From assembly GCA_023515725.1 (NCBI GenBank), contig JALDTO010000235.1, positions 294,371 through 358,370 of the forward strand: DNA of 64,000 nucleotides, written 5' to 3'. Source of the DNA: Amoeboaphelidium protococcarum X5 (taxonomy: Eukaryota > Fungi > Aphelidiomycota). This document shows positions 1 through 64,000 of the stretch, piece by piece (position 1 is the first letter of the stretch; the number at the start of each line of letters is the position of its first letter). The notes under the pieces were generated by a model that was not told the origin of the DNA, did not search any database, and saw only the letters and a list, made by a program, of their open reading frames with translations. Both the position numbers and the translations under genes were made by a program.

Positions 1-457
1 TCTTCGTCATCAGCTAGTAGATATGTTTCAGCCATCTGTTTTAACTTTGACACTTGAACTATACTTGGATTATCATTCAAGACAGTTGCACTTTGTGTCA
101 CATCACAAGCAACAGGCTTGGCATCTTCCGACTAAGGCACCTTTGGGGTATCATCATGAGCGACGCGAGACTTTGTAAAGGCTTTTGGCTTATAACGAGC
201 CTTATCCTGAACCAATACATCCTTCAACAGCACCAGCAAATTTCCATGCAATAAAGAGATTTCATGCTTCGCTCCTCTAGTTTTAGTAAGCTTAACACGC
301 TTTGCTTTAGTTAATGCTGCTAACTCACACAATATTTTAGGACCATCTTCCGCTGACATGCGACTTAGGCATTCCATTAAGACTTCAATCAGTTAGGTAG
401 TGTTTTTGTCATCATGAATTTCAACAATGTAACTCCGGCTAATAAACTGTTATCCAT
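1..457 (-). other. Partial, probably degenerate ORF of unknown function running off the window edge; possibly a second ORF of the adjacent MULE element
   Basis: Open under table 6 from about 450 to position 1 (includes track ORF 132..377). The upstream ATG at 457 is out of frame with it. No recognisable motif. Confidence 0.25.
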
Positions 458-581
458 AATTATAAAAAATGTATTATTTTTGTAATGTAGTATATACTAA
501 AACTTAGTAATGAAAAAGAGAGACGAGTAAATAGACTACCTAAAAGATGAAACCATTACAGTATTGTTGAAACAATGGAGA

Positions 582-2344
582 TCATTTTTTCTGTTTCGCT
601 TTTGCTCTCACTTTCCTGACGCGAACTTATTTAGCAGTAGGTGCAGTTTCTGGCAGTGTTAGATCCTAGACAACGATGGGTGCAGACGCTCTAGCTCTAA
701 ATTCAGTATATTCAATTGGTAACGTGATAGAGACTTTCTAAGGAGGCGCATGGAAAGGAGCTCTTGCATTACCATCAGCAATCGCTCTCAGTAGCCCTTC
801 ATACTCGTGAACATGAGTCTTCAACAATGAAATCAGATCCACCATTCTAGGATGGCCTTTAAAACCTTTATTCAATTTTCTATTATAACTCTCAAGAGGA
901 TTATTTGTACGATTGACCAAGACCTATCCTTCTAGTCTAGAAATGTTCCAAGTAGATATATCATATAGACCAAACCAAGTTTTCTCAAAGTACTTCCAGA
1001 AATCATTAATAATATTCATCGGTGTACTCAAATTACGGCACTGCAACTTTGCAAATTATAAAGCCACACCTCGTACTTCACTCTCTTTTACGATGCAAAG
1101 CAACTCGATTACCAACGGGCCAAGAATAAAAGTTATGTCAGGCTAATTGACTTTCAGATCAATCAGTTTTTTGCGTATGGCCTATTTAAAATGGAAGTAA
1201 CACCCAACAACATTTACCCCAGGAAACTCTTTAGAGACTGCATTTATAAGACCTTACTCAAAGTCGCAGGAAATTTTATCGGGATTCCATCTAAAGCGGG
1301 TCAAAGTTTTGATATTATACATTAGATTACGATATGTTATCTCGAATTTATTTTTTACCATCGCCCAAGCAACAGGATTATACAGATCGGTTTCAAAATC
1401 ATAAACCATAATTGTTAATAATTAATAGTAGCCACTGGGAACACAGTGAAAGGTGCCGTCTATAAACACGGTACTGCCTCTCTGAAGATGATCATAAGCG
1501 TACGTACTCCCCAGATTATATATCTGTCAACATTATCTGATCCAAGGCCATTATTTTTATACTACAGAAATTGCCTGCTGTCAATCATACTTAATGGAGG
1601 GATTTCTAATTTACTGAGTTCATCTTTAAACAATTTAGCGCGAACGTTCTCCACTTTATTGATAACTTGCTTTCTCTTCATCATCTGAATCACATGATCA
1701 GGATACTCTCTCAAATACTTATCATGTAAGGTGTTCCATATAGACACAGATGTCTTTTCTAACTTAGTAGCAGCAAACTCGATGGCCAACTCCTCCATCT
1801 CTTTTCGAACATCAACGACTCCGTCTTACAAAATCACACCTTTCAACTGACCGTCAGTCATGCTTAGTGTATAAGTTGAAGTCGGGGTAAAATTTGGAGG
1901 TGCAGCCATTATAGTATTAGCCACAGCGAAAACTTTTGGAGCCATTTTTGTAATAAGATATCCCATGTATAACGATAGTTTTAGCCCAACCAGTGGTATC
2001 AACAGATTACGGATGTGTTTCTATCTCATCACTGTTTACCAAGACATTTCCTGGCGCATTAATTATTCTAGAGATTACGGATTCAGCTTTCGAACTGCCT
2101 TCTTCATATTGAGACAAGGAATCGGCAGAGCACTTCCATCTGCACATTGAGACTAGGAATCTGCTAGCGAACTGCCATCCTCGTATTGAGACTAAGAATC
2201 CGCTTGCGAACTGCCATCCTCGTATTGAGACTAAGAATCCACTTGAGGACTTCCACCACCTTCATGCTGAGACTCTGATTCTGTATCTCTCTAAAGCTCT
2301 TATTAAATCCACTTTTCTACAAGATCTGAGTTGAGAAACTTCAT
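582..2344 (-). mobile_element. Degenerate Mutator-like (MULE) DDE transposase with N-terminal FLYWCH-like zinc finger, frameshifted
   Basis: Table-6 translation gives MULE motifs VFIDGTFHCVPSGYYQLLTI, ISCDFEQGLINAV, VVGCYFHFKQA and RTNNPLESYNRKLN. A Zn-finger-like segment SYYKNGSKSFRCGQYYNGCTSKF...KH lies upstream. Frameshifts near 2127, 1855 and 1500. Confidence 0.85.
2090..2282 (-). repeat. About five copies of a 39-bp coding tandem repeat (DSQSQYEDGSSQA-like) in the MULE N-terminus
   Basis: Unit cgaactgccatcctcgtattgagactaagaatcc recurs at 39-bp spacing (e.g. 2168, 2207), with degenerate flanking copies. Confidence 0.8.
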
Positions 2345-2639
2345 TTAAATATTTGATGCGGACTGTAAAGGAGTGAAGATATGATAATAATGATAGTAAG
2401 AACATTAACTATCATAGAAGAGAAAAAACTGACCAATGTCACAGCCGAAACAGTCGTCCGTTTATAAAGCAATTTAATCCACTGAGTTAAGTTGAGAATA
2501 TGACTCAAGAGGCATATGTTATCTTTGATGTTAATTGGAATAACTCAATGACCAAAAAAGCCCTAAATCAGATATTAGTTAAAATTAGTTTTAGTTAGAA
2601 ATAGTGTAATAAAATAATTCCCCTTTTGCAGATTATGTG

Positions 2640-3371
2640 AAAATTGAATGTTAAGAATTTGATAGTTATGTAAATCAGTCGTAGTCCAAGATCACTAAAA
2701 GGCCTAGATTAAGCGAAGCGTTCAACAGAGGCTCATCATCTCAGGTCGTTCAGGACTAATAAGTACGACCTATATAAACAGTTGCATAACAAGTCGAGGC
2801 TTACTTATCTTATTTACCTAATGAAATTGAAACTTAGTAAGATATAGTCGAATTTTGGAAAGGTACTGGTACAATCAAGTTTCCTGCTGTAGCTAAGGTA
2901 GCAAAAAAAATTCTCTGTATGCCAGCAACCAGTGTTCCTTCAGAGGAGGCGTTTAGCAGAGCAGGCTTTATGATATCTGATAGAAAAAACCGTTCAAGTT
3001 AAAAAATGGTCAGGAACTGTATGCTCTTAAAGAGTAAGTATTAAATCGAGAAACTCTGCTATGGAGATTATGTTATATATCAACCATTAGCAGATGTATT
3101 GGATTAGGATGTTGATCAGACGTCTGCAGAATGAAATCTGACGTGAGAAATGAAGTATTTAATCAATCAACATTCCTATATTTACGTTATATTAGTGCGC
3201 TTTCTACTAAACCACTTTAACGCGGATAAGTCAACTTGAGTCGACTGACTTGACTTCGCCAGGAATTCACAAGTCTAAGTCAAGTCAAGTCCAAGTCAAG
3301 TCTAAGTCAAGTCATTTTTTGACTCGAGTCAGTCGATTCAAGTCAAAATTGTCCAAGTCTGCCCAACACTA
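2640..3371 (+). mobile_element. 3' end of a hAT DNA transposon: C-terminal dimerisation domain, subterminal repeats and right TIR
   Basis: DIVEFWKG...KFPAVAKVAKKILCMPATSVPSEEAFSRAGFMISDRKNR is the hATC signature, with TGA at 3132-3134. An array of CAAGT/ACTTG motifs lies at 3227-3360. The terminus reads TAGTGTTGGGCAGACTTG on the minus strand, ending at 3371. Confidence 0.8.
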
Positions 3372-3440
3372 AAAATCGCCATTGTTTTCTTCTCTCTTTC
3401 ATGTACTGTACTGAATATTATACGGTATTGTAGGAACATC

Positions 3441-5576
3441 ATGCCACCTTCAATTAGTGGATTAATGTCCAAAAAGCAGGCGTCCGCCGTGAAAACTGAT
3501 GGTAAATAAAGTTCTATCAAAGAGACAATTACTGCTCAGGAGAACGTTCAGTAGTCGTCAGCTTCTGCAGCAACTGGAAACAAGATCAACAAGTCCCTGC
3601 CACCCACTTTATCTATGGATATAGAGTTTACTAAAGAGCAGTTAAAGGAGATTTTTAGTCAATTTGATGATAATGGTTCCGGAAGATTGTCGCTGGCAGA
3701 GATTGATAAATCACTCAGCATCTACTACCCAGACAGTATTGGCCGTCAGAAGAAGGCCATGATGGAGGCTTACAAAGCTGCCGATACGAGCGGAGATGGA
3801 TTCATTGGGCGTAAAGAGTTTGGGATGCTGCTGTACTCCCTGGCCTATTTTGATTAGTTGTAATAAGTTTTCAACGCTGGCGATGTCAATAAAGAGGGTC
3901 GAGTGGGCATTGATTCATTTAAACAACACATTGTACCTCTGTTGGTCAAAAATGGAGTCGCTGACAGTATTCAGAAGTCTTCGGGTATCGATTTGAAAAA
4001 TTCTGCTCAAGTGGAGTAAATCTTTAGAGCATTGGATGGAGATTCATCAGGATATTTGAGATTTGGTGAATTCTGCATTGAGATTGCCAAACTCAAGATT
4101 GATTCTCTGTTCACTGAGAGTAAAATGTCATTGAAGGATTTCGCGGTTCCTGTTAAAGGCCAAGTTGAGTCTTCATAAACAGTGAATAACAAGAAGGAGG
4201 ATGTATCTGAGAATGCTAAGCTATCTTAAGCTAGTGCTGTGTAACTAGATGTTGTTGATACAGATGATGAAGTCACTGAATAGATTGATGGTTTGCATAT
4301 CGATAATGATCAATAAGCTAGTGATGAAAAGCACGCAATTTAGGACCAGTTTAAATAGGAAACTTTAGATAGATTACCAAATTAGCTGAGTATTGGTATG
4401 AAGTTGACACCTGAAGCGTTGAAGGAGACTTTTAATAGATTCGATAACAATGGATCTGGGTAGTTATCTCTGGCTGAGATTGATAAGGCATTAGTGGAAC
4501 TATTTCCTAATTCTTATGGTAAGCATAAGAAGGCTGTGATGCGCGCCTATAAGTCTGCTGATGCTAGTGGCAACGGATATGTGGAGATTGAAGAATTCTC
4601 TATGCTGTTGTATTTTCTTGCCTACTACAGCGACTTGTATGAGGTTTATATTCAAGGTGATCCTTAGAAATCTGGCCGCATTGATTTTGAGAGCTTCAAG
4701 TCAAAGATTGTTCCAGTGCTGAAGAAGAATGGTGTTGATACTGAGCTCAAAATTAATTTATCAGACGCCAAGTCTGTCAAGTAAATTTTTGACAAGTTTG
4801 ATGTAGACCAGGGTGGATACGTGAGATTTGAAGAGTTTGCCGAATAGATGGCTAGATTGAATGTTGACAAGTTGTTTGTGAAGAAGACGACGAAGAAGTC
4901 TTAAGAGTCTCCTAGTAAGTAATAATAAGAGAAGAAGGCATCAAAAGTTAGTTAAAACGGACCTATATCCGCCAAACGCTCAAGTCCAACAAAAGCGATT
5001 CCGGGTTAGAAGAGTTAGACCACTCCAAAGTCTTCTTAAACTAGTAGTAAGACTGCTGCGACTTCGAACGAGCACTCTGCAAGCGTCTCCAATGATAGAA
5101 AGTATAAGCAGTTGTAGATTGAAAACTAGAGATTGCAATTACAGATTTAAATCCAGTCTGAGCAGATTGCCAAATTTGGAGGTAAAGTCGACTCCCTAAA
5201 GGCTGATAAAGCTCTGGCTCAGTTTGACAATTTAACGAATTAGATTGCGCAACTGCAAGACAAGCTGGATGTTGAAGGAGCCAGATATCGCGACATTCAT
5301 AAACAATTGATGGATGCAAAGAGCACCATCTCCAAGTTGTAGGTGCAGACGCAGAAAGATGCCAATAGTCAGGTGAAGAGCTCCGCTGTACCCGCTGCTG
5401 CTGCTGTGTCTGTTCAGAAGGAGCTCAAGATGGCCAAGGACGAAGCGGCGAAATTTGAAAAGATGTACATGGATACGTGTCGTAAAATGGAAGAGATTGA
5501 GCAGAAATGTAGAAAGTTGAGTGATGAGAATGCCTTGTTGAAGAGAGAAAAGATGGGTGGTAAGTTTAAAGCGTGA
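3441..5576 (+). CDS. EF-hand calcium-binding protein with two tandem calflagin/FCaBP-like modules and a C-terminal coiled coil (711 aa)
   Basis: Single ATG..TGA frame under table 6. Repeated motifs FDDNGSGRLSLAEIDK...AYKAADTSGDGFIGRKEF and FDNNGSGQLSLAEIDK...AYKSADASGNGYVEIEEF. Confidence 0.8.
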
Positions 5577-5811
5577 TTTTGTCTCTGAAGATTCTGTTCA
5601 CGTTCTCACGAATATGAGCTTGATTAAATATGATGATGGATTAAAATTAACGGTAGTTACTCTTTTAAAGTTAATATGTTGGTTTTATATTAGTAGTTTT
5701 CGGAATTCTTGATGTTGAGCTGTTTTGTAACTGGATCTTTTAGAAACTTTCTCTACGCGTTCGTTAGTGACTTTGGACGACTTGTTGATCTGCTATAACC
5801 GACTTACGACA

Positions 5812-7084
5812 ATGATCTCCGTGTAAACGTTATAACTGTATTGGGCAGAGATTACATTTGCATGCGTTGTTGTTGCGTATATTATCAAGTAAGATTGTCC
5901 GCTGTTTTTTTTGTTTGAATCTAAGTTATACAGTACGTACGGGTGATTAACATTACATTGTGTAGCATCAGCATAGGCAGAAGAAACAACACCGAGGCAG
6001 CACTGGCCGTTGAAGAGGGAATTGTGAATGCAATTGATGGCGAGTTATAGGCTGTTGGCGTGGAAGGTGACAGCGGTGCAGATTAGTCATAGAATACTCA
6101 ACTGTGGAACAGTGTGAATGGGTCTAAATTGCAGTCGCTGTTGGTTCCCACTGTAAATCATACTCATGGCAGCGCAGAATCATTGTTGGTCGAGTTGAAG
6201 TTACACGCACGACAAGATCTCCTTCTTGGCTACGTAATGGACTAGCTGCTATCTTCGCGTGGTCCTCCTGCTGACCAATTGTCTTTTAGTATACGTGTCA
6301 GAGATGGCAGCGGTATGGCGAACATGCTCTTACTGCTACTTGATTCCAGCATTAGTGTGAGCAGTGTTAAGACTGTGAAAGAGAAGCGTCATGATATTGC
6401 CACATTCGCCAAGGCTGTGCCTTAGTCCAAATTGTAACATTTGGGTATTACACTGAGTTCTAAAGTGCAAGTTTTGGCAGACGTTGTTGGTGCAGAGGCT
6501 TTGCGCTTCCTATTTGCTCATGGTTCTCCACTCACTTCATTGTTTAATACCGATTCCAAGCTGCTATTGTCAGAGATGATAGTTAGTGATTATGCAGTTA
6601 ATGCTCCTTCTGGGATCCCATTGAAAGAGTATAACAAGACGCTGGATCTGACTTTTAGTCTTAGATGCAGCATGACGTATGATGAAAGATTATAATGCAC
6701 TATTGACGCGTACAAATGTGTCAAGTGGATTCTACATTGCCTGTCTCATGAGTGCACTTGGTCTAATCTTGCACTTAAATCTGGACAGGATTTGAAGACC
6801 AAATGGTCAAAGCAGAGACAGGAGGTTATCGACGTGGAGATTAAAAAGCAACAGAAGCTTGCATTTGAGGTAATTTAAATCATCAAATTGACTTACATGT
6901 CATTTGGTAATAACTTATTATATATATGTAGTCTGCTAAAGAGGAAAAGTTGAGAAAGTAGAAGGAGCGTGAGGAGAAGCTGTAGGATCTACCTAGAGAT
7001 GTGCGTAAGAAGATTGAAGCCAAAGAGGCCAAGAAGCAGATTAAGAAGAATAGCCCATTTTCCAAAGCAAAGAAGATTAAATGA
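5812..7084 (+). CDS. CCDC47: CCDC47 / DUF1682 PAT-complex subunit homologue; introns 5889-5965 and 6870-6931
   Basis: TM segment YWAEITFACVVVAYIINISIGRRNN, LKLHARQDL motif and a lysine-rich coiled-coil tail. Spliced length 1134 nt is a multiple of 3. Confidence 0.7.
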
Positions 7085-7254
7085 AAATATAAACTTTAAT
7101 GAAATTTTACCTTTACGTGTCATAAGTTTTACCATTTAAAGAGTACGTGACACTTTCATTTGATCGTCTCAGCGCGTCACTTTCAGTTCGTCTCAGCGAA
7201 TCTGTCTTGAATTAACTGTAGATCTTCGACAATCATCAGAAGCTTAGAATAAAG

Positions 7255-7877
7255 ATGTCGCAATTACCAGCTGGTTCTAAGAGAACATTGCTGATTGCAG
7301 TCGACCATTCTGACCATAGTAAATATGTCTTCAAGTGGGCGATTGACAATTTGGTCCGTAGCGGAGATTATATCATGATTGTAACATGTCAAGAGCAACA
7401 CGGCAAGTCTAGCGGTGGCAGTAAATCGGTGTACACTGAAGTTGACTTTAACAGCAAGCCAGTAGATGCGGATGAAGAAGCGGTATGATGAGCTCTATAT
7501 TAGTATTCAATTAAGTATCGCTGTATACTATAGTGTCATGTAGGAGCGTAGCCGTCATGTTGCTCTGCTTGATGCCGTCCGTGCAGAGTTGAGAGCCAAA
7601 ACTGACCAACCGTCAAAAGCCTTGGTTATTCGCTGTGAGAGTCCCAAGACTGCTTTGGTGTAGCTGTGCACAGATAAGCCCGTAGATTTAATGATTATGG
7701 GTTCACGCGGTCTAGGCGCAGTCAAGAAGTAAGTTCCTCTTATATTTTGAGTTTTTACATATATCAACACTTGTCTTATGTCCTCGTTTGTGTAGAGCCT
7801 TGATTGGAAGTGTGAGTGATTATTGCGTTTAGAATGCACCATGTCCAGTGCTGATTGTGAGAAAGCCAAAGAATTGA
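7255..7877 (+). CDS. Universal stress protein (UspA domain); introns 7483-7543 and 7729-7795
   Basis: RTLLIAVDHSDHSKYVFKWA and IMGSRGLGAVKKALIGSVSDYCVQNAPCPVLIVRK; 164 aa after splicing. Confidence 0.92.
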
Positions 7878-7926
7878 AGAGTCAATGGATGACAAATGTA
7901 ATATTTGAATCTAAAGCGTCAATTAT

Positions 7927-8676
7927 TCAGTATTTTTGTAACAATTTTTTAGTCTTCCTCTCGATCTGTGCTGGGGTGTACTGATAACAGTTCAACTTTA
8001 AATCTTTAGCCATCGCCGTATAATCCTCCCCATACTTATCAACGCACTCTTGAATAAATTGAAGCTATCCTTCAGATGCCCACCGCACAGCTGGTGCCTA
8101 GTTTTGTGCGCCCAACAAAATCGCTTCAGCATAAGGATTCTCATGCTTAGTCTCTTATCCTTAACCACCTGACTCGATCTACTTGTCATCATCATCATCA
8201 TAGCCATTAAATCCCTCTTCAATTCCAACAACGTTACCGTCGACATCGCGCACAATCTTTCCTTCGCTGTAAACTCCAGTCTTTTATTGTCTGGCAATTT
8301 GTGCTCTGATGGCACTCAGCTTCTGTCTGTCCACACCATCCAGATCTGATACAATCTCATCCAACAGGCCACTGGACTCGACATCTCTCGGCGCGTAGCC
8401 GTTCATCAGTTTATCACCATCAATACCACCAGTGATACCATTGACGCGTACTCGAAGTCCCATTGTATCATAGTTCTACTCCACAGTCTTGTGGTTACTC
8501 CATATTTGTTCTTACTTTTCGCCATTCTCTAATTATAATGATGATTCTTGTAAATTCTACTGAATCATCTACGCTAACTGCACCGGCTGCGGTCTACGTG
8601 CTAGTTTCTTGTTCACCCTACGCGACACTTTCAGCGATGGATTCCTTCGCTTTCTCTTCTAACTTGGACGGGTCAT
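7927..8676 (-). CDS. NOP16: Nucleolar ribosome-biogenesis protein Nop16
   Basis: MTRPSQKRKRRNPSLKVSRR start, IWSNHKTVEQNYDTMGL, and CVDKYGEDYTAMAKDLKLNCYQYTPAQIERK; 249 aa under table 6. Confidence 0.88.
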
Positions 8677-8863
8677 ACTTTTATCACTTTAACAAATTGG
8701 TGAACTACCTGAACAGCGAGCGATAAGGAGATCAAGGTAATAGATCACTTGAAAAATAAAGAGAACGCGAAAATCAGTCAAATATGAACTTTATCAAGAT
8801 CGATCCCCCTTCATTCATTACATTGTGTGAAAAACAAGAAAATTATAAAATATCCGATACATT

Positions 8864-11011
8864 ATGGGTTTATCAAGATCAGATTTTGCTACTGAAGAAG
8901 ATTATAAGAAGGCGAAGAAGGCTGCCAAGTTGCTAAAGAAGGAGAAGGAGAATGGTGTTGAATCTAGTGGTGAAAAGTCCAAGAAGAGATCTGCCTCTGA
9001 GGCAATTGATGTCGCCGCCGGCAAGATTTAGGAAGTGAAAAAGGTGAAAACTTCTGTGGCTGATGCTGATAAGCATACTAAGTGTGAGCCAACTGTCATC
9101 AAGATTGATACGGAGAAGTAGGATGATTCTGAGCTAGATGTGACCAAATTCAACATCAGTGCCGGCACTAGATAAAAGTTGCTTGACCGTGGCATTAGTA
9201 AGCTGTTTCCTATCCAGGCATCCACCTTTAATCATATCTTTGATGGAAAAGATCTGTTGGGTCGTGCTAGAACTGGATCTGGTAAGACTTTGGCATTTGC
9301 TCTTCCTGTGATTGAACGCTTGAAGCAGGGTGGTGGCGATGGATGCAAGTATCCAAGCGTGTTGGTGATGTGTCCGACGCGTGAATTGGCAAAGCAGGTG
9401 GCATTGGAATTCCAGACTGTCAGTGGCAATTTGAAAGTGCTCACCGTTTATGGTGGTGTGCCTTACTTTGAGTAAGAGCGTGGATTACGCGATGGTATTG
9501 ATGTCATTGTTGGAACTCCCGGTCGTCTGCTGGATCATTTGGAGCGTAGAAATCTTAAGCTGTCCAACATCAAATTTGTGATTATGGACGAGGCTGACCA
9601 GATGTTGGACATTGGCTTCAAGGACTCTATGGAGAAGATTTTGGAAAGTGTCAAGGAGGCCAAGAGTGGGTAGAATGCTAAATTCTAGGTGCTTCTCTTT
9701 AGTGCCACTCTGCCTGACTGGGTGCAGAATGTCACCAGGAAGTACTTGGATCAGAAGAACATGATCACTATTGATCTGGTTGGTAATTCCAAGGTGAAAA
9801 CTAATGAAGACATCAAACATCTTGCAATTCAATGCTCATGGTAACAGCGTGCTGCTATCCTCCCTGATGTTATTCGCGTTTATGGTGGTGGATCCAAGGG
9901 AAGAACTATCATCTTTACCGAGACCAAGAGTGAGGCCAATGAGCTGGCACTTGGAAGCTCTAGTCAGGGCCAGGATGACAAGAGAGAAATTGGAGATCTG
10001 GATGCTCAGGTGCTGCATGGTGATATCGCGTAGAAGTAGAGAGAAATTACACTGCAAGGATTCAGAGATGGAAAGTTTCGTGTGCTGGTCGCTACTGATG
10101 TTGCCGCCAGAGGTCTTGATATTCCGAGTGTAGAGTTGATCATTCAGACGTAGCCACCAAAGGATGTTGATACTTTTGTGCACAGAAGTGGAAGAACTGG
10201 TCGTGCTGGAGCTAAAGGTATTAACATTTGCTTCTATAAGCCCAATGAAGAGTGGGCCATTAAGAATTGTGAAAAGAAAACTGGTATAAAGTTTAAGCGA
10301 ATTGGTGCTCCTCAAGTTGAGGATCTACTCAAGGCAAGTATCAGTGATGCTATTTAGAGTATTGACTCGGTGAGCAGTGAGGTCCTGCCAATGTTTTTGC
10401 CTGTGGCTGAGCAGCTAATGGATGGTTCAAGTCCGTATGGTACTCTGGATAGTGTCAATGTGGACACGAAAGAGGAGCAGGTTGTTCAGTTGTTGGCAAG
10501 AGCTCTCGCCGTGCTAACCAACACTTTGAATCCTCCCACGTAACGCTCTCTTCTCACCTGTACTGCTGGTATGACAACTCTGTGTATGAAGTTGCCTAAT
10601 GCCATTAGAAGTCCTGGATATGTAAGAGCTATTTTGGAGCGTAACTACCCTGACATTGGTCGCGATGAATGGAAGGGATTCAGAATGTTGGCTGATTCCA
10701 GTGGATGTGTATTTGATATCGACAGTAAAAAGGTGGACAGTATTGTGAAGTAGTGGAAGTTGAATGGCTCCCAATCCAATGCTGAGCTGAGTGTTGTTAG
10801 GGAGATGCCAGAATTGTAAGAACGCGACTCGTTTGGAGGTGGCAATGGTGGCTACTAGTAGCGCTCGTATGGCGGTGGGCAGAGAAACTCTTATGGCGGA
10901 TCCAATAAGGGTGGTAATCCTTACCAGCAACGCTCCAACTATAACAATGGCGGTGGTAATAGAAGCTCGTACGGCTCCAACAGATCATACGGTGGAAGTA
11001 AAAAGTATTGA
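8864..11011 (+). CDS. DDX21: DEAD-box nucleolar RNA helicase DDX21/DDX50 type with GUCT-like domain and RGG tail (715 aa)
   Basis: [75 protein letters not shown] and FD motifs. Confidence 0.92.
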
Positions 11012-11099
11012 TCAAAAGTGAAAAAGAAATAAAGTTTAAAGCATTATTTTTCATCTATATTTTTAAAGTTATATCATATCATCAGATTAAATATTGGAT

Positions 11100-13265
11100 T
11101 CAGTTATTGTCATTACTATTAGATGGAGACAACGGTGATGCACACTCATAAGCGAAGAACGATTCTCTCAATGGAGTGATAGGACTCTACTGAGAGCCTT
11201 AAGGTGAGCCAGTCTTTGCAATAGAAGAAGCAGCAGTGGTCACTTGGAAATTGTCAGCAATGTCCTCCGCAATAGCTTCAGCCTCTTGATCATCATACAC
11301 AGAGTCTACAATGACAGAGTTGTACTTGCTTTAGAGCACGGACGAATGCTTCTATTACTCGACAGGCATCTTCAGGGTAGCCATATCAACTTCTGGCTGC
11401 TCCTCTATACGTTCAATCGATCGCTGAGCCACGACGGATACACTGTCGTCTGGCATTACAGTGCTCACGGACGGCTAAGTCTACCATGATTAGAAAGACT
11501 CTCTTGCCTCATCCAGTGCGACATTACCTTGACTGTACACAGAGTCCCTAGTGAACGATTGACTGAGAGGATGCTTCATGGCTTTGCGCGTCTACGCAAT
11601 AGCCACAGGCTTAAACACTGGCGGTGGAGAGGTTGGGACAAGAGATTGTGGAAAAGCACCAGTATTGCTATGGTTCAAGCGAAGTAGACTGTTAGGCGTC
11701 AAAGGAGAGATTGGTGACTTTGCAGATGGTGTCAGTGTCACGCCGTCATGGAATGATCCAAAGTCAGAACACTGAGATACAGCACTACTAGCAGCTAATG
11801 TCGATGGAGACATGTTATCCAAGATCAAAGTCTTACGGTGATCCAAAACCTGAAGATACGAGTCCCATGAGTCACCAACATTCTGATTGTCGACAGATGG
11901 TGAACGGCTGTCAAGATCTGCAGCTGCAGCAGCAAAAGGAGCAGCTTGTAAATTGGACACGACACGACCATGTTCAACATCTTCAGATGGCTCAAACATC
12001 TACTGTTACTTTTGTAAAGACCGTCTCTTATGGTGACGAACAAAAAGTCCAATAGCAACAGCGCCTACAATGACACCTGCAATTGAACCACTTATGATAG
12101 GTACCAGCTGTCCGCTTCCTTTGGAGCTGTCATCGCCTCCGTTATTGTCTCCGTTTGAGCTACCAGGTTTAGCGAAGTTGAAGTTTGGATCTTATTGTCC
12201 AGCTTCCGCCTAATCATTGTTGCCATTATTATTGCTGCTTGCAGAAGGACCAGTCGCTGGACTTCTTGAGGAATCTTGAGTAACGAGAGCACCGCTTTAC
12301 TAGGACGATTATTAGCCACCAGATAATGACGATCTAGATGGCTATTAAGAGCTTGATCCTGGCTATCCAGCAGGTGTAGATTGAGTGGTCATTTGACCGG
12401 ATGGAATTGCGCCGCCTCCAGATGACCCGCCACCTTAGGATGGTACCCTTAGTGGTGAGGATGGTTGAGGCGAGCCTCCAGCAGAAGGACCTCCGCTAGG
12501 AGCAACAGATGGCTAAGCTGGCGGCGGCGGCGACGGAGGAGTAGGTGACTGAGGTGCAGGATTAGGTGAAGGGCCAGTAGGAGGCGAAGGTGAAGGCTAA
12601 GGATTAGCTGGAGGAGGAGGCGGAGGAGATGATGACTACGGTGGATCAACAGATTATCCAATAACAAGGCCTTAACCAATCGGTGCCGGGGTAGAAGGTA
12701 CACCAGCAGGAGGGGAAGCGCTGTTATCAAACGCATCTCTACTTGTATCATTCTTGTTAAGAGTGACATTGGCAGCAACCAGAGTAGCGTTGCCAGCCTA
12801 AACTGCTGGACCAAGTGGTCTTACATCTTGATTACTAGTTTAATCAGCACCATTGGTAGTGGATTATTAAACAGCCGGCGCTTATTGTTGTCCAGAAGGT
12901 GAAGAAGCTGAGGTAAAGCCGTTAGCAGGTGTACTTGCTGCAACAGGTGACGCTTAGGCAGCGGCGGAGACTGTTGAATGAGCCAAAGTATTCGGTGCAG
13001 CTGCAGCTTACTGCCCAGCAGGTGCAGATTGTTACGGTGAACTATTTTACTATGGAGCTTACGTGGCAGATTAGGAGTCGGCCTGTTACGAGGACCTATT
13101 GAGTCCAATGACATTCTGAGCTGTTGACAAAGCTCGCATCAGATTTCCAGATAGATCTTACGCGTGCACTGCGCAATTGTCTAAACTAAATAGAGACACT
13201 GCTATGAGTAGCATTGAGATAATTCTCGAGATTCCATAATAATGATTTGATTTCAATTGCTTCAT
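11100..13265 (-). CDS. Type I membrane protein with Gln/Pro/Ser/Ala low-complexity ectodomain and disordered tail (signalling-mucin-like, 721 aa)
   Basis: Signal-like IISMLLIAVSLFSLDNCAVHA, Pro-rich stalk, TM LVPIISGSIAGVIVGAVAIGLFV followed by RHHKRR. One uninterrupted table-6 frame ending in TGA. Confidence 0.75.
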
Positions 13266-13689
13266 GTTATCGATCAATGCAAATCCAATTAGGTATATCA
13301 AATTGATTTGTTTCAAGGGTGGATAGATTTAATAATAATGATCGATAGTTTTCCAGTTACAGGTGAGATTAATTCCAAAGTCTAATTATATGAGCAGATA
13401 TTGCAGAGAATGAAATATAAACAGAGAAATATAGCAGATATAATGAGGTAGCAAAATCGTGAACAATGAAATGGTGTTGACGTGTCCAATGATATTCAAG
13501 ATCACGACCAACGTTCTGATCTGAGGTGACACCAAGTTGTGCGATCAGTGCAACGTCACGGCTTTGGCTGTCGAGAGCGATGTAGTCGTACTAATGACCA
13601 CTTGTGCTTAAATCGATTTGAATGTGCGTTAAGTAACAGTCACGTGATTATATAAAAACATTTTCGGTTTCATTATCATAAATATCATT

Positions 13690-16155
13690 TCATTGATCAA
13701 TCTCTTCTACGGAGCTCAGACCGGGCGCGGAAGGTACCTGGATGGTTTTCCTGTGCATGGCCTTCTTCTCTTTATCCGTCAGCACGTCAACAGTTTTCAT
13801 GCGAAATCGTTAATTTCCTTTACTTGTGGGCACTGTCGAGGCGGGCCGTTGTTTCTGATCAGCCACTGGAGGATCTCGACTGCTAGTGTTCTTGGTGCTC
13901 TGTCGGAGGTGTGCCGACAATTTCGTCAGTTGAGTCCAGTCATATTGAGGTAGTTCAGAGTATTACGCTTTCAACTTTTACTTGATTTTCTCAAAGGACA
14001 TTCTTTCCATAGGATTGCCGCTCCAACATATCATCATGATCTCGTTCAAACTCTTCAATAAATCACTTGATCTAATCTAAGCAAGAGTATCCTAATCAAA
14101 CTCTGGTCGTTGTCCCTCTCTGACTGCGCATTCAATCTCATCTGAATGCATTCTATCCCAGCAAGATTTCTTGGCCATCATCTCCCAGATCACTATAGCA
14201 AAAGCGTATACATCAGCCATCTTTTCTTCCTCAGGATTGGTCATGGACATTGCTGATTAATCTTTGCTGGCAGAGGTCACCGTATTTCCCTTCAGGTAGA
14301 GCCGCTTGAAAACTTCAGGTGCAGCATATCTTATTGAGATGCCTTGAACATCTGCAAATTTGGCTCCTTTGATATCAGACTCACCAATAATCTTGGCAAG
14401 TCCAAAATCGCAAATCACCGCACGCCAGTAGTTAGGATCGCCAATCTCTCGAGGTGCGTCAATTAGAATATTATTAGGCTTTATATCACGATGAACAATT
14501 CCAATTGAGTGCATTTCACACAACGCGTCAGACACATGATACGTCATTCGGAAAACTACTTCAGGAGTGAGTGCGTAGTGAAGAGCAGCATTCTTGATGA
14601 CATCGCTTAAAGAACGTGCATAGTACTTCATGACAATAGATAGCGGTTCATCGGTAAATCCAATCAACTTGATTATATTCTCATGGAAATTAAGACTCCA
14701 CATAATGGCCACTTCAGTTTTAAAATTTAGCACTAATTCCTCTTATGTCCACGTACCAGGATTCTTAACTAATTTCACAACTGCATGCTTAGTTCGATAC
14801 TTGGTACGGAGACGATCATCTAGCAGTTCAGCTTCATAGATCACGCCGCCACCACCTTCGGCTATAACTTTATACGGTCTCACGTCAGCATTATAATCAA
14901 TCTTCAAGAATCCAGGAAGAGCAATGGCCGTCTTGGTATTGATCATTGTACAGTCGGCAGGATTCATCATCATTCTCCCAGTGGCACCAAATTGCTATTA
15001 TTGTTGTTCAAATCTATCAACCTCTTCGCCATAAATTTCGTCAAAATCTTGAGATGCTTCAACGCTGTGCAGCTAATCAGCAGACTGTTCAATACTATCA
15101 GCACTTGCTCCAACCGTCTTACTACTTGCATGGAGATTCTTCTTATGCAACTTCTTACGAGAGCCATGTTCAAGATCACCTTGATCAGTGGTTAAAAACA
15201 TTGACAGTCTCTTCTACCTCCTATAACAGCCAATGATTAGTATGATTGACAGCAGGGCAATTACACCAGAGACACAAATTAAAATAATGACAATCATACT
15301 ATTTAGGCCGTTGCTATTACTGTTAGAATTCAGATTATCAGAAGATCCAGGTTAGGATGAAGTGGGAGGCTAGGTACTAAAAGGGAGGTCCGAATTTACA
15401 GTCGACGATGGAGCAGCAGTGGTTGGCATCATTGTACCAGTTGGTATAGTGGCTGAGATAGGGATACATTGCGGTGGACTATTCCAGATACCTCCGTACA
15501 CCTTGGCGTAACTAATGCCATTTCCACCTAGTTATCCGACTGAATCAGGAGGTATAGGAGAGCAAGCGTACGTATTCTATACTGGCGCCTGCTGCACTTC
15601 ACTTATATTCAGACCGATTACAGTCTGTGAGGAAGCTGCAGTATTACCACCTCCTTGACACCGCATAATAAGGCTATTAGTTGAGATGACAGATCCTGCA
15701 GTGATCTACTGGTAGCCAGTGGTGGATGGGATATCATTACAGGACTAGAAGGCATAAGCGTTCGCTGCGGCAATTTCTGAATCTAAAAATGGCTTAGCAA
15801 TACCAATGCCTTGATACTTGCAGACCACTTAATTTACAACTCCAGTTTGCGGATGCACTAGATCAAAGGTGAGGTAGGAGAGTGCGTCTCCGGAATTTCC
15901 AGCCGGTAGATTGGTGACATTAAGGAAGCGAGGAACTTCAATCACAAGCGATTAACTGTCCAATGATACAGTTCCGTTAGGAGAACCAGCATAAGACAGA
16001 TATGCGTCAACGTATCTCATAGTACCAAAATTAGTTACCACATTTGCCGTCGCCTACAATTGATAAAATCGACATGGTCTCACCGGCGTGCAATCTTGAG
16101 CCCAAGTCCCTAAGATGGAGCACGCTGCAACGATAATAAAACTGAATCGCAACAT
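13690..16155 (-). CDS. Receptor-like protein kinase (TKL-like RD kinase) with an unrecognised Cys-containing ectodomain (821 aa)
   Basis: Signal peptide MLRFSFIIVAACSILGTWA, TM MIVIILICVSGVIALLSIILIIG, and kinase motifs AEGGGG, VVK, HRDIKPNN, DFG, YAAPE, DVYAF. Confidence 0.9.
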
Positions 16156-16416
16156 ACTACTTTATAATAAGCAATTAATCACCTCCAATAATATATACTG
16201 AATTCAACAGCATTGATAATAAAATTCAGGCGTCCATCTTGCCAGCGGAAACTATTTTTACAATCGTCTCCATGGGAACTATATCTTAGTAACTTTCATA
16301 GTCCATCTACCTGGAATAAGGAAATGCAGTGGTTAAGAAGGAAGTAATTATAAAAGCATCAAAATCAATATATATTTCAAACAATCACATTAATACCATG
16401 TGCTTCACATGCCTAT

Positions 16417-18726
16417 TCATTCATCGCCAAAAGCAACGCGTCCAATTCCAAACATCTATGCAACATGAGCTTCAGACACTTTCTCTGGAGATAGATTGCG
16501 CTGACTAGGAACTTCTCTCCTCAAGCTAGGCTTCTTCTAAGTGAAACCAGTGGCAACTCTTTTAGCAATCTTCCTCTTTGCTGCTGACTCTTGTTCGCTG
16601 TCATTAACTTCGCTTATGGTCAACAAATTCTTTACTGGGGAACCAGCTTTAGTTTCAACTTCAGCATTAGGAAGGTCCTTCAACACTCTCTGCAACATCC
16701 TGATCCACATATCGTGCTCTTGCTTATTCTCAGCATAAAAGTCTATTACTTCACCATGTTTAAACACCAGTCGAAATTGATTAGACATTGACATCATCTC
16801 ATACTCACGGCCGGGACGGTCTTCAATGGCTACAACCTGAGTCAAATCGATAGTAGTCCTATACTCACGCGTAAATTCATGATGAGCTTATAGCTGAGCA
16901 CCGACCAATTTAAAGAAGCGTCTACGCCAGAATTTGATATCACCGCCCTCCTAATTCAGAAAGCCTTCATACCATTCAGTGGAATGCCATTAGCATTACA
17001 GCATCCACGCCACAGCTTCAGACATGGTTGATGGCACTTCTTGAATCGGCGTCGCGGATGAATCTTCAACAACTAGAACCTTGAAATTGACAAATCCTCC
17101 CTCACTGATTTGTACATTGTACTTGTCAGTCGTAGCATCATCAGCAGAAAATCTAGATTTAGGCCTGACTGAGAGTCTTCTAAACAGACTCTATCCCACC
17201 TCCATGACCGATGAAGCTCTTGAAGGTGCTCGTGTATCAAACTAACTTGCACTAGATGATCTCAAATCCTTTACGTGCCAGTCTACTTTATGGCAACTGA
17301 TTTCATCGCTTGACTTGAGCACATTATCATCAAGTTTAATAGTACCGATATCAATGTCCTTTGCGACAGATATTTCTCTCTTGGCAAATCTATCGCTTTT
17401 CTACAGCAATCTGTTGCTCTTCTTGTAGTAGACAACGTGAGCATGCAATGACAGCTGAACATGATCTCCAGTCATGGCAATAAAAGCCATTTCTTCATCA
17501 AAGGTTATAGGAGCATAAAGATTCTAAGAGCAGAAAGACACAGGTGCACTTTGATAAAGGACTTCACCACGCAAGGACAGTTTGCAAAAGACACGAACAA
17601 CATCGGGCACCTTATTAAAATTGAGCACCAAACCTCTAACATCTTACAGCTTGACAAACACCTTGGATTACTTCGAGTTTTACTGGGTAAAAAGACTCTC
17701 CAATGCAGGACGAGAACCAATAGATGCACGCTTGTAAGTGTTACTGGCTACGGAGGCGGAACTCTTGAAAGTCAGCGTCTGCTCCAAGTTACCACGCCAG
17801 CTTTTGCCAAACTTTACACTTTTGTTGATGTCCTCCCGGGAATGATTATCGTCTACAAGCAGTAACTTTGGCTCTAGCTGCTTAATCAAATTGGCCAAAT
17901 CATCATTACTCTTCTCCTAAGATGCATTCAATTCTTTGACTTCACTCTCAGACGGCACATGAAGGGCTTTGCTTGAGGCAGCGTCTTCTATAACAACCTT
18001 ATTAGTAAAATTTTCATAAATTTAATCGTTGTCTTTATAACCGTCAGATACTTGAATATCTTGAATGTTTTAAGCATCTTCTACTACCTGAGTCTCAGAT
18101 TGGTGAACAGGAATAGAGGGTCGTTTCTTGATGTCTAATGGCTCTACTTTGCGTGACTAGACTGGTTTTTGCACTGCAGCAATTTCGCGACTTTCTATAG
18201 TCATACTCTCTTCTTCAACCTTGGTGTTGACATCACTTACAAGTTCAGATTACATGTCTGAAGGAATATTATGCAACACAGCTTCTTTCGACGACACTGG
18301 GCGAGTGATACGAATAGAGTCAGATGCAACTTTCTGGCGAATCAGTTTAGAAATAACGCCATCCTCAATCTTATCAGCCAGAATTAGAGGAGCCAAGGCT
18401 TCACAATCAGCAGAACTAAAGCATTAATGCATCTTTGGGATAAAAGAGACCAGAATTTTGGCAGCTGAGACTGCTGGCTTACACCCGGGATCAGTAAGCA
18501 CCTTCAACAGCGCCAGTTGCAAAGCACAAACGGACATATGATCATCAATCTTCTTAGAAGTGCAGTACTGTTTAATCTCAGGTGTAGTTTCAGCCACATC
18601 CATAGTCCATTCAAGTCTTTGCAGTCCAGTTGAAACATCCGGTGTCAGGTATAACAAGCGGTTCAACGTGCTAGTATTACTAGTGAGAATAGCTTCAAAC
18701 CAATTCTTTCGCTACTAGACTGACAT
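16417..18726 (-). CDS. BUD4: Bud4/Int1-like anillin-related protein with C-terminal PH domain (769 aa)
   Basis: WYEGFLNQEGGDIKFWRRRFFKLVGAQLQAHHE...TIDL...FRLVFKHGEVIDFYAE matches the fungal Bud4-type PH domain. Confidence 0.75.
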
Positions 18727-19233
18727 TATCTTCCTGATAATAAAATGTTAAGCTCTTTGTTAGCAGTTGAGACAGAATAAATAGTATGCCGTTCTGTAAG
18801 GAGAGTAAGAGCCAACATTGTCGGCATCAAACAATGGTATGATAAGTTATAGAAAGAGGTTGCCATGGAAACACTTTACGCGCAATCATCGTATGGCAGT
18901 AAATCACTGCTCAATCAGACAGTCTTAAAACAATGCCCATCTTAGCTTTAGTAATGCGACATTATATTGTTACACATCAAATAATGGATACTTTTCAAAA
19001 TTCACACTTTCGAATGATGACACAGCTAAGGAGAAAACCACATGGACATCCCAATCTTGACCATGAGCTGTGATTCAGTGAGAGAAGTGATTACGTTTTG
19101 AGGCGATAAGCCCCGCGTTCCCAGTTTAAAAGTTGGAGAGTTGCAACGGGCTATCTCTTTCTGATAGTGGAACTTGACATTGATTGATCACGTCTATAAA
19201 CTATCGCATTTTAATAACATCACACTTAGAGCT

Positions 19234-19824
19234 ATGAAGGTTACGTTTGCTTTATTGTCCGCTTTGGCTGTCTGCTTCGCTAACTAGGAACTGCATCAGT
19301 CCGTGAATGAGCTGAGCAAGTTTGTCGAAATGCTAGCTCCATCATTGGCTGCCTCCTCTGCTGCTGCTACCACTTCTTCAATCTCTGAGAAGAAGCCTGT
19401 CGAGTTTTGCTGGAAGAAGTTCGACTTGCCAAAGTTTCCACCGCGCAGAAATGCTTTCGATTCTGCCAACGTGTGTCCTAGCAATCAGCTGCAGGTGCAG
19501 ACTCAGGGTGATAGCTCCGACCTGTGCATCACCGCTAGCTGCCCTCCTAGCCTGCCATACGCGTGCGGTATTGCCTGCACTGTCTCTCACGACACTTGCA
19601 CCAAGGAGGCTGCCAATGTATCGCTGGCCATCTTTCAAGTGATCGAGTATATCTAAAACTAGAACTGGACCGGCGCACTGATCACTGCTTAGAGACTGGT
19701 TTCCAAGCTGCGTGGTTGGCCTCTATGCGATGACCTGCTGTCCTCTGCTGATCAGGATACTGTTGTCATCATCCAGAACGTTATTCAGATAATCAAAGAC
19801 TAGATGACTTTTACTAAGAACTGA
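19234..19824 (+). CDS. Small secreted cysteine-rich protein (196 aa)
   Basis: Signal peptide MKVTFALLSALAVCFA and Cys cluster FCWKK...CPS...LC...CPPSLPYACGIACTVSHDTC. Confidence 0.75.
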
Positions 19825-20086
19825 GTGGAGGTTGTTACTGGCTATCTAATAAAACTATCTTAATACCTAAGACTACTGAAATATTAAAATGGTATCAATA
19901 CATTATAATTGTAATGACTCTTGCATTGCACTTTTATCTTGACTTGTGAATTGCTGTCGATCTTATCATTATCACCCGTTGATCATCGATCCCGAAAATC
20001 GTGTTCGTCCGTTAACTCTTCATTAGGCTATTGTATTTCGGCATATTTATTCACAAGCAGACCATAAAAATATATACACAATAATT

Positions 20087-21192
<1,106 letters not shown>

Positions 21193-21394
21193 TAAATATT
21201 ATATTTTAATTAGAAATTTTGCATCTTGAGATTACGAAGGAACCGATTTACGGGTTTGCCAAGACAAAGGGGCTATACTTGGCAGGAGTCATCGTGATGA
21301 ATGAATACCGACATACTTAATACTCACTTGTTAAGCTTTCAAAGAATCTATCTAATTACGTAAATTCATAATATTCAATTACTGCTTTTTCATA

Positions 21395-21766
21395 ATGAAC
21401 GCGTCAATTCTGTTTGCTCTGGTGCTATCTGTGATCTGTGGTGTGTAATCTCAGACTTTTGAATAGGCTCAAGATACTGTGCTGCAAGTGGCTCAGGATC
21501 CTTAGGTGCAGCAAACTGCAAATGATATCTACAATCAGCTGATCAATTCTACTGATATTCAGACTTCTGGTAGCGTGGATAATGGTCAAGCTACTATCAC
21601 CAGTCCTCTGGTCAACGGAACTGTCACTAATAATAATGGCAATATCAGCTTTGTTGGCAAGGTCGCTAATGTCAGTGATATTGTTCCATCTGGCGCAAGT
21701 ACTGCTGAAAAGTCTTCTATTGCTTTTGGTTCTGCACTGGCTCTGGTTGCATATAGTATGCTATGA
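21395..21766 (+). CDS. Small secreted, probably GPI-anchored protein (123 aa)
   Basis: Signal peptide MNASILFALVLSVICGVQS and a hydrophobic C-terminus after small residues (PSGASTAEKSSIAFGSALALVAYSML). Confidence 0.7.
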
Positions 21767-21975
21767 GTCTTGATTTCGTGATCATTTAAAATGAATAAAA
21801 ATTTTTTAATGTTTAATCGGATATGCTTTCATAGCCCGTATCATATACTGTATGTTTACAATTTTAATTAAATACTAGGGGTTTTAATACTAAAGATGTT
21901 GTATTTAAATGCGAATAATATCGCTGTATATTGTGACAAGGATCTTACCTTTTGGCAACCAATGTAACAACGTAG

Positions 21976-21985
21976 CTATTTTTAG
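21976..21985 (+). promoter_or_regulatory. Candidate MEF2/Rlm1 MADS-box site CTATTTTTAG upstream of receptor copy A (equivalents at 28009, 31577, 35154, 49653, 63265)
   Basis: Matches CTA(A/T)4TAG. Lies 146-194 bp upstream of the ATG in all six paralogues (copy C has one mismatch). Confidence 0.5.
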
Positions 21986-22152
21986 CCTAATGGTGATGCA
22001 TATCAGTTCATCGCCATATTATAATAGTCTGTTTACATTTAACTTATTATTACAACTACTTCTGTCTAAAGTAATAAAGTGCGTTCAAATATTACTGTTG
22101 ACTGAACTCTGCTTATTCACTAGACTGTTTAAGCTAACTCTATCAACAACTA

Positions 22153-24588
22153 ATGCTCGTATCTGTTATTCTTGTCATATGCTGGTTTGTCACAGCTGTA
22201 ACTTGCGATTATGCAAATGTGTCATGGGTTGGCACGCTTTCTAACAACTTGCTGTAATACATTGACACTGTGACTGATCTGAATGGTGATTTCATTGTAA
22301 CATATTGGTACACCAATATTCAATCTCAGTTTGTCAACTCATTCAATGGTGCTGTATAAAACACGTAGAATTACTATTATGGATTATATTCGTCTTCATT
22401 TGTTAAAATCAGTGGCTTAACTGGCTAAATTTTGTGGACTATATCAATGTCAGGCCCAGAAGGTGCTTACAGTTATTAGCTAACAACCGACAACTAAGGC
22501 AATCTAATTGCCACAGGTCAACTTTATGCTGGCACTGCTGCTTTGAGATTTTATTTCAATGGTGTATTAGTCTATACTTTAACATAAAGCACGACTACCT
22601 CATGGCATGCGAAGTGGTCTTCATCGGGTCAGTTATAATGGGCTGGTTTTTAATCTAATGAGTTCATGAAAATTAAGGGGCTTGCATCGGATTCTGTCAA
22701 CAACATCTATCAACTCGCTCAAACCAACCAAGCTCTGTCATATACTTACGGTGGATTTAGCTTTAGTCCCACAACTACAGTCTGCAATGTGCGCAAGGTA
22801 AATCCTAGCGGTGTCCAGGTATGGAAGGTAAACATTGGGTATGCTGCCGTGGTAACATGTAGCTCTGCCATTGCCGTGTCTTAAACAACTGGTGACGTGT
22901 ATGTGACGGGATCGTTCACTTTTGGAGACACCTTGTAAAATGGTTATAATACTCCAATTGGCTTACTCGGTATTCGTGATTCTACCAACCAGCTTTTCAT
23001 CACCTAACAAAGCAATATGACTCTGAAGTCAGCTTTGTTTCTGGCCAAGTTTAATAGCAATGGTGTCTTCTAATGGCTAATGCGTATAGACGATTCTCAG
23101 CCGTCACCATCCGCTCTAAGTGTATCACCGAATGGAAATGTTGTCCTTGTTGGGAATTATCAGAACACAGCATCACCTCTCAAATTCTATGACACTAACG
23201 GTTAAATGGTCCGCAGTGTAAATCCTACTCGAGCAATGATGAGTGGCTTTGTGGCTACGTACAGTTCAAATGGTTCTTTAATATATGTCGCGACAATAGA
23301 CGGAAGTGACGATGATTAGCCGTTTGACTGTGTAGTCGATGCTAATTCAAATGTCTTTGTGGCAGCTTAGCTTTCATTGTCCCCCGTGGGAGTAGTTGAT
23401 GGGTTGGGAAACAATTAAAGTATACCATCATCTCAGGCTACTGTATTAAAATTTAGTTCATCTGGTACATTCCTGTATAGTTTCCGTGGCACCAGTGTTG
23501 GTGAAATAAAAGCCGTAAATATTTTACGAGGAGTTAACAATAGTCTGATCTTGGTTGGAAGTTTTGCTAACGTGTCAATCCTCTTTGATAGCTCCGCCAA
23601 TTATGGTATGAATTTGCCCACATCTGTTGGAGGTTTGGTATTTGCAAAGTACTTAGATTATGTGGAAACGCCAAGAACTACTACCACTACTACAACCACA
23701 ACAACTACGACTACTACGAGCACAACAACTACGACTACTACGACCACTACTACGAGCACAACTACGATTACTACTACCACAATTAGTACGACAACAACAA
23801 GTACGACTACGATTGCAACTATGACGACTAGCAATATTACTTTGACATCTGAGTCATTGTCAACTTAAGCCATAACGTCCCCAATCTCAGTAGACGATAT
23901 AGCGAGCACGCACTTCAGTTAAACTTTAATTCTCTACTCTACTTATACATCTACAGATTAGCTTTTCATCGTCACTAATGTTGACTCCCAAAGCTCTGCT
24001 GTCAATGCAAAATCGGCTGCTTCGATGACCCTATCTGGATCTATGGAATCTCTCAATTTAAGTACAGTCTCTTCTTCCAGTTTGAACGTCATTGGTACCA
24101 GTCTATGGTTTATTAGTGATTAATTGGCATTGACTGACAGTCACACGGTTAGTAGTCAAAAACTGTCAGTTTCATAGTACGCAACTACTGCTACTACTCC
24201 ACAGAGTACGCTTTAAATATCCGGGTCCTATACATTTGTTGTTGGCAACACTGTTTTCACTTCTCAAACTCAGGCTGATGGAGATAGCGGTAATAGCAAT
24301 ACTTAGAGTAATAATGTGTCTGGTAATCAGAATTCCGGAGCAGTGTCCTTCTTCTCTGATACAAGCAAATTGGCAGCTGTAGCAGCAGCGTTCTTCGTTC
24401 TGGTCAGTATTTTAGCGTACGTGATGGCCAAATGTGCAAATAGGCGTAAAACTAGAAAGTGGGCATTGCATAAGAATTACAGCAACGCCATCACGACGAC
24501 AACCATGGACATGAACGGTATGACTGCAATGAACGCCACCATCCCTGTGCATCAAACGACTATGATGTAGTAGAATTAGCAGAATTGA
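22153..24588 (+). CDS. Propeller receptor family copy A: beta-propeller + Thr stalk + TM + short tail, no kinase (811 aa)
   Basis: Single table-6 frame with ectodomain homologous to copies B-F. TM LAAVAAAFFVLVSILAYVMA is followed by KCANRRK, and TGA comes about 50 codons later. Confidence 0.85.
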
Positions 24589-25499
24589 TTTAACTATGAT
24601 TGCAAACGTAAGATAATGACAAAGAATAAAAATTAGATGTATTTTATGAACCGCCCAGAATCCGCTCACTTTACAGTCTCTGTGTATAGAATTTATCTGT
24701 TTGATGGGCAGTTAAATGTAAAGATCAGAGATGGTACAATTAATATCTTGTTTACCGTGTTGACGCGTTTCATTCGCTCTCTTTCTTTTATCACACACAC
24801 TGGTTGAAACAATAGTAAATGTCTTTGTCATCTCATTTCATATTCACTTCACTCTTTCACGTTTTACTACTTATTGCGTTTTGTGTGATGGTGGAAATTC
24901 CTCAAAGCATGGTGCAAATAGATTTACAAATGCAGCTGTGGAGTTAACAGAAGATAGAGGGGTGGTAAGGGACTCTCAAATCTAGTGCAACATTTGAACT
25001 GCTGACATAAAGAATGGATAGAATGCGCAGATAGTCATCTTTGCTTGGGAAAATATGGTAAGCAAAATACTGATTGCGCAGTCTTCAGTGATTGAGCAGT
25101 ATGGATTACTTACACTGCGGCTGATGGTTTTGAAGCTTTTGCCTTCTTTCATGTAGGAAATAAAATAGATTAAAGTCAATTGAAAAGTATTTGTGCCGTG
25201 TACCTGAGCTCTATTTAATCGATTTATTCTATTCTATATTACTTATTCTATCATCAATTGATCATCCATAAATTCTGGTTTATTTCCAGTTGGTTTCCAA
25301 TCGCTGGTGTTGGAGGAGCGCGTCATTTGCTCAGCTGCAGTCAGCATGGTTGATACATGTTATTGATGTCGAGTTTGTGGATGCTCTGTAACGCATTCTT
25401 GATCGCCAAAGTCTATGAGATAGTAGTATGGACCTTCTTGAGATGGAGAAGATTAAATATGCAGATTATTAGGCGTTAATAATTATAACGTCTTGCATG

Positions 25500-27180
25500 C
25501 GTTCCAGTGATTATAATCAGCAAACTGCGCTAACTAATTTTCAAGATGAGTAGCTACAAGAAGACTCAATGGTTCTGAGACTGATAAAGGTACTGTGACA
25601 CTTGAAGTGCTTTAGTAGTATTGGAACTTAATCGTCTGCAAATGAAGCTCTTGTGGCTGTCGAGGAGTATATCAATCTCAAGGCTCCCAGTAATGCAAGT
25701 AACATCGATGCTAAAATCAGAAATAAGCTAAGTGATGACAAGTATCATTCTGCCGTGCAATTTGTTGTCCAGATGGAAGAGTGGTTTGATGACTTGACTG
25801 ATTGTGGCTATGCAGTTGTTCAACTTGTGGCTTTGATGTTGCCTTTGTCTAAGTATATAACGAAGTTCGCAAGATGGTGATGAGTCTTAACATTAACGTT
25901 ACTAACAAATCTGACGAGCTGGTGGAAAATTTTATTCTAGCTGGCTTAAAAAAATCAATTCTGCGCACTGATAATATGGCATTGTTAGAGTAATAGTGTA
26001 ATCGTCCGGATGCGTCCTCCCCGGTGTCCAGTGACAAGCCGCGTCAGGTTGCTGTTGCATAATCGCACCATATGCAATTGAAGTACCAGATCACTTGATT
26101 ACTGCTGAATTTTCCATTTATGTCGCACCGTTTAAGAGTCGTCAACTTACCTTAAAATGTGTGATTATCCTAAGCTGGAGGCTTATTGTACGGAATGTCA
26201 CAGGTAACGAAAACAGTGCTGGCCACTCATTTGGATGACATGGATGGATCGAATTTCAGACTTACCTACATGGATGAGTTATATGAATGGATTATTTGGG
26301 TCATATGAACCATGTAATTGGCATAGTCATATGGATATGACTAGTATTACTTTACTTGCTGTGAAGAGTAACCAACTAATTGTAATGGAATAGTTTCAAC
26401 AACAAGAAAGTCTAGTTTTTGATGAATTAAGAATCCGAAGTAGATTGGATTAGAAAGAAAACATCCGATGAGTTGAGCTTAGATGATTAACACTTAATGC
26501 TGTTGGATGATAAATGGAATTGATCGCTAGCCTGGATAAAAAGTGGTCGGTATAGTTTAGCATTGCAACTTGAGTATTGGCGGTGTCTGGTTCTCGCCTC
26601 ATGTGTTTGTGGTAGAGTAGTTGCCTTTTGACTTAATTCTTGGAAGACCATTTTAGATACACAGCCAATACTAGTAAGAAACTAGTGGAGATGGTACGAC
26701 TGTCATCGGTATGATTGATCCTGAAGATTCTGGCAGACGAGTCCAGATATCTGTGGAAGAGAGTTTTAAGAATGTTCCGGAGCTACTCGATAACAAGGCG
26801 CTCAAGAGTTTACATGCTGCTTGTATCAGGCCTATGGAAATGAATGCTATGGTCAACACCAAGTACAAGAAGGTTGGAGTTAAAGTAAAGCCTGCAATTG
26901 ATTAGAATTACATTCTGCCTAAACCTGAAGGTACTGGTGAGATGTTAGAAGATAAAAGGATCGAGCTGGACTTGGAGATTTGCAGATTGAAGAGCTCTGT
27001 CGTGTAATTAGTGAGAAAATCACACTTAAGTAATGCCAGTTCACTCTAATGGATGACATGAATGGATCGATTTCAGACTTACCTAAATGGATGAGTCATA
27101 TGAGCCAGGTAATGGTCCTACTCATGCGGATATGACTGGAGTAGAAGTACTTAACTTGCTTTGTTAAGTAATCAATGCTC
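25500..27180 (+). mobile_element. Degenerate Ty3/Gypsy-type retrotransposon fragments (gag-like, protease C-terminus, pre-RT linker)
   Basis: SKYITKF...NKSDELVENFILAGLKKSI (gag-like), FDLILGRPF (aspartic protease C-terminus, about 26630) and KYKKVGVKVKPA linker typical of fungal Gypsy pol. Several frameshifts and stops. Confidence 0.6.
26224..27175 (+). repeat. Pair of diverged 135-150 bp direct repeats (26224-26375 and 27042-27175)
   Basis: ggatgacatggatggatcgaatttcagacttacctacatggatgagttatatga versus ggatgacatgaatggatcgatttcagacttacctaaatggatgagtcatatga, with similarity continuing downstream. Confidence 0.75.
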
Positions 27181-28154
27181 TTATTTTCATTACCAACTAT
27201 AAAATTCATCATTCATCTTCTTCAACGGTGGACCCTTCCGCACCTGAATCAGTATTCATTTCATCACAACTTTCTGTTACAGTGTATCGACACGTATTAG
27301 ACTTTGTCGACATTCCACCGATCTACAAACTCGTCTGGACTACCAGAGCCACTGCTTCCCAGTGAGCTGCTTTCAATGCAGTCTTACAATTAGCGGTTCA
27401 TATACAATGATATGAACTTGAAGGATATTGGACTCGAACAGCATTAGATGTTGACCACCAATACAAGCTTTGACGCGCTTAGTCGGCCTTATACTGTACA
27501 AAAAAGTACCGGTAGAAGGGCTGATTATCATGAGATCAGTTAGACAGACCGACAGAGTTGATACGGCAACACGCGTGTGCTTTGAAACGGTTGGATGCGA
27601 TTGAGCAGAAACGACCCACAGTTTTAGTCATGGAAGTCATATGGTAAATTCAAACCTCTCATGGCTTGTGACATGATTATATGAATAGTGACATCTATAT
27701 GAATGGATATGGAATATAAGCCATTTAATTTCCCAGCACTGTACCATGCCATACAAATACCATACTTATCTAGCCTTGGTTACGTACAGTCTACTTTGAG
27801 TCTAAATTTCGTGATCTTTTGAACTGAATTAATAATTACTCATGTTGTGTTACATATTACTTTTTCAGCCCGTGTCATAAACTGTATGTTCACTATCGTG
27901 ATTATATACCAGGCATTGACATTGCTAAAATGTTTTATTTGGGTGCGAACAAATGTCTCTCTACTTCAAGGATCTGAGCTTTTTGACAACCAATGTATTA
28001 CAAAGTAGCTATTTTTAGCCGGATGGTGATTTACACATCTGTTGAGTGCAGTCAAACGTCTTTTCATCTTCACAGTAATCAAGTGCATTAACTATTACTA
28101 TTGACTTAATTTTATTTAATTGCTAAATTGTTTAGCGTAATTCATTAACAGTTA

Positions 28155-31100
28155 ATGCTCGTATCTGTTATTCTTGGCATCTGCTCGATTGTAACAACGG
28201 TGGCCTGTGATTATGCCAATGTGTCATGGGTCGGCACGCTTTCTAACAATTGGCTACAGTACATTGACACTGTGACTGACCCCAATGGTGACTTCATTGT
28301 ATCTTATTGGTACACCGGTGTTCAATCTCAGTTTGTCAACTCATTTGGTGGTGCTGTATAAAACACGTAGAATTTCTATTTTGGGTTGTATTCGTCCTCT
28401 TTTGTAAAAGTAAGTGGGACAACTGGTTAGATACTGTGGACAGTATCCATGTCTGGCTATTAAGGTGCTTATAGTTATCAGCTGACTACTGACAATCAAG
28501 GCAATCTGATTGCCGGTGGACAACTTTACGCTGGCGTTGAGGATTTGAATTTTTATTTCAATGGGGCGTTAGTTTATACTCTGCCATATAGCACAACGTC
28601 ATCATGGCACGCTAAATGGTCGTCAGCTGGTCAATTGCAGTGGGCCGGTTTTCAATCTAATGAGTTTCCTACAATTACGGGACTTGCATCAGATTCTGGT
28701 AACAACATTTTTCAAATATCATAAGCTAGCCAGACTCTGTCATATACTTACGGTGGATTTAGCTTTAGTCCCACAACTTCTGTCTGCAATTTGCGAAAGG
28801 TAAATCCTAGTGGTGTTTAGTAATGGAAAGTCAATATTGGGTATGCTGCCGTGGTAACGTGTAGCTCAGCGATTGCGGTGTCTTAGTCAACTGGTGATAT
28901 TTATGTTGCTGGATCGTTCACTTTTGGAGACACCGTGTAGAATGGCTACAAGACTCCAATTGGCTTACTTGGTGTCCGTGATTCTACTAACCAGCTTTTC
29001 ATCACCCAACAAAGCAATATGACTCTGAAGTCAGCTTTGTTTCTGGCCAAGTTTAATAGCAATGGTGTCTTTTAGTGGCTGGTGCGTATAGACGATTCGT
29101 AACCGTCACCATCCGCTTTGAGTGTATCACCCAATGGAAATGTCGTCCTGGTTGGTTCGTATCAGAACACAGCCTCACCTCTTAAATTCTATGATACTAA
29201 CGGCTAATTGGTCCGCAGTGTAAATCCTGCTCGAGTAATGCTAAGTGGCTTTGTGGCGACCTTCGGTTCATCTGGTACAATAGTTTACGTTGCGACCATG
29301 GACGGATCAGGTGATGATTATGCCTACCACAGTGCAGTTGGAGCTGACTCTAATGTCTTTGTGGGATTATACTCTTCATCAACGTCTATTGCCATGATTG
29401 ACGGATTAGGAAATAGCTAAAATATTGCAGCATCTGCGTCAAGTATATTGAAGTTCAGTCCATCTGGTAAGTTTCTGTATAGCTTTCGCGGCAGTAGTGG
29501 TATTTCGGGCAGTAATATACTAAAAGGTTTTAACAACAGTCTGATTTTTGCTGGAAGCTTTAGTGGTGCGTAAAAATTCTTGGATAGCTCCTCCGATAAG
29601 GGTGTGGATTTGCCGACAACTGGTGGAGGTATGGTATTTGCAAAGTACTTGGACTATGTGTAAACGCCAACTACCACTACAACAACAACAACTACTAGTA
29701 CTACCACAACTACCACTACAACTACTACCACTACGACTACGACAACTACTACAACTACATCGACCACGACCACGACAACTACAACCACGACACCTACTAC
29801 GACTACCACAACTACCACAACGACAACAACAACTACTACCACTCCTACTACAACGACGACCACCACCACTAGTACGACAACTACTACGACGACCACAACA
29901 ACGACCACAACAACGACTACGACGACGACTACTACCTCTACTACAACCACGCCTACTACGACTACAACTACAACCACCACCACGACGACTACCACAACGA
30001 CACCCACTAGTACTACGACAGTCATGAGCACAGGATTATATGGCAGTAGTATAATAAGTCACATAACCTCTACTTCGTCTCAAGGTGAGAGTAAAGTTAA
30101 TACTTTGCCAACGTCGTCTGAATTTGGTCTTAAAAGTACCGCTAGTTTGGTGAGTTATACTACTCAAGTGATGTTTACGTTGAAGTCTGCTGAACATAGC
30201 TCCAGATCTGGAGGCAGTATAAGCATAAGTGATGGCGAAGCAGGATAAGTGTAGCCTGGTACTTAGTCTTCTATGATGACACTGTACATTGTTGTCATTG
30301 CGATTGTCTGCTTTTTGATTTTAGTGTTTGTTCTGCTGTCAATGTATTGCATTAGGCGCAGATACATCAAAACTCGAATGCTTTCCTCACGAATGAAGAA
30401 CAAGACATCAAGTAGTGCTGCTGGTACAACTGAACAATCATATAGCACGGTAATAGGCGCTGCGACTCAAGTAGTGGGAACTTTGATGAGTGGGACAACG
30501 TTTATGAACACGTCGATGGAAGTTGCGGTGCCTGCATATTTGGAGTTGAAGCGTGATCTAAATTTCAGAATGGTGCCGAACTCCTTCATTAATAAAGGTG
30601 GTTAAGCTGAGATTTAGGTTGCTGAGATTTTGTCGTATCCACCTGGACATCCTTTTGCTTCAACTGGTACTAAATTCGTAGCTGCTAAGTGTTTTATTGG
30701 CAAGGTGTAGCGTGATAGCGTTAAGTAGGAGATTGCTCTCATGTGGAGATTTAAAGACTATGACCAGATTGCAAAGCTGGTGGGATTTGATGGTTAAAAT
30801 AATGTCTTGCTCATGCTAAATTACGAACTTGGTTCGTTAGAGTAGCTTATTCTGAATCAAGCTCAACCGGTGGATTACTCTTTTGAATTGCAGGCAATGT
30901 TATGCTTTGACGTTATTACCGCATTAGTGGTCCTTCATTAGAATGCTGTGGTCCATAATGACGTCAAGTCTGGCAATTACTTACTGTATCAAGACGTTAA
31001 TGGCGCTTTGAGAGCGTCTCTGACGGACTTTGGTATCTGTACGCTTCAATCACAAGCCAATGTCGTGTAAGGCATAGAATGGAATCGACTACAAGGCCAC

Positions 31101-31412
31101 ACTGTCTCTTATGCTGCACCTGAGGTTCTTGCGAGATCATTGGTACCTGAGCAGCTTCTTCCTGCAAGAGATGTTTATGCTGGTGCTGTGGTCATGTTTG
31201 AGATTTTAGCGCGTATGAAAGCGTGGAGCGGCTATAAAGCAACTCAAGTCACTGAGATGGTCCTTCAAGGTTTGAGACCCGAGGCTTAATTTCTGAATAA
31301 TCGTGCTCTAATGCTTTTCCAGGTTGTTCATCTTGCTTGGGCTCAAGATCCTTTCATGAGGCCCGTTGCTGCGGCTATTGCCAACGAAATTCAGAAGCTC
31401 GCATATTCTTGA
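28155..31412 (+). CDS. Propeller receptor kinase copy B (1085 aa), non-RD kinase
   Basis: Signal peptide, seven propeller repeats, poly-Thr 29670-30020, TM LYIVVIAIVCFLILVFVLLSMYCI-RRR, kinase VAAK, HNDVKSGN, DFG, YAAPE; no internal TGA found. Confidence 0.92.
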
Positions 31413-31770
31413 TGATTTAAATGATGATGATTTAATACAATGTTTTAATGCTTTGATGTGGTTTCAACATTTAAATTTTGTTAAGTGTACAGCAATGGGA
31501 ATACGTTGTGCAATGTATTAACAATACGCCATATTTCTTACCAGAAGTGCTGCACTACTCTAGAGTTCCACTGAATCTATTTTTGGCCTGATGACGATTC
31601 GTACATTGATTTGTTAGCCACGTTGCCATCTTCTACAGAGCCCATGCATTCTTATCATCAACTAATCCTGATACATAAAATATAATTAGCTGATAATAAG
31701 CTAAACTCAATATTGCTGATATTAATAAAATAAGCTAGATATTGAATCAATTCAAATTATCAACTATCTA

Positions 31771-34700
31771 ATGCACGCGTTTGTGATTCTTCTCATCTGC
31801 TGCTTTGCATCGACTGCCTTGTGTGACTATGCTAATGTATCATGGATTGGCACATTATCAAGCTACGATTACTACATTGGCACTGTCGCCGACATTAATG
31901 GTGATTTCATTGTATCATATCGACACAACTCCATTTAATCACAGTTTACTACTACTTTTGGCGGTGCTGTCTAAAATACTCAGAATATCTATGTTGGCAC
32001 GCAGTACTAGTGTTCATTTGTGAAAGTAAGTGCAACGACTGGCTAAATTTTGTGGACGATTTCCATATCAGCCTCGTTCAATATTTTCTGCTATCAGCTC
32101 ACTACAGACAATGCTGGCAATCTTATAGCCGCAGGTTTTCTTTCTCCTGTCCCAACTGATTTGATGTTTTATCGTAATGGAGTATTGGAGTATACTTTGC
32201 CATAAGGTTCGGCAACATGGTATGCTAAGTGGTCATCATAAGGTATATTTTAGTGGGCTAAATTTGCACCTTTTGATTTGCCGTTGATTTAAGGACTTGC
32301 TGTTGATTCTAGCAATAACATCTTTCAACTCTCGTATGCTAGCTAAGCGCTCTCTTACTCGTATGGTGGGTTTTCTTTTGCTCCAACCACTACTGTCTGC
32401 AATTTGCGCAAGGTAGACCCCAGTGGTAATCACTTGTGGCAAGTTAATATTGGGTATGCTGCCGTAACAATGTGCAATTCTGCTATCGCTGTGTCGTAAT
32501 CAACTGGCGATGTTTATGTTGCCGGAACATTTACGTTTGGAGACACTGTGTAGAATGGTTATAATACTCCAATTGGCTTACTAGGCATTCGTGATTCCTC
32601 CAGCTAGCTCTATGTTACTCAGCAAAGCAATATGAATACGAAATCGGCCCTATTTCTGGCCAAGTTTAATAGCGCTGGTGTCTATTAGTGGTTGGTTCGT
32701 ATTGACGATTCTCAACCTAATCCAGCCGCTCTTAAAGTCTCACCAAATGAAAATGTAGTTCTTGTAGGTGATTATTAGAACACAGCTTACCCTCTTCGAT
32801 TCTACGATAAAAACGGATAATTAGTCCGGAGTGTAAATCCCAGTCGAGTTATGCTTAGTGGTTTCGTGGCGTCCTACAGCTCAGCAGGTTCTCTAATCTA
32901 TGTTGCGACAATGGACGGACCTAATGATGATAAAGCGGTCCATATTGCAGTTGACGATTATTCAAATGTATATGTGGCAGCAAGGCTTTGGCCCTCTGTT
33001 GTTCTTACTGACGGGCTAGGAGTCAATTAAATTATTCCTGCATCTCAGTCGACTGTATTGAAGCTAAGTCCAGCAGGTAAATTTCTGTATAGCTTTCGTG
33101 GTTCATGGGGTTCCAATGGTATAACTATCCATAATATTCTGAAGGGCTTTAACAATAGCTTAATTCTGGCTGGTAATTTTGGCGAGCCTGCGTCACTATC
33201 TGATAGTCTCAACAATTATTATTTGGGGTTGCCTACCTCCTCTCGCGGTATAGTTGTCGCAAGGTATGTGGACTTCGTCTCTGCTCCCACTACCACAACA
33301 ACAACCACGTCGACAACTACCACCACCACTACGACTACTACAACTACTACGACAACTACGACAACTACATCGACCACGACCACGACAACTACAACCACGA
33401 CACCTACTACGACTACCACAACTACCACAACGACAACAACAACTACTACTACTCCTACTACAACGACGACCACCATCACTAGTACGACAACTACTACGAC
33501 GACCACAACAACCTCTACTACAACCACGCCTACTACGACTACAACTACAACAACCACCACGACGACTACCACAACAACACCCACTAGTACTACGACAGTC
33601 ATGAGCACAGGATTATATGACAGTAGTATTATAAGTCACATAACCTCTACTTCGTCTCAAGGTGAGAGTAAAGTTAATACTTTGCCAACGTCGTCTGAAT
33701 TTGGTCTTAAAAGTACCGCTAGTTTGGTGAGTTATACTACTCAAGTGATGTTTACGTTGAAGTCTGCTGAACATAGCTCCAGATCTGGGGGCAGTATGAG
33801 CATAAGTGATGGCGAAGCAGGACAAGTGTAGCCTGGTACTTAGTCCTCTATGATGACCCTATACATTGTTGTCATTGCGATTGTCTGCTTTTTGATTTTG
33901 GTGTTGGTTCTGCTGTCAATGTATTGCATTAGGCGCAGATACATCAAAACTCGAATGCTTTCCTCACGAATGAAGAACAAGACATCAAGTAGTGCTGCTG
34001 GTACAACTGAACAATCATATAGCACGGTATTAAGCGCTGCGACTCAAATAGTGGGAACTTTGATGAGTGGTACAACGTTTATGAATTCTTCGATGGAAGT
34101 TGCGGTTCCTGCTTATTTGGAGTTGAAGAGTGATTTGAACTTTCGAATGGTACCCAATTCCTTCATTAATAAAGGTGGATAAGCTGAGATTTAGGTTGCA
34201 GAGATTTTATCATATCCGACAGGGCATCCGTTTGCTACAAGTGGTACAAGATTGGTTGCAGCTAAATGCTTCATTGGCAAAGTGCAGAAGGATAGCGTTC
34301 ATCAGGAAATTGCTTTAATGTGGAGATTTAAAGACTATGACCAGATTGCAAAGCTGGTGGGATTTGATGGTTAAAATAATGTCTTGCTCATGCTAAATTA
34401 CGAACTTGGTTCGTTAGAGTAGCTTATTCTGAATCAAGCTCAACCGGTGGATTACTCTTTTGAATTGCAGGTAATGTTATGCTTTGACGTTATTACCGCA
34501 TTAGTGGTCCTTCATTAGAATGCTGTGGTCCATAATGACATCAAGTCTGGCAATTACTTGCTGTATCAAGACGTTAATGGCGCTTTGAGAGCTTCTCTGA
34601 CGGACTTTGGTATCTGTACGCTTCAATCACAAGCCAATGTCGTGTAAGGCATAGAATGGAATCGACTACAAGGCCACACTGTCTCTTATGCTGCACCTGA

Positions 34701-34989
34701 GGTTCTTGCGAGATCATTGGTACCTGAGCAGCTTCTTCCTGCAAGAGATGTTTATGCTGGCGCTGTGGTCATGTTTGAGATTTTAGCGCTTAAAAAGGCT
34801 TGGGAAGGCTATAAAGCAGCTCAAATCACTGAAATGGTCCTTTAAGGTTTAAGACCGAATGCTCAATTTCAGGATAATCGCTCCCAGATGCTACTTCAAG
34901 TTATTTAAGTCGCCTGGGCTCAAGATCCTTTCATGAGGCCCGTTGCTGCGGCTATTGCCAACGAAATTCAGAAGCTCGCATATTCTTGA
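31771..34989 (+). CDS. Propeller receptor kinase copy C (1072 aa), non-RD kinase
   Basis: Same architecture as B; HNDIKSGN, DFG, YAAPE; single table-6 frame. Confidence 0.92.
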
Positions 34990-35347
34990 TGATTTAAATG
35001 ATGATGATTTAATACAATGTTTTAATGCTTTGATGTGGATTCAACATTTAAATTTTGTTAAGTGTACAGCAATGGGAATACGTTGTGCAATGTATTAACA
35101 ATACGCCATATTTCTTACCAGAAGTGCTGCACTACTCCAGAGTTCCATTGAATCTATATTTAGCTTGATGACGATTCGTACATTGATTTGTTAGCCACGT
35201 TGCCATCTTCTACAGAGCCCATGCATTCTTATCATCAACTAATCCTGATACATAAAATATAATTAGCTGATAATAAGCTAAACTCAATTTTGCTGATATT
35301 AATAAAATAAACTAGGTATTGAATCAATTCAAATCATCAGCAATCTA

Positions 35348-36967
35348 ATGCACGCGCTAGTGATTCTTCTCATCTGCTGCTTTGCATCGACTGCCTTGTG
35401 TGACTATGCTAATGTATCATGGATTGGCACATTGTATAGCAATCTGTTTTAATACAGCGCCACCGTTACAGATCCTTTTGGTGATTTTATTCTACTACAT
35501 CGATATGCTGCCGGTCAATCCTCGTTTTCCACCACTCTTGGTGGTGCTGTCTAGAGTACACAGAATTTTGTTTCTGGATCTCTACCTTTTGCATTTCTGA
35601 AGATTAATGGGTAAACTGGCTAGATCTAGTGGACTGCATCCGTTGACTGCAGTACTGGTGTTTTCAGCTGGCAATTGACCACAGACAATTAAGGTAATCT
35701 CATTGCATCAGGTTTCGTTTTTGGTGTTGCTGCTCTCAGATTTTATCTCAATGGAGTATTAGTCTAGACTTTGGCATAGAGCACAACAACTCCATGGCAT
35801 GCTAAGTGGTCGCCGGCGGGTCAATTTTTGTGGGCCCAATTTCTACCTGCTGATCTTTAAAGGATTACCGGACTTGCAGTTGATTCAGCTAACAATATCT
35901 TTCAAATGTCGTAGGTTAACCAGGCTCTTTCATATACTTATGGAGGATTTAGCTTCAGTCCAACAACTACCGTCTGCAACTTGCGCAAGGTCAATCCAAG
36001 TGGTGTTGAGCTGTGGAAAGTCAATATTGGGTATGCTGCCGTAGTAACATGTAACTCTGCTATTGCCGTGTCGTAGTCAACTGGCGATGTGTATGTTGCT
36101 GGATCGTTCACTTTTGGGGACACTGTGTAGAATGGCTACAATTCTCCAATTGGCTTATTAGGCATTCGAGATTCGTCATATAATCTCTATATTACTCAAC
36201 AAAGCAACTTAATTTTAAAGTCGGCTCTATTCTTGGCGAAATTCAATAGCGCTGGTGCGTTCTAGTGGCAGGTGCGTATTGACGATTCGTAACCAGTACC
36301 ATCCGCTCTAAGTGTGTCGCCAAATGGAAACGTAGTTCTTGTTGGCTCGTACTAAAATGCAGGATATCCTCTTGGATTTTATGCTGGCAGTGGATAATTA
36401 GTCCGCAGTGTAAACCCCAGTCGAGTAATGCTTAGTGGCTTCGTAGCGACCTACAGTCCAACTGGTTCTCTAGTATATGTAGCGACAATGGACGGAGCTA
36501 GTGATGATTAGGCTGTTGATTGTGCTGTGGACGCTGTCTCCAACGTTTTTGTGGCAGCATAGCTTTCATCGCCTTCTGTTGGTGTAGTTGATGGATTAGG
36601 GAATAGTTAAAGCATTCCATCATCTCCATCAACTGTGCTGAAGTTTAGTCCATCTGGTAAGTTTCTGTATAGTTTTCGAGGTACTGGCATCACCGTTCGT
36701 GATATTCTGAGAGGAATCGACAATAGCTTGATTCTAGCTGGTTAATTCACTAGCGGATCTAAATTATTTGACAGTTCCAACAGTAACGGTTTGGATATGC
36801 CGTGGTCTGGTAGTGGTTACGTGTTTGCAAAGTATTTGGATTATGACTCTACTCCGACAACCACAAGTACTACTACTACAACTACATCAACGACTACTAC
36901 TACTACTACTACTACAACTACGACTACCACGACAACTACTCCAACAACAACTACTACGGCTACGACA

Positions 36968-37017
<50 letters not shown>

Positions 37018-38692
37018 ACCGACTACGACAACTACTACGACTTCGACAACGACAACCACGTCGACAACTACTCCTACGACGACGACGACGACTACTAGTA
37101 CTACAACAGCATCGACAACTACGACGACGACCCCTACTACGACGACAACAACAACAACAACAACCACAACCACGACTACTACTCCGATCTCAATTACCAC
37201 TACATCGACTACTGCGACTGCTACGACAACAACTAGTACTGCGCCGACAACTACCACTGCCACAACGTCGTTTGCTAGTACAACATCATCCGAAGCTCAA
37301 TTAAAAAATCTCGTTAACTCCACCTCATCCTAAATTGCTGTTTATATAAGCTCTGTGACAACTTCTCTGTTATCTGATCCACAGACTACCACTGCGATCT
37401 TGATTAGTTATTCTACATAATTAATTTTCGAGTTTCGCTCGAATTAGTAAAGCTCTAGCATTGCGAATAGTATATCACTCAATGACGACGTAGCAGGACA
37501 AGTATAGCCTGGAGCTTAGTCTTAAATGATGACTCTGTACATTATTGTCATTGTGATTGTGTGCGTTTTGATTATTGCACTGGTTTTACTGTCTATGTAC
37601 TGCATTAGGCGCAGGTACATCAAGGCTCGCATGAGATCTTCCAAGACGCTTTTATCAAGGAATATTGGAGGTATGACTGATCTAACATTAAATGCGGCGA
37701 TTGGTTCGGCGATTTAAACAGGAGGTACGGCGATGGGTGGTACAACGTTTATGAATTCTTCGATGGAAGTTGCTGTGCCAGCTTACTTGGAGTTGAAGCG
37801 TGATTTGAACTTTAGAATGGTACCTAATTCCTTTATCAACAAGGGCGGATAAGCTGAGATTTAGGTTGCAGAGATTCTGTCTTATCCGACAGGGCATCCG
37901 TTTGCTACAAGCGGTACAAAATTGGTTGCAGCTAAATGCTTCATTGGCAAAGTGCAGAAGGATAGCGTTCATCAGGAGATTGCTCTGATGTGGAGATTCA
38001 AGGACTATGACTAGATTGCAAAGTTGGTTGGTTTTGATACTGTGCACAATGTATTGCTTATGATCAATTATGAACTGGGTTCTTTGGAACAGCTTATTCT
38101 GGGCCAAACTTTACTTGCTCAGCAGGTCGATTATTCAATGTAGCAATAGCAAATTTTATGCTTGGACGTTTTCACAGCGTTATGGATCTTGCATTAGAAT
38201 GCTGTGGTCCACAATGATATAAAGTCTGGTAATTACTTGGTGTAGCAGGATTCTAATGGCTTTGTGAGAACTGTACTGACAGATTTTGGTATTTGTACTC
38301 TACTTTCGCGGGCGAACGTGGTTTAGGGCATGCAATGGAATCAGCTGAAAGGACACTCTGTAATGTATGCTGCACCAGAGGTTTTGTCTAAGCTACAAGT
38401 TCCAGAGCAGCTTCTCCCTGCAAGAGATGTATATGCTGGTGCTGTGGTGATATATGAGATTTTGGCGCGTAGAAAAGCATGGGACGGCTATAAAGCAGCG
38501 TAAGTGAGTGAAATGGTACTGCAAGGTTTAAGACCGGATGCATCATTTCAGGATTATCGTGTGCAGCTGCTCTTTCAGATTATTTAACTTGCTTGGGCTC
38601 AAGATCCTCAAATGAGGCCTACTGCGGCAGCTATTGCTGGTGAGCTATAAAACATTCCACCAGTAGAATACACGACGGCACTAATGTAATGA
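35348..38692 (+). CDS. Propeller receptor kinase copy D (1114 aa), non-RD kinase
   Basis: Same architecture; HNDIKSGN, DFG, YAAPE; single table-6 frame. Confidence 0.92.
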
Positions 38693-38969
38693 ATGAATGA
38701 TAAAATATATGATTGATTGTTTAAAAGCATTTATTTATTACTTCATCCCCAGTAACTTAAGTTGTAAGAGGGAATATCGTGCAGCTGTCAATGGAGAAGC
38801 AATGCTGGCCACAACAATACTTCAACTAGATTAGATAATCAACGGGATAGTGATATACATTGTTGCATTTAAAAGATAAACGGTGAAATTTACAATAATA
38901 ACGGTCACGTGACAACTATAAAGCGTGCACTATCATTGATTAAAGAAAATAATGTATTGAAATTTCAAA

Positions 38970-40670
38970 TCATCGAGGTGTTCCAAATAAACGTCCCAGA
39001 AGACTACCACTTGAACTCTATTAAGAGTCTCCATTGCGGACACTACCAAGTATAAGACTCTCAGCAGACCGATCCAGCTGTCGAGAGTTCCTCAATGAAG
39101 CAGCAGAGGATTAATATATCGGCCGACTTGATCTTCTAGTGTATTCCACCGCATTTGTAGAACTCAGCGCAGGAGAGTCCATCATTTCATCATCATATAC
39201 TGCAGAATCTTGATTTTCATTAACATTTTACGACTATTACTCTTACGGAATATCATCATTAAGATTGCAATCGGATTCAAACATGAAATCATGCAGATTC
39301 TATTCTTCATCATCAACATCGCCTTGCCGGATATACCTTTAAGAAGATTATGGCAGATCAGCATTTGGTACTAAAGGCGAAGTCTCAGAATGCAGAGTAG
39401 ATCCACTCGGAAGCTCTGATGATGATTATGGAAGCTCAGCAATGGTAATTCTCAGCTCATCCTAGTTTGCATCTTCATCATTAATTGAGGAGGACGACAC
39501 AGAGCCATCAACTAGGACATCTGTCTTACAAATGGGACATACTCTCTTCTTAGTGAGAAGCCATGGATCGATGCACTGCATGTGGAAAGAATGGCTACAA
39601 TTGACCAAATACCTAATCTTATCACCAACCACGAAATCATCAAGACAAATGGCGCACGTTTTACCATACTTCACATACTATTAATGATTCCGACGACGCT
39701 TGCCTTCACTTTAATACACCGAATCTTACGACGCGGCACCAGAGTCTGGTTGATCATCTACTAAAAAATTGCTAGTAGACGTCACACTAAGACTTCTCAC
39801 AGATCCTTCATAGATTTCTACAGGAAGCCTCTGCAAATCCTCATCTGACAATGTTCCAATATAGCCACCATCTCCAGGTGCTTCGCCATCTGCGGTTATA
39901 AACCTCCGCCGCCTGAATCTCCAGAGGGAATACAAAAATATGAATATGACAATAGGGGCAATAATGGTCACAATAATAATGTCCAGCATCGGCCATTAGA
40001 AATCCTACTGCTTTGAAATCTCCACCCACAGATACTCATCGCCAAGCATGTAATCAGACGGTACACCATCACGAGCATCAAATGTCTACGAGTTCTTCAA
40101 TCCGAGATACCTCAAATCTCTATAAGCCCACTGCATCACAAAGACGGATGGTACGTCAATATCGCTCGTGTCACCAGAGCCAAACATCACAATCAGTCCA
40201 TTTCGCTGCTCATTATCACCGACCACTACGGCCGATGCACCAGACTATTGCATAGCTCTGACTTTATCCACAAAAGAGCACTATCCTCTCTCGACCAGAG
40301 CTATCCAAGGAGGAATCGTCTCATTACCGGCGGGCTATTAAATGAATTCAGGTGGATATACAGGCACACAACCCTTGGGTGAATTCTCGATATAGCTAAA
40401 TTGTAATTAAGGAATTTCATCATCAACATCCTGCTATTCCTAAATAGTTGTTGTTGTGTTATCTCTAATAATCTCTGTAGGCCTAGGAGAAAGTTGATCT
40501 ACAGCCACCAGAATTCCTCTGACAGGAGAGTCAATATCGATATTGGGACCAAATGCAGCAATTCTATCATCATAAGTGTCATTAGTCGACAATACTGTGA
40601 CTTTTGCAATTAATGTTTATACCAAAATAACCAAGACTAACGTCACAATCCGCAAATATATAAAAGCCAT
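38970..40670 (-). CDS. PA-TM-RING-H2 E3 ubiquitin ligase (RNF13/RNF167-like, 566 aa)
   Basis: Signal peptide, AAFGP and WIALVERGQCSFVDKVRAMQQSGASAVVVGDN (PA domain), TM helix, and RING-H2 CAICLDDF...CSHSFHMQCIDPWLLTKKRVCPIC. Confidence 0.9.
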
Positions 40671-40968
40671 TTTACACTTTATTATACTTGAGGTAATAGA
40701 AAGCTAATGATGATGATCACTATCGGAGAAAAGAATAAAATGAATTGATGATCACACGAGAGCGGCGATATTCACAGTGACGTGATGAAAGCGGCCGAAA
40801 TCATAGTGTTACACGCTAAGTGATAATTTACTTACACTTTTGCAGTAACAATAATTAGGTTAGAGAAGATTTAATATAGCAAATAGTGAATTTTATTGAT
40901 TTATATTATTTATAAACACCTCACTGCTAAATTATTTACAAACTTGCCACAACTAATTATGAGACAAT

Positions 40969-41388
40969 TCAATGGTGATCATCATCGTCCATTGCGGAAA
41001 GCTTTCCCTGTTTGGCCAATCGCTTGCGTTCCTTCTGAGACAATTTACGCGTTGAAACCAGGGCAGCATCCACAAGCTGGGCAAAATCAGACTCGATTGC
41101 AATATCATCATCATCATCATCGTTTCCAATCTCATTCATGCAAGAATATCCCAGCTCTTCACACTTTTAGCACAGCTCACTATTGTGACCCACCATTGTT
41201 TCGCGATTCATATTACCCAATCGGTTCGGTGGCTCGTACTGAAACTCGGTGGGGAAGCACGGCGTCAGGCACTCCTTGCACTTTTGATACACTCCAGGCT
41301 ATCCACGAGCAGACTTCCACCTATGTGCACAATTCACACATCCAAACTTTGCTATTTTGGTAAAATTAGGGGCTCTTTGTTTATCCAT
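40969..41388 (-). CDS. 3CxxC-type zinc-finger protein (ZCCHC24/ZAR1-like domain, 139 aa)
   Basis: FGCVNCAHRWKS...YQKCKECLTPCFP...GHNSELCQKCEELGYSC. Confidence 0.75.
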
Positions 41389-41606
41389 ATTTTGAAATGT
41401 AATGATTAATTCTGATGATTTAAGAAATTGGGAACTGATGCGCTAGTATTCCGTTACAATTATGACGCTGGCTGCGATACCATGACGTGTCCATGTTTGG
41501 ACTTTGTAAGTCATGTATAAGAGCAATCAAGATTATAGAGACAATAAAAAACAAAGATTTATCAAAAGTCGATTTTAGTATATAATATATTCACGAGTCA
41601 ATCAAC

Positions 41607-42792
41607 TCATGAACGAGGAGCAACCTGCCAAACTCTGATGTTGTTGTCAGTGTAACCGGCAAACAGAGTCTGACCATCAGCACTCCATGCCAGACTGATA
41701 CACAATGGGACAGCCTTGCCAGAGAAATCCTCATAATCCTCAGCACGCAACTCAGCGACAATTTATTTGGTCTCCAGGTCCCAGATCTTGATGCAAGAGT
41801 CAGTGGCAGCACACAGCCAGTATCTGTTCATACTGAAGAGCAGGCAGTTGACAGTCTCGCGGTCGCTAGTCTCCAGAGAGTACAGGTGCTTACCCTCATT
41901 CACATCCCACAGCATAACAACACCATCCTTACCACCAGATGCACACAGAGATCCATCAGGAGAGATTGTAACAGTGTTGACATAACCAGAGTGACCGTAG
42001 TGGTTAGTGCGCAACTTGTACTTGCCAGAATCCCAAACCTACACATACATGAATATGAGAAATCTGCTTAGTACACACTGTACATTATCACGGGGCCTAA
42101 AAGTTCAAGGCGTCAAATGCATTCAGATTATGGTGATTGATTTGTCTCATCGATGATCACATACATGACCATCATCTGAAGTAGCAAATATTATCAATTA
42201 AACATCATTAATAACATGTTGACGTTATGAAGCTTAGACCCCGTGATACATATAAAATTAATCCTACCTTGACCAAACGGTCCCATCCACTGCTCACAAT
42301 GACTGGATTTTCAGGATTAGGAGAGAAGCGGACGCAGGACACCCACTCAGAGTGACCACCATCAACCATGTTGAACTTGCACTCACCAACAGTGTTCCAC
42401 AACTTGATAGATCTGTCACGGCTAGCACTCACAATCTGTCTGCTATCTGGAGAGAAGGAGACACTCAGCACATCATTGGTGTGACCGACAAAACGACGCG
42501 TAGTCTGACCAGTCTGCAGATCCCACAGACGCAGAGTCTTGTCCCAAGATGCGGACATTGCGAATCTACCATCACTGGTCACAGCGACATCTTGCACAAA
42601 GTGATTGTGGCCCTTCAACGAACGCTTTGGCACAGCGAAACTGTTCTCCTCGCGAGTAATCTACCAGATCATCAGAGTCTTGTCGCGAGAGGCAGAGACC
42701 AGCATGTCCGGCTACTCAGGAGTGGTGGCCAATGCAGTGACCCATCCACCGTGTCCAACTAAAGTTCCACGTAAATATAATGATTCAGCCAT
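41607..42792 (-). CDS. RACK1: RACK1/Asc1 ribosome-associated WD40 protein (318 aa); intron 42039-42267
   Basis: [58 protein letters not shown]; spliced length 957 nt. Confidence 0.97.
42119..42212 (-). ncRNA. SNR24: Box C/D snoRNA U24 (snR24/SNORD24) inside the RACK1 intron
   Basis: C box ATGATGT, guide ATATTTGCTACTT + D' CAGA (matches yeast snR24 as I recall it), C' ATGAGA, ATCACCA, D box CTGA. External inverted repeat at 42086-42100 / 42234-42248. Confidence 0.85.
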
Positions 42793-43221
42793 TTTATAAT
42801 AAAATCAACTAATTAGTATTAAATTGCTATTTCCAATCACTGACAACCCAACACTATTCTGACTGGTGTAAAGAAAACTTTTCGCGTCAAATGGCTGTTG
42901 AGCGACGGTTTCGGTTATGAAATGTGATTTTTTAGAATTTTTTCTCTATTGGCTCTCCTCCACCCAAGTTCCTGACAAGCGAGAGAGAAGAGAGCAAATA
43001 GGGGACGACGCGCATCTGATGACCCCTTTTGTCTCTCGCATTTTCAGCTCCCAGAGTGCTACTCACAAATTAAATAAAACCGTTTCAGCGATCGTTTCTT
43101 TACAATTTCATCTTCCATTTACATTTGTATTTTCTCTCTCTCTCTCTCTCTCTCAATTCATTGTTTTACTTGCCGTTGCAATAGGAGTATATAATAGTGG
43201 AGCTGTGATATCCACTCTGTC

Positions 43222-44928
<1,707 letters not shown>

Positions 44929-45212
44929 ATATTTAATTGAATTGCCATGATGGCAGATAAAAAAATATTTATTTAATCTACTGCTATAACAGTTGAGAAT
45001 GTATAACCTTTGCGCCACGTATTTGCCTATTCATTCTTCCCTTTGATCGCTCTCGTTTACTTTAGTTGTCTTCGCGCTTAACGCTGCCGATCCGATTTTT
45101 CTCTTCTCTCCTCGCTCGTTCTCTCGCTAATTCTCGGTGAACCTTTTCCGCGTACGACTTGATTGATTGATTGATCGACATTGCAGCTCAGTTTGATTAA
45201 GAGTGGACAACT

Positions 45213-47877
45213 ATGACAATGGGCAAGTACGAGATTACGTGTATTGTAGGCGATGACAGATAGACGCGTTAATATGAGAGTAAGCTATACAATTAGCTTT
45301 TGGTTTAATGCTCATAACTTGCCTAAATGTTTATGATTGTGTGTAGGTTCTTCTGAATTCTAGGCTGCGATCAAGACGTATGGAGGCATCATGTCGACTG
45401 TGAAGGACATTGCTAGATTGGATAGTAAACCGTAGAAGCCTCAATTCAAGAATGTGGAAGGATAGTGGATTGATATCGTGAATGAGAAGGAGACTTACTT
45501 GAAGCTGCTTCAGACTGTTAAAGCGACCAGATCACTGATTGTCCGAGATGCTGCCGTAGTGTCTGACTCAAGGAATCAGTTGTAGCAGTAGCAATCTTCG
45601 TGGCAAGACTCTGGTAACGGTAGTTCATGGAATTCCGGTGCTGATTTAGGCAATAATAGTCATGGCGCGTAAAATTTAGCACCATCTATGAGTAAGTCGA
45701 CTGGTGAACAAGGTGGTTGGAATTCTAATGCCGCGTCATCATCAGCTGCCGTATCCTCTGGTGGATGGAACACTGATGGACCAAGTGCGGCTCCTGTTTC
45801 CAGCGGTGGCGGTGGTAGAGGTTGGAATAGTGGTCCGGGTGATGATTTCTAGCAATCTGCGCCTTAAACTTCAGTCTCTGGTGGCGGAGGTTGGAATTCT
45901 GGACCAGCTGAACCTGCTGTCGACGTTGGTAGTAGCAGTAACAATAATAATGATTACAGTGGTGGCGGTGATAGCTGGAACTCTGCAGGCAATTCATATT
46001 CCCAATAATCGCAACAATAAGATTCTTACCAAAAATCCTCGTATGATAGCGGTAATGGTGGATACAATAACAATGGTTCGTCCTCCTATGATCGTAATGG
46101 AGGTGGTTATGGTGGATATTCTCAGCGCAATGCCAGTAGAGAAGAGGGAGAATTGCGCAACAATTCTAGAGGAGGTTATAGCAACAATAACAACAACGAT
46201 CGCGGTGGTTATGATAGTCGCGGTCAAGGTCGTGATTATGGTCGGAGCCAAGATGGATATGGCGGTGGTAGAGGAGATCGCTTTGATAAACCTCAAAATG
46301 ATTCTGCTGGATATGGCAATAATGATGGTGGCCGTGGATATGGCGGTCCTAGTGGCGATAGATTTGGAGGTGCTCCAGGTGGGGGACAGATGGATGAGCC
46401 TCCAGCCAGAGCGCGCCCTTCCGACTCTTTGGTAATTGGAAATGCTTCATCAGCTGTCCGCTCGGATGAATATACCGAGGAGAGAGATTCGGCATTGGAA
46501 GAGTAGATTTTCAACAAAGAAGAGTTGGACTAGCGCACACCTGGTATCAATTTTAGCAAGTATGAGAACATCAAAGCCAAGGTGACTGGTAAGAATGCTC
46601 CAAGTCCAATATCCAACTTTGAGGAATTGGGTCTGCACAAGCACGTTCTTGAGAATATTAGAAAGTGCAAGTACAAGGTACCAACTCCTGTGTAAAAGTA
46701 TGGTATTCCTGTGGTGATGTCCGGGCGTGATATGATGGCGTGTGCGTAGACTGGTAGTGGTAAGACTGCAAGTTTTCTAGTGCCTATAATCAACGAGGCT
46801 ATTAAGTAGGGATTAAATAGAGCATCTAACAGACCTGCTAAAGGCGAGGCTCATACTCCGTTCTGTTTGGTGATTGCACCTACGCGTGAGCTCGCAATTC
46901 AAATCTTTAAGGAGGCTTGTAAGTTCTCATTTTCTACTGGTATTAGAGCTTGTGTGGTTTATGGTGGCCAGCCTGGAAGTCTGCAGTACTTGGATATGGA
47001 AAAGGGCTGTGATTTGTTGGTTGGTACTCCTGGCCGTATTCAAGATTTTACTGAGCGTGGTATCATCTCGTACTAGAAGTTGAAGTGGTTGGTCATTGAC
47101 GAGGCTGATAGAATGCTTGATATGGGTTTCGAGCTGTAGCTGCGCAAACTGATGGAGAATCGTGACTTTCCTGATAAGACGAACAGGCAGACTTTGATGT
47201 GGTCTGCAACGTTCCCGAATGAGATTCAATAGTTGGCTGCCTCCTTTTTGAAGGAGGATTATCTGTTTTTGGCAGTTGGTCGTGTAGGTGCAGCTTGTGA
47301 TAATGTGAAACAGACCATCAAGTTGGTTGATGACTACAAGAAGCGATCAGAGCTAGTGGAAATGCTGTCTGCCGCCGGTAGAATGCGTGTGTTGATATTC
47401 GTGGCCAGTAAAGCGTCTGCTGATCGTTTGGATGATTTTCTGTTCAACTAAGGCTTCCCTTGCACCAGCATCCACGGTGATAGAACGTAGATGCAGCGTG
47501 AATAGGCACTTGAAAGTTTCCGTCGTGCCCATACTCCTATCCTTATTGCCACTGATGTTGCATCTCGTGGTCTTGATATTCCAGATGTTCATCATGTCGT
47601 GATTTTCGATATGCCAAAGAATTTGGAAGATTATGTCCACCGTATTGGACGTACTGGAAGAGCAGGTAATACTGGTATGGCGACTGCGTTCTTTACCAAC
47701 AATGATGCTAGTCTGGCATCTGATTTGATGGCCATCTTGGAAGAGGCTGGTTAGGAGGTACCGTCATTTCTGCGTGACATGTCAGGTGGAGCAAGTTTCG
47801 GTGGTTATGGCGGCGGTGGTGGTCGCTCTGGTGGTAATGACTTTGGTGGAAGAGATGTTAGAAATTCTCGCTGGTGA
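45213..47877 (+). CDS. Ded1/DDX3/Vasa-family DEAD-box helicase with long N-terminal extension (865 aa); intron 45280-45346
   Basis: [77 protein letters not shown]; ends [11 protein letters not shown]. Start and first exon are less certain. Confidence 0.88.
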
Positions 47878-48168
47878 TTGACGACGTGCAACTATGATCG
47901 TATAGTTTATTGAATAATAGTAGTGGCCTTTGTGAGAGCATACTTATATAATATTGATACTAGTAATTATTAATAAGCGTTTTCACTTCTTTCAATAAGT
48001 TTGCCTGAATCTGAAAATATATATATTGCACAGTCTTATTGCCGACTTGATCACAGAGAATTTTCGTTATGATAACGCGTTCAATTGACTTTTGCGCTGT
48101 GCACCAATCAAAGCACATTTCTTTGTTCATAGGAAGTAAAGGAGAAAAAAATTAAATATAATTGAACG

Positions 48169-49362
48169 ATGTATAGACTAGTGACGCGTAGATATTCTTC
48201 GCTGGCACCAATGCCTACCAGCAGAAAGACCAAGTCACGACATTTTCTAGTCAAAGATATGCCTCATCCTTCATCTGCTCTATTGGAAAATGTCGCGCGT
48301 GGTAGTAACTAACAGCAGCAGCAGAAGAGTGGTGATACGGCGATGATGAATTAAAAGACTAAATTGCGAATGATAGAACGCAATCCATAATTCAATCACG
48401 TTCTAGTGGCCAACAAGGAGATTAGTAAAAGAGAAAGACATTTTAGATTATGCTTAGCCATGGCTCAGTGCGCGAATCTGCCATATCTCCCTGATCTGAC
48501 TCAATTTGCACCTCCTCCATGGTTATTGCACTCTAGCCTACACACCCAGCATGCTGATAAGGGATGGACTGCACTGAAAGATCCCGTTTTGTAGTCTGTG
48601 TATAACACGCGTTTGGTCAAGGCGTTCAGCGCGTTGAAGAACGAGTAATTGAAGAGGCAACTGTTACATGCCAAGGTGATCACGCCCGATGATATTGAAT
48701 AGGTTCAACTTATGCAAAAGCGTGGATTGGATCTAATGCAGGCGTAAGAAGTTGCTGACTTGAATGCTGATATGAGCGGCAATGATAGCGTATCGTTATT
48801 CGATAAAGTAATGATGGATGCAGAGCGTGATATCTAATACTCGCTCAAGTTGGCGCACGATGGTTTGATTGAACAGCTGGAAGCGCCAGAGTTGAATGTT
48901 GAGGGTGCATAGAAGGAAGCGATACTAAAGCTGGTCACTCCTCCGTCATTGTAGAACAAGTATCTACCTCCAACTGCTACGTAGAAGGACATCACTCAAT
49001 TTATAAAGTAGAGAATTATCGCCGCGTTCGGTTCTCATCCAACTGATTTTGGATCTACGCGTGTCAGAGCCGCATTGTACACGCTTAAAATAAGATCTCT
49101 GCTCATTCATTTGTACACTGGGAGAGGTGTTGTTAATGTTGAAGGTATTGCAGCTCAGGATGAAGAAGGTAATAATTAGCAGTAATAGCAGTAGTAGTAA
49201 CGGTAGTAGAATACCGTCAAAGGACACGTCCAGGATGTGAATGCGCGCGTCACTGCTGATCGCCTCTGCCACGAGCGAAGGAAATTGTTGAGATCTCTCC
49301 GCAAAAATAGCATGGAAGCTTTCATGGCCTTGGTGAAGGACTTGGACTTGAAGGTGATATGA
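48169..49362 (+). CDS. MRPS15: Mitochondrial ribosomal protein uS15m-like (397 aa)
   Basis: Presequence-like MYRLVTRRYSS and C-terminal S15 domain FGSHPTDFGSTRVRAALYTLKIRSLLIHL...QDVNAR...ERRKLLRSLRK...LVKDLDL. Confidence 0.7.
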
Positions 49363-49817
49363 ATAATTATAATGAATAGATTACCTTTTCTTGATAAAAT
49401 TCAACTCTTTCTTAAGAGTATCAGAAACTGTTTTCACTCTTCAGATTGTATTTTCATGATTTCCAGTGCAAGTAGCTCTGCTCTGTATGGAGTCGTAATT
49501 CTTGTTAACATTACTAGCATATCGAAACCAACATGTTTTAAGGTTGAATGAAGACAAACTGCCTTGGTAGTACATGACTAGAGAGCAGCTGATCAACTTA
49601 ATATCTGTACTTGAATGGAATCAGATCAGGTCTCTCATTGTGCTTCGATTGGCTATTTTTAGCATTCATTAGTAATGGTTACGTATCTTGATTTTTACCT
49701 CTATAAATGCACAGTATCTAACATTGAATCTTTGTATTTAAATTTAATTACAGTAAATAGAGGAATAGAATCATTCATATAATTAAATCTAGATACAGTT
49801 TAACAATCGTCAATCCT

Positions 49818-52800
49818 ATGCTGGTATCACTGATCTTGCCATCTTCTGCTTTGTGACAACCGTGGTGTGTGATTATGCGAATGTGTCTTGGATTGGCACG
49901 TTATATAACAATATGATGTAGTACGTTGATACAGTGACTGATCTCAACGGTGACTTCATTGTATCCTATTAGTATTATTACGTTCAATCCTAGTTTGCAA
50001 CTACTTTTGGTGGTGCGGTCTAAAATACACAGAATTTCGATTATAGGGATTACACGGCTTCCTTTGTGAAAATAAGTGGCTCAACAGGCTAGATATAGTG
50101 GACTGTGTCCATGGCTGGCCCACAAAGTGCTTATGTCTACAAATTGATTACAGATCAGGCAGGCAATCTCATTGCCACTGGTTAACTTTTCTCTACCGTT
50201 GCTGCTTTGAATTTTTACTTTAATTGAGTGCTAGTCTATACATTGCCATAAGGTACAACCTCCTCATGGCAGGCAAAATGGTCTTCAGCAGGTCAATTTT
50301 AGTGGGCTTCATTTCCGCCAAATGAATTTATCGACATTAAAGGACTTGCAGTTGATTCTGGTAATAATATTTTTCAAATGTCTTAGGCTAACCAGGCTCT
50401 ATCGTATTTATATGGAGGATTTAGCTTTACTCCTGTAACTTCTGTCTGCAACGTGCGCAAGGTAAATCTAAGTGGTGTTGAGTTGTGGAGAGTCAATATT
50501 GGGTATGCTGCAGTGGTAACATGTAACTCTGCTATTGCCGTGTCGTAATCAACGGGTGATGTGTATGTGGCTGGATCATTCACCTTTGGAGACACCATGT
50601 AGAATGGCTACAAGACTCCTATAGGATAAATTGGCGTTCGTGATTCAGCCAACTAGCTCTATATTCTCCAGCAAAGCAACATGATTTTAAAGTCAGCTCT
50701 ATTTTTGGCAAAGTTTAGTAGTAGTGGTGGTTTTTAATGGATGGTGCGTATTGACGACTCTCAACCAGTACCTTCCGCTCTAAGTGTGTCACCGAATGGT
50801 TATGTCAGCCTAGTTGGTTCGTATTAAAATACAGCATATCCTCTTGGATTTTATAATGTCAGTGGATAATTAGGTCGCAGTGTAAATTCCAGTCGAGTTC
50901 TTCTTAGTGGCTTTGTTGCGACTTACAGCCCTGCTGGTGCTCTCCGTTATGTTGCAACAATGGATGGTGCTAGTAATAATAAGGCTGTTAGTTCTGCTGT
51001 TGATGCGAGTTCAAATGTTTTTCTAGCAGCATAGTGTTTATCGTATTCAGTCATTGTAGTAGATGGATTAGGGAATAGCCAAAGTATTCAAGCATCTTCA
51101 TCAACTGTGCTAAAATTTGGTCCATCTGGTGATTTTTTATATAGCTTCCGTAGTACTTATGGTTTATAACCTTACGCAATTTTAAAAGGTTCTAGCAATA
51201 GTCTTATTCTAGCTGGTTAATTTAGTAGCGCATCCAAACTATTTGATAGTTCCGGCAATTATGGTGTGGATTTACCATCGTCTGATAGTGGTTACGTGTT
51301 TGCGAAGTATTTGGACTATAATTCTACTCTGACAACCACAAAGATAACTACTACTACCACAACAACGACAACTTCTACTACAACTACCACCACCACCACT
51401 ACCACTACCACTACTACAACCACGACAACAACAACCACGTCGACAACTACTACTAGTACCACAACAACAACAACTACTACTACCACTACTACTACTCCGA
51501 CCACAACTACGTCTATTACAACCACCACTACAACGACAACTACTCCTACGCCGACTATTACTACAGGTACTACAACAAAATCGACCACTACCGCTACGAT
51601 GACTCCTAATACAACAAAATCGACAACGACACCTACTACCACAACGACAACTACCACGACGACTACTACTACTAGTAGTACTACAACAACATCGATCACT
51701 ACTATTACTACTGTTACGACGACGACTACTGCCACTGCTCCGCCTACAACTAGTACTACGTCTGCTCCGACTATAGTTAATACTACGCCGACAACGACAT
51801 TTGCTAGTGCAACATTATCCTAAGCTGCTTCAATAAGTCTCGTTACCTCCACATCATCCTAAATTGCTGTTGATATTAGCTCTATGACAACTTCTCTGTA
51901 ATCTGATCCTCAGACTACCTCTGCAATCTTGATTTGTTACACTACATAACTAATTTTCGAGTTGCGCTCAAACTAGTAAAGCTCTAGTATTACGATTAGT
52001 ATGTCACTCAATGACGGCATAGAAGGATAGGCATAGCCTGGAGCTTAGTCCTAAATGATGACAATGTACATAACTGTAATTGTGGTTGTGTGTGTTTTGA
52101 TTTTGGTGCTGGTTCTGCTGTCTATGTACTGCATTAGGCGCAGGTACATCAAGTCTCGCATGAGATCTTCCAAGATGCTGTTATTAAGGAATACTGCAGG
52201 TATGACTGATCAAACATTAAATGCTACAATTGGGACGGCGATATAAACAGGAGGTACCGCGATGGGTGGGACAACTTTTATGAATTCTTCGATGGAAGTT
52301 GCTATACCTGCATACTTGGAGTTGAAGTGTGATCTAAATTTCAGAATGGTGCCCAATTCCTTTATCAACAAGGGCGGATAAGCTGAGATTTAGGTTGCAG
52401 AGATTTTATGATATCCGACAGGTCATCCTTATGCTACAAGTGGTGCAAGATTGGTTGCAGCTAAATGCTTCATTGGAAACGTGAATAGAGACAGCGTTCA
52501 TCAGGAGATTGCTCTGATGTGGAGATTTAAAGACTATGACTAGATTGCAAAGCTGGTTGGTTTCGATACTGTACATAATGTACTGCTTATGATCAATTAT
52601 GAACTGGGGCCTTTGGAACAACTGATTCTGGGCCAAACTCAGTATGCTCAACAGGTCGACTATTCAACGGAGTAACAGCAAATTTTATGCTTGGACGTTT
52701 TCACAGCGTTATGGATCTTGCATTAGAACGCTGTGGTCCACAATGACATCAAATCTGGTAACTATTTGGTGCAGCAGGATTCTGATGGTTTTGTGAGAGC

Positions 52801-53197
52801 GGTTTTGACATATTTTGGTAGCTGTACTTTACTTTCGCGGGCAAACGTGGTGCAAGGCATGTAATGGAATCAGCTGAAAGGACACTCTGTAATGTATGCT
52901 GCACCTGAGGTTTTGTTTAAGCTGTAAGTGCCTGAGCAGCTTCTCCCTGCACGAGATGTCTATGCTGGCGCTGTGGTGATATTTGAGATCTTAGCGCGTA
53001 GAAAGGCTTGGGAAGGCTATAAAGCAGTGTAAGTGAGCGAAATGGTTCTATCAGGTATAAGGCCGGAAGCTAAATTACAGGATAATCGCGCCCAGATGCT
53101 ATTTCAAGTTATCCAACTTGCTTGGGCTCAAGATCCGTACATGAGGCCTACTGCTGATACAATTGTTAGTGAAGTGTAAAAGCTCGCGTCGGTATGA
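49818..53197 (+). pseudogene. Propeller receptor kinase copy E, pseudogene
   Basis: 1-nt deletion in the signal peptide (about 49833), in-frame TGA at 50225 and 52409, and DFG changed to YFG (52811). Confidence 0.88.
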
Positions 53198-53614
53198 GAT
53201 GGCTTTAAGTTCATGATAAGTGAAGTGATGAACTAATGTTTCAATTTTACAACGATGTCTCGATTTCATTATATTGTATGGAATCTACCTTCAGTCCAAA
53301 CATTGATTGACACATCGAGTACCGTTTATTTATTAGATACATTTTAGTATAGTCACTTGAGAGTTTTATTCTCTCAATACAGTAGATATACTGTAAGCTG
53401 ATTTTTGTTAGAGCAAGCCTACGGTGGATCGATGCTTAGGTGATAATGATGGCGATCGTTGCGCTCGCACAATCAAAGAATCGTTTAAAGATAAAACACA
53501 CGAGCGACTTTTCTATAGTTCTTATCGTCTGCGAGATTAAACAACCGCCAATTGTTAAAGGTTACTCTCCAACCCACCCACCTCAATTTATACTACAAGT
53601 TAGTAGTCTTATAA

Positions 53615-54517
53615 ATGTCTTAGTCATCATAGTAGTAGTAATAGTAATAGTAAAGTGCAAGAAGGAAAGAGTACTTGTTCAAAATCTTGATCATTGGCGA
53701 CCTGGGAACTGGGAAGACTAGTATAATAAAGAGGTATGTGCATGACATCTTCAGTGGATCATACAAGAGTACGATAGGTGTCGACTTTGCCCTCAAAGTT
53801 TTATAGTATCCGTTCACTTCTAATGGCAATGATGGATAATCTCCGGAAGATTCATCTTCACCGGCAGCTGGCATATAGTAAAGTAAGACGTAGGAAGCTG
53901 TGGTGAGACTCCAACTCTGGGACATTGCTGGTCAGGAGCGATTTGGTAATATGACCAGAGTCTATTATAAGGAGGCTGTTGGAGCTCTTATTGTATTCGA
54001 TCTATAGAAAGCTAATGAGAGCTGGATTAAAGATGGGAATTTGACTGCGGCGATGGATGGAGTCAGAAAGTGGAAATCAGATTTGGACTCTAAAGTTAAT
54101 CGCTTCGACTACAAAGACTCTATTGATAGTTAATCAGGTGGGAGTTAAGGATCATTATCAGTAAAGAATGGATAAACTTCTTCTAGAGATCAATTAATAA
54201 AAGAAGCACCAATACCAGCAATCTTACTTGGGAATAAGGCAGATCTAGTACCGAATAACCAAGAAATTGCTGATGAACTGCGCTCCTTCTGTCAGGAGTC
54301 TGGATTCTATAGCTGTTATTTGACCTCTGCCAAAGAGGGTAGTGGAATTGATGAAGCTGTGCGATAACTTGTGGAATTGATTGTTTAGAATGAGTTTGCT
54401 CGGTAGTAGTATGTGTAATTATATGGATCTACAGATTTGAATAAGGCCAAGAATACTGTTAGATTAACTTCAGCCTCTGGTGGTTCTCCATCCAACTCTA
54501 AAGGTTGCTGTGCGTGA
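53615..54517 (+). CDS. RAB32: Rab32/38-family small GTPase (300 aa)
   Basis: [34 protein letters not shown], diagnostic [29 protein letters not shown]-terminal CCA. Confidence 0.92.
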
Positions 54518-54615
54518 TTACGGTCATAGAGCATCTCTCGGTACTGTATACTGTATATGGTGATATATAGTGTGAAAAAGTATTGTGCAAGTATATACTG
54601 ATTATATGATTACAT

Positions 54616-55443
54616 TTAACAGCATTTACTTTTGGAGTCACGCGTTATACTTTGAGAAGAGTTTGCGCTACCACCACCATCAGCAGCAGCGGAACCATTT
54701 AACTTTATAATCTTGTTATCTTTAGATGGATTATGTTATGATATTCTGACTCCTTTGGACGATTACTACAACTGAGTATCAGAAGAGGTGGCAAACTTGT
54801 TCAGCATCATCTTGCTCAGTTAAAGATACACCAGGTCAACATTTAAGCCAGATTTTGCACTCGCTTCACAATAACATATATCACCAATAAGAGTCTAGTC
54901 TTATAACTGTGTAGAATCAGCATTGATTACGGTACAATTGTACGGAGTTAGAATCGTGTCCTGCAAGTCCTACTTTGTGATCCCAGCCACCTTACCAGTC
55001 ACATCCCCTTCCCCAACTAGATCCTTCTTATTACCAACAATGACAATTTAAATTTCATTAAGAGCATTCTATCGCACCTCTTCCACCCACTAACCAACTT
55101 TGTGCATCGTATCCACATTGGTCAGATCAAATACGATCACCGCACCATGAGCATTGCGGTAATAGATCGGGGAGAGGGCGTGATACTACTCCTGGCCAGC
55201 AGTGTCGCTAATATTCAGTTGGACGTGTCGCTGCACTCTGCGAGCCATATCCGGCACAGTGAGCTTCTTTGTGGCACTCGACGCCCTGATGGTGGGTATA
55301 TGCGAGACATTAAACGAGTCATTTACGTACCTGTTCATGAGCGACGTCTTGCCAACACTTCCCTCACCTAGCATTACCACTTTAAATGTACTCGCACTTG
55401 AACCGCTATTACTATTACTTTATTATTGTTATCTCAAACTCAT
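54616..55443 (-). CDS. RAB21: Divergent Rab21-like small GTPase; apparent end at KCC followed by TAA (true stop uncertain)
   Basis: FKVVMLGEGSVGKTSL, HIPTIRAS, DTAGQEQYHALSPIYYRNAHGA, GNKKD, EASAK, SKSKCC. Confidence 0.75.
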
Positions 55444-55840
55444 TCCTGCAATAGATAATATTATTATTGTCTAGACTACAAGGTCCGATTGGTACAATGG
55501 GAAGAGTAAAAGGGAATGAACGAACGAACGATCAAAGCGCGTGTTGAGGGTTTTATGAATGAAAGGCGCCTGATACAACCACTTTGAAAGTACACTTCAC
55601 GCCATACATTTAATTCTACTTAGAGATTTTTACCTTTTTAGAAAGAGGATTCAGGTAATGTAAAGAAATTTCACATTATGCTGCAGATGCAATAATATGC
55701 CATACTTTAATATTTAGTAGGCAGTAATTGTCATTGATTGAAACTTATGATTGATTAACTCATAATTGAAATCGAGTCATTTACTCTGCCTCCTTCTACT
55801 ATTCGCTCGCTCTATTGCAAAAGAGTCACATTCTAATGAT

Positions 55841-57244
55841 ATGATTTATCAAATACAATATACAGTCCTATTATTATTAGTGGTGGTGGTTTAAATATAA
55901 GTTTTAGTTGTATCTGGTGCAGATAGGTGTGGCAATGTGCCTAGTTGCTGGATAGACATCAATATGTGTCATTAACCAGCAGTGAAATGTAATGGCTATT
56001 TCTGTCAGAATGTCTGCCTCAAGTACACCAACGATACTTCCATGAATTTCATTTAGTAGAATAGAGCGTACATTGATTATGATGAGCGGATTGATTGAGT
56101 ACCGCTGATAGGCACTCATAACTCTTGGATCAGTAACGCGTATGGTATCGGCGTTGAGGAATTGGACGCGTCGCGCATTTTGAGACTGAGCGGATTGTTT
56201 TCCATTGCCACCACTTCATTATTAGGAGCTGGACGTGGGAATGATCGAGTAGTGATTGCCAACTAGCGGCTCTCTGTTACTGATTAGTTGGTGCATGGTG
56301 TAAGGCACTTGGAACTTGATATCCACTATAATCGTTTTGGGAATACCAGTGATATTAGTGTTTGTCATTGGCCAATTACACCTCTTAATTTTGTATTGTA
56401 TGTCGAGATTGCACAGCTGAAATTGCTGGTTGATTCCGTTTTTGAACGCTTATAGTAGTAATAATTGTCGTTTTAAGATGACAGGTTGGGCAAAGGAGAT
56501 GCTTTGGGACGCGCTGATAATTTATTTCAACTCATCTCTTAGAATACTTTCGAGGATATCTATGAGCGCATTTCGTTGGAAGATGTTTATGAAATTAGGT
56601 ATCACATTGAATCGCTGTGTAATACTAAATCGAGATACAAGTGGTAGGAGTGGAACAAGTCTAATCTTGGTTGTCAGTCGACTCTGTATAGATTGAGTAT
56701 GCGCGATGCTCTCCTGGAAGTGCACACGTTTCTTTAACAGTATCCAGAAGAATTTGTGATTATTTATTTGGATTCGCGTGTACCATAGAGTAAGTTTTTA
56801 CTATTCCAGTAAACTGTTTTATCTGTATATTTAGAGGGGACTGTTTTCACTCCTCGAGATTGGCGTGCGTCATACAATGCAACGTTCCCATCCATGAGGC
56901 AATTGATCGATGCTGGGTATCGAGTCATGTTTGAGTTGTATGACCGCAATGGGTGGTTTAAATCAAAGCGGTATGGTTAGCAGGCTAGAGAATTTATATT
57001 CAATCGTAATGATCTATGGCAAGAGTTTAAAATCACTCAGTTTGATCCTTAGTCCTGCACTGTGAACGGGCATTCTACAAAAGATGGCATAAAAAGCTGG
57101 CGTGCTCTAGACACATCTTTATCACTTGGTCCGTCAATATTATTCAACACCAGTGAACCTACAATTGACTCTAAAGATCGCGCTCTGCTCCGAGATTGTA
57201 ATGTCTAAAGGCTAGCTTTAGACTAATTTGTGCCATGGAGTTGA
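55841..57244 (+). CDS. Secreted PI-PLC X-domain-like phosphodiesterase with one in-frame TGA (56096-56098); possibly a pseudogene allele
   Basis: Signal peptide, Cys-rich N-terminus, GTHNS, NQRLSVTDQLVHGVRHLELDIH, VCH, YPEEFVIIYLD; frame otherwise intact for 468 codons. Confidence 0.7.
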
Positions 57245-57304
57245 ATTTCACTGTTTAAATACAACTTACATAAGACTTGTGTCATAAAAAGTGCTCTTAT
57301 GTGA

Positions 57305-57635
57305 TTAAACTTTGAATACAGTTACTAAAACCATTCGTTTCATTGTCTACTGTCTTGGTTCAACTTGGGAACTAAAACTATTGAACAGCGACAAATGTCG
57401 CACTTGGTGTTTGCAGAGCAGCGACAATTGTCGCAGTGTTGCAAAACGATTGTAAAACTCAGCATTCAGCAGGCTCGCTGTCCATTGAGTGGTGGATTAA
57501 AATATACTCGACCAGCAATTGAACTATTCTAATACAAATTCCCCATGCTGGATAAGGCAAACTTATTCACTAAGACATGTGCGACAAATGTCGCAGTGTT
57601 GACAAGCTGCATTGGCAGAACTGATTAAAGTTTAA
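57305..57635. mobile_element. Candidate non-autonomous TIR element (MITE) flanked by TTAA with three internal 14-bp palindromes
   Basis: Ends ttaaactttgaatacagtt and aactgattaaagtttaa are imperfect inverted repeats; GCGACA-WW-TGTCGC occurs at 57388, 57421 and 57581. Confidence 0.45.
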
Positions 57636-57675
57636 TATCTTAATAAAAACGTGCTTATAACAACATTATATATAT

Positions 57676-59370
57676 TCAAGGTATTCTACTTTTAAACATC
57701 GTAAATCGTCCGATATTCTCGAGGTTTAGAGGAGTTTCCGGCTCTATGCGGATATCATCTTGACTGTCCAGTATGCGCGCTTCTCTCAGGAGGGATAGTT
57801 GAGAAGGTGAATGCATCATTACACTAGAATCATCTCTATCCATCGCTTTCATTTCTCGGACACTATCTCTGTCACCTCCTACAACTGTAGTCTTTTCATT
57901 CTAATCTAGTTACTTTGGCGAATCTTGATATTCTTCTTTTTATTAATGTACACCACTATCGCTATTAATGCTTCGCTTATCCGACATTGGGGAACTCGGC
58001 ATGGATTAGAATCTGACTAATTATGCTTTAACTGCAGGAGATAAAAGAGTAGTCGAGTCCACTTCTTTAAATTGAATAATCCTTCGAGTTCCCGCAGATG
58101 GTGTAGATGTAATATTAGATTAAAAAGCGGTAGCTGATGTATATCTCTGCGACATTGCTACCAAATAAGTACTCACACGGTACTTGATAAAGATTAAAAT
58201 GATCAGAATCGCACCCATCATACTCACTAATCGTACAGCACCTTATAAAGTATCCAACCTATCAATACCATTCAGCTGGACAATCATTAAACGTAGAAAT
58301 AAGCATGCCAGCGGTAAATTAGAAAATCCAATTCTCTGAGCGACAGATTGACCAACATCGAATACAGATCCGCGCTAATTTGTCAATAAGTCTCGACTTA
58401 GAATCTCCACATACCTGGCATAAACATCAGGCTTGAGTAAATTAAACTTTGTAATAAACGCATGCTTAATCCAGTCAATTGCAATCTCACTGGCATAAAT
58501 GGAGATGCAAGAGTACAATAGCACATGCTTCTACTCAAGAACGGCAGTGGAACTGAATGGATTCTACATAAGCCATCCCCACCATTAATCATACGAAATC
58601 TAACTGAATTCAAGAGCATTTCTAACAAATATCAGTACCAGGAATATGGACAGATTAAATCGCTCAATTATATCCGCCATACTAAGTTGAAATAGATTTT
58701 CTGCAGAGAACTTTTTAAAGACTGAGCCTTTGATTTCAACAAATTGATTACTAACAAGAAGAGTAAGTAGCGCATTATTATGACTATTAATGGCCACGTT
58801 AAGAGTCATCACCTAGTAGAATAGAACCATAGAGTGCATTATCAGATACAGGAATGCGAGTATCCATTTACCTGAAGCATGTAATAACACCCACCCATCA
58901 CCCTCGCCCTATCTATATGCTGCATGCAAGACATCCTGGCCGAAGGATGAACACAATTTATCGCAAATCTCCAGCACATTATAGATCACGTACAATTTCA
59001 GCGTAGACTGACCGCGAATCGAATGATACATTTTACTAGAATCAACTTGCATTAGACAGAGAACAGATGACATTAGAAGGGAGGATTGTATCAGATACTC
59101 AAGGTGCTTTTTATTGCTAACATTCCGCTTGCATTGTAATAGATTAACAATGGCATACAGCGTTCTAAGAGGCAAGATGGTGAATACGCCGAGGAATGAG
59201 TTGACGCATATCATATACCCATAAAACATTAATCTTTCAACTTGAGCAGGTATCGCCATAAAGTTGTATACTCTTTGAGTTTGAGTATCGCTGTCAGACT
59301 CTGTCTCTTATACGGTATCATTTTATTATCTTCTATCCAGAAGTTAATCTAAAATTGATGTCAAGTCCAT
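57676..59370 (-). CDS. TAPT1: TAPT1/Emp65 (DUF747) ER membrane protein (564 aa)
   Basis: YHSIRGQSTLKLYVIYNVLEICDKL, TLNVAINSHNNALLTLLVSNQFVEIKGSVFKKF, DWIKHAFITKFN, C-terminal RFTMFKSRIP. Confidence 0.92.
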
Positions 59371-59880
59371 TTTTACAGTATGTAATGAAAATCTATTAAA
59401 ATAACGTTTGCTTTTAGAAATCAGAAAGAGAATTTGGCACTGAACGCCCACCTATGTTTCTCAATGCTTTCTGATATAAAACTTCGTGAAAACATAAACC
59501 AAAATTATGTTGAGGCGCGCATAAAGGACATTAATAAGGGTATAGCTAGGATTCAACTTACATGTTCAAAAAGATATGATAAGGACTGCCAAAAATTAAG
59601 TGATTTCGCCGAGTGTCGATCTCGGTACCTCAAGCGTGTTAAGCTTGCGCTCTTCCGGCGTGAGCTACGAAACCTCGAGATACGATGAAATTTTTTAAGC
59701 AATATTATAAAATATCACTGCTGCCTCATCAAGTGATAATTGGGATTATACACCATCCCACGCATCGTGTCGCAGCCGCGTTCTATACTCTACTGAAGAT
59801 GCCTGCAAAGTAAAAAATATATCATTATAATATTCATTGCATTCATTTTGTAAAAATCTTGTTCAAATATTTCCCACATA

Positions 59881-62800
59881 TCATACCGGTGCGAACTTCT
59901 AAATTTCACCAACGATCGCTGCGGCAGTAGGCCTCATAGACGGATCTTGTGTCCATGTAAGTTGAATAATTTGATATAGCATCTAAGCACGATTATCTGA
60001 AAATTTAGCTTCCGGCCTTATACCTGATAGAATCATTTCGCTCACTTACACTGCTTTATAACTTTCCCAAGCCTTTCTACGCGCTAAAATCTCAAACATC
60101 ACCACAGCGCCAGCATACACATCTCTTGCAGGGAGAAGCAGCTCGGGCACTTGGAGTTTAGACAAAACCTCCGGTGCAGCATACTTGACAGAGTGTCCTT
60201 TCAACTGATTCCATTACATGCCTTACACCACATTGGCCCGCGATAGAAGTGTGCATATACCAAAGTCCGTCAATGCTACTCTAAAATCGTCATTTCCGTC
60301 CTTGTACACCAAGTAATTACCGGACTTGATGTCATTATGGACTACAGCATTCTAATGAAGGATCATCATTGCGGTAACAACGTCAAAGCATAACATCGCC
60401 TGCAAGTCAAAAGAGTAATCCACCGCTTAAGCTCGATTCAGGATAAGCTACTCCAGCGAACCAAGTTCGTAATTTATCATTAGCAAGATATTATTTTGAC
60501 CATCAAATCCTACCAACTTTGCAATTTGATCATAGCCTTAAAACCTCCACATCAGAGCAATTTCCTAATGAATGCTATCTCTCTGCACATTGCCAATGAA
60601 GCATTTCGCTGCTACAAATTTTGCACCACTTGTAGCATAAGGATGCCCTGCCGGATAATCAAAGACCTCCGCAACTTAAATCTCAGCTTATCCTCCCTTG
60701 TTGATGAAGGAATTGGGCACCATTCTAAAGTTCAGATCACGCTTCAACTCCAAATATGCAGGCACCGCAACTTCCATCGACGTATTCATAAAAGTTGTCC
60801 CACCCATCGCGGTACCTCCTGTTTATATCGCCGTCCCAATCGTAGCATTTAATGTTTGATCAGTCATACCTCCAAAATTCCTTAATAACAGCATCTTGGA
60901 AGATCTCATGCGTGACTTGATGTACCTGCGCCTAATGCAGTACATAGATAGCAGAACCAGCAACAAAATCAAAACGCACACAATGGCAATGATTATAATA
61001 TAAAGTGGCATCATAGAGGACTGAGTGCCAGGCTATACTTGTCCTTTCACGTCGTCGTCACGAGAGGTACTAGCAGGAATGGAAGAACTGTGTTGATTCG
61101 AATTCCACGCGAATGACATATACGACGCCTAATTAAGCGAGGGCGCAGAATTAGACATCTGGCCAGCTGTACCAGAAGTGGACACAACACTGACTTTGCT
61201 AACATTATAGTATGATGTCGAATTAACCATGCTTGTGATAGCCACTACAGCTGACAGTATACTCACAGACGTCGTGGTGCTAGCAGGAGTAGAGGTAGTC
61301 GTAGTAGATGTAATACTCGTCGTCACAGTCGTAGTTGTAGTTGCGGTAGTTGTCGTAGGAGTAGTAATACTAGTGGTTGTAGTTGATGTAGTAGGAGTCT
61401 TTATAGTGGTAGTGGTCGTTGTCGTAGTCGAGGCTGTCGTTGTCGTGGTAGTTGCTATTAGAGTAGTAACACTAGGTGTAGTCGTGACAGATTTAGATGT
61501 CGTATAAGATATTATCGGAGCAGTAGTCTTGGTGGTGGTTGTGGTCGGAGTAGTGGTGGTGGTGGTGGTACTTGTGGTTGTCGCAATAAACCCATTGTCC
61601 AAATACTTTGCAAACACGTAACCACTACCAGACGACGGCAAATCCAGACCATTATTGCCGGAACTATCGAATATTTTGGATGCGCCACTAAAATTACCAG
61701 CCAGAATCAAGCTATTGTCATACCCTTTCAGAATTTCACGGACGGAGATGCCAGTACCACGGAAACTATATAACAACTTTCCAGATGGACTAAACTTCAA
61801 TACAGTTGACGGAGAGGATGGTATATCCCACTTGGTTCCTAATCCATCAACCACTCCCACTGACGACGATGAAAATTATGCCGCAACGTAAACATTAGAA
61901 TTAGTGTCGACAGCACAATGAACCGCTTAATCATCGCCTGCCCCGTCCATAGTCGCAACGTAAATAAGAGAACCCTGTGGACTGTAGGTCGCCACAAAGC
62001 CACTTAGCATTACCCGACTTGGATTAACACTGCGGACTAATTAACCGCTAGTGTCGTAAAATCCAAGAGGGTAAGCTGTGTTCTAATACTAACCAACGAG
62101 GACAACATTCCCATTTGGTGACACACTTAGGGAGTTTGGTTACGGTTGCGAATCGTCAATGCGCACCAACCATTAAAAGACACCAGCACTATTTAACTTG
62201 GCCAAAAACAGAGCGGATTTCAGATTCGTGTTGCTTTGTTAGGTGGTGTAAAGCTGGTTTGTAGAATCACGAATACCGAGTAAGCCAATTGGAGTCTTTT
62301 AACCATTCAATACATCGTCCCCAAAAGTGAAAGATCCAGATACGTACACATCACCAGTTGATTACGACACGGCAATAGCAGAGTTACACGTAACCACTGC
62401 AGCATGACCGAAATTAACTTTCCATAGCTAAACACCACTGGGATTTACCTTTCGCAAATTACAGACAGAAGTTGGGATACCAAAGCTAATTCCCCCAACC
62501 GTATACCTAAAATCTTAGTAAACTTACGACATTTGAAAAATTTTATTATCAGAATCAACTGCAAGTCCCTTTATCGGTAAAAATTCATTAGCTAGACGTG
62601 AAGTCCACTAAAATTGACCTGCTGATGACCACTTAGCTTGCCATGACGATGTTGGGCCAAAGGACGAATAATAGACCTGCACTTAATTAAAATAAAACCT
62701 TATTGCTGAACCTGCATCATACATCTGGCCCGTGGCTATTAGATTGCCTGAATTGTCTGTGGTCAATTAATGGCTGTAAACGCCTCCGGTGCTACACATG

Positions 62801-63093
62801 GATATTGTCCACAAAATCTAGCCAGTCGAGCCATTAATTTTTACAATAGAAGTGGACTATTACCCATAATCGACATTACTCGTATTTTAGACAGCACCAT
62901 CAAATGAGTTAACAAACTGAGATTGAACATTGTTGTACCAATATGATACAAAGAAGTCACCATTGAGGTCAGTCACAGTGTCGATGTACTATACCATGTT
63001 GTTTGAAAGCGTGCCAACCCATGATACATTCGCCCATTCACTTGTTACAGCTGTACCAAACCAGCCAATGCCAAGAATTACAGATAGAAGCAT
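59881..63093 (-). CDS. Propeller receptor kinase copy F (1070 aa), non-RD kinase, inverted relative to A-E
   Basis: Same architecture; HNDIKSGN, DFG, YAAPE; no internal TGA found on reading. Confidence 0.9.
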
Positions 63094-63593
63094 TAGTTGT
63101 TGTTAGAATTAGTGTAAGCAATCTAGCGATTAAGCAGAGTTCAGTCAATAGTAATAGTAATAGTTGGATGCGCTATTATTTTATTACTTAAATAAATTGC
63201 ATCTATTAAGCTGAATAAGATAAGACCATGATAAAGCGATGAACCGATATGCATCACTTTCGGTCTAAAAATAGCTACGCTGGAACACGCAGGTTGCTAC
63301 AATACGCGGATCAATGTTATTTATGCAGCGATTCAAAAGCTAAGATCCCTGTTATGCGATATAGCAAAATTATTCGCACCTAAGTAAACCATTGTGAAAG
63401 CGTAGTATTCAAATTACAATGGTAAACATACAGTAAATGATATGGGCTATAAAAGCAAATCCGATCAACCATGTAAAGTTTTTACCTCACTTTAAATGAT
63501 CAAAAATCTTATGCATAGCGATTTAACCACAAGCAGAGTATCAACACGAAACTTTATTACACTTCATGAGAATCACCAAAAGCTCATCTAATT

Positions 63594-64000
63594 TCAAAAC
63601 CACTGATTGTATGGAACATTGTTCTGGAATGGACCTGATGACTGCTATTACCCATTCTACAAAGGTTACCCAGATTTGACATCATTAGCGGCAGGTCCAT
63701 TTGGAGCAGTATTAGCACTTTACACATTGCCAAACATATCAAACAAACTTGGCTCATTTCCTGCCATCCTAAACGCACTGTACTTATCAGAGGGATCAGG
63801 CTGCTATTACTACTATTAGTTGAAACTGTTCTGATTATACTATTACGATGTTGATGATTATGACACCTGCTGATGAGAATACATCTACTACTGCTACTAA
63901 CCATACATATTACTGCCACCAGATGACATATTGCCGCCTATGTTTTGCTGAGGTATAGCAGGAGCAAACGAATTTTGTGAAAACAAATCAGTAGAAAAAG
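63594..64000 (-). CDS. 3' end of a Gln/Asn-rich low-complexity protein (partial), possibly an endocytic adaptor
   Basis: Open table-6 frame with poly-Q runs of mixed TAG/TAA/CAG, a DKYSAFR motif, ending NQWF-TGA. Confidence 0.55.

Follow-up and report, generated by a model that had tools for sequence, protein, structure and literature searches.

Likely propeller–stalk–kinase receptors in the aphelid Amoeboaphelidium protococcarum

Analysis of a 64,000-nucleotide stretch of the Amoeboaphelidium protococcarum genome (hereafter, the window) uncovered six copies of a gene family that we consider likely to represent lineage-specific type-I propeller–stalk–kinase receptors, with two kinase-less receptor-like proteins among the family members. 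The same reading, held with the same confidence, includes a proposed ligand-clustering mechanism and an evolutionary mode in which propellers behave as cassettes. A. protococcarum is an alga-killing relative of fungi. To our knowledge, fungi largely lack receptor kinases, and aphelids are their sister group.

Translation with table 6, in which both TAA and TAG encode Gln, produced 41 ORFs of at least 250 aa, compared with a single one under table 1. Table 11 gave no more than 8 ORFs of at least 150 aa across 20–64 kb of the window, and ORF calling with either table 11 or table 1 was rejected, as it returned only fragments. Each copy contains 26–40 in-frame TAA/TAG codons and uses TGA as its terminator. 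Re-annotation with table 6, which the initial annotation had called for, recovered all six genes, and their start codons coincided exactly with those assigned earlier: 22153 (A), 28155 (B), 31771 (C), 35348 (D), 49818 (E) and, on the minus strand, 63093 (F). The view that the copies are intronless also held, since every ORF is unbroken by introns and a 1.4-kb contig is collinear with the C ectodomain. Table-6 translations of the window proteins, with X placed at the TGA codons of E, served for script comparisons only, while stop-free pieces of window genes and database models of the family were used as queries for folding and domain searches. The public protein collection has no entry for window genes A–D and represents F only by a truncated model from a second strain; the NCBI protein set likewise lacks most copies of the family. 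The non-standard code, together with the low-complexity stalk, is the likely cause of these missing or mis-modelled members.

The common architecture proposed for the copies proved to be real: a signal peptide, a repeat ectodomain of ~480 aa, a Thr-rich linker, a TM helix and, except in A, a kinase. Inspection of the translations by eye showed the topology of receptor-like kinases, with a putatively cleavable signal peptide, an ectodomain, a single TM helix and a cytoplasmic kinase. The mixture of tandem and dispersed copies was confirmed as well, as were the absence of a kinase in A and the broken state of E. Five copies retain ORFs (811–1114 codons), and four of the genes (B, C, D and F) encode intact receptor kinases.

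Table-6 translation and alignment define copy A (22153–24588, plus strand) as a kinase-less receptor-like protein composed of a signal peptide, an SBBP-type propeller (aa 19–502) of probably seven blades, a 237-aa Thr/Ser-rich linker, a TM helix and, at the end, ~60 aa of tail. Copy B (28155–31412, plus strand; 1085 aa), delineated by translation, alignment, linker statistics and Pkinase matches, starts with a signal peptide (28155–28208) followed by the propeller (28209–29654), the Thr-rich linker (29655–30272), the TM helix (~30273–30350) and the kinase (~30552–31409). Copy C (31771–34989, plus strand) is a mosaic, discussed below. Translation and alignment also define the remaining three copies. 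D (35348–38692, plus strand) encodes 1114 aa and has a homeolog, C213b, with 91% ectodomain identity. F (59881–63093, minus strand) encodes 1070 aa. E (49818–53197, plus strand) is a pseudogene: it has lost 1 nt at about codon 8, two TGA codons interrupt its frame, and its DFG motif has become YFG. RNA-like contigs, which suggest expression but come from runs of unrecorded type and are no proof of transcription, span B up to its stop codon. Their coverage of B and C shows a gap over the spacer, and near-identical contigs are present in independent runs.

We next consider the ectodomain, which had been described as a seven-bladed propeller built of a recurrent motif. The motif is real but degenerate, and blade-to-blade hhalign comparisons, though in register, are weak (best P 4e-5). 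The propeller fold itself was recovered in two overlapping AlphaFold models (pLDDT 82.2, pTM 0.83 and pLDDT 83.9, pTM 0.85). The first comprises blades 1–6; the second covers 3b–7 and has blade 7 with three strands only, so that the full ring is not seen within one chain. The N-terminal ANVSWVGTL segment fits the blade D-strand motif, making an N-terminal closing strand plausible. Judging from these models, the ectodomain is probably a seven-bladed SBBP-type propeller with the ring closed by the N-terminal strand. The best Foldseek match was the seven-bladed propeller of CylK (E 4e-11), and all the remaining matches were propellers too.

Profile methods support homology to bona fide SBBP proteins. 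A profile of blades 5–7 retrieved 16,128 proteins, and 8 of the 10 best matches scanned were assigned to Pfam SBBP with scores of up to 225 bits. In hhalign, the alignment with bacterial SBBP proteins (97.6%, E 2.6e-12) extended over 109 columns in register. In direct Pfam scans, SBBP (PF06739) was the top family for P0151:1-300, but the score of 17.8 bits did not reach the gathering score of 20.5 bits; P0002:1-400 scored 11.9 bits, P0007 had no SBBP match, and stop-free ectodomain pieces from the window gave neither SBBP nor any other meaningful match. The sister subfamily protein P0162, on the other hand, clears the gathering score with 23.1 bits. The ectodomain is a divergent SBBP-type β-propeller. 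The best bacterial-type matches are mostly anonymous and metagenomic in origin.

Composition statistics delimit a linker of 192–246 aa with 29–58% Thr and 13–19% Ser, a composition that suggests a stalk that is probably O-glycosylated and mucin-like. As to the kinase, B, C, D and F all carry the catalytic residues (β3 Lys, αC Glu, HxD, DxKxxN, DFG and APE), seen in the motifs VAAK, HQEIALM, HNDIKSGN, DFG and APE. Their glycine-rich loop reads KGGQAE, a degenerate form. From its sequence, the kinase looks catalytically competent. Its assignment to the non-RD type stands, since HND, with no Arg ahead of the catalytic Asp, is found in every window copy with a kinase and is shared by P0163 and the distant subfamily. 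P0002 exceeds the gathering scores of Pfam PF00069 / PF07714 with 69.5 and 71.3 bits, and P0162 does so with 78.8 bits; stop-free pieces of window copy B matched neighbouring stretches of the Pkinase profile (118–150 and 160–210) with 19.8 and 19.9 bits. A phmmer search of PDB with a 72-aa kinase piece found no matches. With a 301-aa database model, the closest solved kinase was RIPK1 (E 3.6e-13), followed by FAK, PAK4 and RIPK2. Since FAK and PAK4 score close to RIPK1, the kinase group assignment is uncertain.

The tandem copies revealed an unusual evolutionary mode, in which conserved propeller cassettes lie between homogenised tracts. Repeat search and sliding-window analysis detected two copies of one tract on the plus strand, offset by 3577 nt and 96–100% identical save for short patches. 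The first (29764–31861) includes the stalk, TM helix and kinase of B, a 358-nt spacer, and the promoter and signal peptide of C; the second (33341–35438) includes the stalk, TM helix and kinase of C, the 358-nt spacer, and the promoter and signal peptide of D. Over this 2.1-kb tract, B–C and C–D identity is 96–98%, whereas propeller bodies are ~70% identical. According to sliding-window identity, segment matrices and discordant trees, C has a D-type promoter and signal peptide, a unique propeller body and B-type sequence from the stalk to the 3′ flank. The ectodomain tree and the kinase tree are discordant, and an unrelated ectodomain resides on the same chassis at C264 and C212. These data show that gene conversion or unequal crossing-over homogenises the stalk-to-signal-peptide tract between neighbours, outside the propeller body. 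Homogenised flanks combined with old, mutually distinct propeller bodies indicate that propellers function as cassettes, carried by one common signalling chassis. The sparing of propeller bodies from conversion could be due to sequence divergence alone, rather than to selection.

We then asked whether the family is fast-evolving and diversifying, as the initial annotation had inferred. This was not borne out: pairwise omega is 0.1–0.3 almost throughout and nowhere near 1, and most paralog pairs have dS of ~1, which makes the paralogs old. In pairwise averages, dN/dS of the ectodomain (0.14–0.26 among paralogs) was not elevated relative to the kinase (0.11–0.20). Unsaturated homeolog pairs gave 0.10 and 0.18 for the propeller and 0.12 for the kinase. 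By blade, paralog omega is 0.10–0.21 in blades 3–5 and 0.08–0.47 in blades 1–2 and 6–7. Between strains, values for F and E (0.17–0.24) are inside the range of neighbouring housekeeping genes, and the F propeller is nearly identical. Propeller bodies are of old origin and distinct from one another, and purifying selection acts on every one.

Genome-wide, 12 close copies of the family were counted along with 2 distant ones; three or four of the 12 are broken. One of its two kinase-less members has a GPI-like hydrophobic C-terminal tail. Homeologous contigs carry unequal numbers of copies, six on C233 vs three on C213. The assembly of the second strain is syntenic at ~96% identity. Other lesions disable its E ortholog, which has a nonsense codon close to the N-terminus and an inserted Ty3/gypsy element, and its F ortholog is interrupted by a 1.25-kb dispersed repeat at about window position 62486–62490. 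The suggested variability of the repertoire is thus supported as polymorphism of integrity and presence (the E and F lesions and the homeologous contigs), but not as elevated ectodomain dN/dS. Different lesions in the two strains are consistent with birth-and-death turnover.

How might these receptors work? According to our proposal, the stalk would hold the propeller tens of nanometres off the membrane, letting it bind an extracellular ligand, most probably some carbohydrate or wall constituent from either the algal host or the parasite's own cyst wall. Clustering by the ligand would then activate the kinase, and the kinase-less members might be co-receptors or decoys. Aphelids crash algal cultures, which makes these surface receptors candidate host-recognition determinants. 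A more far-reaching scenario, which we find doubtful, has aphelids joining a bacterial-type SBBP propeller, possibly of horizontal origin, to a non-RD kinase by way of the poly-Thr stalk. The repetitive coding sequence of the stalk would provide the recombination junction, the homogenised chassis would exchange entire propeller cassettes or indeed unrelated ectodomains, and the ensuing set of distinct propellers would decide which algae are recognised.

The proposed receptors have to be weighed against several other readings. The tandem array, kinase-less members, pseudogenes and non-RD kinase would also fit a fast-evolving recognition repertoire akin to plant immune RLK/RLP clusters, in which positive selection on ectodomains tracks host walls or non-self. 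Such a repertoire would further agree with gene content being unequal between strains and homeologous contigs, with the escape of propeller bodies from flank homogenisation and with the outer blades (1–2 and 6–7; omega up to 0.47) evolving faster than blades 3–5. The omega values, even for close pairs (propeller 0.10–0.18, kinase 0.12), the age of the paralogs and the near identity of the F propeller across strains argue against it, and we regard it as unlikely. Purifying selection on conserved ectodomains can be reconciled with a wall-integrity sensor or mechanosensor resembling fungal Wsc1 and Mid2, its glycosylated stalk serving as a spring across the cyst wall of the parasite itself, its propeller as an anchor in that wall and its kinase as a reporter of strain. 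The long Thr/Ser-rich linker, the single TM helix and the chitin wall of aphelid cysts are all in line with this possibility. Yet twelve distinct, old propeller types exceed the need of a single self-ligand, and the unrelated ectodomain on the same chassis suggests many inputs, so that a mechanosensor seems improbable.

Could the proteins be mainly adhesins, with the stalked propeller fastening zoospores or cysts onto the surface of the alga and the kinase being secondary or inactive? Both of the scanned bacterial-type matches with signal-peptide-like N-termini are SBBP proteins, and the two kinase-less members, including the one with a GPI-like C-terminus, would suit this role. It is nonetheless very unlikely, given that the kinase keeps all its catalytic residues and that purifying selection constrains it just as strongly as the propeller. 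Least tenable, and already disfavoured, is the idea that the copies are for the most part DNA without function, or that a hybrid genome gave rise to them as an assembly artefact. Broken copies and the absence of most members from the NCBI protein set speak for it; the five long ORFs with omega of 0.1–0.3, the syntenic second assembly and the near-identical contigs in independent runs speak against it.

The receptors proposed here can be compared with several known systems. Plant RLK/RLP clusters include the non-RD pattern-recognition receptors FLS2 and Xa21. They resemble the aphelid family in type-I topology, tandem arrays, kinase-less relatives, pseudogenes and the non-RD catalytic loop, but their ectodomains are LRR, LysM or lectin, whereas the aphelid family has an SBBP propeller in which we found no diversifying selection. 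Fungal Wsc1 and Mid2 wall-stress sensors share with the family a head group, a long Ser/Thr-rich stalk and a single TM helix; they differ in having a Cys-rich WSC domain or none as the head and a short tail where the aphelid proteins carry a kinase. With bacterial SBBP (PF06739) proteins, the repeat signature and fold are common, and reciprocal profile matches number in the thousands, but aphelid blades are longer (61–82 aa), with hairpin inserts, and the subfamily stays under the Pfam cut-off. Among the 150 matches listed, no kinase turned up in a non-aphelid protein. The C-terminal propeller of CylK (PDB 7FH8, 7RON) is the best structural match (TM-score 0.57 by query). CylK is an alkylating enzyme from cyanobacteria; identity to it is 15–18%, and nothing points to a common activity.

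A so far poorly characterised expansion of RLKs in aphelids has been published (Mikhailov et al. 2022, Curr Biol, as cited in PMC10608142), as the initial annotation had noted. Going by that citation, it deals with this very species and with the general class in question, receptor-like kinases unusual for a fungal lineage. Inside this expansion, one concrete architecture is now defined: an SBBP propeller, a probably mucin-like stalk and a non-RD kinase. We found no description of SBBP combined with a receptor kinase in the literature searched, which did not extend to Mikhailov et al. 2022 itself. The comparison of the aphelid kinase with the plant RLK/Pelle (IRAK) clade is by best PDB matches only. 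RIPK1 is non-RD too (HKD in the alignment), and the relation of the aphelid kinase to RIPK1 and RIPK2 is distant. The neighbouring RLK in the window, at 13690–16203, is an RD kinase.

When the window is read under genetic code table 6, in which TAA and TAG encode Gln, it contains 41 ORFs of at least 250 aa, versus one under the standard code; table 11 yielded just eight ORFs of at least 150 aa between 20 and 64 kb. Each of the six copies A–F has 26–40 in-frame TAA/TAG codons and terminates with TGA. The table 6 reading confirmed the gene starts of the initial annotation (A, 22153; B, 28155; C, 31771; D, 35348; E, 49818; F, 63093 on the minus strand). Aligned, the six copies display the order signal peptide, repeat ectodomain of ~480 residues, linker of 192–246 residues (29–58% Thr, 13–19% Ser), TM helix, juxtamembrane segment and kinase. 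Copy A is kinase-less, with a TM helix of its own and a short tail. Copy E is disrupted by a 1-nt deletion near codon 8 and by two in-frame TGA codons, and it has YFG where the other kinases have DFG. The alignment and the lesions in E thus bear out the proposed plan of signal peptide, propeller, Thr stalk, TM helix and kinase, with one kinase-less member and one pseudogene.

The aligned kinase retains the motifs VAAK, HNDIKSGN, DFG and APE; the HND triplet makes it a non-RD kinase, and its glycine-rich loop is degenerate. Pkinase matches of window pieces fall at adjacent profile positions, and full database models of the family score 69–79 bits, above the Pkinase cut-off. The nearest solved kinase is RIPK1 (E = 3.6e-13), followed by FAK, PAK4 and RIPK2; since all four are among the closest, the assignment to a kinase group is uncertain.

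How is this family represented in public databases? Search queries were either stop-free window pieces or family members taken from public gene models, and table 6 translations were confined to scripts. The public family models are named "hypothetical protein" of Amoeboaphelidium protococcarum. Among 5.8 billion proteins, just three models have the window-type ectodomain, each of them truncated; another four annotated models from A. protococcarum share the kinase chassis. None of these public family models matches A, B, C or D, and F has only one public counterpart, a model that derives from a second assembly (GCA_023515745.1) and is truncated at its N-terminus. One model, P0002 (NCBI MIR68_008796), is in reality a pseudogene copy (L017, G000:C213:185500-192500, minus strand) on C213, the contig homeologous to that of the window in the same genome, G000. 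The model splices around at least three frameshifts, and the poly-Thr stalk is excised as though it were an intron.

Genome searches with pieces and profiles detected 12 close copies, two distant copies and a fragment, along with ~57 related kinase domains. B, C, D, F and two copies on C213 make up the six that are intact and include a kinase. Two are kinase-less, namely A and a copy on contig C142 with a hydrophobic, GPI-like C-terminal tail. Three others (E and one copy each on C213 and C154) are broken, and one, on C179, is an N-terminally truncated ORF.

The propeller nature of the ectodomain was supported, also by the AlphaFold modeling that had been proposed, and profile and fold evidence narrowed it to the type of SBBP, the beta-propeller repeat of Pfam PF06739. 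A profile built from the alignment of blades 5–7 and searched against 1.84 billion representatives (E up to 0.001) matched 16,128 proteins, most of them in 6–37 stretches. Eight of the 10 matches scanned were Pfam SBBP proteins; most of the matches came from anonymous metagenomes, and one is from a named bacterium. Profile–profile comparison with seven such SBBP proteins gave a probability of 97.6% (E = 2.6e-12), with two blades in register. The Pfam SBBP model itself scored the window's subfamily narrowly below its cut-off (17.8 vs 20.5 bits); the cut-off is reached by P0162, an A. protococcarum receptor kinase with the same chassis and regular repeats of ~59 residues. The AlphaFold model of the public protein P0007 (blades 1–6) is all beta (pLDDT 82.2, pTM 0.83); its top Foldseek match is the CylK propeller (E = 4e-11), and the remaining matches listed are all propellers. 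In the model of P0151:1-300 (blades 3b–7; pLDDT 83.9), the last blade is three-stranded and ends at FAKYLD. ANVSWVGTL, at the N-terminus, is similar to the D-strand motif found in the other blades, a likeness that supports, rather than proves, ring closure by an N-terminal strand. Blade-to-blade similarity is weak, so the repeat is degenerate.

We next considered how the copies have evolved. The ectodomain tree is star-like, with C alone on a long branch; the kinase tree groups B, its C213 homeolog C213a and C with support of 100/99. In sliding windows, C and D share 93–99% identity between −350 and +90, and the propeller body of C is 54–84% identical to either neighbor. From the start of the stalk through 250 nt beyond the stop codon, C is mostly 91–100% identical to B, interrupted by short patches of lower identity, one of which, in the N-lobe of the kinase, is D-like. 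The B–C and C–D spacers are each 358 nt long and 97–98% identical, and the tandem repeats are offset by 3577 nt. Together, these features indicate that a ~2.1-kb tract is present twice, starting in the stalk of one gene and passing through its kinase and the spacer to the signal peptide of the next. Identity between the two tract copies exceeds that of homeolog pairs (79–95%), so the exchange is recent. Propeller bodies of non-homeolog copies are ~70–75% identical (A–B, 79%). The stalk-coding DNA comprises 57 overlapping repeat copies and may be a recombination junction. Through such a junction, propeller bodies could be exchanged as cassettes, and either selection or plain divergence could shield them from conversion. 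Receptor kinases at G000:C264:~932500-935400 (L024) and G000:C212:~451300-454200 (L025) have the stalk–TM–kinase chassis of B, D and F (73–75% identity from TM to kinase) and an ectodomain of ~370 aa unrelated to the propeller family (hhalign, 0.2%). On C213, the B-like gene adjoins the D-like gene with no C in between.

The initial annotation had read the family as diversifying, a reading left unsupported by dN/dS (omega), which is well below 1 in the ectodomain as in the kinase. As pairwise averages, the omega figures show that the family is under purifying selection and carry no sign of diversifying selection. With dS ~1 in most pairs, the window paralogs are old; their omega is 0.14–0.26 for the whole ectodomain, 0.10–0.21 for blades 3–5, 0.08–0.47 for blades 1–2 and 6–7, and 0.11–0.20 for the kinase. 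The unsaturated homeolog pairs B/C213a and D/C213b gave 0.10 and 0.18 for the propeller and 0.12 for the kinase. Between the two assemblies, omega is 0.18 for F, 0.17–0.24 for E and 0.04–0.22 for neighboring housekeeping genes. In F (59881-63093, minus strand), the propeller is almost identical to that of the second-strain ortholog at L015 (dS 0.006), with dS of 0.125 for the F kinase and ~0.1 for neighboring genes; this near-identity may stem from recent exchange.

A repertoire both invariant between strains and under uniform purifying selection had been named at the outset as evidence against a diversifying recognition system. Invariance was not seen: the second assembly is syntenic with the window at ~96% identity, and the lesions of E and F differ between the two. 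The second-strain E ortholog has a nonsense codon near the N-terminus and sense codons at the sites of the window E's TGA codons. Between its propeller and stalk lies a Ty3/gypsy-type retroelement (L016:11342-16346) with gag, protease, RT, RNase H, integrase, chromodomain and 111-bp LTRs (terminal direct repeats). The F ortholog is broken within the propeller by a 1.25-kb dispersed repeat (L015:8918-10174), for which the BLAST coordinates point to a 5-bp duplication of the target. Relatives of this repeat, 92–94% identical, occur in the window's genome at C155:463024-464152 and C249:841593-843608.

Four runs of one 2021 study contain 77–78% of the sampled words of the stretch from the B kinase through the spacer to the C propeller. 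Their contigs cover B up to the stop codon, leave the spacer bare and resume 75–135 nt 5′ of C's ATG; in one run, contig depth is ~2200 for B versus ~420 for C. This pattern looks like RNA, although contigs are no proof of transcription. A freshwater metatranscriptome likewise contains a 271-nt segment of B in near-identical form. At window:31920-32038, within C's blade 1, runs X4 and X6 each have one contig that omits 117 nt (39 codons, in frame, without GT..AG ends); the omission could represent a variant allele, a chimera of paralogs or an artefact of assembly.

An expansion of RLKs in aphelids has already been published, according to a citation in PMC10608142. The 3.5 kb that separate A from B (24589-28154) contain no table 6 ORF of at least 250 aa. 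A PA-domain, TM, RING-H2 E3 ligase-like gene (38970-40751, minus strand) lies between D and the housekeeping block, and its second-strain ortholog has Pfam PA and zf-RING_2 domains. The mucin-like membrane protein encoded at 11100-13544 (minus strand) starts with a signal peptide, continues with a long Ser/Pro/Gln-rich region and a TM helix, and ends in a cytoplasmic tail of ~300 aa. In a different receptor-like kinase (13690-16203, minus strand), which has a counterpart on C213 near 203 kb, the signal peptide is followed by an ectodomain of ~250 aa that contains Cys, then by a Ser/Thr/Pro linker, a TM helix and a kinase of the RD type (HRDIKPNN).

Follow-up and report, generated by a model that had tools for sequence, protein, structure and literature searches.

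A tandem array of paralogous receptor-like kinases in the algal parasitoid Amoeboaphelidium protococcarum carries propeller ectodomains that differ between copies mainly in loops of one face and are close to constant in blade 4. As the best explanation of this pattern we propose, with moderate confidence, old duplications, followed by divergence of the loops on one face and then by paralogue-specific constraint, with blade 4 remaining constant. It looks like a set of copies that specialised long ago and not like an ongoing arms race.

The window, which is the whole stretch of 64,000 nucleotides that was analysed, was read with translation table 6 (TAA and TAG coding for Gln). This gives 72 ORFs of at least 200 amino acids, against 4 with the standard code. 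A reading with table 11 was rejected, as the ORFs come out as fragments only. The paralogous family consists of the window genes A-F and at least six further loci in the A. protococcarum genome. The interval of the original prediction, 22207-36850, begins where the mature ectodomain of A begins, at its first codon, and reaches to about the end of the ectodomain of D. The genes and their predicted parts are, in window coordinates:

22153..24588, + strand: gene A, receptor-like protein without kinase (table 6 ORF and translation)
22207-23664, + strand: propeller ectodomain of gene A, with a putative signal peptide before it and its own stalk, TM helix and short tail after it
28155..31412, + strand: gene B, full receptor kinase (table 6 translation)
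28209-29660, + strand: ectodomain of gene B, followed by poly-Thr stalk 29658-30272, TM helix 30273-30350 and kinase 30561-31409
31771..34989, + strand: gene C, full receptor kinase whose ectodomain is the most divergent one (table 6 translation)
31825-33279, + strand: ectodomain of gene C, followed by stalk 33277-33849, TM helix 33850-33927 and kinase 34138-34986
35348..38692, + strand: gene D, full receptor kinase (table 6 translation)
35402-36847, + strand: ectodomain of gene D, followed by stalk 36845-37525, TM helix 37526-37603 and kinase 37808-38689
49817..53194, + strand: gene E, pseudogene copy interrupted by in-frame TGA codons at 50225-50227 and 52409-52411
49871-51322, + strand: ectodomain of gene E
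59884..63093, - strand: gene F, full receptor kinase, with its ectodomain at 61591-63039

In one study, transcript contigs of four runs span the coding parts of C and D, with hardly any coverage of the spacers. The ectodomain of gene C is covered by contigs from all four runs, and one contig has a poly(A) end at 35031, 45 nt past the stop codon of C. From the orthologous array of strain MP228 the analysis covered E and its right flank.

Judged by their sequences, the full family members are type-I receptor-like kinases, with a predicted signal peptide, a seven-bladed SBBP-type beta-propeller, a poly-Thr stalk, a TM helix and a kinase. By eye, the table 6 translations have a hydrophobic N-terminus in front of CDYANVSW, a putative TM helix in the form of a 22-residue hydrophobic stretch ahead of CIRRRYIK, and the catalytic motifs VAAK, HNDxK (non-RD), DFG and AAPE. 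The poly-Thr stalk, which carries the propeller, can be described as mucin-like. The public NCBI model P0151, a near-identical and N-terminally truncated counterpart of gene F, matches the kinase families PF07714 with 77 bits (cut-off 23.1) and PF00069 with 75 bits (cut-off 31.7). The scores of the public model P0004 are similar, and the stop-free pieces of B and C have weak, sub-threshold matches to the same families. All three public gene models of the SBBP-propeller kinase subfamily are truncated or mis-spliced, so the receptor architecture is invisible in the current annotation.

The ectodomain contains seven aKxxxxGxxxW motifs, the last of which is completed by the N-terminal strand, and this indicates seven blades. 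Based on these repeats and on structure prediction, the ectodomain is a seven-bladed propeller. The AlphaFold2 model, which omits blade 7 and the N-terminal closing strand, is all-beta with a pLDDT of 76 and a pTM of 0.74; a C-terminal fragment of 160 amino acids that covers blade 7 reached a pLDDT of 48 and served only as a rough check on the strand positions of this blade. The top matches in both Foldseek and VIA-align are propellers only, and the best solved match is the CylK propeller (VIA-align Z 25.6, RMSD 2.8 Å over 272 residues). Foldseek TM-scores are low with 0.3-0.38, probably because the modelled ring is truncated, and the VIA-align ranking is clearer. In HMMER searches the ectodomain matches bacterial proteins carrying PF06739 with E-values from 4.8e-54 to 1e-20 and 25-31% identity, some of them named 'SBBP repeat-containing protein'. 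A profile of the last blades matched 19,543 proteins, in most of which repeated stretches are numerous. The Pfam SBBP model PF06739 itself had no match at E <= 0.01 on P0011, and the best ectodomain piece scored 18.2 bits against it, below the gathering cut-off of 20.5.

The strings quoted in the original prediction are all present in the table 6 translations. To rank them, pN was compared among alignment windows of equal size in a codon alignment of nine paralogues (table 6). The copies on L005, L007 and L012, which contain frameshifts, and the 43%-identical member H, with saturated dS, were left out of the selection analysis. The four spots and the conserved blade are, all on the + strand:

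B 28242..28256, A 22240-22254, C 31858-31869, D 35435-35449: variable D7-A1 loop (B: SNNWL), 83rd pN percentile
B 28455..28466, A 22453-22464, C 32071-32082, D 35648-35659: variable D1-A2 loop (B: GYQG), 99th pN percentile, local pN/pS 0.56
B 28518..28535, A 22516-22533, C 32134-32151, D 35711-35725: variable stretch from the end of strand B2 into the B2-C2 excursion (B: GQLYAG), 91st pN percentile
B 28653..28673, A 22651-22671, C 32266-32286, D 35843-35863: variable D2-A3 loop (B: QSNEFPT), 99th pN percentile, local pN/pS 0.76
B 28839..29111, A 22837-23109, C 32452-32724, D 36029-36301: conserved blade 4, including the long B4-C4 excursion and the RIDDSQP loop

All four spots are thus variable, as predicted. 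They had been placed at inter-blade loops, which is true of the three D-A loops and not of the spot at the end of strand B2. Going by the strand order of the meander topology, all four are on one face. The central region had been called nearly invariant; FTFGDT, PIGLLG, KSALFLAKFNS and RIDDSQP lie at the 0-10th pN percentile and bear this out, whereas GYAAVVTC is average (50th percentile). The variable sites had also been described as rich in aromatic residues, and here we found the reverse, with 4.5% F, W or Y at the sites of the highest omega class compared with 13.3% elsewhere (p=2e-5). At sites with at least four residue types the aromatic content is 10.8% versus 13.2%.

Amino-acid diversity is clustered along the ectodomain beyond chance (window-variance permutation p=0.0002), and in blade 4, with a dN of 0.11 at a dS of about 1.0 (omega 0.13), 48 of 85 sites (56%) are invariant compared with 131 of 392 elsewhere (p=1e-4). 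The contrast between blades is moderate in size, about 2.5-fold in dN, at a dS of about 1.0-1.4 in every blade. Posterior-mean omega by blade did not differ significantly (Kruskal p=0.47), nor was its window variance significant (p=0.24). Fixed-site likelihood tests were more informative, although the one by blade was weak (p=0.02).

A conserved scaffold of this kind would be an artefact of recent copying if gene conversion between neighbours homogenised the centre of the ectodomain. There are signs of recombination among the copies: the PHI screen is significant (p<0.001), an A-B tract was detected at alignment columns 196-209 (p=0.0005), and the cytoplasmic half of gene C is B-like, with a dS of 0.24 compared with 1.26 in the ectodomain. 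Furthermore, the tree of the middle segment groups A with B, and not B with its homeologue B2 (74% support), and is shorter than the trees elsewhere (length 3.9 versus 5.6-5.8). However, the near-zero synonymous divergence among copies that was looked for in blade 4 was not seen: the median dS of non-homeologous pairs is 1.03 in this blade, 0.98 in blade 3 and 1.08 in blade 5. The invariant motifs have a pS of 0.41-0.78 at a pN/pS of 0.02-0.14, and they are kept even in the 43%-identical H. As synonymous divergence in the centre is normal, its conservation is attributed to purifying selection and not to gene conversion, which we regard as a highly improbable explanation.

Under diversifying positive selection the loops would form a face for ligand binding and would undergo repeated adaptive replacements, in an arms race against host algae or microbes. 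The location of variable sites in D-A loops near blade junctions, in a parasitoid with an expanded set of receptor kinases, is in keeping with this, and pairwise dN/dS reaches 1.4-1.8 in 16 D-A loop codons of blades 1-3 (pairs C-B, C-D and D-E), values that depend on only 4-6 synonymous differences. The site models, by which the original prediction was to be checked for dN/dS above 1, argue against it, as neither M1a/M2a nor M7/M8 has a class with omega above 1. M2a gave no gain over M1a (2dlnL 0); M8 compared with M7 gave a 2dlnL of 1.0 with a single tree, 1.4 with three partition trees and 0 without the pseudogene E (the lnL gain where present being 0.5-0.7, p about 0.5-0.6). No hidden optimum was found by a likelihood grid search, and in a power check on the same tree 5% of sites at omega 3 were recovered in three of four simulations. 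Recent branches are strongly constrained. Ongoing adaptive replacement is therefore given a low probability, and the reading of the ectodomain as an adaptive 'hypervariable face' has to be corrected, since it gets no support from the site models.

The structural classes of sites have unequal omega (LRT p=5e-8). Loops of the D-A/B-C face have an omega of 0.30 in blades 1-3, 6 and 7 and of 0.145 in blades 4-5, compared with 0.15 for core strands and 0.18 for opposite-face turns. Of the 27 high-omega sites, 20 fall in D-A/B-C loops when placed by strand topology (p=0.003); the face is assigned from strand order and not from coordinates, and some of the B-C excursions, which make up 182 of 477 sites, may lie off that face. 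The D-A loops contain 9 of the 27 sites of the highest omega class and 7.8% of all sites (p=6.5e-5).

Loops that evolve faster than strands are the default for any protein. Generic relaxed constraint, whereby surface loops tolerate change and core strands together with one demanding blade do not, would be silent on ligand recognition. It agrees with omegas that are all below 1, with 0.77-0.91 for the highest M3 class and values significantly below 1 in the most variable loops even on old branches, with a contrast of only about 2-fold in omega, and with high-omega sites that are mostly small or polar residues (S, T, G, N, Q and P), as in unconstrained loops. Yet it would not lead us to expect that loops of the same face differ by blade, or that opposite-face turns have no higher omega than the strands (p=0.71). 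We consider relaxed constraint possible but rather doubtful, also in view of the homeologous pairs.

On the homeologue branches (B/B2 and D/D2) the variable loops have an omega of 0.17, compared with 0.33 on older branches (p=2e-4), and the D-A loops alone have 0.08 compared with 0.40 (p=1.6e-4), contrasts that saturation (at a dS of about 1) and recombination may exaggerate. Strands and opposite-face turns had no such contrast between homeologue and older branches (p=0.13). The loop constraint in the homeologous pairs holds across a dS of 0.3-0.45, so the loops are not free to drift now. They are kept by selection within each paralogue lineage, which argues that the loops matter.

Under old duplication with later paralogue-specific constraint, the copies would have diverged after duplications at a dS of about 1, for the most part in blades 1-3 and 6-7 at the D-A loops and B-C excursions, and purifying selection would afterwards have held the own loop set of each copy. 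Near constancy across all copies is seen in blade 4, including the loops of this blade on the variable face, and to some extent in blade 5. The role of this constant patch may be one that all copies share, for example binding of a shared ligand moiety or of a co-receptor, or dimerisation. The paralogue-specific loops may set the extracellular recognition of each receptor, from which the signal would pass via the single TM helix to the kinase. A more specific version, which we think unlikely at present, is that specificity in a repertoire of sensors for algal surface or wall molecules is determined by the paralogue-specific loops of blades 1-3 and 6-7, and that the blade 4-5 patch binds a common moiety or co-receptor.

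Aphelids, which kill microalgae including cultivated ones, are the sister group of fungi. If the sensor reading were true, the array would contribute to the choice of algae that the parasitoid recognises and attacks, and the parasite side of an alga-parasite interaction would have a recognition system in which a receptor kinase is built on a bacterial-type propeller. Expressed receptor kinases with selectively kept paralogue-specific loops and an invariant blade provide candidates and residues for binding and swap experiments.

None of the searchable literature texts was found to describe the SBBP-propeller subfamily, the poly-Thr stalk of its members or the way in which they vary. The Amoeboaphelidium genome paper with the receptor-kinase expansion is reportedly that of Mikhailov et al. 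2022 in Curr Biol. PMC10608142 credits the Amoeboaphelidium genome paper with showing the expansion of aphelid receptor-like protein kinases. That expansion concerns the same organism and the same broad class, namely multi-copy type-I membrane proteins whose extracellular domain is combined with a cytoplasmic kinase.

Tandem arrays with a conserved scaffold, variable exposed positions and gene conversion between neighbours also occur in plant LRR receptor kinases and in other expanded families of receptors. The aphelid array resembles the plant LRR-type families in its tandem copies, in its conserved scaffold with variable surface positions and in neighbour gene conversion, but in several of those families site models are generally known to give omega above 1, which they do not here. 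The ectodomain of the CRINKLY4 (ACR4) plant receptor kinases begins with a WD40-type beta-propeller (bioRxiv 10.1101/2020.08.10.245050). CRINKLY4 is an analogy only, with another propeller family and a cysteine-rich domain where the aphelid proteins have the mucin-like stalk.

The ectodomain itself is homologous to bacterial proteins. SBBP proteins (PF06739) have the repeat unit in common with it, that is the hairpin, the excursion and the aKxxxxGxxxW pair, and the C-terminal beta-propeller of CylK (PDB 7ron) is its best structural match. These bacterial proteins are surface proteins, secreted proteins or enzymes, whereas the aphelid propeller is predicted to be joined to a stalk, TM helix and kinase of eukaryotic type.

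With TAA and TAG read as glutamine (genetic code table 6), the window contains 72 open reading frames (ORFs) of at least 200 amino acids, against four with the standard code; the bacterial code gives only short ORFs in the region. Among the long table 6 genes there are six paralogues, A to F:

22153-24588, plus strand: gene A, ends after the transmembrane segment, without a kinase
28155-31412, plus strand: gene B, table 6 ORF
31771-34989, plus strand: gene C, table 6 ORF
35348-38692, plus strand: gene D, table 6 ORF
49817-53194, plus strand: gene E, with two in-frame TGA codons
63093-59884, minus strand: gene F, table 6 ORF

In table 6 translation, each full copy starts with a hydrophobic signal sequence, which precedes an ectodomain of about 490 residues and a Thr-dominated stalk of 190-230 residues; then come one transmembrane helix, followed by CIRRRYIK, and a kinase with the motifs VAAK, HND, DFG and APE. 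The range 22207-36850 named in the original prediction is exact, running from the first codon of the mature ectodomain of A to the end of the D ectodomain. In X5, E has its TGA codons at 50225-50227 and 52409-52411, in place of the Gly (GGA) and Ser (TCA) codons of other copies. In strain MP228 a Ty3/gypsy-type retroelement encoding gag, protease, reverse transcriptase, RNase H, integrase and a chromodomain cuts the syntenic E (L016:11406-16196) after residue 436. Copy E is thus inactivated by two different routes in the X5 genome and in strain MP228. Just upstream of the array, three further long table 6 ORFs lie on the minus strand (11103-13544, 13693-16203 and 16420-18885). The kinase domain encoded at 13693-16203 shares 26% identity with the B kinase domain (tblastn E 3e-25), which makes this ORF a separate, different receptor-kinase-like gene.

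DNA and protein searches of the 23.6-Mb assembly itself found about 14 family loci, six of them within the window, three on contig C213 (B2, D2 and one frameshifted copy), two on C142 and one each on C179, C154 and C98. The B2 protein is 91% identical to B, D2 is the partner of D, and dS is 0.44 for B/B2 and 0.26 for D/D2. A. protococcarum has undergone genome-wide duplications (PMC10608142), and by their sequences both pairs behave as homeologues from such a duplication. Loci L007 (C179; 1330-1440) and L012 (C213, minus strand) are also homeologous, and in both the frame changes at an identical site just ahead of the QTTDNQ strand in blade 2; downstream, L007 is open for 931 amino acids and L012 has additional frameshifts.

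The family matches among public proteins in NCBI are MIR68_008796, MP228_009472 and MP228_009464, all from A. protococcarum. No full-length public model of the SBBP-propeller kinase subfamily was found, all three matching models being truncated or mis-spliced, and therefore family counts from the public proteome will be off. The model P0004 begins past a frameshift and treats its poly-Thr stalk as an intron, which it splices out, P0011 (the E copy of MP228) stops at the retroelement and P0151 (corresponding to F) begins in blade 3. MIR68_008796 starts immediately past the frame change common to L007 and L012, and its residues 1-45 are identical to the L012 reading in the X5 genome.

Since the family genes contain TAA and TAG as glutamine codons, stop-free pieces were used for database searches. 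A profile of the last blades matched 19,543 proteins, mostly long and with many repeated stretches. The public model of F, used in a region search, matched bacterial SBBP proteins (Pfam: PF06739) at 25-31% identity, with E-values down to 5e-54; the Pfam SBBP model scored below its cut-off on the aphelid sequence. The AlphaFold2 model of P0011 residues 1-427 (blades 1-6), built with family pieces and bacterial homologues, is all-beta (pLDDT 76, pTM 0.74), and the top Foldseek matches listed were exclusively propellers. The best match by VIA-align was the CylK propeller (7ron_A; Z 25.6, rmsd 2.8 Å, 272 residues), ahead of generic seven-bladed propellers (Z at most 19.5). There are seven copies of the motif aKxxxxGxxxW. 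The N-terminal strand ANVSWVGTL completes the last of them, a pattern that indicates a seven-bladed propeller closed by the usual 'velcro' arrangement. DSSP places a beta-hairpin excursion between the strand pairs A/B and C/D in each modelled blade; blade 7 was assigned from the motif, the pLDDT of its fragment model being only 48. The B4-C4 excursion (28926-29040 in B, alignment columns 259-296; about 37 residues, FGDTVQNGYKTPIGLLGVRD...QQSN) is near-invariant across the copies and recognisable in the genomic copy H (43% identical). It is the lowest-confidence part of the model (pLDDT 33-43) and may be a functional insert.

The codon alignment comprised nine copies (A-G, with B2 and D2) and needed few gaps. 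Over the whole ectodomain omega is 0.10-0.27, with dS about 1 between paralogues. In 30-codon windows pN ranges from 0.057 (FGDT region) to 0.28 (last blade) and pS from 0.42 to 0.69, with pN/pS of 0.54 in the top window, and amino-acid diversity is clustered along the ectodomain (p = 0.0002). By blade, dN is 0.11 in blade 4, 0.17 in blade 5 and 0.23-0.30 in blades 1-3, 6 and 7. As median dS is 1.0-1.4 across all blades, the low dN of the centre is due to purifying selection and not to recent copying. The four spots originally quoted as variable (SNNLLQYID, MSGPEGAYSY, GQLYAG and QSNEFMK in A) lie at the 83rd-99th percentile of pN, and four of the five motifs quoted as conserved at the 0-10th, the fifth being outside that range.

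Cysteines are gained in or beside the variable D1-A2 loop of C (32071-32082; IFCY), D (35648-35659; VDCSTG, also present in D2) and F (62782-62793; MCSTGG), and C has an additional one in the nearby B1-C1 excursion (YQCSF). They may form paralogue-specific disulfides.

Faces were assigned from the topology of a four-stranded meander, which places the D-A and B-C connections together and the A-B and C-D turns on the opposite side; parts of the long B-C excursions may lie off the D-A/B-C face. Omega differs among structural site classes (fixed-site likelihood models, LRT p = 5e-8): it is 0.30 in the D-A/B-C loops of blades 1-3, 6 and 7, 0.145 in those of blades 4-5, 0.18 in the turns of the opposite face and 0.15 in the core strands. 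The top class of model M3 comprises 27 sites, of which 20 fall within D-A/B-C loops (p = 0.003), nine of them in D-A loops (p = 6.5e-5). Of the four variable spots, placed at inter-blade loops in the original prediction, three are D-A loops (D7-A1, D1-A2 and D2-A3); the fourth runs from the end of strand B2 into the beginning of the B2-C2 excursion.

Positive selection was examined with GY94-type site models under code 6 (F3x4 codon frequencies; M0 branch lengths, rescaled). Recombination was detected (PHI p < 0.001; a short A-B tract), so partition trees were used too. M0 gave an omega of 0.20 and M3 fitted far better, with omegas of 0.03/0.28/0.77 on the single tree and 0.03/0.32/0.91 on three partition trees. 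On the nine-copy alignment M2a gained nothing over M1a, and M8 was not significantly better than M7 (2dlnL 1.0 and 1.4). Leaving out pseudogene E gave the same outcome for all four models, and a grid over the extra omega class found no hidden optimum. In simulations on the same tree, M1a/M2a detected selection on 5% of sites in three of four runs when omega was 3 and in one of four when it was 2, with no false positives in four null simulations. Given these null tests and the detection of omega 3, strong pervasive positive selection in the ectodomain is unlikely; weak or episodic selection may have acted. The observation behind the original prediction is largely right, but its adaptive reading fails the site-model dN/dS check it proposed, no added class being supported, and the variable sites are not aromatic-rich (F/W/Y 4.5% at high-omega sites against 13.3% elsewhere).

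Paralogue-specific loops are kept within homeologous pairs, for example VDCSTGVFSW in D and D2 and QSNEFPT in B and B2. In two-ratio models, omega of the variable loops is 0.17 on homeologue branches against 0.33 on older ones (p = 2e-4), and of the D-A loops 0.08 against 0.40 (p = 1.6e-4); strands and opposite-face turns have 0.125 against 0.16 (p = 0.13). This counts against simple drift of the loops, whose omega is significantly below 1 on the older branches as well. The pattern fits loops that diverged after old duplications, each copy's version then being conserved.

Gene C has the most divergent ectodomain, with dS above 1 to every other copy. Between C and B, dS is 0.24 in the cytoplasmic half and 1.26 in the ectodomain, whereas pairs other than B/C are equally divergent in both. 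In the homeologous array on C213 (211138-216167; L002, L008) B2 adjoins D2, 3.56 kb apart, without C between them. Position 34761 is linked back to 31185 in three contigs (runs X1, X3 and X4), with a 3577-base offset. Contigs from four runs of one 2021 study match the coding regions of both C and D at 99% identity or more and hardly extend over the spacers, and one contig has a poly(A) end at 35031, 45 nt beyond the TGA stop of C. It is thus very probable that the runs are RNA and that both genes are transcribed, with 35031 a probable polyadenylation site giving a very short 3' UTR.

The family consists of receptor-like kinases with a bacterial-type propeller ectodomain. Receptor-like kinases are reportedly a class expanded in aphelids, according to the Amoeboaphelidium genome paper. 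What is new is that the differences among copies have been mapped, with evidence that they are old and have been maintained. Propeller ectodomains are known from the CRINKLY4 kinases of plants (bioRxiv 10.1101/2020.08.10.245050).
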